Assembly: GCA_019058445.1 (NCBI GenBank) | Contig: JAHPZA010000007.1 | Span: 20,129-84,128 of the forward strand | DNA: 64,000 nt | Reading direction: 5' to 3' | Source: Promethearchaeota archaeon | Lineage (GTDB): Archaea > Asgardarchaeota > Lokiarchaeia > Sigyniarchaeales > SOKP01 | Part shown: piece after piece, positions 1-64,000 of the stretch | Layout: every line of letters begins with the position of its first letter | Numbering within the stretch: position 1 is the stretch's first letter | Made by a program: the position numbers and the translations under genes | The notes under the pieces: generated by a model | Databases searched by the model: none | Told to the model about the DNA's origin: nothing | What the model saw: only the letters and a program-made list of their open reading frames with translations

Positions 1-35
1 TGTAATAGGAGACTTATTAAAAATATAAAATAACG

Positions 36-1403
36 ATGAAAAGAGCAATCGAAGAAGACTTAATTTTAAGAGAAATTGATGAAAGTATACAAGATTACAT
101 TAAGTTTTTGAAATTAATGATAAAAACTGATTCATGCAATCCCCCTGGAGAGGAGGGAAAGATAGCTTCAATAATAAAGAATTATTTAGATGAGCAAGGC
201 ATCAAATGTAATATTTTTCCGTTTAATCAAAGCCGGGCTAATTTATTAGCATATTTAAGTGATAATTTCGATGGCAAAATATTGCTTCTGAACGGACATA
301 TGGATACTGTTCCCTTTTCATCTGAAGATAAATGGAAATACCATCCATTGTCAGGTAAAGTAGAGGATAATAAATATATATACGGAAGGGGTACGGCAGA
401 TATGAAGGCTGGTTTAGCTGCTATGGTTATTACTTTAAAAATTTTAAAAAAATATCGGAAGAAATTCAATGGTAATATTATCTTAAACGCGGTTGCCGAT
501 GAAGAACAGGGAGGTGATTTAGGAACGAAATGGTGTGTTGACAATGTATTAAAAAATATTAAATGTGATTTTGCAATTATAGGAGAATATTCAGGATTCA
601 ATCCATTTCCTAAGTCTGTAATAATTGGTGAAAAAGGAAGAACTCATGTAAAAATTACAACTCACGGGATTTCTTGCCATGCATCTACACCTTTTCTCGG
701 AAAAAATGCTGCATATATGATGACAGATATTATTCAAAATATAGATAAGATCATTAAATATATCCCCGATATAGATCCTCCGTTAACAGAATCTAAGTTA
801 AAAGAATTTATTTCTCAAAGTTACTCAAACCCAGAAGAATTTAATAAAATTTTAAGGGACAATCCTCATCTTAACAATCTATTTACATCTGTGACTCAAT
901 TTTCAAAAGCTTTAACAATATTAAATTGTGGAATTAAAGAGAATATTATTCCCGATAAATGCGAAGCAGTTATAGATTTTAGATTATTACCTGGACAAGA
1001 TTCAAAAATGATTGTTAATGGGCTTGAGAGGTTGATAACTGATTTAGGCTATTTGATCGCCAAGAATAGTACAAAGAAGGGAATCAGTGAATGTGTGGAT
1101 GTAAAAGTTATAAGTGATAATAAAGCTTCTTTTATTCATAAATGGAGATCTTCTACAAATCTCTCCTCATTTTTTAAGATTGTCGAGTTAATTTATAAGA
1201 AAAAACCTTTTCCATTTATAACCCCCGCTACTACTGATGCTGAATTTTTGAGAACAAATGGATTTTGTCCTGAAACCATTATATTCGGTCCTGGAAGTTT
1301 TGAAAACATACATGCAGCTAATGAACATATCGAAATTCAAGACTTTATTAATTGTATTAAAGTTTATTCTTTATTTGCATTCAAATTATTGAGTTCACTT
1401 TAA
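36..1403 (+). CDS. M20 family metallohydrolase (ArgE/DapE-like)
   Basis: NGHMDTVP, GRGTADMKAG, DEEQGG and C-terminal HAANEH metal-ligand motifs. Confidence 0.9.
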   Translation: MKRAIEEDLILREIDESIQDYIKFLKLMIKTDSCNPPGEEGKIASIIKNYLDEQGIKCNIFPFNQSRANLLAYLSDNFDGKILLLNGHMDTVPFSSEDKWKYHPLSGKVEDNKYIYGRGTADMKAGLAAMVITLKILKKYRKKFNGNIILNAVADEEQGGDLGTKWCVDNVLKNIKCDFAIIGEYSGFNPFPKSVIIGEKGRTHVKITTHGISCHASTPFLGKNAAYMMTDIIQNIDKIIKYIPDIDPPLTESKLKEFISQSYSNPEEFNKILRDNPHLNNLFTSVTQFSKALTILNCGIKENIIPDKCEAVIDFRLLPGQDSKMIVNGLERLITDLGYLIAKNSTKKGISECVDVKVISDNKASFIHKWRSSTNLSSFFKIVELIYKKKPFPFITPATTDAEFLRTNGFCPETIIFGPGSFENIHAANEHIEIQDFINCIKVYSLFAFKLLSSL

Positions 1404-1446
1404 ATTTCAAAAATAAAATACTAAATTTAAAGAAAAAAAAATTTAC

Positions 1447-1689
1447 CTATTTTCCAAACAAAGGACCATCATTTAGGTTTTTGAGAAATTTTTCCCGTTC
1501 TTTTTCGGGAGTTCTTAGCCAATCGATTAATCCTCTAAAAAACCATCTACCTTCTTCTTTTTTCGCAAATTCGACAAGAAAATCTTGCTCATTTTGGATT
1601 AAATCTTCTGCAGAATCCCATTTTAACAAACGATTGACTTTCTCTATAGTTTTTTCCAATTCCTTATCAGAAAACTTCATTTTTACCAT
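1447..1689 (-). CDS. hypothetical protein
   Basis: 80-aa ORF with protein-like composition downstream of ftsZ. Confidence 0.65.
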   Translation of the reverse strand: MVKMKFSDKELEKTIEKVNRLLKWDSAEDLIQNEQDFLVEFAKKEEGRWFFRGLIDWLRTPEKEREKFLKNLNDGPLFGK

Positions 1690-1808
1690 TCTTAAAGTAT
1701 GACCTTTAAATAAAATTTTCTCAAATTCGGTTTGAATTTAAGTAGAATACGTATTTTCTATATAGATTAAATTAAAAAAAGGAATATTAAAAGGGCTAAA
1801 ATTTTTAA

Positions 1809-2915
1809 TTATTCAAATGTAATTTCCCCAATATCAAAAATATCATCCCCTAATCCAATCTTTGATTTAGGGATCTTCGACTCATAAGAGAGTGGATCAT
1901 CTGAGGGAGATTTTCCGAAGATTTGGGGTGATGTTATTCCTGTTATTAATAGCATTACTCTTAAATACCCATTAAATTCATCAGAAACTCTTGCGCCCCA
2001 AATTACCATTGAATCATTGATATCCATTTTATCATATATTTTCTGAGCAACTGAGTTAGCCTCGGCAAGGGTCATATCATTTCCTCCGCACACATGAATT
2101 AAGGCCCCTTTCGCACCATCAATAGTAACATCAAGCAAAGGCAAGTTAAGCGCATCGTTGATCGCTTCTTCTACACGATGTTCCTTCCCATTTGATTCTC
2201 CAACTCCAACTATTGCCACCCCTCCTGTACTCAATATTGTTCGCACATCTGCAAAATCTAGATTAATTAATGAGGGTAATGAAATAGTTTCCGTAATACC
2301 CTTTACCATACTAGCTAAAACTTCATCAGCAACACTAAATGCTTCGATAATAGGCAAATTTGGAGCAATTTCTAATAACCGGTTGTTATCTATTACCACT
2401 AAAGTATCCGCATATTGTTTTAAAAGGTTTAATCCCTCTTTCGCCTTTTCAATACGTCCAATTTCTGTATTAAATGGAATTGTCACCACTCCAACGACAA
2501 TTGCACCTTCAAGTTTTGCTATTTCAGCTACGATTGGTGCACTTCCTGTTCCAGTGCCTCCACCTTCACCACAAGTAATAAATACTAAATCGGAGTCTCT
2601 TAATACTTTAGTTAAATCTTCTCTAGATTCTTCTGCTGCAGCTCTCCCAATCTCCGGATTACCCCCTGCTCCTAAACCTCTTGTTAGATTTTTCCCTATT
2701 AAAACTTTTATGTGAGCATCTCTCATATCAAGATGCTGACGATCCGTATTTATCGAAACACATTTGGCACCTCTAATCCCTATTTTCATTAATCTATCAA
2801 CAGTATTATTCCCCGCACCACCACAACCCATAATTTTAATATTAGCATACCCAATTTTATCTTGTCTAGATTGAATGATATTCCTTTTTTTAGCATTTCG
2901 AATAAAAGATTCCAT
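1809..2915 (-). CDS. ftsZ: cell division GTPase FtsZ
   Basis: GCGGAGNN, GLGAGGNP, GGGTGTG tubulin signature, INLDFADV T7 loop. Confidence 0.97.
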   Translation of the reverse strand: MESFIRNAKKRNIIQSRQDKIGYANIKIMGCGGAGNNTVDRLMKIGIRGAKCVSINTDRQHLDMRDAHIKVLIGKNLTRGLGAGGNPEIGRAAAEESREDLTKVLRDSDLVFITCGEGGGTGTGSAPIVAEIAKLEGAIVVGVVTIPFNTEIGRIEKAKEGLNLLKQYADTLVVIDNNRLLEIAPNLPIIEAFSVADEVLASMVKGITETISLPSLINLDFADVRTILSTGGVAIVGVGESNGKEHRVEEAINDALNLPLLDVTIDGAKGALIHVCGGNDMTLAEANSVAQKIYDKMDINDSMVIWGARVSDEFNGYLRVMLLITGITSPQIFGKSPSDDPLSYESKIPKSKIGLGDDIFDIGEITFE

Positions 2916-2981
2916 ATCTTATTTTTCACACTATTTATTTCTTTTAAGGATAAAGAAAAAGATTTTAAAAAAAAATTAGAA

Positions 2982-3016
2982 TTTATATAATATCCAGATG
3001 TTACTTCAGATGATAC
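2982..3016 (-). promoter_or_regulatory. putative ftsZ promoter: TATA box with an adjacent 12-bp tandem direct repeat
   Basis: minus strand reads GTATCATCTGAA-GTAACATCTGGA-TA-TTATATAAA. Confidence 0.4.
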
Positions 3017-3092
3017 AGGGAAAAGTTCTTAGTAATATAATAAATAGAAGTAGAAAATTAAATCAAAGTGGCTAATTGTACAAAATGACCAT

Positions 3093-4313
3093 TTAGTTGA
3101 GAGTAAAATCATGATTTATTGACGGGCTGAAAATTGGGGTAATATCGTGATCCTTAATAAGAAAAATATGAGGTAAAGCATATGGAAAACGATTAGAAAA
3201 TGTAAGAGTATAAGCACCTACATTTGTAACAATAACGACATCTCCTTCTTTTAATTTTTCAGTGAAAAAGTAATCTTTTGCTAAAACATCTTGATCAGAA
3301 GGAATAATCCCAGCTATATTTGTTTTGTATTTATGTACTTTATCAATCTGAGTTGCATTATAAAATCTTAAGGAACATCTGGCAAATTTAGGACAGATAT
3401 GGTTTCCTATATTTAAGAAGATCCATCTGTCATCAATTATATTAATAACTTCAGTAATAAATAATCCCGCATCTCCAACAAAATATCTACCAGGTTCAAA
3501 ATAGATTTTCTCATAATCAATATGGAGATTTTCTAGAGTAGTTTTTAATCCCAAAGCTAACTTCCTTAATTGCTTTTGAGGCATTATGGTTGCCTCAGGA
3601 AATCCTCCTCCCAAGTTTATATTCTTAATGTTAATTCCAATCTGAGTTAGCTTCTTTAAAGCATCTCCAACGGTAATTATATTTTTTTTGAATTGTTCCA
3701 TGTTGTTCATTTGAGTTGTGTAATGAGATAAAATGGATACAATATTGATATGATGCAATTTATTTGTTTTTTCATCCAATCTCAATAATATTTTATCATC
3801 TAGAATAATTCCTAATTTACTAGCATATTTTTGGGAGTTGATCCTTAAACAAATATTCTGGACAATATTTTTTTCTTTTGCAACAGCATTAATCTTATCT
3901 AAGTCATTTAAATTGTAGACAATTATTTCCCTAACCTTATTTTTGACACTTTCTTTTATAAGTTCATATGGTAAATAGGGGCCTCCAACCAAAATTTTGT
4001 TTTCAGGAAAGCCTATTTTTAACGCTAATTTAAGTTCAGGCAATCCAATTATTTCAGCACCGATTTCTTGTGAACATATAATTTTACAAATCTCAGGAAG
4101 AAAATTAGCCTTAAAGGAATAGAATCCCTCGAAATTTTCGAATACTTCTCCAAACACGCTCTTAAATGAATTCACATTATCTCTAATTCTATTTTCTAAA
4201 AAGATCATAATTGGTGTTTTTGAAAGGTTTAAGATCTCATCAATGGGTATTAGATCTAATAAAACTTTTTTGTTATCTCTTTTTATATAAGGATTTCCAG
4301 ACAATATTTTCAT
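3093..4313 (-). CDS. LysA/ornithine decarboxylase family PLP enzyme (divergent)
   Basis: YSFKAN PLP lysine, NLGGGF, EPGR, VGAY; the Cys of the GPxCE motif is absent. Confidence 0.8.
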   Translation of the reverse strand: MKILSGNPYIKRDNKKVLLDLIPIDEILNLSKTPIMIFLENRIRDNVNSFKSVFGEVFENFEGFYSFKANFLPEICKIICSQEIGAEIIGLPELKLALKIGFPENKILVGGPYLPYELIKESVKNKVREIIVYNLNDLDKINAVAKEKNIVQNICLRINSQKYASKLGIILDDKILLRLDEKTNKLHHINIVSILSHYTTQMNNMEQFKKNIITVGDALKKLTQIGINIKNINLGGGFPEATIMPQKQLRKLALGLKTTLENLHIDYEKIYFEPGRYFVGDAGLFITEVINIIDDRWIFLNIGNHICPKFARCSLRFYNATQIDKVHKYKTNIAGIIPSDQDVLAKDYFFTEKLKEGDVVIVTNVGAYTLTFSNRFPYALPHIFLIKDHDITPIFSPSINHDFTLN

Positions 4314-4331
4314 TTTTTCTTCACCAATCTC

Positions 4332-5636
4332 TCATCTAGGGGTGTTTTCTATTAATTCATGATATAGGACATGAGTCTTCTTGGCAACGATCTCCCATGT
4401 ATAATGTTGAGAAACTTTAATTTTGCCAGCTTCACCAAAACGTTTCCTCAATCTCTTTTTCTTCAATAGTGTTATTACTTTTTCAGCGATATCATGGGAA
4501 TTATCATATTCCACTAAATACCCATCAACATTATTATTTATAACTTCGGGCGTCGCGCCAATATTAGCACCAATAACCGGTTTCCCAGCGGCCCATGCCT
4601 CTAAAAAAGCTATTCCAAAAGCATCACTTCTACTTGGCATACAATAGAGATCGGTTTCCTTAAATGCGGCTAACTTTTTTTTATCATAATACCCTGTCAA
4701 ATTATCAGGTGTAAAGTTAATAATCCTAACATTTTTATTTTTTACGATTTTAGATAATTCTCGATTATAAGCTTGAGTTGAGGGTCCTATAAACACAAAA
4801 TAGACCTTTTTTATTTTATCTAGAATTAGTGGGATTGATTTTAATAGAGAAATAGCTCCCTTCTCATAATTCTTATAACCGCAAAATAATACCATTTTAT
4901 AGTTCTTTTCTTTTTTTTTAAAAAATTTCTCTTTAAATGTAGAGGTTAGTGATTTAGGTTTGGTTACAACCTCAAATTTTTCCATATCAACTCCCATTGG
5001 AATAACTTTAACACATCTTTCGTCAATTTTGCAGTGTGTAATTAAAAACTTCTTTTCCAGAAAAGTACATGCAATTAACAAATCAAATTTTCTTAAAACT
5101 TCCATTAAACTTTCATTTAAATATCTAGGATTAGAAAAATGGAAAAAAGGAGTACATACAGTAGGGATTTTATATCGCTTTCCAAGAATTAAAGTGATGA
5201 TAAGATTAAAATAAGGAAAAAAAACAGTATGAACTAAGTTATAATTCTCATTCTTAGAATTTAAACCATAATTAATTAACTCTGGTAAATATGGCCCGTT
5301 ATTTAAAACCAATTTTAGACAATCATCAGACAAAATTAATGCTTCATATTCAGGGATGCTCTTGATATGTGATATTTTTTCTTCTAGAGTAAGTTCACTT
5401 TCAATAGGAAATCTCTGAATTTTTAAATTGTTTACGTTGTCGAAAAATTTATCATTTTCTCCTATTATTTTTCCTTGCCTGCTTCTCAAAGCTTTAAAAT
5501 CAATTGCATTTGATGTATAAACATCGGTATGATAGTTATATTTAGTAGATAATAGTTCTGCAATTCTTTGTATATAAAATTCTGCTCCAGAAATGGAGGG
5601 AAAATATCGCGTTGGAAGGTATAATATTTTTTTCAA
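4332..5636 (-). CDS. GT4 glycosyltransferase
   Basis: P-x-SGAE N-terminus, PSRSDAFGIAFLEAWAAGKPVI motif. Confidence 0.92.
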   Translation of the reverse strand: MKKILYLPTRYFPSISGAEFYIQRIAELLSTKYNYHTDVYTSNAIDFKALRSRQGKIIGENDKFFDNVNNLKIQRFPIESELTLEEKISHIKSIPEYEALILSDDCLKLVLNNGPYLPELINYGLNSKNENYNLVHTVFFPYFNLIITLILGKRYKIPTVCTPFFHFSNPRYLNESLMEVLRKFDLLIACTFLEKKFLITHCKIDERCVKVIPMGVDMEKFEVVTKPKSLTSTFKEKFFKKKEKNYKMVLFCGYKNYEKGAISLLKSIPLILDKIKKVYFVFIGPSTQAYNRELSKIVKNKNVRIINFTPDNLTGYYDKKKLAAFKETDLYCMPSRSDAFGIAFLEAWAAGKPVIGANIGATPEVINNNVDGYLVEYDNSHDIAEKVITLLKKKRLRKRFGEAGKIKVSQHYTWEIVAKKTHVLYHELIENTPR

Positions 5637-5679
5637 ATTAATGATCCTTTTTATATATCTATAATAATATTATAATTGA

Positions 5680-6078
5680 ATGCAATCGTCAAAAGATTTT
5701 TTATCAGAAATATACTTAAAAACAAAAGAAAAAGGAGATATTGATGATGAATTTGTAAATTATTTGGAATCGATATATCCAGACAAATCTTCAGAAATCC
5801 TACAAACATTAAAAAGAGGTATTACCAAGTATGTTTTTAAACCGTCTAATAGAATCATTTGGACCGCAATAGGAGAAAATGATGAATATTTGATTTATCC
5901 AAAAATTTACTGTAGCTGCATAGATTTTTATAATAGAGTGGTAATAAAAAGAAAAAAAGTTGTGTGTAAACACCTGATTGCTCAGGCCATCTCTGATGCC
6001 TTGAATGAGTTTAAAGAACAAGAATTGGATGATAAAAGTTTTACAGAGTTTATTAAGGAGTTAGAACTAAAGGAATAA
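5680..6078 (+). CDS. SWIM zinc-finger protein
   Basis: YCSCIDF...CKH motif. Confidence 0.8.
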   Translation: MQSSKDFLSEIYLKTKEKGDIDDEFVNYLESIYPDKSSEILQTLKRGITKYVFKPSNRIIWTAIGENDEYLIYPKIYCSCIDFYNRVVIKRKKVVCKHLIAQAISDALNEFKEQELDDKSFTEFIKELELKE

Positions 6079-6702
6079 AATTTCTGACCTTTTTATTGAG
6101 GAAATTATAAGATTATTAATATCCATTTTCGTTTCTTCTGCATTGATTTCTTTAAGTTTGGCGTTAGTTTCAGGATATTGAGGATTGAATTGGCAAGATG
6201 CTGATTTTTTTGAGCATATCTCATATAGACCTATATCTCTATTAAGTTGTATCACATCATTTTTGTTAAATCCTATTAAAGGGCGAAGGATAGTTATTTC
6301 TTTAGCTAAATCATTATACGCATATAAATTACTGAGAGTCTGGCTTGCTTGTTCTCCTAATATGTCTCCAGTGACTATTAATGCTGTGTTTTCATTCTTA
6401 GCTATATGTATAGCGATTCTGATCATTAATCTTTTACATAAAATGCATGTTAACTTTCTTTCACAGTCATTTTTAAAGAGTTCCAAATTAGAATCATGGT
6501 CAATCAAATATAATTTAACTTTAGAATGGGTATACATTGACAATTTTTCAATGATCTTTATTATTTTGTTGCGCATTGAATGAAAATTATCATCGGAAGT
6601 TAAAAAAGAGAGAAAAATCGGTTGAAATCCTTTTTTAATCATTAAATATGCTGCAACGGGACTATCTAATCCTCCAGAAAGCAATGAAATGAAGTTGGTC
6701 AA
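6067..6702 (-). CDS. thiI: ThiI-like tRNA sulfurtransferase, catalytic domain only (no THUMP); likely TTG start at 6702
   Basis: SGGLDS PP-loop, CILC, GDILGEQASQT, RPLIG; GAGGA upstream of TTG. Confidence 0.8.
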   Translation of the reverse strand: MTNFISLLSGGLDSPVAAYLMIKKGFQPIFLSFLTSDDNFHSMRNKIIKIIEKLSMYTHSKVKLYLIDHDSNLELFKNDCERKLTCILCKRLMIRIAIHIAKNENTALIVTGDILGEQASQTLSNLYAYNDLAKEITILRPLIGFNKNDVIQLNRDIGLYEICSKKSASCQFNPQYPETNAKLKEINAEETKMDINNLIISSIKRSEILFL

Positions 6703-7298
6703 ATTATAATATCCTCTCTTTCCCATTCTTTCAAAAACGTATTATAATTGTTTATTTCAATCTCTCTTGGAATTTTTATCTTATTTTCCACTTCCAATCT
6801 TCTGATTTCAAATTGGAGATTTTTATTTTTACGGTAAAATTTTTCAGCTTTCGGATATTCGTCTTCAAAAATTATTTTTAGTTTTTCTAAATCAATATTT
6901 TTCAGTTCTTCATAACGTTCTATAACAAAATTACAGAGAGGGTCAATAGAAAGCTCAAACCGAAAAGCATCTATGCGTTTTAAGGCTAAGGGATATGCTT
7001 GACACGCAAGGGGTTTTTCATTGTGGATTATACAGCCAACCTTCTTTTTATAAAAAGGACAACATTGATTTTCATTATCTAAAATAATTCTATAAGTTAA
7101 AACTAAGATCTTCTGATTTAAGATATCTGGAAAAACTAAGTCTTCGATAACATTGAACTTTAAATCATATTTCTCTGCTAACTTTATTAATTCGTTAACT
7201 TCTTCAGGGTATAAAGGGATTCTTTTTTTTCCGAGGCTTCCATGAACCTCAAAACAGCATGTACCACACTTCATACATTTATATTTTATGTTGTTCAT
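6699..7298 (-). CDS. YkgJ-type cysteine-cluster (CxxCxxCC) protein
   Basis: CMKCGTCC, CPF...CIIH..KP..C..YP. Confidence 0.85.
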   Translation of the reverse strand: MNNIKYKCMKCGTCCFEVHGSLGKKRIPLYPEEVNELIKLAEKYDLKFNVIEDLVFPDILNQKILVLTYRIILDNENQCCPFYKKKVGCIIHNEKPLACQAYPLALKRIDAFRFELSIDPLCNFVIERYEELKNIDLEKLKIIFEDEYPKAEKFYRKNKNLQFEIRRLEVENKIKIPREIEINNYNTFLKEWEREDIII

Positions 7299-7517
7299 TA
7301 TTTAAGATATTTTATCTGATTTAATTTGCTTTTTACATTGTTTTTTAGTGATTTTAAGTATTTATATCAAAAATAATTATACTCGATATTATCTAAATAT
7401 ACCTCTTAAAATTAATATTACAATAAATCATCAGTCTATCTAGATAATATTTCATTTTATAGACAGTAAAATCGATTATAATTTAACACAAAACGATTTA
7501 TAAAGTTGTAAAACAAT

Positions 7518-8330
7518 ATGATGGATTCATTTAAAATAATTGAACATCTTAACTTTTCTAAAAACGAGTTGGTTAACCCAATTTGTATAATCGGAATGCC
7601 AGGGATCGCCGATGTTGGAAAGTTTGCATTAGATTCTTTAGTAGGTCAGTTAAAGGCTCAAAATTATATGGATATTATCTTTGATGAGTATCCAGCAGGT
7701 GCCATTGTTGATGACAGTTTATTAGCTGCACCTAAAGCCGAGATTTTAATTTGGAAGGATCCCGAGAACATTAGAGACATCATGTTAATCACTGCCGATG
7801 CTCAAAGTCTTACTCCTAAAGGGATATATAAAATATCTAATTTTCTCACAGAAATCATCGCTCAATGTGACATACAATTGATAATTGCTCTAGGAGCATA
7901 TCCAATTAATAGTCAAAATCTTCAATCTAAAATTCCAAAAATATATGCAACCTCAACAAACCGAGAAATTTTAGAAAAATATTTAACCGAGAATCATTGC
8001 GAGAAAATTTTAAAAGGAGTCATTATTGGTGCAAATGGATTAATTCCAACTTTGGCAAAGGCTCGATTTAATATTGATGGTTTAGTTTTACTTGCGGAAA
8101 CAGATAATATTGCAATGGTAAATGAAGATATTACAGATTTAAAGGCATCTTTATCTCTTTTGGATATGATTAAAAAATCATTTACTTTACCGATTAAGAA
8201 AAAATATTCTTTAGAAAATATCGATGATATTACGAAGAATTTACAGGAAAAAAGAGATAAATTAGAAAAAGATCTCGATACATTTAATATTGTAGATACT
8301 GATGAAAAACGTAAATCTTTATATATTTGA
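7518..8330 (+). CDS. PAC2-family proteasome assembly chaperone
   Basis: GMPGIADVGK, ADAQ, IIALGA, GVIIGANG, LLAET, DxxA motifs. Confidence 0.85.
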   Translation: MMDSFKIIEHLNFSKNELVNPICIIGMPGIADVGKFALDSLVGQLKAQNYMDIIFDEYPAGAIVDDSLLAAPKAEILIWKDPENIRDIMLITADAQSLTPKGIYKISNFLTEIIAQCDIQLIIALGAYPINSQNLQSKIPKIYATSTNREILEKYLTENHCEKILKGVIIGANGLIPTLAKARFNIDGLVLLAETDNIAMVNEDITDLKASLSLLDMIKKSFTLPIKKKYSLENIDDITKNLQEKRDKLEKDLDTFNIVDTDEKRKSLYI

Positions 8331-8429
8331 TATATTAATCTTTTTTTATTTTACTTGTACTAAATTAAATTAGTTTAAATGAGTTTTTCAAAGGTTGTTT
8401 ATAAAATCAGCTTTTTAAAAAAAAACAAA

Positions 8430-8579
8430 TTAACGGACTTTAATCCTTTTAATCACGTCGGGACGCTTCTTATAGAGAATTCTAAAACCGCAATGCGAGC
8501 ATTTGATCCCTGGCAAAGCGCTTAGTTCCTTCTTGCTTACTTCTTTGCCACAGTTTTTACGTGCGCATACGTATTTAAT
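8430..8579 (-). CDS. rpoP: RNA polymerase subunit P (Rpo12), absent from the ORF track; probable ATT start
   Basis: manual translation IKYVCARKNCGKEV...IKCSHCGFRILYKKRPDVIKRIKVR; in-frame TGA three codons upstream of ATT. Confidence 0.92.
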   Translation of the reverse strand: MKYVCARKNCGKEVSKKELSALPGIKCSHCGFRILYKKRPDVIKRIKVR

Positions 8580-8744
8580 TTTTGATCACATCAAAAGATT
8601 TTATTTTATAATATCTTGAATAATTAACAAGAATTAAATTTTTCGCTTTTATTCAAGGTCTTGTTGAAGCAAAAATAATCATTTATCTTTAGGAATCGTT
8701 ATTAAATAAAGGATTGTTTAAAATTTAGAAGATTGATTTGAGAG

Positions 8745-9671
8745 TCATGAAAAGATCTCATTTTGTATCTTTAAGTGGTTGATAAGTTCTTTATAACGAT
8801 TGCGAATAGTGGCCTCAGTTACACCTGCCGCCAAAGAAATTTCTCTTTGTGTCCTACGTTCTCCTTCCTGCATAGCAGCAACATATAAAGCAGCGCCCGC
8901 AAGACCCGTAGGCGCTTTTCCTGCAGTGATACGAAATTTTTTCGCTAATTTTAATATTTCTGCTGCCCTATTTTGGGTACTTCCAGACAGGTTTAATTCT
9001 GCGCAAAATCGAGGTATAAAATTTATGGGAGAAGATACTTTGATGCTTATTCTTAGCTCATTTATAATCAATCTATAACAGCGAGCAATCTTTTTTTTAT
9101 CAACTGAAGCAAATTCAATAAAATCATCGAGCGTTTTAGGAATACTATTTATCCGGCAAGCGGCATATATAGAGGCAATTAGCATTGCTTCAATTGATCT
9201 GCCTCTTATAAGATTTTTATTAGCCATTTTTCGATAAATATGTGCTGAAGATTCTTTTATATCCTTAGATAAATTTAATTGAGAGGCAAATCTATCTAAT
9301 TCATTCATCGCATAAGCTAAGTTTCGATCAATAGACTTATTAGTTCTAGTTCTTACGTGCCATTTTCTTAATCGATATACTTCGGCTTTCATTTTAGGAC
9401 TAATAGATTTTCCAAAAGCATCCTTGTTTTTCCAACCTATCATAGTTGACAATCCTTTATCATGTAATGTGAGAGTTGTAGGGGCTCCGACTCTCACCTT
9501 ATTATTAGCCTCTTCTGCTGAAAATGCCCTCCATTCGGGACCGGAGTCAATGATCTTTTGAGTTAACACCAAACCACAGTCGTTACATATGATTTCGGCT
9601 CGTGAATTATCTAAAATTAAATTATTATTACCACATTCCGGACACAAATTTGTTATATCTTCCGACGTAAT
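8745..9671 (-). CDS. tfb: transcription initiation factor B (possible ATT start at 9671, otherwise TTG at 9647)
   Basis: CPECG/CNDCG zinc ribbon, GPEWRAF, HDKGLST, GVTEATIRNRYKEL. Confidence 0.96.
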   Translation of the reverse strand: MTSEDITNLCPECGNNNLILDNSRAEIICNDCGLVLTQKIIDSGPEWRAFSAEEANNKVRVGAPTTLTLHDKGLSTMIGWKNKDAFGKSISPKMKAEVYRLRKWHVRTRTNKSIDRNLAYAMNELDRFASQLNLSKDIKESSAHIYRKMANKNLIRGRSIEAMLIASIYAACRINSIPKTLDDFIEFASVDKKKIARCYRLIINELRISIKVSSPINFIPRFCAELNLSGSTQNRAAEILKLAKKFRITAGKAPTGLAGAALYVAAMQEGERRTQREISLAAGVTEATIRNRYKELINHLKIQNEIFS

Positions 9672-9991
9672 TTAACCAACCCTTTAAAATATCTTATCTC
9701 TAAGTTCTATAATTTTTTTTACATTTTTAAATGTTTGCGTTTTAACAATTGTTTGGTTAATAATGATATTAATTTTTTTTATTCCGTTTTCTATAAAATT
9801 TTAACTCTTTGATAGAATATTTTTGTCGGCTAATATAAGAAAAATTAAAAATTTTTATTCAACAGGTAGATTTTGAAAATTAAACCGATAAATTGATTTT
9901 TAAAAGCCTAATCTAAAATTCGTTGAATTTTTAAAGATATTAGAAAAGTTAATCGAAATATTTTAATAGGGGGTTTTTTTCATTTTAATTA

Positions 9992-10459
9992 ATGCGACAA
10001 ATTTATAAGTCACATGGAAAACACTGTTATCTCCGTTCTTTTAAGACTTCTTGTCCACGTTGTGGAGATGATGTTTTGTACTGGGAATGTACCCATGGAT
10101 GTAAGGTATTTTTCCAATATCCTCCATATGGGAGATTAATAAGACATATTTGTAAAAGATATGAAGGGAAGAGTCAAGCTTCTGGGAATAAATACCCGGT
10201 AATTGTAAAAAAACCAAAGGGTTTACTAGGAAAAGCCTCGCCTAGTTGTCCCGCTTGTGGAAAAATATTTAAAACAGAAGTGAATTTAAGGGAACATTTA
10301 AAACAACTAAAGAAATCTGATTATTTACATAAACTCTATTTTGGACAAGAGATAGTAATTGAAAATGAGAATGAGGTAAAAAATAAGATCCCAAATGAAA
10401 AAATAAGAATTCATTATAGACCTATTTTTGGGAGAATTAATGTAAAGAAGAAAAACTAA
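9992..10459 (+). CDS. zinc-finger protein (CxxC ribbon plus C2H2-like finger)
   Basis: CPRCG, CTHGC, CPACGKIF....LREH. Confidence 0.7.
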   Translation: MRQIYKSHGKHCYLRSFKTSCPRCGDDVLYWECTHGCKVFFQYPPYGRLIRHICKRYEGKSQASGNKYPVIVKKPKGLLGKASPSCPACGKIFKTEVNLREHLKQLKKSDYLHKLYFGQEIVIENENEVKNKIPNEKIRIHYRPIFGRINVKKKN

Positions 10460-10587
10460 GTGTTTTTAAAACTATTGCTATCCATAAATTTTTATTAAAA
10501 TTTTTATAATTATATTTATAAAAAAGTTTAAATCTAAGATTTTTATTATTATTGATGTATAAAAATCGAAAATAAGGAAATGAAAAA

Positions 10588-11193
10588 ATGCCAGTAGATC
10601 CCGCAACTGCTGTTTATAATTTAATGCAAGCAGATCCTCATATTATTGCCGCAACGGTTATTTCAGGCTCAAATGAAATAATTTATACAACAGATAACTG
10701 GGATATAAGTGCGGATATAGGCAGAGTCATTTCAAGTTGGGTTGCTCAGAATGCTCAATTTATAATGGTCTCTGGAGTAAAGTATTCTATGCTACAATGT
10801 GAACCGGAAAGACTCGTTGCTACCTCTATCCGTGGTGAGGGAAGTATTGTAGCTGCAAAAGATGATGAGCATAAATTAATTGCTTATCTTGAACCGGATG
10901 GATATGCCCCTGGAGCTGCTATGGATGTACAGAGAACGATTACTTCAATGAGTTCTAGATCGCACTATATGGGAGATGATGCTCAATTAGGTAAAAGTAT
11001 GCCTGCTGCAGCTTCGGCATCTCCAAGCATAGATCCTCAATTAAAAGGGGAAATTGAAGCATTTTTAGAATGGATCAAAGATACTGATGGACTTTCGGGC
11101 TATATAAATTATTATTTGCAGCAAAATAATGCCCAAATAATATCTGAGCTCTCAAAAATTTATAGTGAGTTAAGGCAGATTTTTGGAGTTTAA
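10588..11193 (+). CDS. Asgard profilin with C-terminal helical extension
   Basis: IIYTTDNWDI, GVKYSMLQCEPERLVATSIRGEGSIV resemble the Loki profilin core; linker plus ~55-aa helical tail. Confidence 0.8.
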   Translation: MPVDPATAVYNLMQADPHIIAATVISGSNEIIYTTDNWDISADIGRVISSWVAQNAQFIMVSGVKYSMLQCEPERLVATSIRGEGSIVAAKDDEHKLIAYLEPDGYAPGAAMDVQRTITSMSSRSHYMGDDAQLGKSMPAAASASPSIDPQLKGEIEAFLEWIKDTDGLSGYINYYLQQNNAQIISELSKIYSELRQIFGV

Positions 11194-11439
11194 CTTTTTT
11201 CTTAATTTTATGAAGTTGATATCAATTTAAGACTAGTGTAATTTTGAAGAACCAATGATATATAAGTTCAATTAAGCTTTTAATTCCTCTTTGTTAATAG
11301 GTAATGCTGTTAGGATTCAAATATTTTATTCATTACTTTGATGCCCGAAAATAACAATTATTAAATAAAATTTTTTCATTTTTTATTAAATCTTCAATTA
11401 TATCGATAAGTTTAAAATTTTATTAGCATTTTTGACCAT

Positions 11440-12516
11440 ATGGAAGTTGGCGTTATAGCTGCAAGTGGTTATGCCGGTGGAGAGGCTGTTAGGTTACTAA
11501 GTTATCATCCTAATGTGGACTTAACATACATAACCTCTCGGAAACTAATCTCTAAATATTTTCATTCAATTTATCCAAATTTTCGAAAAATCTCTAATCT
11601 GAAATTTGAGGAATATAATGTTGAAAAGGCAAAAGAAAAATGTGATATTGTATTTTTAGCGGTTCCTCATGGAGTTTCACAAGATATGGTTCCTGGATTA
11701 TTAGAAGCAGGGTTAAAAGTAATAGATTTAAGTGCGGATTTTCGCTTAAAAGATAAAACAATTTATCAACACTATTATAAAAAGGAACATTCTCATCCTG
11801 AACTCTTAGATAACGCAGTCTATGGCTTACCTGAATTACATCGTGAAGAGATTAAAAATGCAAATTTAATAGCAGTGGCAGGATGTCATGCTTCAAGCGC
11901 TATTTATGGTCTATATCCCTTAGTTAATGAGAATTTAATTGAAGTAAGTAATATTATAGTTGATTCGAAAACCGGATCTTCTGGCTCTGGCGCAGGCTTT
12001 AATGAATCAACTCACCATCCGATTAGAGCTAATAGCATTCGACCATATAAGATGACCGGCCATAGACATACTGCAGAAATAGAACAAGAATTAACATGTA
12101 TTCTTCAAAAAAATAAAAAACTAAATCAACAAGTTAAAGTGGGATTTTCTGCACATGGCGTCAATTTAGTACGAGGAATCTTGTCTACGTCCCATGTTTT
12201 TTTTAATGAAACACAAGAAATTGATGAGAAAATATTATTTAAAGCATATAGGATGGCGTATGATAAAGAACCATTTATACGATTAATTAATCAAAAAATA
12301 GGAACTTTTAGATTACCCGATCCAAAACTAATTAGCGGAACGAACTATTCAGATGTAGGGTTCCAAATTGATAAGAGAATGAATCGAATAGTAGTTTTAT
12401 GTACACTTGATAATTTAGTTAAAGGAACTGCTGGAAATGCTGTTCAATGCATGAATATAATGTGTGGGTTCCCCGAACGTTCCGGACTTGAATTTCCGGG
12501 ATTTTTCCCGTTATAA
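11440..12516 (+). CDS. argC: N-acetyl-gamma-glutamyl-phosphate reductase (ArgC/LysY family)
   Basis: ASGYAG, DLSADFRL, AVYGLPEL, GC, HRH..EI, DNLVKG.AG.AVQ. Confidence 0.93.
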   Translation: MEVGVIAASGYAGGEAVRLLSYHPNVDLTYITSRKLISKYFHSIYPNFRKISNLKFEEYNVEKAKEKCDIVFLAVPHGVSQDMVPGLLEAGLKVIDLSADFRLKDKTIYQHYYKKEHSHPELLDNAVYGLPELHREEIKNANLIAVAGCHASSAIYGLYPLVNENLIEVSNIIVDSKTGSSGSGAGFNESTHHPIRANSIRPYKMTGHRHTAEIEQELTCILQKNKKLNQQVKVGFSAHGVNLVRGILSTSHVFFNETQEIDEKILFKAYRMAYDKEPFIRLINQKIGTFRLPDPKLISGTNYSDVGFQIDKRMNRIVVLCTLDNLVKGTAGNAVQCMNIMCGFPERSGLEFPGFFPL

Positions 12517-12584
12517 CTGTTAAAGTTATTCTTATCTTCCCTTAATGTTAACCCTTAAATTTTATATCATTGAAGTAAGATCCC

Positions 12585-12803
12585 TTACGAGAGAAAAAAG
12601 CTCATCAGTATAACAATTAATATTGGAATTAGACATAACAAACCAACACATCCCACGAAACTATTTCTCCATTTTACATAATGATTTGGGTCCAAAATTA
12701 TACCACAATTAGGACATTGCTTGAGTGTAGGATTATTAATTTCTGTATTGCAATTATAACATTCAAAGATATCACTTTGATCATTAGGTTTTAGATTTGA
12801 CAT
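12585..12803 (-). CDS. zinc-ribbon membrane protein
   Basis: CYNC, CPNC and a C-terminal TM helix. Confidence 0.7.
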   Translation of the reverse strand: MSNLKPNDQSDIFECYNCNTEINNPTLKQCPNCGIILDPNHYVKWRNSFVGCVGLLCLIPILIVILMSFFLS

Positions 12804-12911
12804 ATAACAAGAATTCCTAAACTTGATATTTTGGAGTTTATTATTATACTATAATACTTAAATAAAATATAATTTTAAAAGAATTGCTAAAAATAGGTAT
12901 GAAAATTTAAA

Positions 12912-13715
12912 ATGTCCGGATACATCGGTAAAAGTATTAGAATGGAAAGAATTATGAATAGGGAAAACGGAAAAGCAATTATCATCCCAATGGATCATGG
13001 ATTAACCGTTGGACCCATCAAGGGAATTGAAAATAATTTGGGGGAATTAGTGAATAAGGTTGCCTTAGGTGGGGCGAATGCTGTATTAGGTCATATAGGA
13101 ATTCCATTATATGCGCACAGAGGGTATGGTCCTGATATCGGGTTGATATTACATCTCTCAGGATCAACCTCATTAAGTCCAATGTCAAATTATAAAGTGT
13201 TAGTAAATAATGTATTAGAGGCCGTTAAATTAGGGGCTGATGGAGTTTCGCTCCATATTAACATAGGGACTCAAGCTGATCCAGAGATGCTTGAAACTCT
13301 AGGCAGCGTTTCAAGAGAATGCAGGGAATATGGAATGCCTCTCTTGGCGATGATGTATCCTAGAGGCGAAAATATAAAGGATGAATATGATGTTCAAGTT
13401 GTAAAGATTGCTGCGAGGGTTGCTGCCGAATTAGGTGCCGATATTGTAAAAACAAATTGGACGGGAGATCCAGATTCCTTTAAAGAGGTGGTTAAGGGAT
13501 GCATGGCTCCGGTTATCATCGCAGGAGGAGAAAAGGCAGGAATAAGAGGGATATTAGAAATCACAAAGCAATCAATAGAAGTAGGTGGTGCTGGCGTAGC
13601 GTATGGCAGAAACGTTTTTCAAGCCGAAGATCCTACAAAAGTGGTAAAAGCCTTGTATTTAATTGTAAATAAAAATTATGAGGTAGATGAGGCCTATAGA
13701 GAAGCAAAGCTTTAA
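12912..13715 (+). CDS. DhnA-family class I aldolase, probably 2-amino-3,7-dideoxy-D-threo-hept-6-ulosonate synthase
   Basis: [35 protein letters not shown]. Confidence 0.85.
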
Positions 13716-13761
13716 TTTTTTTTTTAGTTTAGTTAATTAAATAAAAAATCTCATCAGAATA

Positions 13762-14124
13762 ATGATACCCCTAGTAAAAAAAGATATTTTAATTGAGAAT
13801 TTAAAAATTTATCTGGTCTTATTTAAGTTACATAATAGTTTCCTCTTGTTAATTTCTGATCAAAAAGAGATGGGCCTTGGAAATGTGACTCTGGGAAGCC
13901 CTCCATTGACCGAGGGATTAAAATCAATTTCAGCATCTTATAACTTATTCGGTGTTGATAAAAAATTATTAAGTACCATAATTTCTGAGAAAGCGTCTCA
14001 TATTTTGAAAAAACCCGTTTTATTACTCCTTTTCTTAAGAGATAAAATAAAAGAGGAAGAAATTGCAAAATCCCTTTTGAATTTTTTAATTGAAATTTTG
14101 ACAGAAATAGTTGAAAAAGATTAA
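13762..14124 (+). CDS. PAC4-like proteasome assembly chaperone (putative)
   Basis: NSFLLLISD, LGNVTL, LFG, KKPVLL pattern. Confidence 0.5.
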   Translation: MIPLVKKDILIENLKIYLVLFKLHNSFLLLISDQKEMGLGNVTLGSPPLTEGLKSISASYNLFGVDKKLLSTIISEKASHILKKPVLLLLFLRDKIKEEEIAKSLLNFLIEILTEIVEKD

Positions 14125-14192
14125 AATTAGAGAATTATTATATAAACATATAATATTCCGAGATCGCTGGTTAATAGTTAAAATCTCTTCAA

Positions 14193-14352
14193 GCAGGGAT
14201 AACCAAGCCTGGTCAACGGTGCCGGACTCTATTGAGATTTATTCTCATAAGCTGGACTCAAGATCTTTAAAAATTAATTTCCGTTGATATACCAACTCTG
14301 ATGAGATATCCGGTCTCATAGGAGTACGTGGGTTCGAATCCCACTCCCTGCA
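14193..14352 (+). tRNA. tRNA-Leu(CAA), two introns (14228-14257 at 32/33; 14263-14307 at 37/38)
   Basis: GCAGGGA/TCCCTGC acceptor stem, long variable arm, GTTCGAAT; two BHB motifs give the mature arm CCGGA-CTCAAGA-TCCGG. Confidence 0.85.
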
Positions 14353-14358
14353 TCTAAT

Positions 14359-14476
14359 GCGGGAATTGCCAAGTCTGGTTAATGGTGTTTTCGAGCTTTT
14401 TCGAAAGCCGACTTGAGGCGCTGGACTTAGAATCCAGTCTTGTAGAAGTTCGGGGGTTCAAATCCCTCTTCCCGCA
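14359..14476 (+). tRNA. tRNA-Leu(TAG) with D-loop intron (~14383-14415)
   Basis: GCGGGAA/TTCCCGC acceptor, CTGGA-CTTAGAA-TCCAG; hairpin insert before the 3' D-strand. Confidence 0.9.
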
Positions 14477-14648
14477 TAAAAATATTAAAAATGATGAGGG
14501 TAATTATTTTCTTGTTTGAAACTCATAATGGAAAATTTTTAATTTCTTAATTGATTTAAACATCTACCTAGCAAACTAGTTAATTATGATTTTTTTAAAG
14601 GAAAAACCTTAGTTAACTATCATTCTAAAATTTGCTGGTATTTACACA

Positions 14649-14753
14649 GCTCTCGTAGTGTAGCTCGGCCAAAGTCTCCTTGATTCCAAAGGTGACAGCG
14701 AGGCATGCTAGGCTTTCACCCTGGTGACCCGGGTTCAAATCCCGGCGAGAGCA
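14649..14753 (+). tRNA. tRNA-Glu(TTC) with D-loop intron (~14673-14702)
   Basis: GCTCTCG/CGAGAGC acceptor, CTAGG-CTTTCAC-CCTGG, CCGGG-TTCAAAT-CCCGG. Confidence 0.9.
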
Positions 14754-14789
14754 TCCAACGCTTTATGCGTTTATGCATTGGAAAACCAA

Positions 14790-14956
14790 GCCTCCGTAGC
14801 TCAGTTAGGTAGAGCACTGAGTATTAATCATGCTCAGCCCGCCCAAAGCACCCGGCTTTCATAATTGATTACCAGTATGACCGGAAGTTAACCGGGCGGT
14901 CGCATGTTCGATCCATTAGTGATTCGAATTCCGATTCGCTGGATAAGCCGGGGGCG
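14790..14956 (+). tRNA. tRNA-Asn(GTT) with three introns (~14813-14846 D-arm; 14858-14886 at 33/34; 14917-14946 at 63/64)
   Basis: GCCTCCG/CGGGGGC-G acceptor; removing the inserts restores CCCGG-CTGTTAA-CCGGG and GCATG-TTCGATC-CATGC. Confidence 0.85.
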
Positions 14957-15128
14957 TACTTTATTCCCTATTGCTTTTTATTTTAAAAATTTGATCTTTC
15001 CTGCACGACCATCATTTTTTCTTTATATATTTTCAAAATATTCAACAATAAATTTTCTACTTAAAAATAGCATAATAACCATTTCAATCGTAAATTTAGA
15101 GATTAATTCGATATTAATAGGTGATTCA

Positions 15129-15467
15129 ATGGAAGGAGGAAAGAAAGGATATATAGTACTCTGGATATTCATGGGAATAATTTTATTTATAACTATACTT
15201 TATCCCATTTTTGGCATAAATTTAAAATATCAGATTGGAACTGCTATAAGCACAACGCTTATAAAATTAGGAAGCATTTTGATTATGGTAGGGACTATAA
15301 TCCTTATTTTAGGCTTTATTATGTTATTTATCTCTGGGACAGGTTCAGGAGCGTTAAAACCAATGTTAATCGGGTTCTTTTTAATAGTTCTGGGAGTAAT
15401 ACTTATTGATCCGATGGGTACAAGCTATTTCACTCAAGGCAGAGAGGCCCCGAAAGGATATCATTAA
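15129..15467 (+). CDS. small membrane protein with VirB2/CedA-like hairpin (true start ATG 15129)
   Basis: GGTGAT Shine-Dalgarno before MEGGKK; three hydrophobic segments; the longer ORF overlaps tRNA-Asn. Confidence 0.75.
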   Translation: MEGGKKGYIVLWIFMGIILFITILYPIFGINLKYQIGTAISTTLIKLGSILIMVGTIILILGFIMLFISGTGSGALKPMLIGFFLIVLGVILIDPMGTSYFTQGREAPKGYH

Positions 15468-15564
15468 TATTAATTAGAATTATGTTAATTCTGCCTTGAA
15501 TAAAAAATAACATAGTGTTTTTTAGAGATAAAAGTCAAATTCCCACATAAAAAATTCAACAAAT

Positions 15565-15798
15565 TCATACTCTAAAATATCTTAAACCGGTATATAATCC
15601 TGTCATCCACACAAGCATTATACCCGAAACAATAAGTAAAACAGCGTAGCGTTTTGCAAAACGTCCTCCAATAATCAACAATACAAATCCAGCAATAAGG
15701 CCCAAAAAACCTAATAGTGAAGCAAAAGCAATTAAAAATTGAATTGCATCCGCTACTCTTGAAAAATACCCTGTGTAAATCATTTTAAATTTCCTCAT
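15565..15798 (-). CDS. small two-helix membrane protein, VirB2/CedA1 pilin-like
   Basis: hydrophobic helix - GGRFAKRY loop - hydrophobic helix. Confidence 0.7.
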   Translation of the reverse strand: MRKFKMIYTGYFSRVADAIQFLIAFASLLGFLGLIAGFVLLIIGGRFAKRYAVLLIVSGIMLVWMTGLYTGLRYFRV

Positions 15799-15902
15799 AT
15801 TTTAGGGACGCGAAGTATTGTACTTAAGAAGAAGTTAAGTTGAATATATTTAAAAGAAAAATATTGATCTCTTTTAAGTGATATTTCAAACTAATCTGCT
15901 AT

Positions 15903-16700
15903 CTAGTAATATTCGGATAACTTATTATTAACTTTCTCATGAATTTCTCTACAAATATCGGTTTTAATTTCATCTGGCACATATTGCATATAAGATTCTA
16001 CTGTGTGGTTAATAATGGGCTTAATACTGGCCATAAATTTTTCAATTTTGACTTCCTTTGCGAGATATAGTTTTTCGTAAGTATTTATATAGGACCTATT
16101 TAATGTTTTTAGCCAAGTCTGCCCTATAGATTCCAGATTTTTTCTAATTTGAATTGATTTTTTATCATTATAATTTTCAAACACCCAATCATATTTTTCA
16201 AAAACCTCACTAAAATGATCTAAAATGTAGTCCTGAATTCTTAAACTCAAATCGGTATTCGCATTCAAAAAGACGATAATCATGTAATTTTTATCTTGAA
16301 AAAATATTTTTATTTTTATGTTAGTACCGCCAATTCCAACATGCCGCAGATTTTCAATTTTTACATTTTCAGCAAATCCAATCAACGAGCTAAGATACAT
16401 TGAGATAAAATCTGAAAGATCATCCTGATCTTGATTTAAATATTTTTCAATTGGACCAAATCTATTTCTACTATTTCCATCATATTCATATGTTAGTATT
16501 GAGATTCCAGCTTTATTAGATAGTATAATACCGATAATTGGGGGGATTTGATTAAAGTTAAATAAAGATAAAAATGCTCTCCTTGAATTGAGTTCACTTC
16601 CAATAAGAAATTTGTCGTAATCATAAGGAATATTAGAACTATTATCAATAACTGGCAAGTTATTTAGAGGTTTTTCAAACTTATGATCTAATGCTCTCAT
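15903..16700 (-). CDS. longin/roadblock-like domain protein
   Basis: IIGIILSNKAGISIL, helix DFISMYLSSLIGFAE, three strands ending YMIIVFL, helix. Confidence 0.55.
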   Translation of the reverse strand: MRALDHKFEKPLNNLPVIDNSSNIPYDYDKFLIGSELNSRRAFLSLFNFNQIPPIIGIILSNKAGISILTYEYDGNSRNRFGPIEKYLNQDQDDLSDFISMYLSSLIGFAENVKIENLRHVGIGGTNIKIKIFFQDKNYMIIVFLNANTDLSLRIQDYILDHFSEVFEKYDWVFENYNDKKSIQIRKNLESIGQTWLKTLNRSYINTYEKLYLAKEVKIEKFMASIKPIINHTVESYMQYVPDEIKTDICREIHEKVNNKLSEYY

Positions 16701-16893
16701 TGTTGATTAATATAAAATACAAAATTCGCTTATAAGAAGAATAGACAGAAAGTTTTGTAATTTGAAAATCCTATAATTTTTTCGTGAAATGCGGGTTTCA
16801 TGAAGATTTATATATATCCCGATATTACCAATTTAAATTATTTTTGTATGAAGAGTCTTTTTTTTTTAAATATCTTGGATTTAACAATGATTA

Positions 16894-18429
16894 ATGAGAG
16901 CACGTAATAAAACTGTAGTTATGTCAAAGGTTGAAAATTGGATTCAGAAAGGATCAAAATATGTCGAATTAGGTGATTTCAAAAGTGCTATTGAAATTTT
17001 TCAAAAAGGATTAAAAGATGAGCCAGAGAATGAGAAACTTTTACTCAATCTTGGGAATTTATATGATGATATAGGGGATTATAATAAAGCAATTGACGTA
17101 TATAAAAAAATTTTAGGGATGGATGATCAAAATAAAACTGTTTGGTATAATTTAGGAAATTCCTTAAGGAAAAATAAAGAATTTTACTCTGCTATTAAAG
17201 CGTATAAAAGAGTTATTGAAATAGACGTTTACCAATTGAATGCATGGAATAATCTAGGTTGTGTTTATTACGAGATTGGAGAAAAAGAAAATGCTATTGA
17301 TATACTCAAAAAAACTTTAAATGTAGATTCAAATTACAAATTAGCCTGGTATAACCTTGCTTGTATATATTCCCAAATGCGAGAGTATGATAAATCTATT
17401 CAAATTTTTAAAAAAGCAATAGAAATTGATCCAGGATACAAAAAGGCATGGGATAAGCTAGAGATTGTTTATAAGAGAAAAAATGAATTCACATTTGATT
17501 TAAAAAATATAAAAATTCTTAGGGGTGGAGATTGGAAAGTTGAAGGAGATAACAGTATTTTTTATTTTAAAGTAAAAATAATAAATAACTCACAATATCT
17601 TCTTTCTAATATCCAAATAATACTCACTTCAAAACCTAAAGGATTGAAAATAAAACGTGATAGAATTCAAATCGAATCACTTAATCCTCATTCATTTATT
17701 GCTCCAAGATTTAAATTTAAGGCGAAAGAAAGCTGTGTAGGAGAAATAATAAAGGGAATGACATTATTTATTGATTATCTTGGAAATAGTCATACAATTG
17801 AAATTAAACCATTTAGAATAAAGTATGTATGCAATTTGCTTGTCAAGAAAAAAGTTACCAAAGATGTTTTCTATGAAAAAGTATCGAAGATGGATGGCAA
17901 TAGGATATTATTTGATTGTAAAGGCCAAATTGAAGATATAAATAATATAATTTCAGATATTTTAAAAAAAAATAATTTTTATTTATTAAAACAATTACCA
18001 GATTATCAAAAAGGAGGTTATAGAAAATTAGAGGGTTTTGCGCAGGGAAAATATGATAATAAAGAGGTAGCACTAGCGGTTTATTTAGAACAGAAGTTAA
18101 ATGAACATACTCAACTAATAATTGATGCAATGAGTGAAGATAAAGCCAAAACAATCGATATTTTAAGAGATATAAGCTCGCAATGTAATGAGATAAAGAT
18201 TAGTACAGAATTAATTAAGGAATACACATCGAAAATAGAGGAAATATTTGAAAGGGTTGACGATCTCGAGTCTTTTCTGATTAAAAATCTCGGTTCAGAT
18301 TGGACAAAAGTGAGATATGCTTGGCAAGAATATAAAGAAGGTATAATAGACAAAAAACAATTAATTAAAGAATTTATTAAAGTATTAGGCAAAAAATTCA
18401 TTCTAGCTTTAGTTAAGAAGTTTATCTAG
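16894..18429 (+). CDS. TPR-repeat protein with adaptin-appendage-like (Ig plus platform) C-terminus
   Basis: about five TPRs (W.NLG..Y...A...Y/FKK); beta-rich VKIINNS..LSNIQI..IESLNP segment followed by an alpha/beta domain. Confidence 0.75.
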   Translation: MRARNKTVVMSKVENWIQKGSKYVELGDFKSAIEIFQKGLKDEPENEKLLLNLGNLYDDIGDYNKAIDVYKKILGMDDQNKTVWYNLGNSLRKNKEFYSAIKAYKRVIEIDVYQLNAWNNLGCVYYEIGEKENAIDILKKTLNVDSNYKLAWYNLACIYSQMREYDKSIQIFKKAIEIDPGYKKAWDKLEIVYKRKNEFTFDLKNIKILRGGDWKVEGDNSIFYFKVKIINNSQYLLSNIQIILTSKPKGLKIKRDRIQIESLNPHSFIAPRFKFKAKESCVGEIIKGMTLFIDYLGNSHTIEIKPFRIKYVCNLLVKKKVTKDVFYEKVSKMDGNRILFDCKGQIEDINNIISDILKKNNFYLLKQLPDYQKGGYRKLEGFAQGKYDNKEVALAVYLEQKLNEHTQLIIDAMSEDKAKTIDILRDISSQCNEIKISTELIKEYTSKIEEIFERVDDLESFLIKNLGSDWTKVRYAWQEYKEGIIDKKQLIKEFIKVLGKKFILALVKKFI

Positions 18430-18558
18430 ATTTTTTTTTCACTTATATTTTGCCTATTATAGTTTATTTTTAATTTAAAGGATAAATCTTCAATCTAATT
18501 TTTACTAAACTTAGAACTGAAATTTTTAATGTAGATATTATTCTTTATCTAATACGGA

Positions 18559-18577
18559 TTTTGTCGGAGTTTTTATA
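18559..18577 (+). promoter_or_regulatory. TTTTGTCGG motif plus TATA box upstream of the ATPase operon
   Basis: TTTTGTCGG-AG-TTTTTATA, same spacing as at 23558. Confidence 0.55.
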
Positions 18578-18614
18578 TTTAATTCTAAATTATTTTATAA
18601 AATTTAGCAGATTA

Positions 18615-21443
18615 ATGATTTTTTTTTCTAAATATCTTATAATTCTCTTAGGTTTTTTAGTATTTTTTCTTCTCCTAACACCATTCTATTTAAGAATTAA
18701 GGAAAAGAGGGAGAAAACAAGAGCTTATGAACTATATTATTTGTTTCTAGGTATTTTGATATACATTTTTTCTTTTTTAGAAACAGTTATATATCCACTT
18801 TCGGATAATTCACCCTTTCTATTAATAATTGAATTAGAAATGGTTTTCATTTTATTTCTTTTCAACATACTGTATTATTTTAGTCAACAAAACGCTCAAG
18901 ATGAATGGACTACTATTTTATATCTAAGTATTATCATTTTACTTTCTCACATAGTTATTTGTGGAATTTATTTATCATTTTTAGTAGGAACTATTATTTC
19001 TCTTTTCATTGCATTGTTAAGTTTTACTATCATAATTCCATATAATAAGGACTGGAAATTAAGAGGTAATCTCATTATTTTTTCCTTATTAATTTATTAT
19101 TCACTTATAGAAAATATACTCTTTATCTCAATTATTTCATTTTGTATCACTATAACACTTGTTTCCCTTGTACACGATGAGATCCGCTTAAGAATTGTAG
19201 CTGTATATCCGGGATTGATAATAATTCTTAAGCGTATAATCTTTAGACCTAAAATCCTTATGAATAAATTTAGCATTATTTCAGATATAGAAAAACCTAA
19301 GAATTTAAATACAAATAAAAAAGTTAAGTTTTTCCAAGTAAAAGTTAAAATAATCCAGAGAAAACTTGAACAAGAACAAGATCCGTTAAATCTATATCAA
19401 TTGAATGAAAGAAGTTTTTTAATTGATCTTCTCCCAGTAAAAGCCACTTATGTTCTTGAAATTATATCTCATAAAAAATTTTCCTTATCATTTATAACAA
19501 AACATAGGAATAAAGAAAAAGCTCACGAACAAGGTTTAACGATATTAACTAAATTAAAAAGTCTTTATGAGGGAATTGATGGGGAAATAAGCGTTATTAA
19601 AATCTCTAGCAAGGAAATCTACAAAAAGGATCGATATTGGGAAATTAAAATCCCCAAACCACCATTCATAGAGAAAATGACGTTTATTAGGGATATTATA
19701 AATCTTTTTGATTTAAATGAAGAAAAAATAGAGATTTATATCATGTGGAAGCGAGTCTCATCATTAAACCAATTTAGAATAAAAAAAATACGAGAGGATG
19801 TAAGAAATATAAAATTTAATGATGCAGATGAGAAGGAGAATTTCTTAGAAATGTGGCAAGGAGATCTTTATAAATTGAGAATTTTTTTCACTTTCAAAGT
19901 CTTTGAAAAAGATGTCAGATTAAGAAATCAAAAAATCCGAGAAATTGAAGCCATGCTAAAGACTCTCGCTATGTCAAGTAGAAATGAGACTAAGATAGCT
20001 AAAATTAAAAAAGCTTCACCTTTTGCAAATGCAAACATCATAAGTAATAGATTATATGGAGGTCGCTATATAACATCTAAAAGCTTGGACTTTGATGTTC
20101 TTCATGGAATTCCTTTACCTCGATCTTACGCATTGGAAGATGAGAATATTATTAATTTGGATGTAGAAGACCATGATTTAAATTATATTTTAATTGGAAA
20201 TTATATTAGAAATGGACGGGTTTCAGAAAAAAAGATTCCAATTCATAAAAATATATTTAGTCAATCAGTTTTAATAGGTGGGCAACCGGGTTCAGGAAAG
20301 ACTTACCTTTTGAGCCAAATTACAAAAGAATTTTATACCAAATGTCCAGATATTGGGATAATGATTATTAATTTAGGAAAAGGGAATCAAGAATTACTTT
20401 ACAAATTTGATAAAATTTATAAATATGGGAAATCAAATTTAAGAGTTCCTTATTTTATCAGGGGAAAATTTCCAAGAAGGAGTTTACAAGAAACTGCTAA
20501 GTATTTAGTTGCTGCGGTTGGGTTAAAAAACATTGTTGAGATAAATATGTTTAATGTAATGCAATTATTTGAACAAAAAAGGGGACAGCCCAAAACTGCT
20601 AAAGTACTTTTTAATAATTTATTAAAATACTTTGAATTTCGACCATATCATTCCAAATTTCAAACAAATATCATAAGAGCGATAGAAAATCGAGTTCTGA
20701 GTATGTTATCAGATATGAGACTAGAAAAAACATTAGAATTATATAATAATCCCTATAAAATGCCATCATGGTTTGAGGAATGGCGAAAGGGTAAAAAAGT
20801 ATATATTGATTTATCTAGTTGCACAATCTATGAAAAAAGACTATTATGTAATGCAATTTTTCAAATTGTTCGATCTTGTGTACCAGATAAGGAGGAAGGT
20901 AATCTAAAAAACATCATTCTTCTAGATGAAGCACATCAAATCTTAGAAAAGCCTTCTTTACCTGCTGATCCTGACGATGATGATTATATTAGCAGACAAT
21001 CGTTAAAGGATATTTTTAATGAATTATTAAGGGAATTTCGTTCTAAGGGCGTTTCATTTATAATATCAGACCAAACACCATATACTTTATTCGATTGTGC
21101 GACAATATTGCCCAGTTTAAAATTTCTTTTCAGATTAGGACATTTATCGGCGTCTATTATGGGTTCAAATGAAAAAGAAGAAGCTCTTTTACCAGAACAA
21201 GAAAATAGACATTTTATCGTAGTAAACGGTGTAACTGGCGAAAAATATAGAGGAAAAACTCTTGATTTGCCCATTCCAACAAGATTATATAATAAAAGGA
21301 AGCAATTTGAAAGGGAATATGAAAATACAAACAAATTTTGTCAATTTTGTCATCAGATCATAGATATTGATGCTGTTTTCTGTCATAGATGTGGGAGCAA
21401 ATTAATTTATGATACCTTTATAAATTCAAATTCAAAATTATAG
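18615..21443 (+). CDS. membrane-anchored HerA/FtsK/VirB4-superfamily ATPase (likely start ATG 18615)
   Basis: about six N-terminal TM helices; GQPGSGKT, IILLDEAH, REFRSKG...DQTP; C-terminal CxxC..CxxC ribbon. Confidence 0.88.
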   Translation: MIFFSKYLIILLGFLVFFLLLTPFYLRIKEKREKTRAYELYYLFLGILIYIFSFLETVIYPLSDNSPFLLIIELEMVFILFLFNILYYFSQQNAQDEWTTILYLSIIILLSHIVICGIYLSFLVGTIISLFIALLSFTIIIPYNKDWKLRGNLIIFSLLIYYSLIENILFISIISFCITITLVSLVHDEIRLRIVAVYPGLIIILKRIIFRPKILMNKFSIISDIEKPKNLNTNKKVKFFQVKVKIIQRKLEQEQDPLNLYQLNERSFLIDLLPVKATYVLEIISHKKFSLSFITKHRNKEKAHEQGLTILTKLKSLYEGIDGEISVIKISSKEIYKKDRYWEIKIPKPPFIEKMTFIRDIINLFDLNEEKIEIYIMWKRVSSLNQFRIKKIREDVRNIKFNDADEKENFLEMWQGDLYKLRIFFTFKVFEKDVRLRNQKIREIEAMLKTLAMSSRNETKIAKIKKASPFANANIISNRLYGGRYITSKSLDFDVLHGIPLPRSYALEDENIINLDVEDHDLNYILIGNYIRNGRVSEKKIPIHKNIFSQSVLIGGQPGSGKTYLLSQITKEFYTKCPDIGIMIINLGKGNQELLYKFDKIYKYGKSNLRVPYFIRGKFPRRSLQETAKYLVAAVGLKNIVEINMFNVMQLFEQKRGQPKTAKVLFNNLLKYFEFRPYHSKFQTNIIRAIENRVLSMLSDMRLEKTLELYNNPYKMPSWFEEWRKGKKVYIDLSSCTIYEKRLLCNAIFQIVRSCVPDKEEGNLKNIILLDEAHQILEKPSLPADPDDDDYISRQSLKDIFNELLREFRSKGVSFIISDQTPYTLFDCATILPSLKFLFRLGHLSASIMGSNEKEEALLPEQENRHFIVVNGVTGEKYRGKTLDLPIPTRLYNKRKQFEREYENTNKFCQFCHQIIDIDAVFCHRCGSKLIYDTFINSNSKL

Positions 21444-21456
21444 TAGGTAATATATT

Positions 21457-22143
21457 ATGAGTGAAATAAATAGTGATGAATATGAGGAATACGAGGAATA
21501 TGAAGGAGAGCAAGATGAATCAGAAGAAAATGAACAAAATAAAGAACTTCAAGTGGATTATGGATATGATCAAGAAAAAGAACAAGAAGATAAACTTAAA
21601 GTAGATTATGGATACGATCAAGAAAAAGAACAAGAAGATAAGCTCCAAGTAGATTATGGATGCGATCAACAAGAAGAACAAAAAAAAAAAGATCATATTG
21701 ATAAAAAAAATAATGAAATAAGATCAGAAGAAGATAAATTCAAATCAGAAAAAGGAGCTTTATTTGGAGGAGAAAAATCGAAGGAGAATTTATACAAGAC
21801 TAATAATAATATTACAGAAAAGGATAAAATTAAGGATTTAGAAGAAAAAAAAAATGAGTCAGAAAACAAAATAAAAAACCAGAAAAAACAAAGTTCTAAA
21901 GATAAAAGGGGTAAAAGAGGTAAAAGAGGCAGAAGAGGCAAGCGTGGACGTCGAGGGAAGAGTGGTAAGTCTAAAGGAGGTATGTTAGATTTTAGAACAT
22001 TAAAAAAAGAGAAAAAGGAAGAGAAGAAAAAACGAGGAGTATTTAAGAAAACAGAGGAAGAAATAAAAGAAGAAATTAGAAAAGAAATATATAAACAACT
22101 TCAAGATGAACAAATTAAGAGAAAGGCAGGTATATTAAGATGA
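21457..22143 (+). CDS. low-complexity bipolar (acidic N / basic C) repeat protein
   Basis: E/D-rich N-terminus, 16-aa repeats, G[KR]R triplets; 13 nt after the ATPase gene. Confidence 0.8.
   Translation: MSEINSDEYEEYEEYEGEQDESEENEQNKELQVDYGYDQEKEQEDKLKVDYGYDQEKEQEDKLQVDYGCDQQEEQKKKDHIDKKNNEIRSEEDKFKSEKGALFGGEKSKENLYKTNNNITEKDKIKDLEEKKNESENKIKNQKKQSSKDKRGKRGKRGRRGKRGRRGKSGKSKGGMLDFRTLKKEKKEEKKKRGVFKKTEEEIKEEIRKEIYKQLQDEQIKRKAGILR
21547..21681 (+). repeat. 48-bp coding tandem repeat, ~2.8 copies (L[QK]VDYG[YC]DQEKEQEDK)
   Basis: units start at 21547, 21595 and 21643. Confidence 0.9.
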
Positions 22144-23045
22144 AAAGAGGTCAATCTGTTTCAGAGGGATTAAAGCAATACAAAAAAACGATGTCAGAAA
22201 AATTTAGTGATTGGAAAGAAGATTCTTATGGGCCTTGGAAAGAAGAGACCTATAAGCCATGGAAAAAAGAATTTTCTAAGAATGTGAAACGATTTAATAA
22301 ACAATTCAAAAAGATGCTTGTCCGTTGGAAGAGGAATATGTTAGAAAAATATAAGCAATGGCGTAAGAATAAGGTAAAAAGAGAAGCAGGGTTGCAGATA
22401 AAAATAAAAAACATAGAAAAGGTGGAAATAGGGAATAAAAAGATCAATTACCATAATCATCTCAATTATTTCCCTTCAAATGAGGGGCCTACAGAATTTG
22501 AGTATCAGAATATTCGAGAGAGAAATACGTTTCCTGTAAGAAATCAATATCCGGAAATTGAAGATCGATATTATTATGAGAAAACTGCATACAATTTGGA
22601 TGAAGATATTAGATCACAGAAATATTTAGGATATGATCGAGGAAAGGGAATTCAAAAAAATGTTGATTTTAATAGTTTATTTCGGGATTTTGCCCTAATT
22701 CAGGATTTACTGAGAACGAAATCACATCAAGAAATTTTTATTAAATGTCGTTATTTAATTGAGTCTTTTCTCGAGAAAATTGCGGATATGATTGGAATTC
22801 AATATAGAAATGTCCAACATTTCTTAGCAAGCTTAACAAATATGAATCTTAAGAGAAAATTCATATTCTATGATGAGATTATTGGGTATACTAAGTTTTT
22901 AAATGCAAATCTACATAATGTAGATAGGTTCATGGCTCACTCAATTTATATCCTTACGAAAAGAATTATTAACAAATTAGAAAGCATTTTGAGTAGAAAA
23001 TCGAATAATAATTTTTATTCAGAATATGGAGAAATCTTTCATTAA
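22140..23045 (+). CDS. Trp-periodic amphipathic N-terminus plus degenerate HEPN/DUF4145-like C-terminus
   Basis: ATGA overlap with the upstream gene; WKEDSYGP-WKEETYKP-WKK; CRYLIESFL...FLNANLH. Confidence 0.65.
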   Translation: MKRGQSVSEGLKQYKKTMSEKFSDWKEDSYGPWKEETYKPWKKEFSKNVKRFNKQFKKMLVRWKRNMLEKYKQWRKNKVKREAGLQIKIKNIEKVEIGNKKINYHNHLNYFPSNEGPTEFEYQNIRERNTFPVRNQYPEIEDRYYYEKTAYNLDEDIRSQKYLGYDRGKGIQKNVDFNSLFRDFALIQDLLRTKSHQEIFIKCRYLIESFLEKIADMIGIQYRNVQHFLASLTNMNLKRKFIFYDEIIGYTKFLNANLHNVDRFMAHSIYILTKRIINKLESILSRKSNNNFYSEYGEIFH

Positions 23046-23160
23046 TACTCAACTGATTCAATTCAATTTTTTTTATTACTTATCTTTAAAGCTTGTTGTA
23101 GTTTAAATAATTTAAATCCAAATATAGAGTATATTATTTAGCTAAAATTATCAGATTATT

Positions 23161-23496
23161 ATGACTCAAGAATATAAAAATTGTCCTCGTTGCAATGGGA
23201 AGAAGATTGTAGATTTAGATAACAAAATAAAATGTTTAGATTGTAAGTTAACGTTTGATAAAAAAATCATTAAGTTAATTGAAGATAAAGCATATATCTT
23301 GGCAAATGAGGAAAATGAGGAAATTCTTAAGGAAATATTAGATTCTAAAAATATTAATGAATTTATAGATTTGTTAAATGAAGTTGATGGAAATTTTTCA
23401 CACTGCCCCTATTGTTTTGGAAAAATAGAAAAACAGCTTAAAATTTGTCCCTCTTGCGGAATTTTCTTAGAAGATTATGCAAAAATTAAGAATTAG
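23161..23496 (+). CDS. double zinc-ribbon protein
   Basis: four CxxC pairs. Confidence 0.75.
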   Translation: MTQEYKNCPRCNGKKIVDLDNKIKCLDCKLTFDKKIIKLIEDKAYILANEENEEILKEILDSKNINEFIDLLNEVDGNFSHCPYCFGKIEKQLKICPSCGIFLEDYAKIKN

Positions 23497-23557
23497 CAAA
23501 ATTATGATAATTTATACTAATTTAGAATTTTAAATTTTCTTTCCAATGTAACACTAG

Positions 23558-23576
23558 TTTTGTCGGGATTTTTATA
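23558..23576 (+). promoter_or_regulatory. TTTTGTCGG motif plus TATA box; probable leaderless transcript
   Basis: TTTTGTCGG-GA-TTTTTATA ending ~21 nt before ATG 23598. Confidence 0.55.
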
Positions 23577-23597
23577 GCTATATTTAGAACTAAATCG

Positions 23598-24212
23598 ATG
23601 ATATCTCAGGAAAATTCAGATTCTTCGGACCCATTTTCCGTTTTTCAATCGGTAAATGACGCCATAGTGGGAATATTAGTCCCATTTAACGAGATTTGTA
23701 TCAATATTTTTCGTTTTGGAAACTGGATTTTATTTCTTATTTTTATATTTTTAGGAGTAAATCTATTAATGAGTGCCCATGAAAAAGAAACTGAAGAAAG
23801 AATTCACGGAAAAAACTTAGAGTATATTCAAAAAAGAGGTCGTATTGGATCTTTTATTTTAATTTTAATAGCCATTGGTTTCTTATTCAAAGGACTAACG
23901 ATACTAACGATAATTAGCTTTAGTTCATTTTCAGCTCCGCCCGTTTTTCGATGGCTAAAATGTCAATATCTATATAATAATATAAGTACGTTAGAGGACC
24001 TGAAAAAGTATGATGTCTTTGAAGTAAGTTTATTTCTATTTATTAGTTTAGTGTCTTTCATTTCAATAATTCTAATTAGTTTTGGTATTTATCTTCTTCT
24101 TTTTAATAAGAGAATTCTTAGAACACATTATAAAGCTTGTTCATTCATTGTTATTGGAGTTATTTTAGCTTGTATCTTTGGGATTACTCCAGGATTACTC
24201 CTAACTTTGTGA
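23598..24212 (+). CDS. 4-TM membrane protein (two hairpin units); paralog of 27684..28301
   Basis: shared AIG, PPxF, KYxxFE, SF, NxRI and FG motifs. Confidence 0.8.
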   Translation: MISQENSDSSDPFSVFQSVNDAIVGILVPFNEICINIFRFGNWILFLIFIFLGVNLLMSAHEKETEERIHGKNLEYIQKRGRIGSFILILIAIGFLFKGLTILTIISFSSFSAPPVFRWLKCQYLYNNISTLEDLKKYDVFEVSLFLFISLVSFISIILISFGIYLLLFNKRILRTHYKACSFIVIGVILACIFGITPGLLLTL

Positions 24213-24251
24213 GATGTTCATAAAGGAATTATGATTTAAAGCTTAATATAA

Positions 24252-24776
24252 TTATGATTTTAATTGTTTTTCATATAAATCTTTGATATATTCATTTAAT
24301 TCTTTAAATTTCATTTCATTAATCGTCGTTAATTTATCTTCTTCCCAGTTAAAGGTAGTCATACTCTTATCTGGTTTATGGTTGAATTCTAAATCTTCAT
24401 ACTTAGGTACAAAATCCTCATTAAAATCCTCTTGATCCTTAAATTCATCATCTTCTTCTATAGTGTTATCAATTGCCTCATATTCACTAAAAGATAACCT
24501 TTTTAGAAAAAAATATACTAAAATACAAAGAAAGATAAACACAAGATTACTTGGAATTACTGTTTCTGAGGTTAAAATTACATCTGTTTTATTATACAAA
24601 TTAGGAAGTGAATTTAGGATATAAAAACTCACTGATAACAATATTAACACAGTTATTACGAGCTTTAATCTGTGAAATGTAGGTTGATAAGCTTGAACTT
24701 TATAGAAAACGGCTATTGAAATAGCTAAAGCTGTAGTTAAAATAACAAATGTTAAAAATAATTCGAATGTGACCAT
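24252..24776 (-). CDS. 3-TM membrane protein with acidic tail
   Basis: three hydrophobic segments followed by an E/D-rich C-terminus. Confidence 0.75.
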   Translation of the reverse strand: MVTFELFLTFVILTTALAISIAVFYKVQAYQPTFHRLKLVITVLILLSVSFYILNSLPNLYNKTDVILTSETVIPSNLVFIFLCILVYFFLKRLSFSEYEAIDNTIEEDDEFKDQEDFNEDFVPKYEDLEFNHKPDKSMTTFNWEEDKLTTINEMKFKELNEYIKDLYEKQLKS

Positions 24777-25062
24777 CTCTATCTTTTTCTCTTTATGATC
24801 CTATAAATCGCCTTATCGATATCAATTAATTATTTAAAATTAAGTATAAAAAGTTCGAGATTTATCCATGGCAGTTATAAAAAGTAAGTAAATTTACTAA
24901 ACCAGTTTTTTTTTTAAATTGAGAAATTTATATTTTTATAAGATTAGACTAATTAGATCTTTTTGTCGATAATACTTCGATTTTATAATTTTCATTTTAT
25001 TATTTTACAAATGAGCTAACAGTGAGATTAAATAGATTACATAGTTTTAAGTAATAAGCAAA

Positions 25063-26589
25063 TTAATCTTTAAAATAATTAAAAATAACTTTAAGAATTA
25101 AGTCTTTAAAACATTTTAACACTTTTTCCCCTTCTAACGCGCATACTGGATACACTACTAAAGAACCATCAGGATATTTAATTTCGTTAGGTAGATTTAA
25201 GATTCTTTTAAATATATCTAATGAAATCGCATTATCTAAATCTCTCTTATTTAGTTGCACGTTTATAGGGACTCTGAGATGTCCAATGGTATTTATTAGT
25301 TCCTGAAAGCTTTGTTTGTTTTGTTCCATCTTGGAAGGATCAGAATCACCTATAAAAATCACTCCGTCAGCGCCCTCAAGGATCCGCCTGCGAGCTACCG
25401 AAAAATTTTCAAGGGCAGGAACAGTTACAATTTGAATAATTACCCCATATTTAGTATCCTCAATTTCAAACTTTAATAAAATATACTGAGAATCATGCCA
25501 CAGTGTTGAACCGTTAGTGGTTTCAATGGAATATCCTTTGGTTAAATTCATAGATGAAAATTTTTTTTGTAGTAACTTAAAATTAGAGGTTTTTCCGGAT
25601 TTAGAAGGGCCCCAAAAAATTATTCTAAATTGTAGGATTTCATCACAATTTTTTAAGCTTCGATTATCTTTAGCTTTTTCAATTTCATGATCTATATACT
25701 TAGTTAATTCTTTATATCGTTTCCTAATCGTAGCTTCGGTTACTCCAGCTGCTAAAGAAATTTCTTTTTGGGTTCTTCGTTCTCCCTCCTGTAGCGCAGC
25801 AAAATAGAGTGCCCCCCCAGCAAGCCCAGCAGGAGTTTTTCCGGCGGTGAGTCGATACTTTTTTGCTAAATTTAATATTTTCGTGGCACGATTTTTCGTA
25901 TTTTCTGAGAGATTAAGATTAGCTGCAAATTTGGGAATATAACTTAAAGGTGAACTTGCATTAAGATTTAGCTTTAATTCTCTGAAGACAAGTCTATAAC
26001 ACCGGGCTAGTTTTTTTTTCTCAATAGCAGTAAATTCCAAAAAGTCTTCAATAATTTTGGGGACATTATTAATTTTGCATGCTGTATAAATTGAAGCTAT
26101 CACAATGGCCTCAATGGATCGACCTTTAGCAAGATGCATTACTTTTCTATAAATATGAGCTGAAGATTCCTTTAGATATTTTGGCAAATTCATTTGAGAT
26201 GAGATTCTGTCTAATTGAGTCATTGCTTCCGCTAAGTTTTTCTCTTTAGGCGTATAAATCATCGATCTTTTATTCCAAGTTCTTAGCCTTTTGATTTCTC
26301 CAATCATTTTCGGACTAATTTTGTTCCCTTTAGCATCTCGATTCGATTTTCCAATGACCGTGTTTAAACCTTTATCATATTGCATTAAATTCGTTGGAGC
26401 TCCGATTCTAACTTTTTTTGCCTTATCTTCTGAGTTAAAAGCACGCCAATCAACCCCAGAATTAATAAGATGTTGCTTAATTACCAATCCACATGCGTTA
26501 CAAATGATTTCGCCGCGAAAAGCATCATTTATTAATATTTCATTCCCACATTCAGGACATATATCTGAAACTTTTTCTGCGACATTCAT
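25063..26589 (-). CDS. TFB fused to C-terminal MglA/Arf-like small GTPase domain
   Basis: complete TFB (CPECG, DWRAF, GVTEATIRKRYKEL) then GPSKSGKT, GADGVIFIGDS, NKRD, CA in one frame. Confidence 0.9.
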   Translation of the reverse strand: MNVAEKVSDICPECGNEILINDAFRGEIICNACGLVIKQHLINSGVDWRAFNSEDKAKKVRIGAPTNLMQYDKGLNTVIGKSNRDAKGNKISPKMIGEIKRLRTWNKRSMIYTPKEKNLAEAMTQLDRISSQMNLPKYLKESSAHIYRKVMHLAKGRSIEAIVIASIYTACKINNVPKIIEDFLEFTAIEKKKLARCYRLVFRELKLNLNASSPLSYIPKFAANLNLSENTKNRATKILNLAKKYRLTAGKTPAGLAGGALYFAALQEGERRTQKEISLAAGVTEATIRKRYKELTKYIDHEIEKAKDNRSLKNCDEILQFRIIFWGPSKSGKTSNFKLLQKKFSSMNLTKGYSIETTNGSTLWHDSQYILLKFEIEDTKYGVIIQIVTVPALENFSVARRRILEGADGVIFIGDSDPSKMEQNKQSFQELINTIGHLRVPINVQLNKRDLDNAISLDIFKRILNLPNEIKYPDGSLVVYPVCALEGEKVLKCFKDLILKVIFNYFKD

Positions 26590-26753
26590 TATAACTAACT
26601 TTTAACATCATATAAAATAGAAATTATAAAAAATACACGAAAATAGGTTAGACATCCAGGCTTTATTAAATTCAAGAAAATGTTTGTATAAAAACAAGTC
26701 ACTAGAAAAAGTTTAAAATTTTTTCTTTAAATAGGCTTAAAATACAGAAGGAT

Positions 26754-27161
26754 ATGATTAAGACTGAAATAAGATATGAAAAATCGCTTGGAAGACTGAA
26801 ATGTGATATTTGTGACACTAGATTTCGAGAAAACGCAAGGATTTATAAAGTTAATAATGACATAGGGTATGTTTGCCAACAATGCAATGATAATTTTTCT
26901 AAGGAAGATATATATCTGATTATAGACTTGTTTAAATCTTATGGCGGGTATTTTGGGAAATTCGATGATATAAAATTATCCTTAGATAATATTTTAACGG
27001 AATTTTATGATAGAATTTCGGCTGACGGTAATTTAAAAAACACTTTCGAATATAATAGGAAATTATGTCATAAAGCACTGCTAAATGGCTATACCCCTAA
27101 ACAGCTTATTCAAAAAATGAAAGTTCCAAAAAATTATAAACTTAAAAAACGCACCATTTAG
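26754..27161 (+). CDS. zinc-finger hypothetical protein
   Basis: CDIC and CQQC pairs; divergent from the TFB-GTPase gene. Confidence 0.7.
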   Translation: MIKTEIRYEKSLGRLKCDICDTRFRENARIYKVNNDIGYVCQQCNDNFSKEDIYLIIDLFKSYGGYFGKFDDIKLSLDNILTEFYDRISADGNLKNTFEYNRKLCHKALLNGYTPKQLIQKMKVPKNYKLKKRTI

Positions 27162-27347
27162 ATAGATATTGCTTGCTTAAATCACTAGACCTGTGAACTC
27201 ATATAAATTAAATTACCAATAAAATTTGGTTTGATACCCCTTTTGACAGAAATATTTGAGTTTAAATAATCATCAAAACAAATATTGATAGTTTAAATTA
27301 GATTTGAATATTTAAAAGTTCAAATTTAACTTTTATGGTGGGAGAAT

Positions 27348-27599
27348 ATCTCAAAATCAATCAATTTTCATGACTTAATTGAATCAGAAAAGATCTTACC
27401 TCCAATACAATTTAAATTGATTAAAGCCTTAATATTTAAAGGACCATTAACGAGAAAAGAATTATCAATTGAGCTCAATATTCCTCGGAGTACCATTTAC
27501 GACAATTTAAAGAAACTTGAAAAGCGGAACGTTGTTATAAAATACATATTAATAGAAGGTAAACAAGGGCGTCCTCCTGTCTTTTGGCAAATCAAATGA
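27348..27599 (+). CDS. small winged-HTH (TrmB-like) regulator; probably starts upstream of TTG 27417 (e.g. ATC 27348)
   Basis: LTRKELS..LNIPRSTIYDNL..L, GRPPVFW; paralog of 36402. Confidence 0.75.
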   Translation: MSKSINFHDLIESEKILPPIQFKLIKALIFKGPLTRKELSIELNIPRSTIYDNLKKLEKRNVVIKYILIEGKQGRPPVFWQIK

Positions 27600-27683
27600 A
27601 CTCAAAATTAGTTTTAACTAATTATCTTTTATTTTTTTTTAGTTTAAATAATTACTTTACAAATTAAAAATGAGGTATTTAAT

Positions 27684-28301
27684 TTGCCAAAAGATCTATT
27701 AGTGTTTAAAATTTTTGAGATTGGTGATTCTGATGATATCTTCTTCATAATTAATCAGGGAATACTTATGTTCTTTTTCTTTTTGAAATATATATTTATT
27801 TTCATCCTCTTAATGATATCTTTACTAACATTAACAAAATTAAGAGGAATTTATCTGCATGAAAGATATAATAAATTAGAGGAGAGTGAAAACAAATTGC
27901 TGAAACCCCGATTAATTTTGGGTATAACATATCTTTTTCTGGCAATTGGTATCGCTTTTAATTTTCTGATTTATTTTTTAATATGGATATCATATTTTCT
28001 TCCACCGCCATTAATTTTCCAGCTTCTGGATGTTATTGATCCGGGATTCTATGATCCTAATAGGATTCGCGATCCCAATAAGAATAAATATGAATTCGAG
28101 CGATTTATTTATCTTCTATTTGCATTAGCATCTTTTGAAGCATGCCTGCATTTAATCTTGACAATATGGTATTTAATAAATAATAATAGAAATATTAGCA
28201 ATCCTAGAGTAGTTATTCATAATTTAATTTGGTCTCTTTCTGTTTCAATTGTTTTTGGATTCTTAACCTTCGCACCATACTTTTTGCGGGCAACTTGGTG
28301 A
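27684..28301 (+). CDS. 4-TM membrane protein; paralog of 23598..24212
   Basis: collinear motif match to the paralog. Confidence 0.8.
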   Translation: MPKDLLVFKIFEIGDSDDIFFIINQGILMFFFFLKYIFIFILLMISLLTLTKLRGIYLHERYNKLEESENKLLKPRLILGITYLFLAIGIAFNFLIYFLIWISYFLPPPLIFQLLDVIDPGFYDPNRIRDPNKNKYEFERFIYLLFALASFEACLHLILTIWYLINNNRNISNPRVVIHNLIWSLSVSIVFGFLTFAPYFLRATW

Positions 28302-28391
28302 TGTTTGTTAAGCTAATCATGCTTTTCAGAAAAATCATTTATAAAAAACGTTAATATTAAATAATTGTATTTAGAATATTTTAAGATTTAA

Positions 28392-29798
28392 ATGACTGAA
28401 AGCAAAGGAAGTAAAGATCCATCTAATTTTAAAAATATAGAGCAAGAAGTCTTGAGGTTTCTTGATTCCAGAGGGTCAATTCGTGCAGCTCTTCTGCACA
28501 AGATCGAGAAACATTTTTGCGGTCAGAAATCCATTATAAATCTTCGTAAAGAGTTTTTATTATCATGTCTTTGGCAGATAGCTAAGGATAAGAAGATAGA
28601 AATAATTATCCCTGAGCTATTCCGCGTTAAATGGAGTCAAAAAAAGCTAACAAATTTAAAATATTTAAAGGATGGGATTTATCTATGTAGAAAGTTTCCG
28701 ATGATTCGAAATAAACTTCTTAAATCTATTTTAAATAATTATTACTTTGATTCAAGAAAGAGAAGTTTTAGTGAATTAGATCAAGGAATAGAATATCTTA
28801 AATTAATTTTAGAGAAGGTAAGAAATTTTAACAAAAAGATAATCATATATAACCCTTTAGGCAGCAATCCATTGGATATTTATGAAGAGAAGGCTCAATT
28901 TAATTATAAATTACAAAAAGCTAATTTTCAAATAAAACAAGATAACATGATTAAGGAAAAGTTAGATATTCCTTCAGAAGACCGGGCAGAGGCCTTGGCA
29001 GTAGTTCAAGGATATAGAAGTAGATATATGTGCTTTTATATTCCTTTAATTGAATCTATTTTAAAGACTATAGAGTATATTCAAGTACATAAGGAAGATC
29101 TTTCAGATTATGAAAAAGTTTTACAAGACTACACGGAAAAATTTGCCTATAATTGTATAGAATTTGTTAAGTCTGATTATATTGAAATAGAGCCAAATCC
29201 TTTAAGATGGGAAAGCATCTTCAACTATTTAGATCTTCCTATAAAAATTCTTGAGTATGATTTTAAATATATTAAATTTCATGGAAGAACATGGGAAAAT
29301 TATCAAATACTTAAAATTTGTATATATATTGAAAAACAAAAATCGAGTATTATAAAAAAATTGAAGAAATTAGGCTATGAAGAATTTCCTGAGGAAAATT
29401 ATGATGATCTTATTGCTATTGGTTTAAATATAGAGATCTATTATCCTTGCTCTACAATCGAGCATATCTATTTTTTAAGTAAATTTATATGCTTCTATTA
29501 TTTGTTTCTGTTATTTTATCACTCTTTTGAATACATCAAGGAAGTAAAACCGAAGATTCGCTTTACAAAGAAGGAGAAGAGTTTATATACAAAATTTTTA
29601 CCAGTGCTTACAAAGTTATTTAATTTAAATGAAAGTGAAAGTAAAGTTTCAAGGAAACTAGTTTTTAAATATTATACCCTTGATCCTGATGAACTGGAAA
29701 TAATTTTTAATCACTTTTTAATTAAAAGACTTAAAGAGATTGAAAAAAAATTGTTTTATTGGTGGAGATATAAAACAACTCTACTTAAACCGGCTTAA
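28392..29798 (+). CDS. hypothetical protein
   Basis: 468-aa ORF, no motif recognised. Confidence 0.75.
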   Translation: MTESKGSKDPSNFKNIEQEVLRFLDSRGSIRAALLHKIEKHFCGQKSIINLRKEFLLSCLWQIAKDKKIEIIIPELFRVKWSQKKLTNLKYLKDGIYLCRKFPMIRNKLLKSILNNYYFDSRKRSFSELDQGIEYLKLILEKVRNFNKKIIIYNPLGSNPLDIYEEKAQFNYKLQKANFQIKQDNMIKEKLDIPSEDRAEALAVVQGYRSRYMCFYIPLIESILKTIEYIQVHKEDLSDYEKVLQDYTEKFAYNCIEFVKSDYIEIEPNPLRWESIFNYLDLPIKILEYDFKYIKFHGRTWENYQILKICIYIEKQKSSIIKKLKKLGYEEFPEENYDDLIAIGLNIEIYYPCSTIEHIYFLSKFICFYYLFLLFYHSFEYIKEVKPKIRFTKKEKSLYTKFLPVLTKLFNLNESESKVSRKLVFKYYTLDPDELEIIFNHFLIKRLKEIEKKLFYWWRYKTTLLKPA

Positions 29799-29804
29799 GC
29801 TTGG

Positions 29805-30440
29805 TTAACAAAACTTATATTTAAATGGATTATATTTCTTTTCTTCTCCTATTGTGGTAATTCCTAAATGTCCCGCTAAAATTAAAAAGTCCTCACTTAA
29901 TTTTGGATTATAAATCAGTTTATTTCTAATGTTTGAACAGAGTAATTCTTCATTTCCTCCTGTGAGATCAGATCTTCCTTTATCTCTTCGAAAAATTAAG
30001 TCTCCCGTAAAAACTAATCCATCATATTCTCTGTTTTTGAAAAGCGTAATATCTTTACTGTACAAACTAATATTACCTGGAGAATGCCCTGCGGTTTCCA
30101 TGATATGTAAATTAATACCGTTGATATTTAAGACATCCTCCTCTCTCAGCCAATTATCTGCTCTCATCCATTTAAAAATTTTAAAATATTATAATTCCTT
30201 TTTATTATACCATAAGGGTACGTTATATCGCTGCATTAACGGTTTCAAAGTTTTTGTATGATCTGGGTGTGTATGAGTTAATATTATTCCAATTGGCTTA
30301 TATTGTAAAAGATCCAATTTATTAATAATTCTATTTGCCTCTCCGCCAGGTTCTATGATATAGACTTCTTTTTTCTTTGCAGATCCAATGATATAGCAAT
30401 TTGTTTCATATGGCCCTACTACAAGTTTTTCTAAAATCAT
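29805..30440 (-). pseudogene. MBL-fold (glyoxalase II/YcbL-like) hydrolase interrupted by an in-frame TAA
   Basis: THTHPDH in the 5' part, GHSPG/FTGD/GH in the 3' part; both in one frame, TAA at 30189-30191. Confidence 0.8.
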
Positions 30441-30594
30441 AAATGAGGATGAATATGTTATTTAGAAAGATAATTTTTAGCTCTTTTATCTTAATTATAC
30501 TTATTTTTATTAGTTTTATTTAAAGAAAAAATCAATAATCAAGTCAAAAAAATGAAAAGAAAAAAACTAAAATACAATGATTTCAAAAAGTTGC

Positions 30595-32220
30595 CTAAGT
30601 TATTTTCAATGGTATTGTTTTATAAGGAGTTTTCGCTTTTACCGATTTATTTAATGTTTTGTCATATAAGTTGAGTAATTTAGAAAACGTTCTTCTATAC
30701 CAAATGTGCTTTGTAATGGAATAAAAGGGATTTTTGAATTCCTTCTGTGCTTTAAAGATGGAATCTACTATTGAAAAAATTTCTTGTATTGATTTGGAAA
30801 AGGATAAATGCTTACTTGGTCTTATTACAGCACAATAAAGATACTGTTCTTTATTAAATATCTTCCACCACTGTTTGTAATAATATTTGGCTCCAAACAT
30901 TGCTTCTCCTTTATCATAAATTGTACTCCCAATTAATAAGCCGTATATGCCTATATGTAAATTAACCTTATATCTTTCCATAATTCCTTGTCCATCATAA
31001 TTTTTATCAAAAAAGAAACTCCGGCTCTCTTTGAAAGTATTTATATCGGCACCAGGTAATCCTAACATATAAAAGAATATAACAGGGGTATCAATTTCAT
31101 TAGCATATTCGATAATTTTTAATACTTTTTCTAAAAATGTTAATGCTCCTTTATTGATATCTGCTGAAGTTCTTCCCAGATTCTTACCAATCCTTGAGAG
31201 CAGCTTTTTTGATGTTGTTTCTAACCCTATTCCTGGAATTATATTAAACTTTTTAAACTTTTTCAGATCAGATATGGAGCAAGTCTCCACTCGTTCAAAT
31301 ATATAAGTTTTGAATGAAATCTTATGATAAATCTTCTCCAATTCTTTAAAAAACTGATCCTTTACATTTCTAGAGAAAAAGATAGGGTCAACAATAAATA
31401 AATTTTCAAAATTTAACCACTTTGTATCTAAAATAATATTTAGTTCTTTAATACAATTCTCTAATGATTTATATCTGACTCTTCTATAACTAGGCATATA
31501 GTTTTCAGAAGGCGGGCAAAATTTACACCTGAATTGGCAGCCCCTTCTCCATTGAATATAAAAATCACCAATCTCTCGAATTCTTTCTTTATACTTCTCG
31601 AATAAACTCAAATCTATGATAGGGACTTCATTTAAATTTTCTAATATTTCCCTTTGTAAAATGACTGGATTTTCATAGACTCCATTTCTCATCTGATTAG
31701 TTCCATTTGATATTCGTTGAACTAAATGATAAAAAGGGATTTCACCTTCATCAAGTATAATGTAATCGACTGGTGTTGTATTTTGAGGATAGAATTCATC
31801 AAAATAATGCGGTATATTTTCAATAAAAAGGTCTTCTGGACATACTGAAGCATGATAGCCTCCAAAGACAATATAACAAGAGGAATCTATTAAGTGCTTT
31901 ATCATTTTAGCGATCTCAATGGAATTAAGATAGCAAAATGAAGTATAGCACGATATCGCTGCAATATCGAACTTAAACCTCTTATAAATCTTTTTCAATA
32001 AGTTTCTCAATGCATCTCGATATTCTCCAATCTCTTCTGGCCAGTAATGAGGTAACCCTTCTATTCTTAAATCAACATACTCCTCTTCGATCTCTCCGTT
32101 AATTTTATGCTTTTTAGAGTTTAGATAATTACTAATACGTATAAAGGGTTCTGTACAAAAGTGAGCTTTTCCCCAGGATTCAAATGGTTGTAGATAAAGT
32201 ATTCTTATTTTTTTACTCAT
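30595..32220 (-). CDS. B12-binding radical SAM protein
   Basis: VFGGYHAS, EGE, RGCQFRCKFC, GLET. Confidence 0.9.
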   Translation of the reverse strand: MSKKIRILYLQPFESWGKAHFCTEPFIRISNYLNSKKHKINGEIEEEYVDLRIEGLPHYWPEEIGEYRDALRNLLKKIYKRFKFDIAAISCYTSFCYLNSIEIAKMIKHLIDSSCYIVFGGYHASVCPEDLFIENIPHYFDEFYPQNTTPVDYIILDEGEIPFYHLVQRISNGTNQMRNGVYENPVILQREILENLNEVPIIDLSLFEKYKERIREIGDFYIQWRRGCQFRCKFCPPSENYMPSYRRVRYKSLENCIKELNIILDTKWLNFENLFIVDPIFFSRNVKDQFFKELEKIYHKISFKTYIFERVETCSISDLKKFKKFNIIPGIGLETTSKKLLSRIGKNLGRTSADINKGALTFLEKVLKIIEYANEIDTPVIFFYMLGLPGADINTFKESRSFFFDKNYDGQGIMERYKVNLHIGIYGLLIGSTIYDKGEAMFGAKYYYKQWWKIFNKEQYLYCAVIRPSKHLSFSKSIQEIFSIVDSIFKAQKEFKNPFYSITKHIWYRRTFSKLLNLYDKTLNKSVKAKTPYKTIPLKIT

Positions 32221-32330
32221 TTTACTTCTTTTTTTTATTTTTTGTATGAATATATCTAACGACTCACATATTTTATTTAGCTAAGTATATAAACAACATC
32301 AAAAGCCAAAAAAAATAAAACATTTTATAG

Positions 32331-32355
32331 GAGGATTGCTAAGGAAAGCAATCTC
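32331..32355 (-). terminator. hairpin just after the stop of the upstream radical SAM gene
   Basis: GATTGCT-N6-AGCAATC inverted repeat. Confidence 0.4.
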
Positions 32356-32360
32356 ATTAA

Positions 32361-33905
32361 TTAATAATCACCTATAGTAGTTGTTAATCTTGGTAACGGA
32401 ACTTTAGGTGTAGCGATTTTCAAAAAATTGTGTTTTTCAAGAAATTCTATTAATTCTTTTTTTTGTTTTTTAATTATTTTTATAGCTTGCAGTAAGGGTA
32501 AATAGCCCCACTCTTTATTTCTATATTTTAATTTGTCAAGTTTTATGTGATTATCTGTAAAAATTTCGATGCTATCTATCAAAGATAATTCTCGCGAAGG
32601 TTTTATTGCAAATGCGCCCATTTTTAAAGTACTCATATTTTTCCACCACTCTTTAAAATAAGCTATAGTCCCATAATTCTTGTTTAAGAGACGCAAATTG
32701 TCATAATTGGCGGTTTTTGGGAAGAGATGATATAGAGTAGGACTGATATTAGCTTCCTCATTTTTAGCAATCCGATTTAAATTTGCAAAAGTTTCTTGAT
32801 AACTTTCTCGAGATTCCCCTGGATGATTACAGAGAATACCAATTGTATAATCATATCTTAATTTTTTATGAATTTTAAAAATTTTGTTTACCGCTCGCAA
32901 ATATCCTACAGGATCATACGTTTTGTTCATTATCCTTAGCATTTTTTTAGAAAAACTCTCAACACCATAGAATAAAAACATTTTTTTTTTCTTAAGCAGG
33001 CGCAATACCTTCTTATTTAAAATATCTACACGTGTTTCTAGAAAGTGGTTAATTATCTGCTCGTTTACCTTATATTTTTTTAAAAACTGCTTTAACCAAT
33101 CAATATTATAACCGAATACACAGTCGTAGAAACCAAAGACGCCTTGAAATCCGTGTTCTATTCCATAATTCACCATTGTATTAACCTCCTGTACGGCTCT
33201 CTTAGGACTATAGGCTCTCCATCTTTTAATACCTCTATTAACTAGTTTTTTTTCTATACAGAAGTTACACTGACTCGGACAGCTTCTGGAAAGACTAATA
33301 CTAAGCCCCCTAGCCTTATCTCTGAGCATATTTATATACTTATCTAATATTGAAAAATCTAAGGAAGGTAAATCATCTAGATTACCAATGGGGTTGTTTT
33401 TAAGGACTATAGGTGTTTCTTGCTTCTTAAAACCATTATTTACAATAAAATGGAGATTTAATTCACCTTCACCTATGTTAATATAATCTACCGGAGAATT
33501 TGGACAGATAAAATCATCAGGACAGCTTGTAGCATGATACCCACCGACAACTACTATTGCAGTTGGGAAAAAGCTCTGAAAATATTCAGCAATCAATTTA
33601 ACAGCTTGATAATCGAAAGATGTAGGTGACCCAATGCAAATATAACTATTTTCGGGAGTAAAATCTAATTGCGAAATTGATTCATCTAAGATTGAGTAAA
33701 GCGTATTTATGTCTTCACGTCTCAAAGGACCATCAAATTTTGGTTCAAAGTTAGTTTCGGCAGGTAAATAGATTAAATCACTCACTATATTATTTACTTT
33801 TGACTTTATAAAGTTATCGAGATAAATACTCCATGGTAGAATTTCAGAAGACAGTTTTTTTTTTACAAATTGGAATGGATTGATATATAAAACTTTTTTT
33901 TTCAT
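32361..33905 (-). CDS. B12-binding radical SAM protein
   Basis: VVGGYHAT, GEGE, SRSCPSQCNFC, GVES. Confidence 0.9.
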   Translation of the reverse strand: MKKKVLYINPFQFVKKKLSSEILPWSIYLDNFIKSKVNNIVSDLIYLPAETNFEPKFDGPLRREDINTLYSILDESISQLDFTPENSYICIGSPTSFDYQAVKLIAEYFQSFFPTAIVVVGGYHATSCPDDFICPNSPVDYINIGEGELNLHFIVNNGFKKQETPIVLKNNPIGNLDDLPSLDFSILDKYINMLRDKARGLSISLSRSCPSQCNFCIEKKLVNRGIKRWRAYSPKRAVQEVNTMVNYGIEHGFQGVFGFYDCVFGYNIDWLKQFLKKYKVNEQIINHFLETRVDILNKKVLRLLKKKKMFLFYGVESFSKKMLRIMNKTYDPVGYLRAVNKIFKIHKKLRYDYTIGILCNHPGESRESYQETFANLNRIAKNEEANISPTLYHLFPKTANYDNLRLLNKNYGTIAYFKEWWKNMSTLKMGAFAIKPSRELSLIDSIEIFTDNHIKLDKLKYRNKEWGYLPLLQAIKIIKKQKKELIEFLEKHNFLKIATPKVPLPRLTTTIGDY

Positions 33906-34076
33906 TTTTTCAAGAAAAAAGGAATTTTTATACTTTTTTAAAGAAAAAATAATTTAAACCCCATTTTTCTTCAGTTTTCCTCGTGAGCAATATTAATCAT
34001 TTACTATTAAATATTATTTATTTCTATTAAGCTAAAAACTACAAAAAATGAAATATTTTTAAGATAAATCAGTGAT

Positions 34077-34889
34077 TTAATAAAGGTTTACATGATTAGG
34101 TGATTCATATAAGAATACTTCATCATTAGGAAATTCCAAACTTAACATATTTGATAATCGTTTCATAGCTTTGATTTCACAATTATAATGGGGAACTCTA
34201 ATTAAAGACAATCCCGTGTCCCTAGCAAATATCGCATCTTCATAATTAAAGTCGCATGAAATAAGACAATTGCATCCCTGTGTAATGATTTGCTCTAAAA
34301 ACATATTATTTGGAAGCTTACCACCAATTATGCAAATTTTCTTTATTTCTGTATTCAATCCTCCCACATATAGTAGTTTGTCTACTTCTAAATTAACTTT
34401 TATTCGTTTCAATAGATCTTCTAATTTCAATGATTCAATTTGATTAGGATAATATTTTGGTAAACATAATCGTCCAATTGGAATAGCAACATTATTTTTA
34501 TTCATAATGTCAACAGTTTTATCAAGAATTAAATAAATTGTATCTACTATAGTATCAGATATTCCCCCCTCCGCTGCTATAAAAGAAGAATTTAATACAA
34601 AAATAGAAATTGGATATTTAGAGAGTAAAGATAATTTATTTACTAAAATTTGATTGAAATTTTCAATAGGCTTACTTATTAATCCTCGGTAAGTAATGAT
34701 AAGATTTACCTTGTTAAGAGTAGCATAATGAATTGCTTCTAAAGTCAAGTCTAGTGTTAGCATAATTTTTTTAATAACACTATTAGAGCTTCTGGATCCA
34801 TATTCAAGGCCATAATTCTCATTTTCTAATTTATACTCTTCAGGAGATAATTTATCTCTCAGTAATGAATTAATTTCTTTAAAATGCAT
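34077..34889 (-). CDS. Nif3/YbgI-like protein, degenerate metal site
   Basis: LTLDLT, LIITYRG in place of HHP, PHYNCE. Confidence 0.75.
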   Translation of the reverse strand: MHFKEINSLLRDKLSPEEYKLENENYGLEYGSRSSNSVIKKIMLTLDLTLEAIHYATLNKVNLIITYRGLISKPIENFNQILVNKLSLLSKYPISIFVLNSSFIAAEGGISDTIVDTIYLILDKTVDIMNKNNVAIPIGRLCLPKYYPNQIESLKLEDLLKRIKVNLEVDKLLYVGGLNTEIKKICIIGGKLPNNMFLEQIITQGCNCLISCDFNYEDAIFARDTGLSLIRVPHYNCEIKAMKRLSNMLSLEFPNDEVFLYESPNHVNLY

Positions 34890-35049
34890 TGATTTTAATA
34901 ACAGTTATTTTAAGTATTAAAAGAAATTTCTATATATAAAATAATAAAGAGTCTGTGGAAATTTTTTAAATTTTAAATAGGAGTTTTGAACTAAATTGAA
35001 TTATAGAACCATATAAAAGATTAGAAAAGTTTATAGAAGTGAAGTTATT

Positions 35050-35469
35050 ATGGTTGATAGTGATTGTATATTTTGCCAGATTGTTGAAAAAAAGATTCCC
35101 TCAAAAGTTTTATATGAAGATGAGAAAAATTTAGCATTTTTAGATATTTTTCCTATATATAAAGGTCATACAATTGTTATACCTAAGAGACATTATCACA
35201 ATTTAGAAGAAATTCCGGAATCTGAACTCATAGAAACATATAGAGTAGTTAAAGAATTAGCAACATTAATCCATCATAAACTTAACATAGACGGATATAA
35301 CATTCTTCAAAATAATTTCGAGGCTGCGGGTCAAGTGATCCAGCATTTTCATGTGCATATTATTCCTAGAAGTAAGAATGATGGAAGATTCAATATTAAA
35401 ATCCCAAGAGAACAGGCTAATGACGAAGAACTTAATAAAATTCTAGATATTTTACAAAAAAAAGAGTAA
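35050..35469 (+). CDS. HIT family nucleotide hydrolase
   Basis: CIFC, AFLDIFP, GH, AGQ...HFHVHIIPR. Confidence 0.95.
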   Translation: MVDSDCIFCQIVEKKIPSKVLYEDEKNLAFLDIFPIYKGHTIVIPKRHYHNLEEIPESELIETYRVVKELATLIHHKLNIDGYNILQNNFEAAGQVIQHFHVHIIPRSKNDGRFNIKIPREQANDEELNKILDILQKKE

Positions 35470-35532
35470 ATGGCTTTGGATTCTTAGAGGAAAAATAGAC
35501 TACTTTAAAAATATAGCTTAAAAAAATAGTTT

Positions 35533-35754
35533 ATGACATTAAAAGATTTGTTAAAGAACGCACCAAAGAAGATCAAAAACAAAGTTAAAGAATTTTTTTA
35601 TGATGAATTCGGGGGAAATTTAGTTGAATATGCTCTTCTGATTGGATTTGGGTTGTTTATATTCTTTCTTTTAGCAAGTATAGTGCTATCTATGATGGAT
35701 TGGACTGCTGGTCAATCAAGTGAATTTTATGAAACAGCTGAAGGATTCGAATAA
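35533..35754 (+). CDS. Flp/type IVb-like pilin
   Basis: FFYDEFG|GNLVEYALL followed by a hydrophobic helix. Confidence 0.8.
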   Translation: MTLKDLLKNAPKKIKNKVKEFFYDEFGGNLVEYALLIGFGLFIFFLLASIVLSMMDWTAGQSSEFYETAEGFE

Positions 35755-35811
35755 AAATATTAAATATATTTTTTGATAGAAACTTAATTCTAAAATTTTT
35801 GTAGAATAAAA

Positions 35812-36204
35812 TTAGTTCATTTTCAAAATAATACCCTCTTCATATGTGAAATTATATTTTATTTTCCACTCAGGAAGCATATCATAAAAAAAGTTTAAAT
35901 CAATATTTAAATAATTTAGAAATTCATTTATGGGTATTTTATTTGCTCCTGAAAGTACATTTTTAATTCTTTTTTCATATACTTCAGGCTGTTTAGCCAT
36001 TTCTTTTGCTATAGCTTCCTCTTCAAGTAATTTTTCTAGGTCTAATTGTTGTAAGTAATTAAAGTATTCTGCACTATCTAAAAAATTTTCAACAATTTTG
36101 CTTATCACTTGAGCTCTTGTCGTAGCGTATTTTCCAACAAGATTTTCAATTCTTTTCATATATCTTTCCGTTAATGTTACCGTTGTTCTGGCAGTGTCTG
36201 TCAT
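35812..36204 (-). CDS. ribbon-helix-helix domain protein
   Basis: RTTVTL strand followed by two helices (TRAQVISKIV). Confidence 0.7.
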   Translation of the reverse strand: MTDTARTTVTLTERYMKRIENLVGKYATTRAQVISKIVENFLDSAEYFNYLQQLDLEKLLEEEAIAKEMAKQPEVYEKRIKNVLSGANKIPINEFLNYLNIDLNFFYDMLPEWKIKYNFTYEEGIILKMN

Positions 36205-36267
36205 TTATAAACCATTATATTTCTCTAATAAGATAATATTGAAATTACTATTTATATGTTATGTTAA

Positions 36268-36288
36268 TTTATGATAATATGTCATAAA
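36268..36288. promoter_or_regulatory. palindrome between the divergent RHH and wHTH genes
   Basis: TTTATGA-N7-TCATAAA. Confidence 0.45.
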
Positions 36289-36401
36289 TAAGCACACTTA
36301 TATATTAATTCTACTTTATGAGTAATAAGAATCAAATTTTAAGATTCAATAATTAAAAAGTCGAAAATATGTCGAACTAAAACTAATGGAGGATTAATTT
36401 T

Positions 36402-36656
36402 ATGGCAAATAAAATGATGATTAAAGAATATTTTGAACTCAAAGAATTTATAACCCCGATTCAAAATAACTTAATAAAAGCATTACAACAAATAGGGCCC
36501 TCTACTAGAAGAGAGTTGGTTAGTTATCTAAATACTCCTAGGACGACAATCTATGATAATTTATTGAAATTACAAAAAAGAAAAGTTGTAGAAAAATTTA
36601 CACGAAATAATGGGAAAAGAGGGCGTCCAGTAGTTTTTTGGAAATTTGCAGGTTAA
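36402..36656 (+). CDS. small winged-HTH (TrmB-like) regulator
   Basis: STRRELV..LNTPRTTIYDNL, GRPVVFW; GGAGG Shine-Dalgarno. Confidence 0.85.
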   Translation: MANKMMIKEYFELKEFITPIQNNLIKALQQIGPSTRRELVSYLNTPRTTIYDNLLKLQKRKVVEKFTRNNGKRGRPVVFWKFAG

Positions 36657-37023
36657 TTTTTTTTTATATTTTTTTTTTTTTCAACTTTTTTTTAAAAAAT
36701 AAGATAAATAGGTTTTACTATTGATTTAATTTTCTATTCATAAAAATATTATATAGTCCTAAATTTCCATTGCAAATTTATATAATTAAATGTGAAAATG
36801 ATAAAGTCTATAAATAACTAATTAAATGGACCCCATTGAAAATATCTTTCGTAATATTTAAATTTAGTTATTACCTCTTTAATTTTCATCAATTTTCATG
36901 ATATTACTTCAAAAGACAAGAATATAAAATTTGCAATGGAAATTATGGAGTGTCAATAAAATTTTGCATTTATAGTATGAATTAAATTTTTCTAAATTTT
37001 ATATAATATAAAATAAAATAGTT

Positions 37024-38016
37024 TTGATAAAAATGGTTTCATTTAAGGAATTAGGTCTTAGTAATACAAAAAGAATGTTTGAAATTGCATTAGAAAGAAA
37101 ATTTGCTGTGCCTGGTTATAATATAAATAATTTAGAACAATTACAAGCAATTATTATAGGTTGTGGTGAAAGCGAATCTCCTGTTATTATTCAAATTAGT
37201 CAAGGTGCTAGGAATTACGCGAATCAGACGATGCTTAGATATTTGGGACAGGGTGGAGTTGAAATGGCAAAAGAGTTAGGTTTCAACTTTCCAATTGCTC
37301 TACATTTAGATCATGGCAACTCGTTTGAACTCGCAAAATCATGCATTGACAATGGATTTTCAAGTGTGATGTTTGATGGCAGTCATTTAAGCTATGAAGA
37401 AAACATTAAAATTACTCAGCAAGTAGTTGAATATGCTCATGAGAGGGATGTAAGTGTTGAAGCGGAATTAGGGGTTTTGGCAGGAATAGAAGAGCATGTA
37501 AAATCAGATGTACATCACTTTACGGATCCTGAGCAAGTCGAAGATTTTGTGACCAGGACTGGATGCGATTCTTTGGCCATAGCAATAGGCACTTCGCATG
37601 GAGCATATAAATTCAAAGTTGAAAAAGAAGAAGACATACCTGAATTACGCTTTGACATACTTAAAGAGGTCAGGAAGCGCTTAGATAAGTTTCCTATTGT
37701 CCTGCACGGTTCGTCTTCCGTATTGAGTCATTATGTTCAAATGATAAATCAATTTGGTGGAGCACTGGAAAAAGCGTTTGGTATACCCGAAGAACAGTTG
37801 AGAAAAGCCACTCAATATGGCGTTAGTAAAATTAATATCGACACAGATGGTCGCCTTGTAGTCACAGCTATAGTAAGAAAAATATTGGCCGAAAACCCAA
37901 GAGAATTTGATCCAAGAAAGTATCTTGGTCCCGCTCGTGAAGAATTGATTCTAATGATAAAAAGAAAAAATAAAGAAGTCTTAGGCTCTGCAGGTCAAGC
38001 GAAATACATTGTTTAG
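37024..38016 (+). CDS. fba: class II fructose-bisphosphate aldolase
   Basis: LHLDHG, SSVMFDGS, GTSHGAYK, VLHGSS, KINIDTD, FDPRKYL. Confidence 0.95.
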   Translation: MIKMVSFKELGLSNTKRMFEIALERKFAVPGYNINNLEQLQAIIIGCGESESPVIIQISQGARNYANQTMLRYLGQGGVEMAKELGFNFPIALHLDHGNSFELAKSCIDNGFSSVMFDGSHLSYEENIKITQQVVEYAHERDVSVEAELGVLAGIEEHVKSDVHHFTDPEQVEDFVTRTGCDSLAIAIGTSHGAYKFKVEKEEDIPELRFDILKEVRKRLDKFPIVLHGSSSVLSHYVQMINQFGGALEKAFGIPEEQLRKATQYGVSKINIDTDGRLVVTAIVRKILAENPREFDPRKYLGPAREELILMIKRKNKEVLGSAGQAKYIV

Positions 38017-38055
38017 CGATTTAATTTTTAATTCGAGTGCCTTTTAGAATTTAAA

Positions 38056-39876
38056 TTATTTGGGGATGTAATAATATTCATTAATTCGTTTCTGGTACGC
38101 GTCTTTATTACTTCCTAATTTATTTACTCGAGGTCTTTTAGTTATCGTATCCCTACGAAAAGTAATACCCATCATTTTTAAAAATAAATTAAAACCATCT
38201 CTTAGATTTTGAGGGGGTAGGGCATTCCCTTCCAAACCGGGTATACCTTCAAATACTAAGATTGAATCAGCAATGAAGTCTTGCGTAATAATATCATGTT
38301 CGACAACAAAAGCGGCTTTTTTCAATTCTTCGATTGATTTTCTTAATAATTGAGCTACCTGCAATCTCATTTCTACATCTAAAAAAGCGGAGGGCTCATC
38401 CAATAAATATATATCTGCTTCAGAAGAGAGGCATTTCGCAATTGAAACTCTTTGTAACTCGCCACCACTTAATTCAGACATATATCTCTCACTAATATTA
38501 TCTAAATCCAAATTATTAATTAACCGTTTTTTATAAGATTGACTTAGATAGGGAGCAAGTTTAATATTCCTGATAAGCTCAGATACTAAATTATCCTCTT
38601 CTACTTTAATATATTGAGGCTTAATGGCAACCTTTAGTTCTACTGATTTCTCCTCATCTTCAGCTGAATTATCAATAATATCAGATTCAATTTTATTTGC
38701 AATTAAGTTAATGAAAGTAGATTTGCCAATACCATTAGGTCCTAAAATTCCAATTATTTCTCCAGCATGAATTTCACTGCCAGAAACTTGTAAATGAAAA
38801 TTCCCTAATGTTTTTTCTAAATCATTGTAATCAAAAATTACATCTCCAACATCAAATAATGATTCTTGTGGTGGACGTTCATGAAATTGAATTGGAACTT
38901 CTCTTATTCTAACATTTTCATCTTTTATATATCCATTCAGATATATATTGATTCCAACTCTAACACCTTGAGGATGAGAGATAATCCCATAAACTCCAGG
39001 CACCCCATAGAAAACAGAAACATAATCACTTAAATAGTCGAGAATGGCAAGGTCATGTTCAACCACAACAATGGTTTTACCATCTTCTGTAAGGGATCTG
39101 ACTAATTTTGCCATATTAATCCTCTCACTAACATCTAAATAAGAGCTAGGCTCATCTATAAGATAGACATCACCATCCTTTAAATAGGCAGCCGCAATTG
39201 CCACACGTTGTAATTCTCCACCAGATAACACAGATATGGAACGATCTAAAATTTCATTTAAATTTAATTTCTCAGCAATAATATCCAATTTGTCAGCAAC
39301 ATCATTCTTTTTGAGTAATTCATATACTTTACCGGATACGAATTTGGGAATTTGAGTAATATTTTGTGGTTTATGAATGATATTTAACTTTTCTTCCTTT
39401 AAATCTAAAAAATATTGTTGAAGTTCAGAACCCTTGAAAAAATTTATTATTTCATTATCATCCGGCGCATTATTCTCAAAACGCCCGAGATTCATTTTTA
39501 AATCTCCAGATAAGATTTTTAACATAGTACTTTTCCCAATTCCATTTTGCCCTATTAATCCCAATACTTTTCCTTTTTTAGGAATGGCCATTCTGAATAA
39601 TGAAAATTGATCTGAACCATATCTATATGTAATTTGATCACTCATCGGATCAGGTAAGTTTACTATACTAATCGCTTTAAATGGACACTTTTTTATACAA
39701 ATCCCAGTACCTGAACATAAACTCTCAGTAATAGTTACACTTTTTCCATCTGGATTTAAAACAATTGTGTTATCTCCCGTTCTAACTCTGGGACAGTATT
39801 TTATGCAAGGTTTTTCACCAAATGGACTACATTTATCTGGTTTACACCGATCTTTATTTAATACAGCGATTCTCAT
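38056..39876 (-). CDS. ribosome recycling ATPase ABCE1/Rli1 (true start MRIAVL at 39876)
   Basis: N-terminal Fe-S domain, two GxNGIGKS and LSGGELQR cassettes. Confidence 0.96.
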   Translation of the reverse strand: MRIAVLNKDRCKPDKCSPFGEKPCIKYCPRVRTGDNTIVLNPDGKSVTITESLCSGTGICIKKCPFKAISIVNLPDPMSDQITYRYGSDQFSLFRMAIPKKGKVLGLIGQNGIGKSTMLKILSGDLKMNLGRFENNAPDDNEIINFFKGSELQQYFLDLKEEKLNIIHKPQNITQIPKFVSGKVYELLKKNDVADKLDIIAEKLNLNEILDRSISVLSGGELQRVAIAAAYLKDGDVYLIDEPSSYLDVSERINMAKLVRSLTEDGKTIVVVEHDLAILDYLSDYVSVFYGVPGVYGIISHPQGVRVGINIYLNGYIKDENVRIREVPIQFHERPPQESLFDVGDVIFDYNDLEKTLGNFHLQVSGSEIHAGEIIGILGPNGIGKSTFINLIANKIESDIIDNSAEDEEKSVELKVAIKPQYIKVEEDNLVSELIRNIKLAPYLSQSYKKRLINNLDLDNISERYMSELSGGELQRVSIAKCLSSEADIYLLDEPSAFLDVEMRLQVAQLLRKSIEELKKAAFVVEHDIITQDFIADSILVFEGIPGLEGNALPPQNLRDGFNLFLKMMGITFRRDTITKRPRVNKLGSNKDAYQKRINEYYYIPK

Positions 39877-39966
39877 AATTTTCTCACTATTTAATAAAAT
39901 AATAAATGATAAATAATTTTTTTCATTTATACTTATAATAATTTCAGCTAAATTAATGAAAAGATA

Positions 39967-41676
39967 ATGAACAAAAAATTTCCAGCTCATTGGTTAGAAG
40001 AAATCGTAGATAAGATATCAGAGCGAAATGTTAAAAAGATCACTTTATCTACGGGTAAAACTCCATCAGGACATATTCATATCGGAATTTTAAGAGAGAT
40101 TCTAATCTGTGATGCTTTACGAAGAGTATTTGAATCTAGGGGATATAAGGTTGATTCCTTTCTATTTATGGATGATCTTGATGCTGCAAAAAGATTTCCA
40201 GAATATATTGAAAAGGATTTTCAGAAAGAACATTTAGGGAAACCTTTCGCTTATATGCCTTGCCCATTTAAAGAATGTGGATGTGAAAGTTATGGCCATC
40301 ATTTTGGATATGAATTAATTTCTACTTTTGAAAGTTTTGGTATTAAAACTAAAGCTATATGGACCCATGAATTATATAGAGAAAAAAAGATGCAGGAGAA
40401 AATTAAAATTGCCCTTGAAAATACAGATTTAATTAAAGAAATATTGAAAAAATATATTATACCCACATTAGATAAAAATAAAAAAGAACTCTTTCTTGAT
40501 ATGCTCCAAAATTGGATGCCTGTTATGGCAATATGCGAAAAATGTAGCAAAATTCAATATAGAGATAATGATGGTGCAATTAAACCTAATAGAGTCCTTA
40601 AATATGATGAAAAAAAAGAAATCGTAGCATATAAATGCTCTGCTTGTGGAAATTATAACGAAATTTCCGTTTACAGTGGGATCCTTAAGTTAAACTGGCG
40701 TGTAGATTGGCCAACCAAATGGGCCCTGTTCCAAACTACCTGCGAACCCGCAGGAAAAGATCATTGTGTTAAAGGAGGATCATACGACACAGGTTTAGAG
40801 TTATGTCAGAGAGTTTTTAATTATAAAGGACCTGTTAAAGTGGCCTATGAATGGTTGCGATTAGGAGACCGTGACATGAAAACTTCAAAGGGTATTGTTT
40901 TTACCCCGAAAAAATATTTAGAGATTGCCGATCCAGAGTTGTATAGAATGTTAATTTTAAGGACTAATCCGATGAAGCACATTTCTCTTAGAATTGAGGA
41001 AATACCACAATACTATGATTATTATGAAAGAATGGAAGATATTTATTATAGCTCAGGAAAAATAGAACCAGAAGAGGAACAAGAATTCATTCGTTATACT
41101 TATCCATTAACAAAAATTGATGAATTTTTAGATAAAAAGCCTAAAAGGATACCTTTGAAACTTCTAATTTTTCTTTCACAAATTCAAAATATATTAAATA
41201 TAGAGGACTCATATGAAAAAGCTAAGTCAGTCACAGGAATAGAAGATCTCGAAAAATCTATTTCTATTAAAGATTTTGGGATTCTCCTTAAACGAACAAA
41301 AAAATGGGTTGAAGAAGTTAAAAAATTAATTGAAAATGAAACTGATAGTCAGTTAAAGAAAAGTATAATGCAGAAAATCTCTCTATTTGAAATTCCAGAT
41401 AAACATGATGAAGATATTCTTAAAAGTTTAGATAAAAATCAAATAAATGGTATTAAACTTTTACGAAATTTCATATTAGAAAATGATGCAGTAGATGCAG
41501 ACATTATCCAAAATAAAATATTTACTATTGCCAAAGAAGATTTAAAGATGAAACCTAAAAAAATGTTTGAGGCTATCTATCAAGTAATTTTAGGCAAAAA
41601 ACATGGTCCTAGATTAGGATCTTTTTTATCATTACTAGATAAAAACTGGTTGTTAGAGAGATTAAATCTCGAATAA
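39967..41676 (+). CDS. lysS: class I lysyl-tRNA synthetase
   Basis: TPSGHIHIG, KLNWRVDWP, EPAGKDH, MKTSKG, GPRLG. Confidence 0.96.
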   Translation: MNKKFPAHWLEEIVDKISERNVKKITLSTGKTPSGHIHIGILREILICDALRRVFESRGYKVDSFLFMDDLDAAKRFPEYIEKDFQKEHLGKPFAYMPCPFKECGCESYGHHFGYELISTFESFGIKTKAIWTHELYREKKMQEKIKIALENTDLIKEILKKYIIPTLDKNKKELFLDMLQNWMPVMAICEKCSKIQYRDNDGAIKPNRVLKYDEKKEIVAYKCSACGNYNEISVYSGILKLNWRVDWPTKWALFQTTCEPAGKDHCVKGGSYDTGLELCQRVFNYKGPVKVAYEWLRLGDRDMKTSKGIVFTPKKYLEIADPELYRMLILRTNPMKHISLRIEEIPQYYDYYERMEDIYYSSGKIEPEEEQEFIRYTYPLTKIDEFLDKKPKRIPLKLLIFLSQIQNILNIEDSYEKAKSVTGIEDLEKSISIKDFGILLKRTKKWVEEVKKLIENETDSQLKKSIMQKISLFEIPDKHDEDILKSLDKNQINGIKLLRNFILENDAVDADIIQNKIFTIAKEDLKMKPKKMFEAIYQVILGKKHGPRLGSFLSLLDKNWLLERLNLE

Positions 41677-41716
41677 TCTAAATGTAAAATGAATTAGAAT
41701 TAGTTAAAAAGATTCT

Positions 41717-41911
41717 TTAGCTCTCCTTGTTTTTTTTTGATTCAGATTTATCTTTTTTTTTCTTTTTGCTTTTTTTCTCTTTTATTTTTTTATAGCAATC
41801 AGGACAATATGTTAAAGATTCTTCAATCATTTGCCCACATGTTTTGCAATGTTTATGGGGATATACATAATAAGATTCTCCCTTTTTTTGATATCTTTCG
41901 AATTTGCTCAA
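41717..41911 (-). CDS. DUF2116-like zinc-ribbon protein
   Basis: PHKHCKTCG...YCPDC plus a basic tail. Confidence 0.75.
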   Translation of the reverse strand: MSKFERYQKKGESYYVYPHKHCKTCGQMIEESLTYCPDCYKKIKEKKSKKKKKDKSESKKNKES

Positions 41912-41975
41912 AATTAAAACTCCTACTTGTTTTTTTCTATAAATGATTATAATTGAATATTCCTTTTGTACTTAA

Positions 41976-43247
41976 TCAATTTTTTTCAATAATAGAAACA
42001 CCTTGAGAGCAGATTTTAATCCTGTAAAATTCAGCATTATTTAATTGAGACCTTATATTTGGTGGGTAATTTGGAAAAGTCTTTTTAAATAGATCCTCAT
42101 CATTTATTAAATCACGCAAACTTTCCTTCCAAGTTAATAAAACACTTTCTATCTTATTTGGATTTACCAGAGCAAAAACAGATCCTCCACCTCCGGCCCC
42201 AGTTAACTTCGCAGCATAAACATCTGGATGATCTTCAATTAACTTAATCAAGATATTATTTGCTAAACCAATCCCATATTCAAAACCAGCATTTTTCATT
42301 ATAAGATTCATAATTTCGGTGTTTAATTTGAAATATTCACCTAAATGCTTCCAATCTTTTTTCATTAATGCAAATCTAGCTTTCCATGCGATTTTTGATA
42401 ATTTTTTGTAATTTTTTAGAATTTTAGCCTCTTTCTGTATATATATTTCCCTTAGTTTGTCATGAACACTTCCGCTTTCATGTGTTACACCAGAATAACA
42501 CAATATGATTGGTAATTCATTAATATTATAAACTTCTCCAATATTGTCATAAACTGCTAATGGTTCTTTAGAGATCTCTTCATGAAATAATTTTCCAACG
42601 TAAGAACAAAAACTTAATCCTCCTCGACTGATAACATATCGATCTGAGTAACCTGCAGTAATTTTTAAATCCTCATCCTCAACTTTCGTGGCCATTTCAG
42701 CAATAATATCTTTGTTTATAGGAAACTCATTTTCCCCTAAAGGTGATAAATTATTAAAAAGATCAAAGTAATGAGATAGTCCATAAAGGATTGATATAAT
42801 TATAGAAGCACTGCCTCCTAACCCACTCTGGCGTGGGATTGTATTAATCAACCCAAATTCAATATTCTGTTCTTTAAATTTTTCCCAAAAATTAGCGCTT
42901 GTTTTAATCAACCTATATATACTAGCATAAACTAAACCACATTCGCCTAAACAATTTTCTTTTAAATCTCTTATATTTTTACTGAGTTCTTCTTCGATAT
43001 CAATTTCAAAAGTGAATTTATTAGTATTTTTAATTATTTTATAGATGCGAAACCGGCTTGAGCTATTTGTTTTTTTGATATATAAAAATACAGATAATGG
43101 GTTTTCTATTCCGTTAATTGCAACTGCGGGCATCCAAAAATCAGCTTCCACAGCATCTAGCGGATTTATTAAATTAATTCTCGACGGAGCTTGAACAATT
43201 ATTTCTGGCATTAAACTTTTAAGAAAATTAACAATAGAATTTAACAA
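41976..43247 (-). CDS. GHMP family sugar kinase
   Basis: APSRI, PRQSGLGGSAS, AKLTGAGGGG. Confidence 0.88.
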   Translation of the reverse strand: MLNSIVNFLKSLMPEIIVQAPSRINLINPLDAVEADFWMPAVAINGIENPLSVFLYIKKTNSSSRFRIYKIIKNTNKFTFEIDIEEELSKNIRDLKENCLGECGLVYASIYRLIKTSANFWEKFKEQNIEFGLINTIPRQSGLGGSASIIISILYGLSHYFDLFNNLSPLGENEFPINKDIIAEMATKVEDEDLKITAGYSDRYVISRGGLSFCSYVGKLFHEEISKEPLAVYDNIGEVYNINELPIILCYSGVTHESGSVHDKLREIYIQKEAKILKNYKKLSKIAWKARFALMKKDWKHLGEYFKLNTEIMNLIMKNAGFEYGIGLANNILIKLIEDHPDVYAAKLTGAGGGGSVFALVNPNKIESVLLTWKESLRDLINDEDLFKKTFPNYPPNIRSQLNNAEFYRIKICSQGVSIIEKN

Positions 43248-43325
43248 TTTAAAAACCTAAGGCTAGTTTATATTAAATTTATTAAAATTCTTGGTATTTA
43301 TAAGTTTTATTTTAAATAATTCTAT

Positions 43326-43961
43326 GTGCCGAAGAAAAAAAAACCAAAAAGCAATAGTAAGTTTTTGATTATCCTATCCATCTGTTTAATCCTAATTTTA
43401 TTACCCTTCATTCTTTTTAGGGATAGATTATTTGTAATAACGAGTAATTCCATGGAACCTACCTTAAATGTAGGAGATCTTGTCATCCGTGGAGATAAAG
43501 ATCCAGAAGATATTAAAACAGGGGAGGAAGATGGAGATATTTTGATATTAAGAGGACCTGATTATTATTATGATAAAGGATTTGATCCAATATTCTGGGG
43601 AAATTTAGAGGATGGAACACCAATAATCCATAGAGCCATTGATAAGAAAAAAATTGGTGATAAATGGTATTTTAAGACAAAGGGCGACAACAATAAAGTC
43701 GCTGACGGGGGATATAAGTTTATTAATAAGACGGATGAATATGATTATGTTGTAATTGAATATAATGAATCTGAAGTAATATATATTTCTGAAACTGAAG
43801 TCTTAGGGATAGTTATTTTTAAAATCCCCTATATTGGATATATAAAAATTTATTTTCCAGTAATTTTTGCATCTCTAATAGGGGTTTTGATATTTTATTT
43901 ATTTATCAAATTATTTCATTTTGAAATTAAAATTGTTAAGATTCAAAATAAGGAAGAATAG
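43326..43961 (+). CDS. signal peptidase I (Sec11 type)
   Basis: SNSMEP, PIIHR, TKGDNN, IPYIG. Confidence 0.92.
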   Translation: MPKKKKPKSNSKFLIILSICLILILLPFILFRDRLFVITSNSMEPTLNVGDLVIRGDKDPEDIKTGEEDGDILILRGPDYYYDKGFDPIFWGNLEDGTPIIHRAIDKKKIGDKWYFKTKGDNNKVADGGYKFINKTDEYDYVVIEYNESEVIYISETEVLGIVIFKIPYIGYIKIYFPVIFASLIGVLIFYLFIKLFHFEIKIVKIQNKEE

Positions 43962-44009
43962 AAAGAAAAAAGCTATGTTTTTATAATTTTATATAGAAAA
44001 TTTGATGAT

Positions 44010-45143
44010 ATGGTTAAAAAAGGGAAATTTAAATTATTGTCATATGTAATAGAGGATCAATTAATCTTCTATAAAAGTCTAAATAAAAATATAAAAATTC
44101 TGGCTTTTTCGATTATTGAAGCTGAAAGCTTTATTCCGCTATTACAAATCTTATTAGATTTTTTAAAAAAAAGAATGATTAAATATTTCTCAATCCAATT
44201 AAAGGTGCATGACAAAAATAAGAAATTATTTTTAATAAATTTTGAGGACGTTAATAAGAATGAGATAATCAAGCTTTTCAACATTACTAACTATAAAATT
44301 AATAGCGAAACGACTCAAGTAACTTTTTTAAACAACGAGAATTTGGAACAGATATTTCTAAATATTTTCAATAAAAAGAATACTTCTAATTTATCCATAT
44401 CTGAATCCCGAGAGTCAATCCTAATAAAAAATCATAAATTATCAACATTGTATAACTTTTACGCATTAAATCTTAATCAAATTCATATAAAATCCTCCTT
44501 TATACATAGTTTCTTGGATCTAGCGGGAAGTTTTAATATTAATGGCTATTTAATCTTTAATTTTAAGCCTGGTTTAGATGACAATATCTATTTAGCATCA
44601 TATTTTGTGGAATTTAGCAATAGACTTGATTATAATGAGAAAACTGATCAAAAAATTAATGATTTTTATGATCTTGAATTACTAACAAAACAAAAAATGG
44701 AATTAAACCGGTTTTTTAATTTTCTTTGGAGATTTGACATTTTCAGTAATACTATCTTATATAAGGAATGCTTAGAATTATTTAAAGAATCTTCAGAACA
44801 ATATGAATTTCATGATTTAATCAAATTTAATTCGCAATTTGAAACTAACTTACAGAAACAAAATTTAAAATTCAAAAGATTAAATCCAAATTTATTATTC
44901 ATAGAACAGGGTGTTTTGTTTTATTCGTCTACTTTTTTAGATTCTAAAGTGATTTTAAAAATTTTAAAAAGATATTATTCGAAATTTAGGATCTTCATAT
45001 TAATTTTGGTTGAGAGGGAGTATGAAAAATTGCTTAAAATAAACAAAATTGACATATTAAATAATGTAGAGGTTTTAAATTCAAATAAATTCCTTAAATT
45101 GGATTTTCAAGTTTTTAAAAACCTTTGTTTAAAAAATGCTTGA
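44010..45143 (+). CDS. hypothetical protein
   Basis: 377-aa ORF, no motif recognised. Confidence 0.7.
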   Translation: MVKKGKFKLLSYVIEDQLIFYKSLNKNIKILAFSIIEAESFIPLLQILLDFLKKRMIKYFSIQLKVHDKNKKLFLINFEDVNKNEIIKLFNITNYKINSETTQVTFLNNENLEQIFLNIFNKKNTSNLSISESRESILIKNHKLSTLYNFYALNLNQIHIKSSFIHSFLDLAGSFNINGYLIFNFKPGLDDNIYLASYFVEFSNRLDYNEKTDQKINDFYDLELLTKQKMELNRFFNFLWRFDIFSNTILYKECLELFKESSEQYEFHDLIKFNSQFETNLQKQNLKFKRLNPNLLFIEQGVLFYSSTFLDSKVILKILKRYYSKFRIFILILVEREYEKLLKINKIDILNNVEVLNSNKFLKLDFQVFKNLCLKNA

Positions 45144-45145
45144 TA

Positions 45146-45409
45146 TTAGAATACTCCTAAATCAATTGCAATATCTTGAGCAGAATTATCTGGGTGCAGT
45201 TTAATAAAAGCTTTTTTCTCTCCTCGTGAAGTTATTAAAGTGTTAATTTTTACTACTTTTACCTTATGAATTTTTTCAATAGCTCGTTTTATTTGGCTTT
45301 TATTGGCTTTTCTGTCAACAAGAAAAACTAATTTATTCTCTCTTTCTATTAAATCGAATGTTTTTTCAGTAATTAATGGTTTTTTAAGAACCTTATAATA
45401 TCTCTCCAT
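45146..45409 (-). CDS. rpl23: 50S ribosomal protein uL23
   Basis: PLITEK, NKLVFLV, KINTLI, KKAFIKL. Confidence 0.96.
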   Translation of the reverse strand: MERYYKVLKKPLITEKTFDLIERENKLVFLVDRKANKSQIKRAIEKIHKVKVVKINTLITSRGEKKAFIKLHPDNSAQDIAIDLGVF

Positions 45410-45410
45410 T

Positions 45411-46202
45411 TTAGATCAGCACCTCGTATGTAGTATTCAACTCGTTAAATGCAGATTGTGTCCATATTATTAATCTTCCTGCAACCCCGCCAGGAGCTAA
45501 ATTTTCAATGGATAAATCTTCAACCTTAATTACTTCGGCTCCTGGTATATTTTTTGATGCTTTTAGAATTCCAAAGTTATCTTTTATAACGATTAATATT
45601 CCTTTCTTTTTTTTATATTTACGACCCCTACGCTTTCCTTTACCGCTTCTAATTTTTTTAGATTTTTTAATTTTAAATAATTCCTTTTCGAATCCTAATT
45701 CGCATAATATAGAATAAATTTGTGCCGTTTGTTTAATTGTTTGAATTTTATCGTCTACAACGAGAGGTATTTCAGGGATAGTTTCAATACTATACCCTCT
45801 TTTTTTTACAAAATTAACATCTCCAGAAGCAGATATGGCTGATAATAAGGAAAGCTTGTATGTTTTTTTATTAATTTTTTTTTTAATCATCTTTTCGGTT
45901 TTAATTGAGTGAGATCGTCTGCCCCCTCTTGCAAAAGGAACACGTCCTACATTTCTGGCTGTTGGAAAACCAGATCCCTTTATTCTAGGGGCCCTTGACA
46001 TTCCATGTCCTGTTCCCCAACCCTCTGCAGTAGTCCTAAGACCCGCTCTTTTATCCCTACCTTGAATTTGTTTATTTTTACTTTGAAAAATTTTACTGGC
46101 TTTCCCAATAAGGTCTTTTCGTGGTTTGACTAAAAATATTTTTGGTTTGTCAATTAATCCTTTAGACTTTCCATCCAATCCATATATATTGATTTTTTCC
46201 AT
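45411..46202 (-). CDS. rpl4: 50S ribosomal protein uL4
   Basis: WGTGHGMSRAPR, RSGKGKRRGRKY, LAPGG..GRLIIWT. Confidence 0.96.
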   Translation of the reverse strand: MEKINIYGLDGKSKGLIDKPKIFLVKPRKDLIGKASKIFQSKNKQIQGRDKRAGLRTTAEGWGTGHGMSRAPRIKGSGFPTARNVGRVPFARGGRRSHSIKTEKMIKKKINKKTYKLSLLSAISASGDVNFVKKRGYSIETIPEIPLVVDDKIQTIKQTAQIYSILCELGFEKELFKIKKSKKIRSGKGKRRGRKYKKKKGILIVIKDNFGILKASKNIPGAEVIKVEDLSIENLAPGGVAGRLIIWTQSAFNELNTTYEVLI

Positions 46203-46224
46203 ATGATCACTTCGCGTTGTATAA

Positions 46225-47244
46225 TTATTTACGTTGTTGACTCTCTCGATTGATGAAAGTAATTTCAGGAGATTGTATTATAAATGATTTTAATGGACGT
46301 ATTGTTTTTCGCAACCTAATTAATCTCTTTTTAGGTCCTGGAACTGAACCGAGTATTAAAAGATAATCTCCTTTGATTTTTCCATAATTAATTAATCCCC
46401 CTTTAGGATTAATCTCCTCCTCATTCTCACCAATAAGCATAATTCTTTTATGATATTCAGTCCTCTGATGGAATCCCATTTGTCCTGGACGTGGAACAGT
46501 ATAGAGTACTCTAGCAGGATGCCATGGACCAATACAAGCTACTGCCCTTTTGATTTTATTATTTTTTCTCGTTAGAATTTTAATGCCAAATCGTTTCACG
46601 GGACCCTGAAATCCTTTTCCTTTGGTAATAGCAGTGACATCTATTAATTCTCCTTCAGTTAAAACGTCCCGTGCTCTTACTTCTTGTCCAAGATAATTTA
46701 AAGCATAATTAAACTCTTCGATTGGATTTCTATTAGAATTTACCTTTATTTCAATAATATCTGGCTTTTTTCTTGGAATCGTTGTTTCATATGGTTGAGT
46801 TTGGAAAATTCCTCTAATTTCACATGCGTCAGTTATCTTATTTAATAAATTTTCTTTAATCTCATCGAAATTATATCTCTCAAAATCAGGAATATTAATT
46901 TTTCTTGTTAAAAAAGTATTAATTTCTCTCGTAAATAATTCTCCTAAAACATATTTTCCATAATCATCTTCTCCATAGACTCGTATTCCAATTAGAATTA
47001 AGGGTGGTACCTCAACTAAAGTTACTGGTTTCATTAATTCTTTTCCATAATATGGGCTATTTTTTTGGTCTTCTATATATGCTATATGGGTCATACCCGC
47101 TTTAAAACCAGCAAATCCAAGAAAATTAATATCTTCAGAATGATCTAACCAATGTCTCACGCGACCTTTTATGTGAGCTGCCCTTTTTCTTGGAAGAAAT
47201 GCTAATGATCCGTGTCTGGGTGCGTGTTTTTTTCGATGAGCCAT
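46225..47244 (-). CDS. rpl3: 50S ribosomal protein uL3
   Basis: PRHGSLAFLPRKR, GFKAGMTH, TKGKGFQG, GQMGFHQRTE. Confidence 0.97.
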   Translation of the reverse strand: MAHRKKHAPRHGSLAFLPRKRAAHIKGRVRHWLDHSEDINFLGFAGFKAGMTHIAYIEDQKNSPYYGKELMKPVTLVEVPPLILIGIRVYGEDDYGKYVLGELFTREINTFLTRKINIPDFERYNFDEIKENLLNKITDACEIRGIFQTQPYETTIPRKKPDIIEIKVNSNRNPIEEFNYALNYLGQEVRARDVLTEGELIDVTAITKGKGFQGPVKRFGIKILTRKNNKIKRAVACIGPWHPARVLYTVPRPGQMGFHQRTEYHKRIMLIGENEEEINPKGGLINYGKIKGDYLLILGSVPGPKKRLIRLRKTIRPLKSFIIQSPEITFINRESQQRK

Positions 47245-47432
47245 ATCTAATCACTTAAACTTTGAAAATATAAATACTTCAAGTTAAATAAATTTTTTGA
47301 AATAATAGACGAAAATCCTTTTATTTTGATTAAACAATGAAGAGAGTTGTATATTTTCTCCATTAAATTCCCCTATCAGAAGATTGTACAAAAAAGAGCT
47401 GTTTAAATTAATATTTTTAAAAACAAATTTAA

Positions 47433-49631
47433 ATGATGATGAAAGTAAATAAAAAAGTTAGTTTTCAGCAAAGAACTAATTTAGAAGGTAAACATGAGAG
47501 AATATTAAGAATTAGCTGTAAAGATTGTTCCAATGTGAATGAAAGCTTTTTTAAAAATCATATATGCATTTCCTGTTTATTAAAGAACTTAATTGAAAAT
47601 AAAAATAAGAAATTCCATTCCATTTCCGTAGAAAAGCTCGATTCTCTTATTAATGCAAAAGAAATTGAACCCCTTTTTGAATATTTTAAAAACCTCAAAA
47701 AATTTAAAAAACTGTACAATGGAATTAAAGAGGTAAAATCAACAATATGTAAATTTAAGGAATTTAAATGTAAGGTTTTTCATGATTTTTCGAGATTCTT
47801 TAGAGTCGATGAGGATCTCTATTATAATCCAATTCAATTTTATATTTTTATTAAGATTAAAGAAAAGGAACTCCAAAAAAATGAAAATAATGGTAAAATT
47901 CAGACCTCGTGCCGCAGGTGTTTCCACCATATTAATAAAACTATTAAGGGCATACTTAGTTCATTAAAACAATTGGAAATTATTAAAAAGTTTGATGAAT
48001 TCCAAACCACTGATGATAATTTACAGGAAATTTCAAGTTTCTATGAGTTTTTCCTCTCTAAAGACTATAAATGGAATAAGATAAAACCATTAATTGAGAA
48101 GAGGGAATTAAAAGAGAATAGGGAACTACTTGAATCATATCAAATTGGGGAATATAGCTTATTTCAAGTATCAATTTATAATGTATTAGATGAACCTGAA
48201 AAGAAGTACCATGTGAATTTGTTACTTAGATCAGAATCGGAGAAAGCTTTTTTTATAATGGTTGCAGAAGATACTTTACAAAATTTAAATGTCACTAAAT
48301 TGGATACCATAGTATCTTTAGAAGATTTAATAGAGCTATATAAACAAAAATCATTAAATTTAATCAATTCTAAGTTTAATTTACTTGAAGAAGAAAAGAA
48401 TAAAATAGCATATTATACTTCAATAAAAAGATTAAATTTAGAAAAAATATTCCCGCTATTGATTGATGATTTTATCGAAGAAATTTTTTTAGACTCTCCT
48501 AAAGATTTTATTTATATAAATCATCAAAAATATGGACGCTGCCGCACAGAAATTAAATTTACTTCTGAAGAAATTGAAAGAGTTAAAACATTTATAAGGC
48601 TATATAGCGGACTAAGACTTGATTTCCTAAATCCGAGTATTAAACATGTAATTAAAAACAAATATTTTTATTGTAGATTTGCAATTGATATTGGTCCTGT
48701 AAATTTTAATGACTTCTCTTTAGATATAAGAAAATTAAATAGGAATATATTTACAATTCAAGATTTATTAAAAAATAACACTCTCAATCCATTAATGGCC
48801 TCTTTTTTATACTTTTGCATATTAAGAAGAATAAATATTACAGTAACCGGGGAAACAGATACGGGAAAAACAACATTAATAAATGCTTTAGATCTCTTAA
48901 CTCCTAAAGAATTTCGAAAAATATATATTGAGAATGTAATAGAGTCCCTAAACCAATTTGAATTTAATAAACACCAATTAAAGTATAAAGTAGATTCTTT
49001 AGATGATTCAATAAATAGAATGCATTCCAAAAGTAATCAAATAAAAACTCTATTACATAGAACCCCTGATCTAATTTATTTAGGTGAAATCTTAACTAAA
49101 GAAGAGGCTGAAGCGATGTTTCATTGCCTTGCCGCAGGATTAAGAGGCTTTCAAACAATCCATTCTAATGATATTGATTCTTTAATTAATCGATTCTTAT
49201 ATCATTTTAAAATAGATCAGTCATGTTTAAACGATTTAAATCTCATTTTATTAATGAAAAAAGAGTTTAATAAAAGAAGAGTCGTATCTATCAACGAGAT
49301 TGATTTGAATAATAGTCTCAATTCAAAAAAAGCATACAAAGCAATATTTAATTATAATCCAGAAAATCATAGTTGGGATAATATGATCTCTATTTATAAA
49401 ACTAATACAATTAAGAAGTTAAAGATATACGAGGATTTAAGTGTTGAGAAATTTAATGCGATAATTGAAATTTATTATGATATTTTTAAGTGTTTATCGG
49501 AAATTGATAAAATTAACAATGAAGGGCTTATCTCATTCTTTCATAAGGTTTCATATTATTCTATGAATTCAATTGCAACTTTAGAACATTTTTGGGTCAA
49601 GTGGAAAAAGATGAGAGGTTTAAATCTTTAA
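47433..49631 (+). CDS. type II/IV secretion (VirB11/TadA/FlaI-like) ATPase with Cys-rich N-terminus
   Basis: GETDTGKTT, LHRTPDLIYLGEI, QTIHS. Confidence 0.9.
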   Translation: MMMKVNKKVSFQQRTNLEGKHERILRISCKDCSNVNESFFKNHICISCLLKNLIENKNKKFHSISVEKLDSLINAKEIEPLFEYFKNLKKFKKLYNGIKEVKSTICKFKEFKCKVFHDFSRFFRVDEDLYYNPIQFYIFIKIKEKELQKNENNGKIQTSCRRCFHHINKTIKGILSSLKQLEIIKKFDEFQTTDDNLQEISSFYEFFLSKDYKWNKIKPLIEKRELKENRELLESYQIGEYSLFQVSIYNVLDEPEKKYHVNLLLRSESEKAFFIMVAEDTLQNLNVTKLDTIVSLEDLIELYKQKSLNLINSKFNLLEEEKNKIAYYTSIKRLNLEKIFPLLIDDFIEEIFLDSPKDFIYINHQKYGRCRTEIKFTSEEIERVKTFIRLYSGLRLDFLNPSIKHVIKNKYFYCRFAIDIGPVNFNDFSLDIRKLNRNIFTIQDLLKNNTLNPLMASFLYFCILRRINITVTGETDTGKTTLINALDLLTPKEFRKIYIENVIESLNQFEFNKHQLKYKVDSLDDSINRMHSKSNQIKTLLHRTPDLIYLGEILTKEEAEAMFHCLAAGLRGFQTIHSNDIDSLINRFLYHFKIDQSCLNDLNLILLMKKEFNKRRVVSINEIDLNNSLNSKKAYKAIFNYNPENHSWDNMISIYKTNTIKKLKIYEDLSVEKFNAIIEIYYDIFKCLSEIDKINNEGLISFFHKVSYYSMNSIATLEHFWVKWKKMRGLNL

Positions 49632-49647
49632 ATTTAGATTAAAAATT

Positions 49648-50070
49648 ATGACGAATTTGCTGGAGAAATCACTGATAACTGGTTTTGGAATTTTTATTTT
49701 AATTCTCTTCTTAATCTTAATCGCACCCTTTTTCCAAGAAATTGAAGAATATAAAGAAAGTGAAAAAGATGATTTGGATGATTATTCTAATTTTATTAAT
49801 AAAGTAAATTCGGCAATAAATTATTTCATAAACAATCCTGAAGAGGAATATATTGAAAAGATAGAATATCCAGAAAATATAAACGTAACTTTTACAGAAA
49901 ACTATGCTATTTTTGATTTTCTTATAGACGGGAAGGTTTATAGTAAGACATTAAAATATGATGACCAATTCATTCACAAGAGTTATTGTGATATACCTCC
50001 TAAAACATATGAGCTCATTATAACTCTTAACTCCTCTTTATTATATGTTAATTTCAGAAATCTAGACTAA
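49648..50070 (+). CDS. pilin-like / membrane-anchored pilus accessory protein
   Basis: N-terminal LLEK plus hydrophobic helix; lies between the ATPase and platform genes. Confidence 0.55.
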   Translation: MTNLLEKSLITGFGIFILILFLILIAPFFQEIEEYKESEKDDLDDYSNFINKVNSAINYFINNPEEEYIEKIEYPENINVTFTENYAIFDFLIDGKVYSKTLKYDDQFIHKSYCDIPPKTYELIITLNSSLLYVNFRNLD

Positions 50071-50079
50071 AAAAGGATT

Positions 50080-51603
50080 ATGATGAGGCTAACTAATTTA
50101 TATATCAGTTTTTGTAATTTATTTCATAATCATTCTTTACCGACTCTAAAATTTAAAGAATTAGATGAAAACTACAAAGAACTTTACCAGACTAGATATC
50201 TGATTGAAGAAAATGACATTAATAAGGCAAGCTTTTTCATTTTTTTATTAAGTTTTTCTATATCTATGCTTATTTCTTTTCTGTTCATATCAATAAACCT
50301 CTTAATTATAATCTTTTACTCTTTAATTATTTCTTTGATAGTTGCATATAATTTTAATTTAAATCTTTATAAAAAGATTAAAAGAGATGAAAATATGATT
50401 AATGCGTTATTATACTTAATAAAAATCGATTTTTCTTTACTCAGTAAAACTTATAATGAAAAATCTGATTATGCATTAGTTTTTATTGATTTGATTAAAA
50501 ATTATAATCTTCCAATATCAGAAAGTTTTAAAATTATTTTAAGAAAGGTTCATGAGGGTGAAATTCCCGAGGCGGAAATATATAAAATTATTACTCCCTC
50601 TGAAGACTTTAATAATTATTTGAAGAATTTGCTCATAAATAATTTTAATTATACTTATGATTATAATACATTAGAAGAGACAAATTCAGAGAGGAATTTT
50701 AGAATAATTTTAAGAGATATCGAATCAAAAATAAGCATTATCTTTTTTATTGGCCTCTTCTTTCCTATTGGACTCTGTTTTTTAATACTATTTCATCAAA
50801 TCGATTATGTTTTTATGATTTTATTTATTCCTTTCTTTCTTTTTTTTTTGAATTTTCTATTTAAAAAGTTTATAAAAATAGATATCATGTTAATTGGATT
50901 GTTAAATGAATATTCAATTAAAGAGCGGAAAAAATTCGATGAGTTTCTCTTATTTCTAAAAAGTTTTGCCCTTAATTTAAAAACTAATATATCTCCAGAA
51001 AAAGCATTCATTAATAGCTATTCTCAAAATAAAGATTTTTTTAATCTCTTAAAAAGTCCGATAAATACTCAAATCGCCCATTTATTAAGTTTTTCTGGTT
51101 CATTCCGCCATATTTTAAAGTATCTAAAATTCGAATTAAATTCATTACGATATAATTTAATTCTAAACACAATTGAGAGGATGATTGATGAAAATGCTTA
51201 TTATTCTTCAGAAAAAGTTTTTGAAATTTTAGATATCATTTCCAAACATAGACGGCTTGAAAAAAAATTAGGAATTATTATTAAAGGAGAAAAATTTAAA
51301 GTCTTTCTCTTTTTATTTCTATTGCCAATTATAATAGGCGCTATTGGAGGATTGTTTCCATTAGTTATAATGCTAACAAATAATAATGATATGAGTTTGA
51401 GTAGCTATTATTATCCCAATTATCTCAAGCTCATTGAAATCTCAATAATTTATCTTACATTGCTATTTAGTAATTTAATAACATCCTATTATTTTTTAAA
51501 AGTAATTCACTATGAAAAAAGATATTTTATTGTTTTTTTATCATGTTCTATTTATACCCTGGTATTTTTTCTTACATTCATGAATCTGAGCACAATGATA
51601 TGA
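50080..51603 (+). CDS. TadB/TadC/FlaJ-like pilus membrane platform protein
   Basis: two T2SSF-like repeats (GEIPE, NISPEKAF) with TM clusters; operon context. Confidence 0.7.
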   Translation: MMRLTNLYISFCNLFHNHSLPTLKFKELDENYKELYQTRYLIEENDINKASFFIFLLSFSISMLISFLFISINLLIIIFYSLIISLIVAYNFNLNLYKKIKRDENMINALLYLIKIDFSLLSKTYNEKSDYALVFIDLIKNYNLPISESFKIILRKVHEGEIPEAEIYKIITPSEDFNNYLKNLLINNFNYTYDYNTLEETNSERNFRIILRDIESKISIIFFIGLFFPIGLCFLILFHQIDYVFMILFIPFFLFFLNFLFKKFIKIDIMLIGLLNEYSIKERKKFDEFLLFLKSFALNLKTNISPEKAFINSYSQNKDFFNLLKSPINTQIAHLLSFSGSFRHILKYLKFELNSLRYNLILNTIERMIDENAYYSSEKVFEILDIISKHRRLEKKLGIIIKGEKFKVFLFLFLLPIIIGAIGGLFPLVIMLTNNNDMSLSSYYYPNYLKLIEISIIYLTLLFSNLITSYYFLKVIHYEKRYFIVFLSCSIYTLVFFLTFMNLSTMI

Positions 51604-51614
51604 TTTATTATGGA

Positions 51615-51914
51615 TTATTGAGTGATAAATAAATATAGTAATTGAACGAGTAAAAAAAAGCCAATAAAAAGATTAATAATTGTAGAATAAAAAAAAAGGA
51701 CTTTAAAAAAGAGCTTATTTTCAAGATTATTTGCAAAGATTAAGCAATTTAATTTATCTAATAAAAGAAAAAGTGGTAATAAAAGGATTATATAAATAGA
51801 TAATGATAAGCAAGTAGTAATGGTATCGCTAGAGATTGCTGAATAAATAAATATTATAATATAAAGCAGAATTATAACTAAAATCTCAAATACAACAATA
51901 CTTATTTCAGACAT
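51615..51914 (-). CDS. small 3-TM membrane protein
   Basis: hydrophobicity pattern. Confidence 0.6.
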   Translation of the reverse strand: MSEISIVVFEILVIILLYIIIFIYSAISSDTITTCLSLSIYIILLLPLFLLLDKLNCLIFANNLENKLFFKVLFFYSTIINLFIGFFLLVQLLYLFITQ

Positions 51915-52136
51915 AATTATGAATTATCCTATTTAAGTAACTATCTTAATATTTCCTTTAAAACAACTATATTTTTATGAAAAATGATTCAATACCACAG
52001 CGATTTCTTCTATATAATCAGTAAGCTGTTTCTAAAAGAAGTCCCCTTTTTATCGCAAATTCAAAGATAAAATATAAATAAACAAAGAGATTAAATGAAT
52101 TTGTCTTAGGTAAAAAATCTTTTATAACAAGAATTA

Positions 52137-52637
52137 ATGATTATAATAATGAGAAATATAAAATTGAAAGGTTTGAAATATAGTAGAGGAAAATATTTAT
52201 TATTTGATGATCGCTTTATATTCTTCCCTCCTCAGTTGATTGATATTTTAGCATCTATCTATGGTGAAGGGGTAAAGTCCTTATTAGTATGGTTAGGAAA
52301 AAAAACAGGGTGGACGTTATCCCAGAATTGGGAGGAAAATTTAAAACCAAAAAATTTAGATGATTTAGTAAATCAATTTAGTAATATATTAAGTAATCAA
52401 GGATGGGGTATTTTCGTTCCAAAACAAATCTCTGATGAGCTTATAATCATAGAACATTATCATAATATTTCTTCGGAATTAGAGAATAAATCCAGGTATT
52501 TTTGCTATTTCATAACGGGAATATTATCTGGTTTTGGGGAATTTGCGTTATACCGCACAAATGTTCACGAACAAAATTGTAGTATTGAAAATCCGAGTTT
52601 AGATTATTGTGAATACAGAATTGAGAAAATTCATTAA
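52137..52637 (+). CDS. V4R / TRAPP Bet3-like domain protein
   Basis: LGKKTG, QGWG, CYFITGILSG, EQNC......CEY. Confidence 0.8.
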   Translation: MIIIMRNIKLKGLKYSRGKYLLFDDRFIFFPPQLIDILASIYGEGVKSLLVWLGKKTGWTLSQNWEENLKPKNLDDLVNQFSNILSNQGWGIFVPKQISDELIIIEHYHNISSELENKSRYFCYFITGILSGFGEFALYRTNVHEQNCSIENPSLDYCEYRIEKIH

Positions 52638-52648
52638 CAAATTTGAAC

Positions 52649-53041
52649 TTACCAAGGATCCCATTCCTCAGGATTTAATTCTTCAGTATCATCATCCTTA
52701 ATTGATTTTTCAGTAGAATCATGATTAATCTGATATAATTCTTGTTTTAATTCTGGAAATTCTTGTGTGTCATTTACCTTAGTTTCAATTGTGTTAAAGT
52801 TATTATCTAAAATTATAGCTTCATCACCAATTACCACATCTTTAAAAGCAGCAATTAATGAGAGGAATTTAAGAAATTCTTCTTTATTTATATTCACCTT
52901 AGTGGAATTTTCTTTATTTATAAGTGCGAGTTTTATCATCCGAACTTCACCACTAATCTCAACAGAAGTTATTTCTATAAATTCATCTGTATTGTGTAAT
53001 TGAATTTTCCATGATGTCTCTCTTTTTTTTTCAATTTCCAT
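52649..53041 (-). CDS. hypothetical protein with acidic tail ending EEWDPW
   Basis: 130-aa ORF. Confidence 0.7.
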   Translation of the reverse strand: MEIEKKRETSWKIQLHNTDEFIEITSVEISGEVRMIKLALINKENSTKVNINKEEFLKFLSLIAAFKDVVIGDEAIILDNNFNTIETKVNDTQEFPELKQELYQINHDSTEKSIKDDDTEELNPEEWDPW

Positions 53042-53262
53042 AATTACTTCTTCTGTTTGTATAATTAATAAATCTCATTAATTAAATAACAATATATAAA
53101 TTTAAAATTTTATATCATTAGGATATTTCGTGTTGAATGATAGATGCATTTTTACTATAATATAAAGTAATATATCTTAGAAAAATGAAGCTTTCATGAG
53201 GGTATTGAACTATCAGTTTAAAAATAAATTAAAAAATATAAAAATCATGCATAGTTAAGAGC

Positions 53263-53577
53263 TTAGAGTAGTTTTTCTAAAAATAGGTCCTGAATGAAAT
53301 CTACAAACTCTTCATTTTCAACAATATCTTTTAGAAGGTTATTCAGTTCATTAATTTTAATATTTTTTGAAATCTTCTTCATTATTGCTTTTAAATCCCC
53401 TTCTTTTTCGAAATCATTTAACTCCGAGATCTTTTTAAACAGATCATGATTTTCCGAATTTTTCAGAAAAATTTGAAATTTTTCAAATATTGTATCATAG
53501 TCTCCCTCATCAAATTTAAACTCTGAAATTAATTCGATGGATTGATCCAGATTTTTTTTAGTGATATCTTCATTCAT
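53263..53577 (-). CDS. hypothetical acidic protein
   Basis: 104-aa ORF with GAGGT Shine-Dalgarno. Confidence 0.65.
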   Translation of the reverse strand: MNEDITKKNLDQSIELISEFKFDEGDYDTIFEKFQIFLKNSENHDLFKKISELNDFEKEGDLKAIMKKISKNIKINELNNLLKDIVENEEFVDFIQDLFLEKLL

Positions 53578-53626
53578 TTTTTAATTTACCTCATATTGTT
53601 TTAAATTAATCTTTTAAAGGAATTAT

Positions 53627-54325
53627 TTAAATTACGATTATTAAAAACAAGATTAAAAAGTATGAAATAAAACATATTAATGTCAGTGGAGGTCTATACA
53701 TACCTAAAAACTGTAATTTTCTATTCTGATTATTATATACGATAAAAAGATAGTCGATGTAAATTTTTTCTCCTTCAAAATCCGTTAATTTTGATAAAGC
53801 AAAAAACTTATAGAACGATTTAATAAACAATTTTCTAAGAATTGATAATTTAACATCAAAAATGTAAAATACTCCAAATGCGTAAGAATTATTTTTCATA
53901 CTATTATGAACTAAATTAATAAAAAACATAATTAAGAAAAAAAGTGAAAAAAAAAAAAAAAAAAATACCACGAAATAATAATTTAGATATCTAATGGGAT
54001 GAACTGAAAATATCAAAAGAAATAATTTTCCATCACTCCCTCCTATAATTTTTAGAGAAAATAACACAAAAGAAAATAAAAAAATTATACAAAAAAAAAG
54101 TATTTTTAAGAGTAAAATCAGCAAAATTTCACTATAAAAAAACACCATCTCTACTGTATTTAGAAAGATAGAAAAACAAAAACATGTTCTTAGGAATCTA
54201 TTTGAAATTTTTCTAAATTTAAGGTCAAGATACACCGAAATTAATAAAATAATGGTTATAAAACAAATATCTATAAAAATTATCCATGATAACATGAAAT
54301 TATAAATCGCCTTCCCAAATTTCAA
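53627..54325 (-). CDS. A24 prepilin peptidase (TadV/FlaK-like)
   Basis: SVYLDLKFRKISN, GGSDGK, C-terminal PPL. Confidence 0.8.
   Translation of the reverse strand: MKFGKAIYNFMLSWIIFIDICFITIILLISVYLDLKFRKISNRFLRTCFCFSIFLNTVEMVFFYSEILLILLLKILFFCIIFLFSFVLFSLKIIGGSDGKLFLLIFSVHPIRYLNYYFVVFFFFFFSLFFLIMFFINLVHNSMKNNSYAFGVFYIFDVKLSILRKLFIKSFYKFFALSKLTDFEGEKIYIDYLFIVYNNQNRKLQFLGMYRPPLTLICFISYFLILFLIIVI
53947..53965 (-). repeat. T19 homopolymer within the prepilin peptidase CDS
   Basis: A19 on the + strand; encodes FFFFFF. Confidence 0.9.
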
Positions 54326-54593
54326 TAAACTTTTTCAAATATCTTGCTTTTACATTTTCATTTTTATATCTATAAATTTTAATCCGGCCAAACTTTTTTT
54401 CTTGAACTAGATTTGTTCGCTTTAAGAAGTTTAAATGTTTTAAGACGATAGTGTGATTTAGATTTGTTTTGGTAATAATGAGAGAAATATTCAACTCATT
54501 ATTTAACGCAAGCATTTTTAAGATCTTTATTCTTGCTCTGGATCCTAATAAATCTTCAATATGGTTTAGTTCTTTTTGTTCATTAATAATCAT
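54300..54593 (-). CDS. ArsR-like winged-HTH protein
   Basis: LLGSRARIKIL, HL..L....LV, FGRIKIY; ATGA overlap with cdc6. Confidence 0.85.
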   Translation of the reverse strand: MIINEQKELNHIEDLLGSRARIKILKMLALNNELNISLIITKTNLNHTIVLKHLNFLKRTNLVQEKKFGRIKIYRYKNENVKARYLKKFIEIWEGDL

Positions 54594-55795
54594 ATTTTCA
54601 CGCCCTTAGAATTCAAAATATCTCTAACTATCCTTTCAAATTTCAATAAAGGGATATCTGGAATTTCAATTAGTGCTTTTCTTCCCCTAATTGATTTACT
54701 TTGCAATTTTACATATATAAGCTTTTCCTTTTTATATTCTTGGAGGTAATTCCATAATTGAGAATATGATCTAGGTCTCAAACCAGCATTTTCACACAAT
54801 ATTAAATAAGGTTTTAAAATTTCTAAAAATGTAATTCTATTTTCATTATTGGTTTTTAAGTGAAGTATCGTAGCCAATAAAAAAATTAATTTTTGGGAAG
54901 TCATGTCTTTTAAGATGTCTAATGTTGAAAAAGGGACCATGTCTTGGTTCGCAAGTCTTATACATTCAGAGCTAATTAACTTTAAATTTTTATTTTCCGC
55001 TATTTTACCTGCTTTCCATAGTAAGTTTAAACCATATCTAATGTCTCCATTCAGGGACACTATATCTGAAATCATTTCAATCAACTCATCAGATAAAACA
55101 TTTTTTTTGAAACTTATTTCAGCTCTATATTTTAAAATATCAAAAATTTGTTCATTTGTATAATTTTCAAACCTTATTATGTTTCTTTGTAATGTACTTA
55201 ACGTACTATTATCTAAATTATTAATACATGAAACATCTCTTACAATTCCTATTAAAGAGATCCTTTGTGGCACATTGTAAGAATCATCGTTTAACCTCGT
55301 TAAGGAATAAATCAAATCATTATCATTATTAATTAAATAATTTAACTCATCTAGAATAATTAAAATATGAAGATTATGGGTATTGAGAAAATCGTCTATA
55401 ATCTCTAAAAGGTCTTGAGGCGAATAACCTCTCTTTGGAAAACTCTTATTAATTGATCTTATTATTTTTATCATTACTTTATAACTAGTACGTTCTTTTC
55501 GACAATTTACGTGAATATAACTAATCGAGATATCCTTTTTTTTTGCTGCTTTAACTAATAAATTTCCAAAAAATTTTACAGTCACAGTTTTGCCTATTCC
55601 AGTTCTCCCTGTTACGAGAACTTTTCGAGAGATCTCGTTTGGATTTGTTAATAATGTTAAAAATAGTTGCGATAGTAATGATAATTCTTTATTGCGATGA
55701 GGTAATGTATCTGGAATAAAATTTATATCTAATTTGCGTTCATCCTTGAAAATAGAGGGCTTATTTAATAGATTTTCAAATATATCCACACTCAT
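54590..55795 (-). CDS. cdc6: Orc1/Cdc6 replication initiator
   Basis: IPDTLPHR, GRTGIGKT, ILDELN, GDIRYGL, C-terminal winged helix. Confidence 0.95.
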   Translation of the reverse strand: MSVDIFENLLNKPSIFKDERKLDINFIPDTLPHRNKELSLLSQLFLTLLTNPNEISRKVLVTGRTGIGKTVTVKFFGNLLVKAAKKKDISISYIHVNCRKERTSYKVMIKIIRSINKSFPKRGYSPQDLLEIIDDFLNTHNLHILIILDELNYLINNDNDLIYSLTRLNDDSYNVPQRISLIGIVRDVSCINNLDNSTLSTLQRNIIRFENYTNEQIFDILKYRAEISFKKNVLSDELIEMISDIVSLNGDIRYGLNLLWKAGKIAENKNLKLISSECIRLANQDMVPFSTLDILKDMTSQKLIFLLATILHLKTNNENRITFLEILKPYLILCENAGLRPRSYSQLWNYLQEYKKEKLIYVKLQSKSIRGRKALIEIPDIPLLKFERIVRDILNSKGVKI

Positions 55796-56051
55796 AATGC
55801 TTAACCCACAGAATTTATATTATCACAAACAACTTATTATTTAAAAGAAAACACAGAGTAGTAATTTTTTAATATCTTTTTTTAGTTTTTTTTTATGAAG
55901 GGGCCATCATATTATTTACTTCTTCTGTTCTCTTTTATATAAAATAGATATTATCTTTCGAAGTTTAATCATGGGGCAATTCTGTATTTTGTCGGTTTAA
56001 CATTTTTACTAAAATTATTGTGTTTTATACAAAGTTTTGTTATAAAAATGT

Positions 56052-56972
56052 CTAATATTTAATTGTTAAATCCGCCAAATCTTTTTGTTTCGCTTTTTTA
56101 ATATTATTATGATAGAAGATAAGAAAACCTAAAACTGAGATACTCAATATAGAGAAAATGATTGGAATGAAATTTATAGTAGTATTTTCTTGGGTTTCAG
56201 AATTATTACTTTCAATGCCAGATTCATCATTTCGTATTGAACCGATAATTAGTTGATACTCAAAAGTTGAATCAGTATAAAATTTATCACTATATATTTC
56301 AAATATCAAATTATAAATTCCGATTGTGATGTTTTCAAAATTAGATATTATTATCTCAATCATTCCGGAGGAATTTGTTGTGAAATTGTTTGTATAATGA
56401 ATCCCCTCATTTGACACAATTTTTACATTTATTATATGATTAGTCAAGTTGATATTGTCATCTGAAGAATAGAACCTAGCTTTAAACTGTAATAAATCTC
56501 CATAATTAATGTTTTGCTTAAAATCAATTAATTCACAAGAGATATTTCTTTTAATCGCTTGGATATATCTTACTTCCGCATAACCATCGGTTATAACACC
56601 TGTATTCAGATAATAATAAAATGCCACAATAAGGTCAATGGATGTGTTGTTAAAGGGTAAGTCTAAGTCTTCAATGTTTATATACCATTCTCCCTCTAAA
56701 TGAGACCCTTTTTGACTATATAAAGAGGAATTCCAAAGAAGGTCCCATGCATTGTCTAAAATTTTTATCTGAATGAATGAAGTCTGCCCAACTTCATAAT
56801 TTAAATCCCATGAAGCATTAATATAAATTTCCTCATCATAGTAATATGTTTCCTTATCCGTATTGAAGTACCAGACGATAATATAAGGTGAGCATCTACC
56901 TTTATTCGCTAAATTAATAATCCCGATAAAAACAATGATTAAAAAAAATATTGTTTTTTTCTTTTTTTCCAC
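56052..56972 (-). CDS. secreted Ig-like surface protein with C-terminal anchor
   Basis: signal peptide, TDKETYY, TTNSSG, many NxS/T sites, TM helix plus basic tail. Confidence 0.7.
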   Translation of the reverse strand: MEKKKKTIFFLIIVFIGIINLANKGRCSPYIIVWYFNTDKETYYYDEEIYINASWDLNYEVGQTSFIQIKILDNAWDLLWNSSLYSQKGSHLEGEWYINIEDLDLPFNNTSIDLIVAFYYYLNTGVITDGYAEVRYIQAIKRNISCELIDFKQNINYGDLLQFKARFYSSDDNINLTNHIINVKIVSNEGIHYTNNFTTNSSGMIEIIISNFENITIGIYNLIFEIYSDKFYTDSTFEYQLIIGSIRNDESGIESNNSETQENTTINFIPIIFSILSISVLGFLIFYHNNIKKAKQKDLADLTIKY

Positions 56973-57092
56973 ATCAGAATTCTAGATCTAAATATAAAAA
57001 GACATACTATTCCAAAAGACATAAATTTTATAAATAATTTATTTTAAAAGAGTCAAAAAAATAATTCCAAAAAAATAATAATTGCTAAAAAA

Positions 57093-57290
57093 ATGGGAAA
57101 AGTTAGAACGTTTTTAATTAAAAATATTTCAAAGGAACTAATAAATAAATATCCTGATGTATTTACTACAGAGTTCGAAGAAAATAAGAAACTACTTGAT
57201 AAATACCTTGAAATTGATTCAAAACATTTAAGAAATAGAATTTCGGGATATATTGTAAATTTACTTAAAATTAAAAATCAAGAACAATAA
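57093..57290 (+). CDS. rps17e: 30S ribosomal protein eS17
   Basis: MGKVRT, FEENKK, SKHLRNRISGY. Confidence 0.96.
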   Translation: MGKVRTFLIKNISKELINKYPDVFTTEFEENKKLLDKYLEIDSKHLRNRISGYIVNLLKIKNQEQ

Positions 57291-57362
57291 TTATATTACA
57301 AATTAGTTCGTTTAATAATATCACTTCATTTTTGAATTTGATTAAGATTTAACCATTTTCAT

Positions 57363-57794
57363 GTGAGTACCATTCAAGAAAAAAAGAACGATGAAGCAAA
57401 AATAATGGCTGGGCTTCTAAGGGCTGGTCATACCATGCTAAATTTGGCTTGTCCCTTATGTAATAATCCTCTTTTTCGAAATAAGGAGAATGATATCTTT
57501 TGTCCAATATGTAATAAAAAAGTTATCATTAAAAAAGAAGATTCATTAGTTAATGAAGGAGAAAATTCAATTAAATCAGAAGATAGAGGTCAAAATTCAA
57601 AAAACATAGATAAACAACGATATTATAATCCTAATACGTTAATCAGAATCATTGAAAATAAAATAAATATGATAACTCAAAAATTAGAACATGAAACTCA
57701 AATGGATATAATTGAAAGATACATAAAGGTTTTGACAAAACTTTTTGATCTTTTAAAAAAATTAAATAATTGTAATGCTTCTGCCGGGATTTGA
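57363..57794 (+). CDS. UPF0148 / Sjogren autoantigen-1 family zinc-ribbon protein
   Basis: MA.LLRAGHTML..ACP.C..PLF...CP.C. Confidence 0.85.
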   Translation: MSTIQEKKNDEAKIMAGLLRAGHTMLNLACPLCNNPLFRNKENDIFCPICNKKVIIKKEDSLVNEGENSIKSEDRGQNSKNIDKQRYYNPNTLIRIIENKINMITQKLEHETQMDIIERYIKVLTKLFDLLKKLNNCNASAGI

Positions 57795-57886
57795 ACCCGG
57801 GTCGCGAGGGTGAGAGCCTCGCATGCGTGGTCCTTTACATCATCTTTAAAAAATTGAAAAGTTTGACCGAACTACACTACAGAAGC
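57776..57886 (-). tRNA. tRNA-Glu(CTC) with 36-nt D-loop intron (57827-57862)
   Basis: GCTTCTG/CAGAAGC acceptor, CGAGG-CTCTCAC-CCTCG; BHB with GGTC/GACC helix. Confidence 0.92.
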
Positions 57887-58118
57887 AAAGAACACCATTC
57901 TTTCTCTTATAGATTGGAGATTAAGAATTATAAATCCTAATATTATAAAGATTTAATAATTTATCAATTTAATAGTATTCTAAAAAACATGTTCCAAATT
58001 CATATCTACGTTGAACTGTAAAGAAATTAAAAAATAAAACAGTAATGGAAAAAGAAGGTCATAATTAGCAATCTTGACACTATCACTCGAAATTAACAAT
58101 GCGAGTTCTAATTAATAT

Positions 58119-59144
58119 TCAAAGTTTTTTAATAAAAAGTGGTTTTAATAGATTTACATAGTGGTCTCTAATTGAATACTCAGCGATTTTAGTAGCTTCA
58201 GATATAATCTTTTGAGTCAAAAGCGCCTTATGGTTATATTCCCTTGCTAATAACTTATCTGCAAGATAAATTGTGGCGCCGGCTAAAATGAACGGATTTC
58301 TGCCACCGCGGTGTTTTAAAGTTAAAGATTTCAATATTTCTTGGCATTTTTTAGTTATTTTAATCCGAAATTCTTGTTTGGTCCATAAATTCCCCTTTTT
58401 AACTAATCGCTCCTCCAATTCATCATGACTTATCACATTATCAATTAGTCTAATAATATAATCTTCACTTTTATGAGGAATTGAATCCTTGTTCAAATGA
58501 TGTTTGTATTTAATTCCATCTCTTAAAATGAGCCTAGGATTAACTCGGTGTCCAAAATTCTGGAATGCTTCAGAAATTTCTTTAATTGTAATAGGTGCGT
58601 TATGATTTTCTTTCCTTACAGCATAAAAGATGCAAAATGCGATTAATGAAATATTATTAATTACTTTTTTCTCATTTTTCAACACTTTTTTGTAATAGTA
58701 AGCGGCGACATTACGAATATTTTTATTAAGATTAAGATATATTGAAATTTTATTCAATATATTGAAAACTCTATATTCTGTTTCATGATTTTTAATACGT
58801 AAGAACTGGGCATAATTCTTTTTTAATCTCCTATAGAGTTTTTGCTCATTGGGGGGTAGTAGCCTTCCAGATTTATCTTTTAGATATTTTGAATTCTCAA
58901 AATCAATAAAAGTACCTAAACCTCCTATAAAATTAGTTCTTTCTCCTAGAGCTACATATTGTTTGCTCAGATTATTTTTATTGCTTTTATCATTAAATAC
59001 ATAAGAGGAGTCCCCAAAAATTTCATTAATCACTAAACCACAATCTTTACATGTTCTCTCAAAACTCGAGATAATTATTTTTCCACCGCATTCAGGACAA
59101 ATATTAAGTTCAACAGCACATAATTCTTTTATTTTTACCACCAA
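58119..59144 (-). CDS. divergent TFB paralog
   Basis: CPECGG/CKDCGLV ribbon, cyclin repeats, GRNPFILAGATIY, TQKIISEAT.IAEYSIRDHY. Confidence 0.85.
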   Translation of the reverse strand: MVVKIKELCAVELNICPECGGKIIISSFERTCKDCGLVINEIFGDSSYVFNDKSNKNNLSKQYVALGERTNFIGGLGTFIDFENSKYLKDKSGRLLPPNEQKLYRRLKKNYAQFLRIKNHETEYRVFNILNKISIYLNLNKNIRNVAAYYYKKVLKNEKKVINNISLIAFCIFYAVRKENHNAPITIKEISEAFQNFGHRVNPRLILRDGIKYKHHLNKDSIPHKSEDYIIRLIDNVISHDELEERLVKKGNLWTKQEFRIKITKKCQEILKSLTLKHRGGRNPFILAGATIYLADKLLAREYNHKALLTQKIISEATKIAEYSIRDHYVNLLKPLFIKKL

Positions 59145-59376
59145 AAATTATAAAATCTAAGTAATTAATTTTAAGAAAACCTTATTTAGATTTTTTGGAA
59201 TAAAGATTCTTTTAATAGAAAATGCGCTTTTTTTAAATTAACTAATAAACCTTATAGATAGAGAGGGGGGTAATTAAAAATAAAAAAATAGGACTTTAAA
59301 ACATTCAATTTTGAGTAATTTCGTATTGTTTAAAAAATAGTAAATTATTTATCTAAATTAAAATCTATGAGCTTCC

Positions 59377-59613
59377 ATGAGTAGTAATACTGCTAAAATT
59401 AAAGAGATAATGGAATTTCCTAACAATCACCCATATTTTTTGCTAATAATTCTGAACAAATTAAATAAAATTATTAATGGGAAAAGAAAAATTATGTATT
59501 CAGATATAATAAACATAGTAATAAAAGAAGGAATGAAAGATGATATGAGCAAACAACTTATCCTATGGTGTAATTATAAAATAAGATCCGGAGAAATTTT
59601 CGTAGAATTTTAA
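59377..59613 (+). CDS. hypothetical protein
   Basis: 78-aa ORF. Confidence 0.6.
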   Translation: MSSNTAKIKEIMEFPNNHPYFLLIILNKLNKIINGKRKIMYSDIINIVIKEGMKDDMSKQLILWCNYKIRSGEIFVEF

Positions 59614-59830
59614 TGTTAGCTTATTTTCCCTCTCAAATTATTTTAATAAAACTAAAACACTTAATTTAAACAAAAAATTAAAATATCAAATACAACTTAT
59701 CTATATTTAAATATAATACAATTTAAATATAATAATTAGATCTTTCCAAGTTTTTCTTAATTTTTAATTCTTTTAATGAAAAGAACAATAAAATTTCTCT
59801 AACAATTTATAATTTAAGGTAGAGTATTCA

Positions 59831-60520
59831 ATGGTTCGATGGACAGCAGATCATAATGTGTATATAAAAATACTTTATTGGGGAATGGGAGGGTCAGGAA
59901 AAACAACAGTTGTGGATACATTATATAGACTAACAAAAGACCAAAAGCAAGATATTGAACCTACGGGAAATTTGACAAAAATTGCAATGGCTAGTGGCTC
60001 AACTTTATATTTTGATCGTGGTATTTTTCGTTCTACAAAGCAGACAAAGGTTTTCTATCACGTATACACCGTTGCTGGTCAAAGTAGGTTTTCTCCTTTA
60101 AGAAAAAAAATATTTAAAGGGACAGATGGAGTTATTTTTGTAGTTGATTCCCAAACTCATTTTTTTGAAGATAATATTGAATCGTTAAAAGAATTAAAGA
60201 ATATTACACGGGGGCAATTAATTACGGAAATTCCGCTGATTTTGATGATTAATAAACAGGATCTTTCTGAAGTAATTGGAGAGGAAGATTTTAAACAAGT
60301 TTTAAAAGATGAAAAGCTTTGGTTTGAACCGGACCATGAGTTATATATTTGGAATCCGATAATTTATAAAACATGTGCTTTATATGAAAAACAGCAAGGT
60401 ATTATCAGAAGTTTTTCTGAATGTGCAAGAAGGACAGGACTCTATCAAATATATGGAAATGGGAAAGCACCGGTAGGAGATAACTTCTTGAAAATATCTA
60501 AAGAAATACCTGATCTTTGA
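59831..60520 (+). CDS. MglA/Arf-like small GTPase
   Basis: GMGGSGKTT, TLYFD, TVAGQ, NKQD, TCA. Confidence 0.9.
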   Translation: MVRWTADHNVYIKILYWGMGGSGKTTVVDTLYRLTKDQKQDIEPTGNLTKIAMASGSTLYFDRGIFRSTKQTKVFYHVYTVAGQSRFSPLRKKIFKGTDGVIFVVDSQTHFFEDNIESLKELKNITRGQLITEIPLILMINKQDLSEVIGEEDFKQVLKDEKLWFEPDHELYIWNPIIYKTCALYEKQQGIIRSFSECARRTGLYQIYGNGKAPVGDNFLKISKEIPDL

Positions 60521-60697
60521 ATATTTATTAGTATAGTCATTTTAAATTTTCTCATTTTTATTGATCTATCGGTTATAAAAAGATTATAATTATATCCCTT
60601 CTTCATTAAAGTAATTAAATTGTTGAGGAAAAAAAGTAATTCTTAATACAATTTAATTAATTCACAAATTCAGCAAAGAAGAGGTTATAAAATTCCA

Positions 60698-60790
60698 ATG
60701 AAAGAACTTGACAAGTATGACCTACTTTTAGTAGGAATGAAAACTTATAGTTACTTTGAGGATTATACAAACCTCCGTAAAAGTTATTAA
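60698..60790 (+). CDS. possible small protein (MKELDKYDLLLVGMKTYSYFEDYTNLRKSY)
   Basis: manual translation; GAGGT upstream. Confidence 0.35.
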   Translation: MKELDKYDLLLVGMKTYSYFEDYTNLRKSY

Positions 60791-60877
60791 TTTTTCATTA
60801 CTTCCCTTAGTAATATAAATTTTTATTAGTTTAATATAAAAAATTAACTATAATTAATCATTTCTAGTGAATATAAT

Positions 60878-61054
60878 ATGGGACTATTTGATAATATTAA
60901 AGATAAATTGACCGATCAATTTTCAATATTCCAATTTATGAGTGTTTTAGGAATAGATGCCAATGATGTACGCCTAGCGCGAAATTTATTAAAACAATTT
61001 TATTTAGAAGGGTATATTAAAAGAATTTCAAAAAATATGTATCAAAAAAATTAG
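60878..61054 (+). CDS. 58-aa winged-helix-like small protein (below the ORF-track cutoff)
   Basis: MGLFDNIKDKL...ARNLLKQFYLEGYIKRISKNMYQKN. Confidence 0.65.
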   Translation: MGLFDNIKDKLTDQFSIFQFMSVLGIDANDVRLARNLLKQFYLEGYIKRISKNMYQKN

Positions 61055-61095
61055 TAATTGCTAATTTCATTTTTATTGAATCAAGCTCAATGGAA

Positions 61096-61707
61096 TTAGA
61101 GGGTTTGATTTACTTTTACATTTAGTTGAGGAAAAATAAAGCTAATTAATTGTTGAAAGGAATCTAAAACTCCTACACCTTCAGTTGCTATTGTTTCATT
61201 AAATGAGATATGACTAAATTTTTCTGATTCAATAAATTTAATAAAAAGATCTCTATCTAGTTTTTCTCCATTATTCAAATCATACTTGTTAAAGGATACA
61301 ACTAGAGGGATATTATAAAATTCGGGGCCGAATAATGTTCTCAATTCATTCCAAGATCTAATATTATGCTCAAGATATTTAATTTGAGAATCAGCAATAA
61401 AAATTATACCATCCACTCCATTTAACGTAGCTGGGCGAGTACTAGCATAAAAATCTTGCCCTGTGGCTGTGTATAATAGGAATTTTAAACCCCACACAGC
61501 ACCTTTAAATTGTAAAACACCAAAATCAAAAAACAGAGTTCTTCCCACTGAATTTTCGATAGATTCCAACCCATTGTCTTTTCCAAAATAAGAGAAAAGA
61601 TATCTTAGTGACGTAGTCTTACCAGACATCGCCGGTCCATAATATACACACTTTACTTGAACTAATTTATTTTCATAATCTAATAACATAGTATAGTTTA
61701 ACCCCAT
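61096..61707 (-). CDS. MglA-like small GTPase
   Basis: KCVYYGPAMSGKTT, RTLFFDF, TATGQ, NKYD, IAT. Confidence 0.92.
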   Translation of the reverse strand: MGLNYTMLLDYENKLVQVKCVYYGPAMSGKTTSLRYLFSYFGKDNGLESIENSVGRTLFFDFGVLQFKGAVWGLKFLLYTATGQDFYASTRPATLNGVDGIIFIADSQIKYLEHNIRSWNELRTLFGPEFYNIPLVVSFNKYDLNNGEKLDRDLFIKFIESEKFSHISFNETIATEGVGVLDSFQQLISFIFPQLNVKVNQTL

Positions 61708-62594
61708 AATGAATCGATTTTATCAACAATAAATATTTTATTATTCTTTTCTATTAAATTGGAATAGTCCTCTCCCCATTCATGTTTTATAAAAGAAATA
61801 ATTCTGCCAATAGGTACATCTTCGAAGTCTATTGTTTCTAAGAGAGTCTTGCTTCCAATTTTAGTTTTAATCTCTAAAGTATTTAATAAATTTAATCGGG
61901 ATAAAATGAAAAAAGCTCTTTTTGATCCTGAATAAAATACTCGAATCTCTTTTTTAAAAATATTTCTTTTTAATTCATTTTTTTCAGCATTAAAATCTAA
62001 CAATGTTTGAATTAAATCATCATCAATATTATTCAATTTTATCCTCTCTGATAAAACACGCTTCATTCTTATAATTGATTTTTCAGTATCTTGGGATATT
62101 TTTTGTAAGATTTCCTGCTCTAATGATAAGTCCAGTAATTTTGTATTTATCCCCTCAAATTCTACAGAAGGGTTATTGGAGGTAACTATTATATTCAAAA
62201 ATACACCTATCTTCTTTTTAATTAGACTTCTTATCTGTTGTATATTTCCATTTTGTTTATCTACATTAATTCCAATCAACCAAGAACGAAAATTTTCAAA
62301 CTGATTTAAAGCTTCAAAGCTAACATCATCCGGACATCGAATTTGGATTCTCTGAGTATTATAATCAATATCTTCGTTTTGAATTAAATTCGTGTATTCA
62401 TTATTTGAGATAAAGTCAGTGTTAAATACCATTTCTTTTCGAAAATCGATAAGTTCTGTTAACTCAAGTAGAAGTTCATCAATATCGTTTGAGTCGTCAC
62501 CAAAAACCAGTATTGGTATTCTATCTAATAAGCAATAAAGAATTAATGAAGAATGCTTTCTTTTTAACTTGTCTAAAAGTTTAAAGAAATTCAT
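61698..62594 (-). CDS. DENN-core-like protein (putative)
   Basis: LYCLLDRIPILVFG..helix..WLIGI pattern resembles cDENN. Confidence 0.55.
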   Translation of the reverse strand: MNFFKLLDKLKRKHSSLILYCLLDRIPILVFGDDSNDIDELLLELTELIDFRKEMVFNTDFISNNEYTNLIQNEDIDYNTQRIQIRCPDDVSFEALNQFENFRSWLIGINVDKQNGNIQQIRSLIKKKIGVFLNIIVTSNNPSVEFEGINTKLLDLSLEQEILQKISQDTEKSIIRMKRVLSERIKLNNIDDDLIQTLLDFNAEKNELKRNIFKKEIRVFYSGSKRAFFILSRLNLLNTLEIKTKIGSKTLLETIDFEDVPIGRIISFIKHEWGEDYSNLIEKNNKIFIVDKIDSLWG

Positions 62595-62611
62595 AATTTC
62601 ACCTAGTTAAT

Positions 62612-63613
62612 TTATTTAATAACCAAATCACCTAATAAACGCTTAACATCGAATGCATAGGGATCTTGAATTTCAGAAGCTTTTTTAATTAAGTTATTAA
62701 TTTTATTTAAAAACTGTGGGAGAATTAATCTTAATAATCCTAATTTTTGCTTAGTTTTTCCAATTTCGGTACAAAATATCGCCTTTCCTAGCCCATTTAT
62801 GAATTGAAATGTATTTTCACAGTCAATCAAAATCTTTTCGGCATGCATTTTCTTTAATAACCAGGAACATCTATTAGCGGTTTGAAATACAGAATAACTC
62901 ATTGCCGAAATTCTATCTAAAATTTCCTTGTCAATTATTGCATTTTTTAATAACTGTGAGGCAATGAAACCCCCTTCAAGACATATAAATGCATATCGTA
63001 AGTCTGGAATGGTAAGCGAAAAGTCGCTTAACACTTTTCGCAACTCTAATGAGATATTTTCAGAAAAACTCAATGAGAATGAAGAGACATGTAAATCTAA
63101 GTCCTTATCTTCCTTAACATCGAAACCTTTTAATATATTCTCAATTTTTTGACCATCAAATTGAATTAGAGGAGGCTTAAAAGACTCTCCAGAAGTAATT
63201 AACGATGTCTTTATTTTCTTTAAACATTCATTAGTTTGCAAAAAAATACCCCCTAAATTCACATTAGGTTGAGCAGTAATTGCGATGAAAAACTCATGAT
63301 TGTTATTGAGAATGCCCTGTTGTTCCAATATCTTATTCAAGGAAAAATGTAAGGGGCTATTTAACGGGGCAATGAGAATTTTTGCTTTTTTCCCCTCTAT
63401 TAGAATATATTTTAGATCAATAGGATGTAAATGTATCCCTACATTGAAGATAGCACTAGCTGCTGAGCACACATTAAAAATCTCGTCTTTTGAAAACCAA
63501 ACTCCTGTTGATTGAATAGGATTTCCATCTCTTTGAGTTAAAACTGCATTTTCTACGCCTCTAAGTTGTTTTATCTGATCTAAGTGAATTTTAATTTTTT
63601 CTTGTAAGTTCAT
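62612..63613 (-). CDS. tandem Roadblock/MglB-like domain protein
   Basis: two repeats: GVENAVLTQRDG...NLGGI and LRYAFICLEGGFIAS...KLGLLRL. Confidence 0.85.
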   Translation of the reverse strand: MNLQEKIKIHLDQIKQLRGVENAVLTQRDGNPIQSTGVWFSKDEIFNVCSAASAIFNVGIHLHPIDLKYILIEGKKAKILIAPLNSPLHFSLNKILEQQGILNNNHEFFIAITAQPNVNLGGIFLQTNECLKKIKTSLITSGESFKPPLIQFDGQKIENILKGFDVKEDKDLDLHVSSFSLSFSENISLELRKVLSDFSLTIPDLRYAFICLEGGFIASQLLKNAIIDKEILDRISAMSYSVFQTANRCSWLLKKMHAEKILIDCENTFQFINGLGKAIFCTEIGKTKQKLGLLRLILPQFLNKINNLIKKASEIQDPYAFDVKRLLGDLVIK

Positions 63614-63761
63614 TTTAAATCTTCAATTCTTTTTTACAATTAGTTTTTTTTAGATTAGAAAAGAGATTTTTAAACTACGAAGAATTTATATCTTTGCTAT
63701 TTTCTTTTTAGAAAATAAAAAAATTTATAATTTAGAAATGATATTTTATATCACAGCACTT

Positions 63762-63830
63762 CGCATCGTTACCGGCGTAAGCTCGGATTGCGGAAAAGTC
63801 CGTTAAATGATGAGTGTAATCAACGATGCG
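63762..63830 (+). other. structured element upstream of the 16S rRNA (possibly 5' ETS)
   Basis: CGCATCGTT...AACGATGCG stem with an internal hairpin and ATGATGA. Confidence 0.5.
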
Positions 63831-63955
63831 GTATAAAAGATGTAGTTATAATTTAATATATTATAACCGAAGAAAGTTTAATTAAGAATCCCATATGAGT
63901 AAATTTCCAAAATTAATTTAATTTAGCCCAGTGCGACAACATTATAATAATTATT

Positions 63956-64000
<45 letters not shown>

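Follow-up and report, generated by a model that had tools for sequence, protein, structure and literature searches.

A short intergenic box shared by histone, ribonucleotide reductase and cdc6 promoters as a probable operator in Promethearchaeota

Introduction

Several described systems place a short DNA word at a set of promoters that are switched together. Operators and upstream activating sites with a position-dependent effect are known in archaea, for example the sites of Ptr2 and of TrmBL1. DnaA boxes are found at bacterial nrd and dnaA promoters, and Sulfolobus has Orc1-2 with its damage-response promoter element. The cell-cycle circuit of the Sulfolobales is reported to comprise TFB2, the RHH repressors aCcr1-3 with the aCcr1-box, and the ArsR-type protein CCTF1. 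For Asgard archaea, our literature search found no cis-regulatory code or experimentally defined regulon.

Here we analyze a short word from a 64,000-nt stretch of a Promethearchaeota genome (the whole of this stretch is called the window; the genome is G000). A preliminary description of the window had proposed that a recurring non-coding motif links a tfb gene, cdc6 and the genes of an island, and had offered two readings, an alternative BRE (the promoter element upstream of the TATA box) read by a TFB paralogue, or the operator of a family of small winged-helix proteins. The link has been borne out by enrichment between genes, by the relatives and by orthologous promoters. Of the two readings it is the idea of an operator that fits the intergenic enrichment and the footprints found at variable distances from the TATA box.

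Results

Copies of the box in the window

Exact copies of TTTTGTCGG were recovered at 9821, 18559, 23558 and 55987, just where they had been reported and all on the plus strand, together with the near copy TTTTGTCGA at 24961 (Table 1). The described geometry was found as well. At 18559 and 23558 the box is followed after 2 nt by TTTTTATA (18570-18577 and 23569-23576), the minus strand upstream of the gene starting at 24776 reads TCG-AAC-TTTTTATA, and the copies near tfb, cdc6 and this last gene lie in opposite orientation, 174, 192 and 185 nt from the respective starts.

The expectation of less than one chance copy per window stood, as shuffled sequences give 0.38 copies and four or more were reached in only 1 of 100 shuffles, but the four copies rank only 38 of the 33,277 distinct 9-mers of the window in local enrichment over the genome-wide rate (p = 6e-4). 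Since 37 other 9-mers equal or exceed TTTTGTCGG locally, the count of four proves nothing by itself and the cluster is not significant alone. One-mismatch variants were not enriched in the window either (11 found, 12.3 expected). A T-rich word recurring between genes by composition or chance, with no function, could account for these figures and also for the copy totals in most relatives, which equal that of the reversed control word.

Table 1. Box sites and neighbouring genes in the window.
Feature	Position	Strand	Remarks
TFB paralogue, 300 aa	8745..9647	-	Pfam TFIIB (2e-44) and Zn ribbon
Box ATTTTTGTCGG	9819..9829	+	Spacer separating the divergent genes of TFB and the 155-aa zinc protein; same direction as the zinc protein gene
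Zinc-ribbon / C2H2-like protein, 155 aa, single copy	9992..10459	+	Other flank of the spacer
Box TTTTGTCGG + AG + TTTTTATA	18559..18577	+	Putative promoter of the island ATPase gene
Island protein, 942 aa, accessory gene	18615..21443	+	Weak P-loop / HerA-like signal; Pfam AAA and DUF87 both weak
Box TTTTGTCGG + GA + TTTTTATA	23558..23576	+	Putative promoter of the 204-aa island gene
Island gene, 204 aa	23598..24212	+	No Pfam, NCBIfam or PHROG match
Variant box TTTTGTCGA	24961..24969	+	185 nt upstream of the 174-aa gene 24252-24776, antisense to that gene
ArsR/SmtB-type winged-helix gene, 97 aa	54300..54593	-	Overlaps the cdc6 stop by 4 nt
Orc1/Cdc6 gene	54590..55795	-	Pfam Cdc6_lid and Cdc6_C
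Box	55987..55995	+	CCGACAAAA when read on the cdc6 strand; cdc6 starts 192 nt away

Enrichment between genes and anatomy of the word

The genome as a whole gives a very different picture. Among the 30 copies of TTTTGTCGG in G000, 13 are intergenic (intergenic DNA makes up 13.75%), and this is the highest intergenic count among 504 words of the same composition (mean 1.7; pooled intergenic share 6.8%). Intergenic here means outside ORFs of at least 70 aa from a rough ORF caller, by which at least one real site (C6:849619) was miscalled as coding. Against an order-3 Markov model of the intergenic DNA of G000, the core TGTCGG was found 50 times between genes (23.0 expected; rank 3 of 2,056), TTGTCGG 33 times (10.1 expected; rank 5 of 6,306 7-mers) and TTTTGTCGG 13 times (2.0 expected; rank 20 of 15,660). 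Maximal-order Markov statistics were insensitive to the box because its sub-words carry the signal. Fixed words were used for all these counts after two de novo EM motif models had drifted away from the box, in one case towards a generic TTTAAA word, in the other towards G+C-rich RNA genes.

Substitutions in G000 delimit the word. The intergenic enrichment is lost when positions 5-7 are changed, it is weaker (intergenic share 0-33%) with changes at positions 1-4, and it is retained with G, A or T at position 9; the variant TTTTGTCGA shows an intergenic enrichment of its own (13 copies between genes, 21 in coding sequence). Divergent spacers hold 20 of the 36 intergenic TTTTGTCG[GAT] sites while representing 32.8% of the intergenic length (P = 4e-3). 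Paired sites, inverted sites and tandem sites also occur, separated by 5 to 31 nt. A search of the genes next to paired or clustered sites for a possible binder found no adjoining regulator gene.

Four relatives belonging to two families repeat the enrichment, with 17/25 (G005), 13/25 (G006), 16/30 (G018) and 14/30 (G020) copies between genes (47-68%); in G014, 21 of the 30 fetched copies are inside ORFs. In family f4 the box was not found 5' of cdc6, of the zinc-protein gene or of the RHH gene. Judging from these comparisons and from the orthologous promoters described below, the box is shared by at least two families within the Lokiarchaeia-type order. The top rank among words of equal composition, the recurrence in four other genomes and a core that stays invariant inside diverged spacers, in up to 12 genomes, reduce the probability of a chance origin to a negligible level. 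Because it is enriched between genes genome-wide, repeats this in relatives and is kept in orthologous promoters, TTTTGTCG(G/A/T), in which a T-rich stretch precedes the core TGTCGG, is a true regulatory motif of non-coding DNA.

Genes that carry the box

Orthologous promoters retain the box while their flanks diverge. In the spacer between tfb and the zinc-protein gene the 11-mer ATTTTTGTCGG is invariant across nine genomes and the sequence on both sides has changed. Among the 15 TFB-like BLAST hits in G000, only the paralogue in the window carries the box, with a variant at one other. The zinc protein is present in 20 of the 21 genomes of the order with invariant Cys and His residues; its structural model has low confidence (pLDDT 62) and gave no fold match at E <= 0.001.

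Histone promoters have the box in all 12 orthologues, eight forward and four inverted at the same place. The matches in the relatives led to the prediction that the histone genes of G000 should also have it, and the prediction held: two of the three carry a variant box 156-160 nt upstream, against a background of 1.2% of 3,257 genes. The long spacer C6:656052-657819 was searched for a histone gene and none was found. The promoters of a CdrS-like RHH regulator (10/10) and of the anaerobic ribonucleotide reductase nrdD (7/7) are equally constant. This RHH protein (C6:849719-849940) matches NCBIfam CdrS at 44 bits, below the cut-off of 100, and its profile match to aCcr1 is weak. The nrdD genes of other Asgard families are immediately preceded by a small gene, leaving no spacer in which to compare the box. 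Both ribonucleotide reductases (classes II and III) are among the targets, as is a RadA-like gene. The target list is mixed, however, for the box is also found at genes for MFS transporters, ADP-forming acyl-CoA synthetase-like proteins, actin and a methyltransferase, and at genes of unknown function.

The box does not extend to the replication machinery at large: of 12 further replication or chromatin genes checked in G000, none has it. Box-free there are MCM, PCNA, two PolB, two RadA and three further RadA-like genes, and also cdc6-3, histone C10 and a second nrdD-like gene. The E2F/DP winged helix (PF02319) had no match in G000, a search in which the control genomes gave none either.

Conservation is thinner in the island. 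The 942-aa protein is patchy among relatives, and the ATPase orthologue in G008 (42% amino acid identity) retains TTATTGTCGG-AG-TTTTTATA; TTTTGTCGT precedes the gene of a paralogue of the 942-aa protein (C6:522427-524367) by about 250 nt. The start codon of the 204-aa gene comes 32 nt after its box, and no usable orthologous promoter of this gene was found among the relatives.

The cdc6 operon and the origin reading

CCGACA(A) appears 5' of cdc6 in 8 of the 12 orthologous loci, in two families and at shifted positions, and the core is upstream of two of the three cdc6 paralogues of G000. The ArsR-type winged-helix gene accompanies cdc6 at all 12 loci. Its product gives profile matches to CzrA and HlyU, and its predicted model (pLDDT 86.9) has Foldseek matches to HlyU, PagR and CzrA.

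A site next to cdc6 could be an ORB-like origin element, whose binding by Orc1/Cdc6 serves replication and not transcription. The frequency of the box at cdc6 genes agrees with this, as do some ORF-poor spacers (G005 C24, G018 C2 and G018 C10) that hold three to five copies in both orientations. Each of the eight box-bearing cdc6 spacers examined has a single copy, however, and several copies flanking an A/T-rich unwinding region were not found beside cdc6. Most copies are scattered at the promoters of unrelated genes, and the conserved histone, ribonucleotide reductase and RHH sites do not adjoin cdc6. The RHH promoter block contains an ORB-like word, TTTCCANTGAAA, but the window shows no enrichment of it, with 9 copies against 6.8 expected. 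We consider a role as origin element very improbable.

Position and orientation relative to the TATA box

TATA boxes and transcription start sites are putative assignments throughout. The preliminary description favored, as one option, an alternative BRE, a word that would replace the purine-rich BRE and be read by one TFB paralogue in the manner of a sigma factor regulon. The box does occupy the position of an archaeal BRE, exactly 2 nt before TTTTTATA, at three promoters (18559, 23558 and that of the island ATPase orthologue in G008), and an A/T-rich word follows it after 1-3 nt at the zinc-protein promoter. The number of TFB-like genes in the genome also favors this option, as does the reported cell-cycle wave driven by a TFB paralogue in Sulfolobus (10.64898/2026.09.06.749720). 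According to the same study, however, the BREs of TFB1 and TFB2 promoters are similar (10.64898/2026.09.06.749720).

Elsewhere the box has neither a fixed position nor a fixed orientation. When 83 intergenic sites of six genomes were pooled, their distances to TATA-like words showed no preference and no enriched offset; the 2-nt spacing occurs in two of them, both being the window sites. The 12 orthologous histone promoters have the box about 50 nt before the TATA box, four of them in inverted form, and in the RHH promoters it comes about 30 nt before. It is directly downstream of a TATA-like word in the cdc6 promoters of family f2 and about 55 nt downstream of a conserved TATA block in those of nrdD. 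Other targets have it co-directional or antisense. Thus, of the features expected from the preliminary reading, enrichment between genes is present and a fixed distance to the TATA box is absent. Because distance and orientation vary, the box is very probably not a BRE, and its reading by a dedicated TFB paralogue is very improbable. A word found in BRE position need not be a BRE. As a side observation, tRNA promoters were tried as an anchor for BRE and TATA box, and the ARAGORN calls in this intron-rich genome were too messy for the purpose.

The apparent location of the nrdD box downstream of the TATA block, implying a long leader, would also suit a word acting in transcripts, for instance as a protein-bound leader element. 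Against this, the coding strand reads TTTTGTCGG at the RHH gene, the zinc-protein gene, the island genes and the G000 histones, and CCGACAAAA at cdc6 and both ribonucleotide reductases. The box moreover flips between orthologous histone promoters, and the histone and RHH boxes are upstream of the TATA box. An RNA-level signal is scarcely credible on this evidence.

Discussion

Taken together, these observations point to an operator or upstream site of one putative sequence-specific regulator, conserved in at least two families, a reading to which we give a probability of roughly three in four. Most likely, the box marks genes that are jointly switched through a putative DNA-binding protein. 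This regulator would dock at the box, which is placed within the core promoter or close to it in a conserved set of genes, namely the histones, the class II and III ribonucleotide reductases, Orc1/Cdc6 with the winged-helix protein of its operon and the CdrS-like RHH regulator. The set would also include one TFB paralogue with its divergent zinc-protein neighbour, the RadA-like gene and accessory genes such as those of the island in the window. The action of the box would require neither a set distance nor a set orientation. Judged only by where the box is placed, the factor may be an activator at the histone and RHH promoters, which have it upstream, and a repressor at the island genes, the f2 cdc6 genes and nrdD, which have it next to the TATA box or beyond it.

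As to the protein itself, the ArsR-type winged-helix protein linked to cdc6 is a possible, if doubtful, candidate, and an Orc1/Cdc6 paralogue is a somewhat more doubtful one. The CdrS-like RHH protein appears unlikely as the binder and the 155-aa zinc protein distinctly so; that the binder is something else is a real, though minority, possibility. The box offers in any case a testable handle, with a probe of 9-11 bp, a short list of conserved target promoters and these four named candidates.

More tentatively, the target list could be that of an S-phase-like, initiator-coupled Asgard regulon in which one factor, possibly Orc1/Cdc6 itself or its co-transcribed ArsR-type winged-helix protein, couples histones, both ribonucleotide reductases and the initiator, and with them the CdrS-like division regulator and the TFB paralogue. 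If true, the eukaryotic G1/S programme (the E2F / MBF targets) would have a prokaryotic counterpart in the lineage closest to eukaryotes, with a parallel in the bacterial control of nrd genes by DnaA boxes. Should the targets be co-regulated with replication, the box would give a first look at how chromatin, DNA precursors and replication start are coordinated in the closest archaeal relatives of eukaryotes.

In the initiator-coupled regulons, as with the Asgard box, one short word marks both the gene of the initiator and ribonucleotide reductase genes; the Asgard box differs in that its targets extend to histone genes and an RHH regulator and the rest of the replisome is box-free. The Sulfolobales circuit, as reported, also has a promoter box common to cell-cycle-type genes, an RHH gene and a tfb paralogue among the targets and an ArsR-type winged-helix protein involved; in the Asgard genomes the box is carried by the RHH gene, by a tfb and by the operon of cdc6 and the winged-helix gene. 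The targets described there are the division genes cdvA and cdvB, in contrast to histone, ribonucleotide reductase and Orc1/Cdc6 here, and the likeness is one of the regulator genes involved. Closest in form are the archaeal operators of the Ptr2 and TrmBL1 kind: although the box is an asymmetric word of 9-11 bp with no obvious dyad, unlike those sites, it is, as they are, short, intergenic, kept in orthologous promoters, placed at variable distance from the TATA box, used in either orientation and sometimes paired.

Distribution of the box

The window holds four exact copies of the non-coding word TTTTGTCGG, all on the + strand, and the near copy TTTTGTCGA, as the preliminary description had reported (see table). 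Its other local claims were borne out as well: the TTTTGTCGG-N2-TTTTTATA arrangement at 18559 and 23558, TCG-N3-TTTTTATA upstream of the 24776 gene, an antisense box 174-192 nt from the starts of tfb, cdc6 and the 24776 gene, and a chance expectation below one copy per window (0.38 from shuffles). The count of four is nevertheless no evidence by itself, since the word was picked post hoc, its one-mismatch variants were not enriched in the window (11 found vs 12.3 expected) and its local enrichment relative to the genome rate ranks 38 of 33,277 window 9-mers, with 37 others at least equal. We refer to this word and its close variants, with the core TGTCGG, as the box.

The source genome (4.61 Mb, 10 contigs, G+C ~31%) belongs to a Loki-type Asgard archaeon, judging from the window genes, which include profilin-like proteins, Arf/Ras-type GTPases, roadblock and three TFB paralogues (one with a small GTPase fused). 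A rough ORF caller, which keeps the longest ORFs of at least 70 aa that do not overlap (86% coding), placed 13 of the 30 copies of TTTTGTCGG in this genome between genes, vs 13.75% intergenic DNA (9/26 without the four window copies). This is the top intergenic count for any of the 504 words that share its composition (mean 1.7; pooled intergenic share 6.8%). In a blind survey, in which intergenic words were scored against an order-3 Markov model, TGTCGG ranked 3 of 2,056 6-mers (50 vs 23.0 expected), TTGTCGG 5 of 6,306 words (33 vs 10.1) and TTTTGTCGG 20 of 15,660 (13 vs 2.0); their neighbours in the ranking include T-runs, TATA-type words and one tRNA-like word. Any single change at positions 5-7 reduced the word to background level, and at position 9 enrichment survived with G, A or T and was lost with C, so that the box can be written TTTTGTCG(G/A/T), the flanking sequence adding little information. 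There are 97 copies of TTTTGTCG[GAT], 36 of them intergenic, with two in convergent spacers and 20 in divergent ones, which make up 32.8% of the intergenic DNA by length (P = 4e-3). The orientation of TGTCGG is only mildly biased toward the downstream gene (34/46 sites vs an estimated ~28 expected), and the background rate of the box is 1.2% of the 3,257 genes whose upstream spacer was usable. Two paralogous 274-aa genes are preceded, 67 nt upstream, by a near-identical ~75-nt stretch with the box (C1:78184 and C9:191933), and the promoter was thus duplicated together with the gene.

Throughout 20 genomes of the order, the total number of TTTTGTCGG copies mostly equals that of a reversed control word. 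For the intergenic share, up to 30 copies per genome were taken with 1.5-kb flanks. It was 17/25 and 13/25 in two genomes of the same genus (G005 and G006), 16/30 and 14/30 in samples from family f2 (G018 and G020) and 9/30 in G014 (family f3, 44% G+C), where the other 21 sampled copies fell inside ORFs of the rough caller, some in repeated families (L021/L038, L023/L030). The whole G014 genome has 81 copies vs 12 of the control word. Inverted pairs (5-31 nt between arms) and tandem copies appear in several genomes. Possible identities for a five-copy group in G005 (locus L082) are a strong cluster of operators, the promoter of an RNA gene and a region resembling an origin.

Features of the window and one related locus (window coordinates unless a contig is named)
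Feature	Position (strand)	Remarks
Box, exact copies	9821, 18559, 23558, 55987 (+)	TTTTGTCGG
Box, near copy	24961	TTTTGTCGA
tfb	8745..9647 (-)	
Zinc protein	9992-10459 (+)	155 aa; two zinc modules, CxxC...HxC and CxxC-x12-H-x10-H
tRNA cluster	~14190-14760 (+)	intron-bearing Trp, Lys, Val; C7:34321-34881 (ARAGORN, introns allowed)
Island ATPase gene	18615..21443	
24776 gene	24252-24776 (-)	174 aa
TFB paralogue	25063-26589 (-)	Arf-like small-GTPase domain at the C-terminus (Pfam TFIIB 2.9e-36, Arf 2.9e-9)
Adjacent short ORFs	29805-30440 (-)	120 + 83 aa, each matching part of a metallo-beta-lactamase fold
TTTCCATTGCAA inverted pair	36764-36775 (+), 36931-36942 (-)	167 nt apart, between a small TrmB-like wHTH gene (36402-36656) and a class II aldolase gene
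cdc6-linked wHTH	54300-54593 (-)	97 aa, ArsR/SmtB-type
cdc6	54590..55795 (-)	
Conserved cdc6 block	55796-55900	AAAA(T/C)T(A/C)TTAC(T/A)C(T/C)... then TTATAAA, ~70 nt before the gene; six f1 genomes (alignment A1)
L082 box group	G005:C24:2681-5689, ~1500-1700	five copies in ~200 nt of an ORF-poor stretch of ~1 kb, with the perfect inverted repeat TTTTGTCGG-TTTCT-CCGACAAAA

Other window features deserve brief mention. The TTTCCATTGCAA pair may be a separate operator, and the metallo-beta-lactamase-like ORFs look like a split or frameshifted gene. ARAGORN made just 23 calls across the genome, a messy result that is expected with multi-intron Asgard tRNAs.

Conserved targets

Genes flanking intergenic boxes were clustered across genomes (BLASTP), annotated (Pfam, NCBIfam) and traced in orthologous loci. 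In 12/12 family-f1 orthologues of the histone gene C4:87147-87356, the box precedes an invariant AAAATCTTTAAATA by ~50 nt, forward in eight (TTTTGTCGT or TTTTGTCGA) and inverted at the same place in four (CCGACAAAA in G006 and G009, TCGACAAAA in G005 and G001). At a second histone gene of the source genome, TTTTTTTGTCGA precedes the TATA box by 48 nt; the upstream region of the third has no box, and in G018 and G020 the genes for tailed histones carry it. At a 73-aa RHH regulator (Pfam RHH_1; best NCBIfam match CdrS, at 44 bits vs a cut-off of 100), the box lies ~30 nt upstream of CTTAAATATCACC in all 10 f1 orthologues, as TTTTGTCGG in nine and TTATGTCGG in one. The anaerobic RNR gene nrdD has CCGACAAA(A) 50-110 nt before its start in 7/7 f1 genomes, with a conserved AAATTTTTATATC block ~55 nt upstream of it, and class II RNR has the box in the source genome and, twice, in G005.

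Upstream of cdc6, CCGACA(A) was found at 8 of 12 loci, at a distance of 140-210 nt in f1; in f2 the distance is 40-50 nt and a TATA-like word comes directly before it. It was absent from G006, G012 and both f4 genomes among the 12 loci compared. Two of the three cdc6 paralogues of the source genome have the box core. The conserved block with TTATAAA is probably the cdc6 core promoter; the related words ACTACTCTA, TACTCTATA and GGACTCTAT rank near the top of the window 9-mers for local enrichment. Between tfb and the zinc protein, ATTTTTGTCGG is invariant in nine genomes of two genera with diverged flanks, and was not found where this spacer is short (G010, G012) nor in families f2-f4. The box occurs at 1/15 TFB-like genes of the source genome, one more having a variant 329 nt upstream. 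The zinc protein, with no family or fold match, is single copy in 20/21 genomes of the order; in f1 its gene is transcribed divergently from tfb. The island ATPase orthologue in G008 (42% identity) keeps TGTCGG-AG-TTTTTATA, and a RadA-like gene, a DNA methyltransferase and an Mrr-like protein recur with the box in two genomes each. Further sites in the source genome precede MFS transporters, acyl-CoA synthetase-like genes, actin, a TrmB-like regulator and genes of no known function.

No box was found upstream of any of 12 other genes of this genome (MCM, PCNA, two PolB, two RadA, three further RadA-like, cdc6-3, the histone on C10 and a second nrdD-like gene). This result and the conserved targets together define a core of histone, RNR, initiator and regulators, and not the replication machinery overall.

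Nature of the box and candidate binders

The box is a real, conserved motif. As one of two readings, the other being an operator of the small wHTH family, the preliminary description had proposed an alternative BRE (TFB recognition element) read by a TFB paralogue, to be recognized genome-wide by intergenic enrichment and fixed spacing to TATA. The enrichment is present and the spacing is absent: scanning both sides of 83 intergenic sites pooled from six genomes for TATA-like 8-mers gave no preferred offset on either side. The N2 arrangement exists only at the two window sites among these 83, and we have rejected the BRE reading. Enrichment at promoters, persistence through sequence turnover, tolerance of inversion and the variety of distances likewise disfavour a core-promoter element and fit a protein-binding operator. 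The box occurs in both orientations with respect to its targets, which argues against an RNA signal, and the single copy at cdc6 argues against a classical origin element. The best explanation, drawn from sequence comparison, is an operator for a putative regulator. From box position alone this factor could be dual: its sites lie upstream at the histone and RHH promoters, and at island genes, f2 cdc6 and nrdD they overlap the TATA box or come after it, every TATA and TSS here being a sequence-based assignment.

Several candidate binders can be suggested. Orc1/Cdc6 is attractive by analogy with the nrd and dnaA promoters, which carry DnaA boxes, and with Orc1-2 of Sulfolobus. The cdc6-linked wHTH gene forms a strictly conserved pair with cdc6: at 12/12 loci in three families (L176-L188), its start lies across the cdc6 stop or shortly after it. 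The wHTH protein groups with CzrA, HlyU and PagR by sequence profile and by the fold of its predicted model, and may serve as a regulator tied to replication or as an accessory factor. Family f4, which lacks the cdc6 box, has a different recognition helix and wing in this protein, a weak hint toward it as a binder. Two further candidates, the CdrS-like RHH and the zinc protein (155 aa), are conserved targets themselves and could be self-regulators.

The boldest reading that the data allow is an S-phase-like, initiator-coupled regulon. In the literature we have found no description of a promoter motif, a regulon or an origin box for Asgard archaea, and the available part of a replication paper (PMC12680538) does not treat origins. 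Systems that provide context are the cell-cycle control of Sulfolobales by TFB2, aCcr1-3 and CCTF1 (10.64898/2026.09.06.749720; PMC13736083) and haloarchaeal CdrS (PMC8406309).

Follow-up and report, generated by a model that had tools for sequence, protein, structure and literature searches.

A tRNA-Asn gene with three introns, one of them in the T-stem at position 63/64, in a Lokiarchaeia-type Asgard archaeal genome

The 64,000-nucleotide stretch of DNA analysed here (the window), from a Promethearchaeota (Lokiarchaeia-type) genome, carries on its forward strand, at positions 14790-14956, a tRNA-Asn(GUU) gene that is interrupted by three introns. We are confident that this three-intron gene is real, and it is very probably functional as a working gene of a Lokiarchaeia-type Asgard archaeon. 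The introns lie at tRNA positions 22/23, 33/34 and 63/64 (Table 1), the last of these within the T-stem, and both the coordinates and the splice motifs given in a preliminary description of the sequence were confirmed. Without splicing-aware analysis the genome appears to possess no tRNA-Asn at all, and the gene thus fills a gap in the annotation. With it the intron-rich pattern of Asgard tRNA genes reaches a Lokiarchaeia family, and a T-stem site is added for which we found no report.

Table 1 Exons and introns of the tRNA-Asn gene, together with other tRNA genes of the window
Feature	Coordinates	Strand	Description
tRNA-Leu(CAA)	14193-14352	+	Two anticodon-arm inserts; boundaries approximate
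tRNA-Leu(TAG)	14359-14476	+	D-arm insert of ~33 nt; boundaries approximate
tRNA-Glu(TTC)	14649-14753	+	D-arm insert of ~31 nt; boundaries approximate; 36 nt upstream of tRNA-Asn
tRNA-Asn exon 1	14790-14812	+	tRNA positions 1-22 with 17a; 5' acceptor strand, 5' D-stem, D-loop; same as in intron-free orthologue L015
tRNA-Asn intron 1	14813-14846	+	22/23, D-stem; 34 nt; relaxed BHB; placed by register scan over 29 relatives
tRNA-Asn exon 2	14847-14857	+	Positions 23-33; 11 nt
tRNA-Asn intron 2	14858-14886	+	33/34, immediately 5' of the anticodon; 29 nt; HBh', 4/4 helix
tRNA-Asn exon 3	14887-14916	+	Positions 34-63; 30 nt; anticodon GTT at 14887-14889, variable loop, 5' T-stem, T-loop, nucleotides 1-3 of the 3' T-stem
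tRNA-Asn intron 3	14917-14946	+	63/64, 3' strand of the T-stem; 30 nt; HBh', 4/4 helix ATCC/GGAT
tRNA-Asn exon 4	14947-14956	+	Positions 64-73, comprising the last part of the T-stem, the 3' acceptor strand and discriminator G73; no encoded CCA
tRNA-Glu(CTC)	57776-57886	-	36-nt intron near 21/22; central helix 4/4

Excision of all three introns yields a 74-nt cloverleaf with every stem paired, which ARAGORN identifies as tRNA-Asn(gtt). When the eight possible combinations of removal were tried, tRNA-Asn was obtained from the triple excision only, as the preliminary description had maintained, and partial removals were called as Ile, Lys or Leu or gave no call. The unspliced gene received no call from ARAGORN and no match to the Rfam tRNA model, in line with the earlier expectation that standard tools would miss it. 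The accompanying suggestion, that an apparent TTC anticodon would lead to a mis-call, held in part: before splicing, U33 is indeed followed by TTC, but no tool called a tRNA-Glu. A blind splice search over the tRNA loci of the genome arrived at the identical three sites, and intron 3 was matched without differences by a contig from a public DNA run. None of the sequencing runs listed as containing the sequence was an RNA run, which says nothing for or against expression. Several other readings of the locus were set aside. A YrlA match to the unspliced sequence fell far under the gathering score and reflects tRNA-like arms; a split or permuted tRNA is ruled out, with the four exons colinear on one strand within 167 nt; and the overlap with an open reading frame at 14904-15467, which begins inside the tRNA-Asn gene, was disregarded, its true start probably being a later ATG near 15129. 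Matches in a scan for sigma-70 promoters and terminators, a method unsuited to archaea, were at chance level.

At 33/34 the central helix, CCGG/CCGG, is paired at 4/4 positions, with bulges CT↓T and AA↓G (arrows mark the predicted cuts) and an intron helix of 5/5, and at 63/64 the corresponding elements are ATCC/GGAT (4/4), AT↓T and AA↓G, again with an intron helix of 5/5. Scores as high as these were reached at frequencies of 1e-4 and 2e-4, respectively, in 20,000 dinucleotide shuffles for each motif, and 41 of the 43 introns found at 33/34 in relatives have a 4/4 central helix. With a 4-bp central helix, two 3-nt bulges and a predicted cut after the second base of each bulge, the introns belong to the BHB type, the one at 22/23 falling into its relaxed class. 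The helices and bulges at 33/34 and 63/64 are as first described, but the term 'clean BHB' applied to them was too generous: read from the sequence, both motifs are of the HBh' type, in which an exonic outer helix is almost or entirely lacking. Because the three motifs overlap no junction of one another, nothing in this gene points to an obligatory order of excision.

For comparison, 91 distinct tRNA-Asn genes were drawn from the same Lokiarchaeia family, so that the counts given below concern kin and are not independent. All but four of them (L015, L016, L151 and L185) are interrupted. The spliced product of the window gene is reproduced exactly by the intron-free L185, with one base of difference by L015 (genome G018) and in similar form by L016 (genome G013), and these matches therefore identify the three stretches as insertions independently of any motif.

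The intron at 63/64 is a trait of the tRNA-Asn of this Lokiarchaeia family and no one-off; the preliminary description had not known the site as a common one. Among 77 distinct genes gathered without reference to 63/64, from which one artefact had been removed, about 33 carry an intron there (21 alone, 12 together with an intron at 59/60). The 19 distinct single 63/64 introns of relatives all retain at least three of the four helix pairs, as against 9.9% of shuffles, and have a mean intron helix of 4.5/5, as against 2.1 in shuffles, despite their divergent sequence. In most of them A58 is mismatched with A or G; the window gene has the fully paired form, differing just at that position from an otherwise identical intron in G007. 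A near-identical 63/64 intron is present in L023 and L137. In addition, two assemblies each hold two tRNA-Asn alleles with different intron sets (L003 and L023 in G007; L012 and L025 in G022), and the window gene unites introns that are found separately in the two G007 alleles.

The host assembly measures 4.6 Mb, with a completeness of 92.6% and several tRNA types missing; its tRNA pattern is shared with Promethearchaeota / Lokiarchaeota assemblies, to which the nearest named homologues of its EndA gene also belong. A check for another tRNA-Asn, as the preliminary description had proposed, found none in this 92.6%-complete assembly by BLAST, pattern, nhmmer or anticodon-hairpin search. At least one intron has to be removed from 34 of the 37 tRNA loci analysed, and two or more from 15, making about 51 introns in all; these counts are approximate, about five genes having been parsed wrongly and one apparently intron-free Lys locus left out. 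With most of its genes interrupted, many of them several times and mostly at non-canonical sites, the genome has the heavily interrupted tRNA repertoire described for Asgard archaea. T-arm introns are frequent genome-wide, mainly at 59/60 and 53/54, with 63/64 used in tRNA-Asn only. The tRNA-Asn gene is the last in a cluster of four (Leu-CAA, Leu-TAG, Glu-TTC, Asn), all of them interrupted, and ARAGORN run without its intron option made no call for the other three. Outside the window, at G000:C7:14172-14339, a Met-type tRNA combines an anticodon-arm intron with an unusually long insert of ~66 nt at 59/60, which might itself be compound.

These data bear on whether the gene is a pseudogene or degraded copy, the working tRNA-Asn lying in an unassembled part of the genome. 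The incompleteness of the assembly, from which the EndA alpha region is missing, and the two tRNA-Asn copies present in a few relatives' assemblies (G007 and G022) would allow for this, but its exons are intact and equal to those of intron-free orthologues, the intron-poor G013 has a similar Leu-Glu-Asn tRNA cluster, the interrupted copy is the sole one found in most relatives (87/91 genes being interrupted) and the motifs show compensatory change, so that we regard a pseudogene as extremely improbable. A different concern is that the introns are real without being present in one molecule, the assembly having joined two strain alleles within the 30-nt exon 3. Introns 1 and 2 are indeed nearly identical to those of the G007 allele L003, and intron 3 to that of allele L023, and no contig from the public run spans the whole gene, although this gap is in itself no evidence either way. 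Such a mosaic is nevertheless very unlikely: exon 3 is much shorter than a read, the layout of introns at 22/23, 33/34 and 63/64 arises independently in G006 (L007), the three sites occur together in 14 distinct genes (extra or nested introns being allowed), and natural recombination or gene conversion between alleles would give the same pattern.

The remaining question concerns intron 1. The preliminary description had recognised the 34-nt D-arm insert and left its boundaries open, and its introns 2 and 3 could stand as described while the cleavage of this insert follows a different register, takes two steps or is inefficient, given an A-C mismatch in its helix and a competing 8-bp hairpin. 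Within the window gene the 22/23 motif taken alone is weak, with a helix (AGGT/GCCC) paired at 3/4 positions, equalled by 4.7% of shuffles (P=0.047), bulges AG↓A and AA↓A, the 8-bp internal hairpin and an interrupted intron helix; the predicted minimum-energy fold favours the mature D-stem plus the intron hairpin in this region; and a 5-nt direct repeat allows six registers that give the same product. The boundary is placed at 22/23 because this is the best register across 29 relatives, being the sole one with at least three of four helix pairs in 29/29 genes, whereas no other register reaches three pairs in more than 15 of the 29. Furthermore, among 26 distinct 22/23 introns the helix is paired at 4/4 positions in 13 and at 3/4 in 13, compensated ACCT and ACCC versions being included. 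We thus consider a different or defective processing of the D-arm insert decidedly unlikely and retain excision at 22/23. A nested intron within the 34-nt insert was rejected by eye, the best inner helix reaching 2/4.

A single EndA gene was recovered from the assembly. The Tyr and His that are catalytic in the M. jannaschii enzyme are absent from its product, which is, judging by these residues, a structural, beta-type subunit. A search of the host assembly revealed neither the gene for the catalytic EndA alpha subunit nor those that usually lie next to it, and their joint absence suggests an assembly gap. A second, catalytic EndA paralogue is present in all five relatives tested; in G003, G005, G006 and G024 the two paralogues include an alpha subunit with catalytic Tyr/His/Lys and a KPR loop, which an alignment of the G006 protein with the Aeropyrum EndA shows to be that of the latter enzyme. 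This KPR loop has been tied to the cleavage of relaxed motifs (PMC12397907), and an (alpha-beta)2 EndA with an L1 loop is known in Asgard archaea (PMC5829648). A gene for RtcB is present in the host genome.

We therefore envisage the following course of processing. To judge from their spacing, tRNA-Asn is probably co-transcribed with the intron-bearing tRNA-Glu upstream. The unspliced precursor would be unable to form a cloverleaf; each intron would pair with the four upstream exon bases to which it is complementary in sequence, forming a bulge-helix-bulge-type motif. On the basis of gene content and established biochemistry, a broad-specificity (alpha-beta)2 EndA with a CSL/L1 loop would cut each bulge after its second base and the RtcB ligase would join the exons, resulting in a normal tRNA to which CCA would then be added. 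The 63/64 site is probably retained by selection for splicing, and repeatedly gained, lost or moved within the family.

Asgard tRNA genes with multiple introns and with introns in the D- and T-arms are an already published class, to which the window gene belongs, and the preliminary remark that multi-intron tRNAs are best known from Thermoproteales is in this respect outdated (PMC11291895; bioRxiv 10.64898/2026.10.13.758758, in its available portion). In three complete Asgard genomes 92-95% of tRNA genes have introns, and over half have several (PMC11291895). The available portion of a 2026 preprint reports, from a census covering 90 Asgard genomes, as many as five introns in a gene, many of them in the D- and T-arms, states that these are often missed by tRNAscan-SE, and notes that none of the newly found introns has been demonstrated as spliced (bioRxiv 10.64898/2026.10.13.758758). 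The Atabeyarchaeia/Freyarchaeia genomes (PMC11291895) and the preprint census have in common with our gene the phylum, several non-canonical BHB introns per gene, D- and T-arm sites, a tendency to be missed by annotators and, judging by the host's relatives, a two-subunit EndA. To the extent of the text available, this published work centres on Jordi-, Freyr- and Atabeyarchaeia, whereas the gene described here comes from a Lokiarchaeia family, and neither Loki- nor Promethearchaeota are named in the preprint's main text as available. From the table in PMC11291895 we computed that no tRNAscan-called intron leaves a last exon of 10 or 13 nt, as an intron at 63/64 would; the last exons of tRNA-Asn in that table are 14-17 nt, consistent with 59/60.

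Further afield, the available portions of the work on Thermoproteales (Pyrobaculum, Thermofilum) report as many as three introns per tRNA, of BHB, HBh' or hBH type, the removal of nested motifs in order and a proposal of intron transposition (PMC4090602, PMC4033280, PMC3978253). As far as those portions go, shared features are multi-intron tRNAs and the 22/23 site, as well as 53/54, 56/57 and 59/60 and, judging by the host's relatives, an (alpha-beta)2 EndA with CSL; the lineage is different, and in the Lokiarchaeia family related introns occupy neighbouring sites of one gene. Position 63/64 is absent from the Thermoproteales positions named in the available text, a list that ends in 'etc.'. 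The pre-tRNA-Pro(GGG) of ARMAN-2 also has T-arm introns, two of which lie close together (53/54 and 59/60) around a micro-exon (PMC3239211), but it goes with an Epsilon2-type endonuclease and a 6-nt spacing in the T-loop, as against 59/60 and 63/64 with a 4-nt exon in the relatives studied here. No mention of 63/64 as a tRNA intron site was found in the available portions of these sources, which do not extend to full position lists, so that its novelty is unproven. Possibly new are the 63/64 site, the 4-nt micro-exons, the intron-in-intron forms and the kinship of introns that lie 4 nt apart.

The wider value of the gene lies in the series of alleles of which it is a part. Twelve genes (L010, L013, L147, L149, L165, L178, L181, L207, L210, L212, L214 and L222) have introns at 59/60 and 63/64 around a 4-nt exon, and in 12/12 the 63/64 helix fits the last two bases of the upstream intron better than it fits the spliced exon, which would mean that 63/64 is cut first in these genes. 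Three helix types (TCCC/GAGA, TTCC/GGAA and AACC/GGTT) occur at 63/64 in the double-intron genes; they co-vary with the tail of the upstream intron and therefore represent compensatory change at 63/64. In eight genes (L004, L005, L006, L163, L166, L167, L200 and L203, three of which belong to the same genus) the 63/64 site is occupied by an insert of 60 nt, which parses as an intron within an intron, the inner one situated one base ahead of the outer 3' splice site. The inner helix is paired at 4/4 positions, and the outer one at 0/4 before and 3/4 after removal of the inner intron, which on this pairing would have to leave first. Double and nested alleles provide natural substrates for tests of splice order with an Asgard EndA.

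Introns at neighbouring sites also resemble one another. A loop motif is shared by introns at 63/64 (27/30) and 59/60 (31/49), as compared with 6/43 and 0/26 at other sites. Comparisons of 63/64 with 59/60 introns score above shuffles, as do those of 18/19 with 22/23 and, weakly, of 33/34 with 37/38, and the commonest helix strands are one base apart (CGAA vs GGAA). In the D-arm of relatives (for example L204 compared with L019) introns at 18/19 and 22/23 have a core in common; the 18/19 intron of L204 opens by repeating exon bases 19-22, then continues like the start of a 22/23-type intron, and looks as if it had been shifted by 4 nt through a short duplication. This kinship of introns 4 nt apart, for which hairpin composition and shared ancestry were partly controlled, provides a lead that would fit relocation within the gene. 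We suggest tentatively, as a possibility about which we remain more doubtful than convinced, that 63/64 is an unrecorded site and that the tRNA-Asn alleles show introns moving or being copied by 4 nt (59/60 to or from 63/64; 22/23 to or from 18/19), with about one base change in a helix strand being needed. If true, this would yield 4-nt micro-exons with a forced splice order, as well as introns inserted inside the 63/64 intron. The preprint, in its available portion, leaves the origin of Asgard tRNA introns open and sees little copying between different tRNAs (bioRxiv 10.64898/2026.10.13.758758). The sequence that introns 4 nt apart have in common within one gene offers a testable idea, relocation inside that gene. 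Finally, at locus L224 (G020:C199) the 5' part of tRNA-Asn occurs as two identical, mutually inverted copies of 101 bp (457-557 and 1035-1135), running into a tRNA-Leu gene, which is most likely a misassembly.

What the first reader, a model, noticed from the sequence alone, without database searches (positions are those of the whole stretch)
14790..14956. tRNA-Asn with three introns, one inside the T-stem (63/64)
Seen: clean BHB motifs at 33/34 (CCGG/CCGG helix, CT|T and AA|G bulges, TCATA/TATGA) and 63/64 (ATCC/GGAT, AT|T and AA|G, AGTGA/TCGCT), plus a 34-nt D-arm insert with uncertain boundaries. Only removal of all three yields a cloverleaf. Known: multi-intron tRNAs are best known from Thermoproteales; I do not recall 63/64 as a common site. 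Unspliced, the anticodon reads as TTC, so standard tools would probably miss or mis-call the gene.
Basis: seen in the sequence. Interest (0 to 1): 0.7.

Follow-up and report, generated by a model that had tools for sequence, protein, structure and literature searches.

The report
Three-intron tRNA-Asn gene, Asgard archaeon
This is a real asparagine tRNA gene cut into four pieces by three short introns (one inside the T-stem) in an Asgard archaeon, but heavily interrupted tRNA genes in this group have already been described, so it is a good example of a known oddity and not a new one.

Summary
Window 14790-14956 (+) is a tRNA-Asn(GTT) gene with three inserts: 14813-14846 (34 nt, position 22/23), 14858-14886 (29 nt, 33/34) and 14917-14946 (30 nt, 63/64, in the T-stem). 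Removing them gives a 74-nt perfect cloverleaf. It is identical to the exons of one orthologue and one base from an intron-free orthologue.

The 33/34 and 63/64 inserts lie in a 4-bp helix with 3-nt bulges, and these helices covary across about 20 orthologues. The D-arm insert has only a relaxed motif (3 of 4 central pairs). Its boundary is set by comparison with relatives.

ARAGORN and the Rfam tRNA model miss the gene. It is the only tRNA-Asn found in this 4.6-Mb, 31% GC Asgard genome, where about 27 of 31 detected tRNA loci are interrupted.

No RNA data exist, so splicing is inferred. RtcB is present. The catalytic EndA subunit is missing from this assembly but present in same-genus genomes.

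Asgard tRNA genes with up to five inserts, many in the T-arm, are already published (2024, 2026). This is a new member of a known kind.

The parts
14790..14812 (+). Exon 1: tRNA positions 1-22 (acceptor 5' strand, U8 A9, D-stem 5' strand, D-loop with G18 G19, and G22)
   Evidence: Identical to the same positions of the intron-free orthologue L014 and to L022.
14813..14846 (+). Intron 1, 34 nt, D-stem position 22/23. Placements up to 14818-14851 give the same product.
   Evidence: The junction repeat is AGCAC. Only 22/23 gives a BHB register: AGGT 14807-10 with GCCC 14841-44, 3 of 4 pairs, bulges AG|A and AA|A. Orthologues with GCCT or GCTA have 4 of 4 pairs, and that helix is predicted at P 0.48-0.95.
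14847..14857 (+). Exon 2, an 11-nt micro-exon: positions 23-33 (AGC A CCCGG CT)
   Evidence: Conserved in all orthologues while the flanking inserts diverge. It supplies C32 and U33.
14858..14886 (+). Intron 2, 29 nt, position 33/34, immediately 5' of the anticodon
   Evidence: CCGG/CCGG central helix, CT|T and AA|G bulges, TCATA/TATGA inner helix. Across 9 distinct orthologue versions the helices are 100% paired, with 6 positions changed on both sides. The helices appear in the MFE fold.
14887..14916 (+). Exon 3: positions 34-63 (anticodon GTT, anticodon-stem 3' strand, variable region, T-stem 5' strand, T-loop, C61 A62 U63)
   Evidence: 100% blastn match of the mature query.
14917..14946 (+). 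Intron 3, 30 nt, position 63/64 inside the T-stem 3' strand
   Evidence: ATCC/GGAT central helix (4 of 4), AT|T and AA|G bulges, AGTGA/TCGCT inner helix. Across 12 distinct versions of the 30-nt class the helices are 85% paired, with 5 positions changed on both sides. The helices appear in the MFE and centroid folds.
14947..14956 (+). Exon 4: positions 64-73 (G64 C65, acceptor 3' strand, discriminator G73). No CCA is encoded.
   Evidence: The gene is followed by TAC, not CCA.
14762..14776 (+). Two TTTATGC repeats, 28-22 and 20-14 nt upstream of the gene. Possible archaeal TATA-like promoter element (inferred only).
   Evidence: Read directly from the sequence. Not tested.
14960..14984 (+). T-rich tract after the gene (TTTATT, then CTTTTTATTTT). 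Possible oligo-T terminator (inferred only).
   Evidence: Read directly from the sequence. Not tested.

Best explanation
This is the functional, and apparently only, tRNA-Asn(GUU) gene of an Asgard archaeon, transcribed as a 167-nt precursor with three protein-spliced introns. At each exon-intron pair, four exon bases just upstream of the 5' cut pair with four intron bases just upstream of the 3' cut. That places each cut site in a 3-nt bulge, and an intron hairpin stacks on one side (an HBh'-type bulge-helix-bulge motif). A broad-specificity (alpha-beta)2 splicing endonuclease would cut after the second bulge base at all six sites, and RtcB would join the four exons, including an 11-nt micro-exon. 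CCA would be added afterwards. Shown here: the anatomy, the exact match of the joined exons to uninterrupted orthologues, covariation of the 33/34 and 63/64 helices, and the presence of RtcB. Inferred: transcription, cleavage, ligation, order of removal, and how the weak D-arm motif is recognised.
For: The spliced product is a 74-nt perfect cloverleaf called tRNA-Asn(gtt). It equals the exons of L022 exactly and differs from the intron-free L014 at position 26 only. L014 and L015 score 66-68 bits with the Rfam tRNA model and are called Asn(gtt) by ARAGORN. Exons are nearly invariant across orthologues, while the inserts diverge and keep their helices through compensatory changes. The same D-arm + 33/34 + 63/64 architecture recurs in independent assemblies: GTDB genomes and 12 of 12 complete genes on JGI metagenome contigs. 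No other tRNA-Asn was found in the 92.6%-complete genome. About 27 of 31 detected tRNA loci in the genome are interrupted. The pre-tRNA folds well (-62.6 kcal/mol, z = -4.2) and the fold contains the 33/34 and 63/64 helices. RtcB is present. Same-genus genomes carry two EndA paralogues. The alpha type is closest to the Aeropyrum pernix catalytic subunit, with Tyr/His/Lys and the inserted loop region aligned. Asgard EndA is reported as (alpha-beta)2 with the L1 loop that confers broad specificity (PMC5829648).
Against: There is no RNA evidence. The central helix of the D-arm motif has only 3 of 4 pairs, and the folding model gives it probability about 0. The model prefers the native-looking D-stem plus a 6-bp helix between CCGCCC 14839-44 and GGGCGG 14894-99. 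None of the three motifs has a solid exon-side outer helix, so the 3' cut sites are not in closed bulges. The only EndA-family gene in this assembly lacks the catalytic Tyr and His. Public contigs break at the 30-nt exon 3, so the linkage of this exact 5' half to this exact 3' half is not independently confirmed.
Confidence: 0.88

Rival explanations
1. Only the 33/34 and 63/64 inserts are endonuclease introns. The 34-nt D-arm insert is not a substrate: it is either kept (an aberrant or inactive tRNA) or removed by another route or only after other steps.
For: No placement or bulge size gives a 4 of 4 central helix. The predicted probability of the 3-pair helix is 0 in the window type. The 2026 preprint treats such D-arm inserts as 'intervening sequences' and finds only 33% of them at canonical motifs.
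Against: Intron-free orthologues have exactly the sequence obtained by removing the insert. Orthologues with GCCT or GCTA at the same place form a 4 of 4 helix with compensatory change and high predicted probability. A 34-nt insert in the D-stem would destroy the D-arm of the only tRNA-Asn. Relaxed motifs are accepted by loop-bearing (alpha-beta)2 enzymes (PMC5829648).
Confidence: 0.06
2. The gene is a decaying pseudogene, and the working tRNA-Asn lies in the roughly 7% of the genome that is not assembled.
For: The genome is 92.6% complete in 10 contigs. Some relatives (G007, G019, G020, G022) carry two tRNA-Asn copies.
Against: All 74 exon positions are intact and every stem pairs. The helices that flank the cut sites are maintained. 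The gene sits in the conserved Leu-Glu-Asn tRNA cluster, as in relatives. No trace of a second copy was found.
Confidence: 0.04
3. The exact combination seen here is an assembly chimera: the 5' two-thirds and the 3' third come from two co-occurring alleles or paralogues joined across the conserved 30-nt exon 3.
For: Bases 1-122 are 97% identical to one G007 copy and bases 102-167 are 98% identical to the other G007 copy. Logan contigs of the likely source runs break at exon 3, and several variants co-occur in the samples. The window-specific junction was not found in JGI metagenome contigs.
Against: A 30-36 nt shared stretch is shorter than sequencing reads. The assembly is highly contiguous. 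The three-site architecture is common in independent assemblies, so the nature of the feature would not change.
Confidence: 0.05

Closest known systems
[quoted passage not shown] 2024, PMC11291895; census of 90 Asgard genomes, bioRxiv 10.64898/2026.10.13.758758)
   Same: Same superphylum. Most tRNA genes are interrupted, with several inserts per gene (up to five) at non-canonical sites. D-arm inserts are missed by standard tools. T-arm inserts have the cleanest BHB motifs. There is an (alpha-beta)2 EndA background and repeated gain and loss among close relatives.
   Different: This genome's relatives carry NCBI labels such as Promethearchaeota (the Lokiarchaeota lineage), not the focal families of those papers. 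Whether its GTDB family is in their panel could not be checked. The burden here looks lower (roughly 1.2 inserts per detected gene, a minimum estimate), and tRNA-Asn is the extreme case. I could not verify whether those papers list a 63/64 site.
Three-intron tRNA genes of Thermoproteales (for example Pyrobaculum calidifontis tRNA-Glu(UUC) and P. islandicum tRNA-Pro(UGG); Sugahara et al. 2008, as cited in PMC4390854 and PMC4090602)
   Same: Up to three BHB introns per gene at non-canonical sites, including 22/23 and 59/60. Relaxed HBh' motifs. Dependence on a loop-bearing (alpha-beta)2 endonuclease.
   Different: A different phylum, and mesophilic or low-GC sediment organisms rather than hyperthermophiles. 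33/34 and 63/64 are not among the sites listed in the review I could read, but that list is explicitly incomplete.
Non-canonical D- and T-arm tRNA introns of algal nucleomorphs and Cyanidioschyzon merolae (PMC4090602, PMC3728597)
   Same: Multiple ectopic introns, including in the T-arm, with BHB-like determinants in C. merolae.
   Different: Eukaryotic enzymes and mostly much shorter inserts. There is no evolutionary link to this gene.

Membership tests
Archaeal bulge-helix-bulge (BHB) tRNA intron | Central 4-bp helix between exon bases -6 to -3 of the 5' cut and intron bases -6 to -3 of the 3' cut | tested here: met
   Intron 2: CCGG/CCGG, 4 of 4. Intron 3: ATCC/GGAT, 4 of 4.
Archaeal bulge-helix-bulge (BHB) tRNA intron | The same central helix for intron 1 (D-arm) | tested here: not met
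   The best register is AGGT/GCCC, 3 of 4. No 4 of 4 helix exists under any placement or bulge size. This qualifies only as the 'relaxed' class of the 2026 preprint. Orthologues L016, L018 and L019 do meet it.
Archaeal bulge-helix-bulge (BHB) tRNA intron | Two 3-nt bulges on opposite strands, with each cut after the second bulge base | tested here: met
   By register: AG|A and AA|A; CT|T and AA|G; AT|T and AA|G. The 5' bulges are closed on both sides. The 3' bulges are open on the exon side.
Archaeal bulge-helix-bulge (BHB) tRNA intron | At least one flanking helix (h or h') | tested here: met
   An intron-side helix h' is present in all three: 5 bp in introns 2 and 3, and 1 + 6 bp with a 2x2 mismatch in intron 1. 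The exon-side helix h is absent or very short, so the motifs are HBh'-type.
Archaeal bulge-helix-bulge (BHB) tRNA intron | Helices maintained by compensatory change in relatives | tested here: met
   33/34: 100% paired, 6 positions changed on both sides. 63/64: 85% paired, 5 positions. Slid controls: 21-50%. The 22/23 site has only 5 distinct versions and 1 such position.
Archaeal bulge-helix-bulge (BHB) tRNA intron | Removal restores a standard tRNA | tested here: met
   The product equals uninterrupted orthologues.
Archaeal bulge-helix-bulge (BHB) tRNA intron | Cleavage by EndA and ligation by RtcB in the cell | not testable with these tools
   No RNA run holds the locus. By gene content, RtcB is present. 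An EndA beta-like gene is present and the catalytic alpha is not in this assembly, but alpha is present in 8 of 9 same-genus genomes. Both genes that flank alpha in G009 are also missing from G000, which points to an assembly gap.
tRNA-Asn | GUU anticodon in a 7-nt loop with U33 and a purine at 37, and a standard cloverleaf with G18 G19 and a TTCGA T-loop | tested here: met
   After splicing: CU GUU AA loop, 7/4/5/5-bp stems, discriminator G73. Aminoacylation identity was not tested.
Heavily interrupted Asgard tRNA gene set | The host is an Asgard archaeon and most of its tRNA genes carry inserts, often several and at non-canonical sites | tested here: met
   Orthologue-bearing genomes are titled Promethearchaeota, Hod-, Hermod- or Thorarchaeota MAGs. 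My structural scan plus ARAGORN finds about 31 tRNA loci, of which 4 are uninterrupted. Only 16 pass the Rfam cut-off. The scan is ad hoc and incomplete.

The most novel reading that the evidence does not exclude
The window-type D-arm insert may not be an ordinary BHB substrate. Its 3' part forms a 6-bp helix with tRNA positions 41-46 (CCGCCC/GGGCGG, kept as CCACCC/GGGTGG in one orthologue). That helix would lock the precursor in a non-cloverleaf fold, so removal of this insert would need an ordered pathway or a recognition mode of the Asgard endonuclease that has not been described. A related possibility is that the tRNA-Asn locus is an intron-turnover hotspot (six sites among close relatives), with intron-free copies made through cDNA of the mature tRNA, as hinted by their encoded CCA.
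Probability: 0.12. Interest if true: 0.5.

Novelty: new member of a known kind. Interest (0 to 1): 0.3.

Why it matters
The gene is a compact, well-supported test substrate for Asgard tRNA splicing. One 167-nt precursor carries two clean motifs, one degenerate motif, an 11-nt micro-exon and a cut site inside the T-stem. It appears to be the cell's only tRNA-Asn, so all three inserts must be removed accurately. It also shows in practice that ARAGORN and the Rfam tRNA model miss it, which would leave this genome apparently without a tRNA-Asn. The close relatives give a natural series (no insert, one, two, three or four inserts, at six sites) for studying intron gain, loss and sliding. It does not change what is known in principle.

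Tried and rejected
- **RNA evidence:** no RNA holder is listed for the locus. Laying Logan DNA contigs from four runs only showed contigs breaking at the conserved exons, plus variants from co-occurring relatives, including a DNA form lacking introns 1 and 2. That says nothing about splicing.
- **BHB-first genome scan:** relaxed criteria gave about 115 candidates per 300-nt region and still missed intron 1, so I abandoned it. GC-island seeding with 40-nt windows missed the gene. I replaced both with a cloverleaf-driven scan that allows one deletion per arm.
- **Anticodon-arm pattern search for GTT:** unspecific, 227 chance hits. Only the blastn part of that call is used.
- **One large intron from 14818 to 14880:** this alternative reading uses the intron-borne CCGG as the anticodon stem. 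I rejected it because it gives an AAGUUAA loop without U33, and orthologues have CU GUU AA.
- **Placements 23/24 to 27/28 for intron 1:** rejected because they have no helix.
- **Pairing of exon GAGC with intron GCUC 14832-35:** not adjacent to the 3' cut, so rejected.
- **Second EndA-like hit on C3:** it lies in unrelated ORFs with no EndA features (the larger looks like a methyltransferase by eye; no family search was run on it), so I treat it as spurious.
- **Literature on '63/64':** the text search cannot handle the slash. Marck & Grosjean 2003 and Tocchini-Valentini 2011 are not held. I therefore cannot say whether 63/64 has been listed before.
- **Window-specific exon-3 junction:** not found in JGI metagenome contigs.
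- **Not run:** structure prediction, complex prediction and protein database searches were not needed.

Full report
**What is there.** It has a 7-bp acceptor pair (GCCTCCG...CGGGGGC, with discriminator G). It starts with a normal 5' quarter: U8 A9, GCTC, and a D-loop AGTTAGGTA. It contains an anticodon arm and a T-arm that are each broken. Three inserts lie at 14813-14846 (34 nt), 14858-14886 (29 nt) and 14917-14946 (30 nt). Removing them leaves 74 nt that ARAGORN calls tRNA-Asn(gtt). ViennaRNA folds that product as a flawless cloverleaf at -30.8 kcal/mol. In standard numbering the cuts fall at 22/23 (D-stem), 33/34 (just before the anticodon) and 63/64 (T-stem 3' strand). Exon 2 is only 11 nt. 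No CCA is encoded. The unspliced gene is invisible to ARAGORN, with or without its intron mode. It is also invisible to the Rfam tRNA model, even at E up to 10.

**Relatives settle that these are intervening sequences.** A DNA search of 40 related genomes found the gene in 18 of 24 genomes of the same family and in none of 16 genomes from other families of the order. The copies form a natural series:
- L014 and L015 have no insert. They score 66-68 bits with Rfam and are called Asn(gtt) by ARAGORN. L014 differs from my spliced product only at position 26.
- L022 has only a canonical 37/38 intron, and its exons equal my product exactly.
- L011 has only the 63/64 insert.
- L013 and L020 have 37/38 plus 63/64.
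- Many copies have D-arm + 33/34 + 63/64.
- L009, L012 and L053 have four inserts.

Six sites are used in this one gene among close relatives: 18/19, 22/23, 33/34, 37/38, 59/60 and 63/64. An exact-pattern scan of one genome per GTDB species found a base other than G after position 63 of this T-arm in 22 Asgard MAGs. It also gave one chance hit in a bacterium. A scan of JGI metagenome contigs found 14 contigs with both the 33/34 and the 63/64 junctions. All 12 complete genes on those contigs are 167-215 nt, which means three or four inserts each.

**The motifs.** For 33/34 and 63/64 the register is the classical one. Four exon bases ending two before the 5' cut pair with four intron bases ending two before the 3' cut. 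Each cut follows the second base of a 3-nt bulge, and an intron hairpin abuts the central helix.
- In the window these elements are CCGG/CCGG with TCATA/TATGA, and ATCC/GGAT with AGTGA/TCGCT.
- At 33/34, 9 distinct versions are 100% paired, with 6 positions changed on both sides.
- At 63/64 (30-nt class), 12 distinct versions are 85% paired, with 5 such positions.
- Sliding the 3' side by 1-3 nt drops pairing to 21-50%.
- Both sets of helices appear in the minimum-energy and centroid folds of the precursor (-62.6 kcal/mol, z = -4.2).
- The exon-side outer helix is missing or marginal, so these are HBh'-type motifs. They are 'canonical' under the rule of the 2026 preprint: four central pairs plus one flanking helix.

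**The D-arm insert.** Its junction is ambiguous over AGCAC, so six placements are possible. Only 22/23 gives a motif: AGGT 14807-10 with GCCC 14841-44, three pairs plus an A·C mismatch. The bulges are AG|A and AA|A, and the inner helix is interrupted by a 2x2 mismatch. No placement or bulge size gives four pairs. Support for 22/23 comes from orthologues:
- L006, L007, L016 and L018 have GCCT (4 of 4).
- L019 has TGGT/GCTA, a compensatory change, and its sequence restores the conserved GAGC only with a 22/23 join.
- The helix is predicted with probability 0.48-0.95 in L016, L018 and L019.

In the window type, however, the model gives that helix probability 0. It prefers the D-stem built with the upstream GAGC copy, plus a 6-bp helix between CCGCCC 14839-44 and GGGCGG 14894-99. 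Forcing all three motifs costs about 9 kcal/mol. How this insert is recognised is the one open mechanistic point.

**Host and machinery.** The genome is 4.6 Mb, 31% GC, 10 contigs and 92.6% complete. Genomes with the orthologous gene are titled Promethearchaeota, Hod-, Hermod- or Thorarchaeota MAGs, which are Asgard archaea.
- My cloverleaf-driven scan plus ARAGORN found about 31 tRNA loci. Only Lys(CTT), Lys(TTT), Leu(CAG) and Gly(CCC) are uninterrupted. About nine loci have two inserts, and Asn alone has three. The scan allows one insert per arm and needs an intact TTCRA, so these are minimum figures.
- No second tRNA-Asn turned up with blastn-short of the mature sequence, the scan, ARAGORN or Rfam.
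- RtcB is present.
- The single EndA-family gene (C9:770313-770918) has Phe and Ser where Methanocaldococcus jannaschii EndA has the catalytic Tyr and His, so it looks like a beta subunit.
- Relatives almost all have two paralogues. The higher-scoring one is closest to the A. pernix catalytic subunit, with Tyr/His/Lys conserved and the inserted loop region aligned.
- That alpha gene and both genes that flank it in G009 are absent from G000, which points to an assembly gap rather than loss.

**Caveats.** No RNA run holds the locus. Public DNA contigs break at the conserved exons, so they neither prove nor disprove the linkage of this 5' part to this 3' part. The two halves resemble two different copies in G007. 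Splicing, its order and the enzyme's tolerance are therefore inferred from family knowledge (PMC5829648, PMC4090602).

**Comparison and verdict.**
- Three-intron tRNAs have been known from Thermoproteales since 2008 (PMC4390854).
- In 2024, 92-95% of the tRNA genes of three complete Asgard genomes were reported as interrupted, with over half carrying multiple introns (PMC11291895).
- A 2026 preprint catalogues up to five inserts per gene across 90 Asgard genomes. It notes that D-arm inserts are the ones tools miss and that T-arm inserts have the cleanest motifs.

The finding is real and nicely documented, but it is a further member of that known class. The 63/64 site is unusual within this genome, because the other nine T-arm inserts found sit in the T-loop at 57-61. 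It is nevertheless conserved in this gene across many relatives. I could not check whether it has been listed elsewhere.

Noticed in passing
window 14193-14956 (+): The gene is the last of a tight cluster of four interrupted tRNA genes. tRNA-Leu(CAA) lies at about 14193-14352 (two inserts), tRNA-Leu(TAG) at about 14359-14476 (one D-arm insert), and tRNA-Glu(TTC) at 14649-14753 (a roughly 31-nt D-loop insert near 14671-14701), followed by tRNA-Asn. The Leu(TAG)-Glu-Asn order is kept in relatives (L015), where all three genes are uninterrupted.
   Followed up: partly
window 57776-57886 (-): This is the only tRNA in the window that Rfam reports (53 bits). It is a tRNA-Glu(CTC) with a 38-nt D-arm insert. 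ARAGORN in intron mode mis-calls it as Glu(ttc) with an anticodon-loop intron.
   Followed up: partly
G000 C9:770313-770918 (L054:1219-1827); relatives L058-L069: The only EndA-family gene in this assembly lacks the catalytic Tyr and His, so it is beta-like. The catalytic alpha paralogue found in 8 of 9 same-genus genomes is not in the assembly, and neither are its two flanking genes. This probably reflects an assembly gap.
   Followed up: yes
window 14839-14844 with 14894-14899; L009: CCGCCC in the D-arm insert is complementary to GGGCGG (tRNA positions 41-46), and the two pair in the predicted fold. L009 has CCACCC and GGGTGG, a double change that keeps this helix. The helix competes with both the anticodon stem and the insert's own BHB helix.
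   Followed up: partly
L003, L004, L005, L035, L041, L042, L044, L072, L078, L080, L082, L083: Many orthologues carry a 59-60-nt insert at 63/64 that does not form one BHB in register. The first half resembles the 30-nt class (ending ...GCGGGAAA). The second half looks like a second element added at the 3' junction, so this may be a tandem or nested intron.
   Followed up: partly
L014:1473-1549, L015:1488-1564(-): Both intron-free tRNA-Asn orthologues encode CCA, against 2 of 31 interrupted ones. In L015 the neighbouring Glu and Leu genes do not encode CCA. This is a weak hint that introns were lost through cDNA of the mature tRNA. Relatedness among the genomes was not controlled for.
   Followed up: partly
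G000: nine T-arm inserts (tRNA-Val, Arg x2, Asp, Leu x2, Ile, Ser, Asn): All nine are 29-31 nt. Each folds as a 6-9-bp hairpin, eight of nine with a 5-nt loop, and each has a short 3' tail. Yet they are at most 60% identical to one another. They share a common architecture without recent copying. Apart from the Asn insert they sit in the T-loop (57-61), not the T-stem.
   Followed up: partly
L031, L035, L039, L044, L045, L047, L048, L053: In these orthologues the D-arm insert sits in the D-loop (18/19) instead of at 22/23, but it shares the ...TTCGGTGTGC... core with the 22/23 inserts. L039, L045 and L047 also keep a remnant second copy of ...TAGG.CAGAGCA. This suggests intron sliding or a partial duplication.
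   Followed up: no
L009, L012, L053, L071, L079: These are four-insert versions of the same gene. L009 and L012 have two inserts in the T-arm (59/60 and 63/64). The 59/60 insert splits the four bases that the 63/64 motif needs, which would impose an order of removal.
   Followed up: no

What the first reader, a model, noticed from the sequence alone, without database searches (positions are those of the whole stretch)
14790..14956. tRNA-Asn with three introns, one inside the T-stem (63/64)
Seen: clean BHB motifs at 33/34 (CCGG/CCGG helix, CT|T and AA|G bulges, TCATA/TATGA) and 63/64 (ATCC/GGAT, AT|T and AA|G, AGTGA/TCGCT), plus a 34-nt D-arm insert with uncertain boundaries. Only removal of all three yields a cloverleaf. 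Known: multi-intron tRNAs are best known from Thermoproteales; I do not recall 63/64 as a common site. Unspliced, the anticodon reads as TTC, so standard tools would probably miss or mis-call the gene.
Basis: seen in the sequence. Interest (0 to 1): 0.7.

Follow-up and report, generated by a model that had tools for sequence, protein, structure and literature searches.

The report
Three-intron tRNA-Asn gene in Lokiarchaeon
This is a real asparagine tRNA gene of an Asgard (Loki-type) archaeon, broken by three short introns, one of them inside the T-stem; this kind of heavy interruption has recently been described in other Asgard archaea, so it is a good catch rather than a new kind of thing.

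Summary
Confirmed. Window 14790-14956 (+) encodes tRNA-Asn(GTT) in four exons (23+11+30+10 nt) split by introns of 34, 29 and 30 nt at Sprinzl 22/23, 33/34 and 63/64. The spliced 74-nt product is 74/74 identical to an intron-free tRNA-Asn gene in another Asgard MAG, which scores 66.5 bits on Rfam tRNA. The unspliced gene is missed by ARAGORN and Rfam. The 33/34 and 63/64 introns sit in exact bulge-helix-bulge motifs (shuffle p about 2.5e-5 and 9e-5, near-MFE), and relatives show covariation in them. The D-arm intron has only a relaxed motif; I set its boundary from cleaner relatives. Among 54 distinct related tRNA-Asn genes, 21 carry a 63/64 intron, 28 carry 59/60, 21 carry 33/34, 19 carry 22/23, and 4 carry none, so 63/64 is a common site in this lineage. 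No other tRNA-Asn gene was found in the 4.6-Mb, 92.6%-complete genome. RtcB is present, and relatives carry alpha and beta EndA. The host is a Lokiarchaeon, not a member of Thermoproteales. Multi-intron Asgard tRNA genes were reported in 2024 and 2026, so this is a new member of a known kind. No RNA evidence of splicing could be obtained.

The parts
14790..14956 (+). tRNA-Asn(GTT) gene: four exons, three introns, discriminator G73 at 14956, no encoded CCA
   Evidence: the spliced product is identical to the intron-free gene in L081, which scores 66.5 bits on RF00005
14790..14812 (+). exon 1: acceptor 5' strand, D-stem 5' strand, D-loop with G18 G19, and G22
   Evidence: spliced alignment to intron-free orthologues
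14813..14846 (+). intron 1 (34 nt) at 22/23. The same product results from any register up to 14817-14850. Relaxed BHB: central helix 14807-14810 with 14841-14844 (3/4), then an 8-bp hairpin 14817-14824/14830-14837 after a 2x2 internal loop
   Evidence: the register is taken from relatives with AGGT/GCCT at 4/4
14847..14857 (+). exon 2: A23 to U33 (rest of D-stem, A26, anticodon stem 5' strand, C32, U33)
14858..14886 (+). intron 2 (29 nt) at 33/34. BHB: central helix 14852-14855 with 14881-14884, bulges 14856-14858 and 14885-14887, inner helix 14859-14863 with 14876-14880
14887..14916 (+). exon 3: G34 U35 U36 anticodon through U63 (anticodon stem 3' strand, variable loop CGGTC, T-stem 5' strand, T-loop TTCGATC, and C61 A62 U63)
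14917..14946 (+). intron 3 (30 nt) at 63/64, inside the 3' strand of the T-stem. BHB: central helix 14911-14914 (A58-C61) with 14941-14944, bulges 14915-14917 and 14945-14947, inner helix 14918-14922 with 14936-14940
   Evidence: 29/30 identical to the 63/64 intron in G007:C85
14947..14956 (+). exon 4: G64 C65, acceptor 3' strand, G73
14754..14789 (+). spacer between tRNA-Glu and tRNA-Asn, carrying TTTATG boxes at 14762-14767 and 14770-14775; a likely archaeal TATA-type promoter (inferred)
   Evidence: 78-86% conserved in three orthologous loci (alignment A1); the promoter function is an inference
14957..14985 (+). T-rich tract after the gene (T5 at 14975-14979), a possible oligo-T terminator (inferred)
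   Evidence: inference only

Best explanation
This is the single functional tRNA-Asn(GUU) gene of a Lokiarchaeial (Asgard) genome. I infer the following pathway. The gene is transcribed as a precursor of about 167 nt from a TATA-like promoter in the conserved spacer upstream. The archaeal splicing endonuclease EndA cuts inside the 3-nt bulges of three local bulge-helix-bulge motifs. In this lineage EndA is the two-subunit alpha/beta type, which tolerates motifs lacking the outer helix. The cuts remove introns at 22/23 (34 nt), 33/34 (29 nt) and 63/64 (30 nt). RtcB joins the four exons, and CCA is added afterwards because none is encoded. What is shown here: the exon/intron structure, the motifs, their conservation and covariation, and the presence of RtcB. 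What is inferred: transcription, cleavage, ligation and their order.
For: (1) The spliced product is a complete cloverleaf called Asn(gtt). It carries the GUU anticodon and G73.

(2) It is 74/74 identical to an intron-free gene in L081 and 73/74 identical to the one in L014. These are called tRNA-Asn by ARAGORN and score 66.5 and 66.3 bits on RF00005, against a cut-off of 29.

(3) Across 54 distinct related genes the exons are nearly invariant, while the insertions vary in presence, length and sequence, always at the same few sites.

(4) The BHB motifs at 33/34 and 63/64 are exact, rare under shuffling (5 and 18 of 200,000) and near-MFE.

(5) There is covariation. At 63/64, central pair 2 is seen as TA, CG, TG and GC, including an exon U59-to-G change matched by an intron change. 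Inner-helix pairs show 3-6 standard pair types and are paired in 11-16 of 16 genes. At 33/34, the inner pairs switch between TA/AT and CG/GC.

(6) No second tRNA-Asn gene and no copy of any of its exons exists elsewhere in the assembly.

(7) RtcB is present. An EndA homologue is present. All 24 relatives searched hold EndA, and most hold two paralogues; in the one checked (G006), the high-scoring paralogue has Tyr/His/Lys intact. Asgard EndA is reported as (alpha-beta)2 with the L1 loop that gives broad specificity (PMC5829648).

(8) The Leu-Glu-Asn gene order and the upstream spacer are conserved.
Against: - No RNA evidence was obtained. The only RNA library that holds part of the gene gave a contig of an unspliced relative.
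- The D-arm motif is weak in this gene: 3/4 central pairs, an interrupted inner helix, 6.7% of shuffles reach it, and it lies 8-10 kcal/mol above the MFE.
- None of the three motifs has a proper outer helix.
- In this assembly the only EndA homologue has Phe and Ser in place of the catalytic Tyr and His. It is therefore beta-like, and no alpha subunit was found. The assembly is 92.6% complete.
- Independent contigs of the best DNA run did not bridge 14754-14887, so physical linkage of introns 1-2 to intron 3 in this strain rests on the MAG assembly alone.
Confidence: 0.9

Rival explanations
1. The gene has two true BHB introns (33/34 and 63/64). The 34-nt D-arm insertion is either not removed by EndA at 22/23, is removed at other boundaries or by another route, or is retained as an extra hairpin between the D and anticodon arms.
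For: The 22/23 motif is not beyond chance in this gene and is energetically disfavoured. In the MFE the insertion forms its own 8-bp hairpin beside an intact D-stem. The 2026 census found canonical motifs at only 33% of missed D-arm insertions (10.64898/2026.10.13.758758).
Against: Intron-free orthologues lack any such arm. The insertion varies from 21 to 34 nt in relatives but always ends with GCCN-AA|A. Central pairs 2-4 are kept in 17 of 17 distinct genes, and the helix starts exactly two nucleotides after the predicted cut.
Confidence: 0.12
2. It is a decaying pseudogene: a former tRNA-Asn gene disrupted by insertions and no longer used.
For: Standard finders do not call it. No expression data exist.
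Against: - It is the only tRNA-Asn candidate in the assembly.
- The exons carry no mutation relative to an intron-free orthologue.
- The insertions sit in splice motifs that covary.
- The same architecture (22/23 + 33/34 + 63/64) recurs in four other genomes of the genus.
- The neighbouring tRNA genes are interrupted in the same way.
Confidence: 0.03
3. The three-intron combination in this contig is an assembly chimera of two co-occurring strains, joined within exon 3: one strain carrying 22/23 + 33/34 plus some T-arm intron, the other carrying 37/38 + 63/64.
For: The 5' part is 97% identical to G007:C210, and the 3' part is 98% identical to G007:C85, a different allele type. The independent contigs of the best-holding DNA run stop at 14753 and restart at 14888.
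Against: The stretch shared by the two allele types is only about 20-26 nt, shorter than usual assembly k-mers. The contigs on both sides have similar depth, 25 and 28. The same three-site architecture is assembled independently in G001, G005, G006 and G008. A gap in those contigs proves nothing, as the tool itself states.
Confidence: 0.1
4. The region is the start of the protein-coding ORF 14904-15467 (+), and the tRNA likeness is a coincidence.
For: An ATG-initiated ORF of 187 aa overlaps the last 53 nt.
Against: The ORF has no Pfam match. Its ATG lies inside the T-stem. The tRNA signal is far beyond chance. The tRNA is conserved across dozens of genomes, while the downstream flank is not.
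Confidence: 0.01

Closest known systems
[quoted passage not shown] 2024, PMC11291895; Goswami et al. 2026, bioRxiv 10.64898/2026.10.13.758758)
   Same: Several short (about 20-35 nt) non-canonical introns per gene. D-arm insertions are missed by standard tools and have weak motifs, while T-arm insertions have strong BHB motifs. Gain and loss between close relatives are frequent. In Atabeyarchaeia the tRNA-Asn also has two introns and lies next to tRNA-Glu.
   Different: Those reports centre on Atabeyarchaeia and Jordiarchaeia/Freyarchaeia; the main text of the 2026 preprint does not mention Lokiarchaeia. This gene comes from a Lokiarchaeial genus that includes MAG AMARA_1S. I could not check whether this exact gene or the 63/64 site is listed in their supplementary tables.
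Multi-intron tRNA genes of Thermoproteales (Sugahara 2007/2008, Fujishima 2010; reviewed in PMC4090602 and PMC4033280)
   Same: Up to three BHB introns per gene at non-canonical sites, including 22/23 and 59/60. The motifs are relaxed, and cleavage is by an (alpha-beta)2 EndA with the L1/CSL loop.
   Different: The phylum and GC content differ (31% GC, mesophilic sediment MAG). 33/34 and 63/64 are not among the sites listed in the review I could read. I found no sign that intron sequences were copied between different tRNA genes of this genome.
Canonical archaeal 37/38 tRNA intron with hBHBh' motif
   Same: The geometry of two 3-nt bulges four base pairs apart, with the cut after the second bulge nucleotide, is the same. 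Some orthologues of this very gene carry a 37/38 intron instead of 33/34.
   Different: None of the three introns here is at 37/38, and none has the outer helix. For a 37/38 intron the anticodon stem supplies that helix.

Membership tests
tRNA (Rfam RF00005), isotype Asn | Cloverleaf that scores above the family threshold | tested here: met
   Met for the spliced product: an identical sequence in L081 scores 66.5 bits against a cut-off of 29, and ARAGORN calls it Asn. The unspliced gene does not reach any threshold.
tRNA (Rfam RF00005), isotype Asn | Anticodon GUU and discriminator G73 (Asn identity elements; the role of G73 is from my own knowledge) | tested here: met
   G34 U35 U36 at 14887-14889 and G73 at 14956.
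Archaeal BHB (EndA-dependent) tRNA intron | [quoted passage not shown] | tested here: met
   Exact at 33/34 and 63/64. At 22/23 only 3 of 4 central pairs form, and the motif is not significant on its own.
Archaeal BHB (EndA-dependent) tRNA intron | Flanking helices h (exon side) and h' (intron side) of the strict hBHBh' form | tested here: not met
   h' is present (5 bp at 33/34 and at 63/64). The outer helix h is 0-1 bp at all three sites. These are therefore relaxed HBh' motifs, as is known for non-canonical introns.
Archaeal BHB (EndA-dependent) tRNA intron | Structure maintained by compensatory change in relatives | tested here: met
   Several standard pair types occur at central and inner positions across 16-18 distinct genes per site. 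The caveat is that related sequences are not independent.
Archaeal BHB (EndA-dependent) tRNA intron | Host encodes a splicing endonuclease able to cut relaxed motifs, and an RtcB ligase | tested here: inconclusive
   RtcB is present. In G000 only a beta-like EndA is found, with F and S at the catalytic Tyr and His positions. Most relatives have two EndA paralogues; the high-scoring one checked (G006) is an intact alpha. The alpha gene is probably in the unassembled 7%.
Archaeal BHB (EndA-dependent) tRNA intron | Introns are actually excised from the RNA | not testable with these tools
   The runs are held only as contigs, and the one RNA library gave an unspliced relative.
Split or permuted tRNA genes | Exons at separate loci or in permuted order | tested here: not met
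   All four exons are collinear within 167 nt.

The most novel reading that the evidence does not exclude
The intron set of this gene is a mosaic. Introns 1 and 2 are near-identical to one allele type in a congeneric MAG (G007:C210), and intron 3 is 29/30 identical to another allele type (G007:C85). The surrounding spacer and the neighbouring tRNA-Glu intron are only 63-86% identical to the orthologous loci. If this is real, BHB introns are being shuffled between co-occurring Lokiarchaeial populations by homologous recombination or gene conversion across the invariant exons. That would be a concrete route of intron spread, and the 2026 census left the question of how introns arrive open.
Probability: 0.25. 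Interest if true: 0.5.

Novelty: new member of a known kind. Interest (0 to 1): 0.35.

Why it matters
The finding shows that heavy, multi-site interruption of tRNA genes extends to a Lokiarchaeial genus, beyond the Atabeyarchaeia and Jordiarchaeia where it has mainly been described. It includes a recurrent intron inside the T-stem.

In practice, the only tRNA-Asn gene of this genome is invisible to ARAGORN and Rfam. Annotation and tRNA-complement-based completeness estimates for such MAGs will therefore be wrong unless homology-aware or BHB-aware tools are used.

The series of orthologous tRNA-Asn genes with 0 to 4 introns at five sites, over invariant exons, is a compact natural dataset. It could be used to study intron gain, loss and exchange, and to test the substrate range of Asgard EndA.

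Tried and rejected
- Sequencing runs. All four runs are held as contigs. The RNA library X20 gave one contig that matches 14880-14916 and then continues into a different 63/64 insertion. This is an unspliced relative and says nothing about splicing here. DNA run X5 gave a joint 14817-to-14887 bridged by CCGGCT, which is a relative's DNA lacking introns 1 and 2. X1 contigs do not cover 14754-14887, which proves nothing.
- Other registers for the D-arm intron. Registers 23/24 to 26/27, and one using the 8-bp hairpin as h', give either 0/4 central pairs or the wrong product.
- Copies of the three introns elsewhere in the genome. There are none, so I saw no sign of intron transposition between tRNA genes.
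- Genome-wide scan for introns in the T-stem 3' strand of other tRNAs. Only this gene stood out; a first, unfiltered version of the scan returned only AT-rich noise.
- Second tRNA-Asn. The two GC-rich GTT hairpins from the scan for uninterrupted GTT anticodon arms lie in protein-coding sequence.
- Literature on the 63/64 site. The search tools cannot handle '63/64', and Marck & Grosjean 2003 and Sugahara 2007 are not held. I cannot say whether 63/64 was recorded in Thermoproteales.
- Not done: a full tRNA census of the genome. tRNAscan-SE and SPLITS are not available.

Full report
**What is there**

Window 14790-14956 (+) reads as a tRNA gene broken into four pieces. Exon 1 is 14790-14812, exon 2 is 14847-14857, exon 3 is 14887-14916 and exon 4 is 14947-14956. 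Joined, they give 74 nt, which ARAGORN calls tRNA-Asn(gtt) and RNAfold folds into a cloverleaf.

- The arms are a 7-bp acceptor stem with one U-G pair, a 4-bp D-stem, a D-loop with G18 G19, a 5-bp anticodon stem, a 5-bp T-stem and the T-loop TTCGATC.
- The anticodon loop reads C U G U U A A, the variable loop is CGGTC, and the discriminator is G73.
- No CCA is encoded.
- The unspliced gene is not found by ARAGORN with or without its intron mode, nor by Rfam at the gathering or E-value thresholds.

**Comparative proof**

The genome is a 4.6-Mb, 31% GC, 10-contig MAG that is 92.6% complete.

- A BLAST of the 167 nt against 40 relatives, plus an exact-pattern scan of one genome per GTDB species with the 5' exon, gave 54 distinct tRNA-Asn genes from Asgard MAGs.
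- The gene in L081 has no intron and is 74/74 identical to the predicted product. The genes in L014/L086 and L044 (73/74 each) and in L015/L039 (70/74, with compensatory acceptor-stem changes) are also intron-free.
- The L081 gene scores 66.5 bits on RF00005 against a cut-off of 29.
- In all 54 genes the exons are almost invariant. The insertions differ in presence, length and sequence but fall at a handful of sites: 59/60 in 28 genes, 33/34 in 21, 63/64 in 21, 22/23 in 19, 37/38 in 4, and a few at 57/58, 58/59 and 61/62. Genes carry from none to four.
- The site labels printed are one too low; one search prints them correctly.
- The combination 22/23 + 33/34 + 63/64 occurs in five distinct sequences from five genomes of the same genus.

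**The splice motifs**

I scored each boundary with the standard geometry: a 4-bp central helix made of exon and intron, a 3-nt bulge 3' of each strand of that helix, and the cut after the second bulge nucleotide.

- At 33/34 and 63/64 the motif is exact. The central helices are CCGG/CCGG and ATCC/GGAT, the bulges are CT|T with AA|G and AT|T with AA|G, and the inner helices have 5 bp.
- With boundaries fixed by homology, 5 and 18 of 200,000 intron shuffles do as well. Only 15-21 of about 64,000 arbitrary placements in the window do as well.
- Forcing these motifs costs 2.4 and 0.7 kcal/mol relative to the precursor MFE of -62.6 kcal/mol, z = -4.2.
- Relatives show covariation. At 63/64, central pair 2 occurs as TA, CG, TG and GC, including an exon U59-to-G change matched by an intron change. 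The inner helix switches among AT, TA, CG and GC while staying paired in 11-16 of 16 genes. At 33/34, the inner pairs switch in the same way.
- None of the three motifs has an outer helix, so they are the relaxed HBh' form.

**The D-arm intron**

The 34-nt insert can be placed anywhere from 22/23 to 26/27 without changing the product.

- Only 22/23 (14813-14846) gives a BHB-like motif: A17a-U20 pairs with GCCC at 3 of 4 positions, and the bulges are AG|A and AA|A.
- In this gene the motif is weak. 6.7% of shuffles reach it, and it lies 10 kcal/mol above the MFE, or 7.8 kcal/mol after the other two introns are removed.
- The register is supported by 17 distinct relatives. In these, central pairs 2-4 are always kept, seven genes have the full AGGT/GCCT helix, and the inner helix begins exactly two nucleotides after the cut.
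- I take 22/23 as the best call and keep a rival in which this insert is handled differently.

**Is it the working gene?**

- No other tRNA-Asn was found. None is among the 19 Rfam or 23 ARAGORN hits.
- There is no second BLAST copy of any exon.
- There is no uninterrupted GTT anticodon arm with a T-arm nearby; the two GC-rich candidates lie in coding sequence.
- The gene sits in a conserved Leu(CAA)-Leu(TAG)-Glu(TTC)-Asn cluster. In L015 ARAGORN calls Leu(TAG), Glu and Asn in this order directly.
- The 36-nt spacer upstream, with TTTATG boxes about 28 and 20 nt before the gene, is 78-86% conserved in three orthologous loci. I read it as the promoter, which is an inference.

**Machinery**

- RtcB is present.
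- The only EndA homologue in this assembly (G000:C9:770313-770918) has both Pfam domains. It carries Phe and Ser where M. jannaschii EndA has the catalytic Tyr and His. The numbering Tyr115/His125/Lys156 is from my own knowledge.
- That makes it a structural, beta-like subunit. Neither a relaxed Pfam search nor tblastn with a congeneric alpha finds an alpha gene.
- All 24 relatives hold EndA, and most hold two paralogues, one scoring about 105 bits and one about 70 bits. The high-scoring paralogue of G006 has Tyr, His and Lys.
- Asgard EndA has been described as (alpha-beta)2 with the L1 loop linked to broad specificity (PMC5829648).
- I infer that the alpha gene lies in the unassembled part of this genome.

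**Who is the host?**

- Relatives with the same exon are deposited mostly as Promethearchaeota, the NCBI name of the Loki phylum within the Asgard kingdom.
- The loci of G006 and G004, which are of the same genus, match those of MAGs AMARA_1S and TEKIR_6S. AMARA_1S is placed in Lokiarchaeia lineage loki1 together with Lokiarchaeum GC14_75 (PMC7392546).
- Some same-genus MAGs carry the submitter labels Thor-, Hod- or Hermodarchaeota, so those labels are unreliable.
- A weak profilin match at 10588-11190 fits an Asgard origin.

**Comparison with what is known**

- Three-intron tRNAs were first described in Thermoproteales (PMC4033280, PMC8450103).
- In 2024, 92-95% of tRNA genes of Atabeyarchaeia and Freyarchaeia were reported to carry introns, often several and non-canonical (PMC11291895).
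- A 2026 preprint counts 2.2 intervening sequences per gene, and up to five, in those families. It finds that D-arm insertions are missed and have weak motifs, and that T-arm insertions are frequent and have strong motifs (10.64898/2026.10.13.758758).
- The present gene fits that picture in every respect, so it is a new member of a known kind. What it adds is the lineage (Lokiarchaeia) and the recurrent T-stem site 63/64.
- Within this genome, a scan found no other tRNA with an intron in the T-stem 3' strand.

**The mosaic**

- Orthologous loci of the same genus carry different intron sets.
- This gene shares introns 1 and 2 with G007:C210 (97% identity over positions 1-122). It shares intron 3 with G007:C85 (29/30 identical), whose 5' half instead carries a 37/38 intron.
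- The spacer and the tRNA-Glu insertion are only 63-86% identical to the orthologous loci.
- This suggests exchange between allele types across the invariant exons. Differential loss or an assembly chimera cannot be excluded, because independent contigs of the best DNA run do not bridge 14754-14887.

**Limits**

I have no evidence at the RNA level. tRNAscan-SE and SPLITS could not be run. The published record of site 63/64 could not be checked.

Noticed in passing
window 14193-14352, 14359-14476, 14650-14753 (+): Three more interrupted tRNA genes lie directly upstream. A class II Leu(CAA)-like gene has at least two insertions. Leu(TAG) has a 33-nt D-loop insertion relative to the compact orthologue in L015. 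Glu(TTC) has a D-loop insertion of about 30 nt that is absent from the orthologue in G007:C210. ARAGORN's intron mode mis-calls them as Trp, Lys and Val.
   Followed up: partly
G000 whole genome: Only 19 Rfam and 23 ARAGORN tRNA hits were found in a 4.6-Mb, 92.6%-complete genome. Several have impossible calls (SeC, Pyl, Stop, Phe-aaa), and most are longer than 90 nt. A large part of the tRNA set is probably hidden by multiple introns.
   Followed up: no
G000:C9:770313-770918 (L095:1219-1827): The only EndA homologue in the assembly has Phe and Ser at the positions of the catalytic Tyr and His, so it is beta-like. The catalytic alpha paralogue seen in most relatives (for example L101:1168-1773) is missing from this assembly.
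   Followed up: yes
L003, L004, L005, L051, L057 (relatives), site 63/64: These relatives have 60-nt insertions at 63/64 whose outer boundaries form no BHB (0/4 central pairs). The first half looks like the usual 30-nt intron, so these may be two adjacent or nested introns.
   Followed up: no
window 14917-14946 and the 63/64 introns of 15 relatives: The 63/64 introns are 29-30 nt long and share a hairpin loop GAWWTCC (ours is GAATTCC), while the stem covaries. Several also contain a TTCGA-type string that resembles the T-loop. The origin or role of this conserved loop is unknown.
   Followed up: partly
window 10588-11190 (+): A 201-aa ORF has a weak profilin match (E 2.7e-4, 21.5 bits, below the Pfam cut-off of 25), as expected for an Asgard eukaryotic-signature protein.
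   Followed up: no
window 57776-57886 (-): This is the only tRNA in the window that Rfam finds (53.2 bits, 111 nt). ARAGORN's intron mode calls it Glu(ttc) with an insertion. It may be a second tRNA-Glu or a mis-called interrupted gene.
   Followed up: no
L017/L073 (G020:C199): Two tRNA-Asn copies lie in inverted orientation about 500 nt apart. One is complete, with a 59/60 intron; the other loses its 3' end after the T-loop.
   Followed up: no
window 14904-15467 (+): A 187-aa ORF with no Pfam match starts inside the T-stem of the tRNA gene. It is probably spurious, at least at its 5' end, and gene callers may annotate it over the tRNA.
   Followed up: partly
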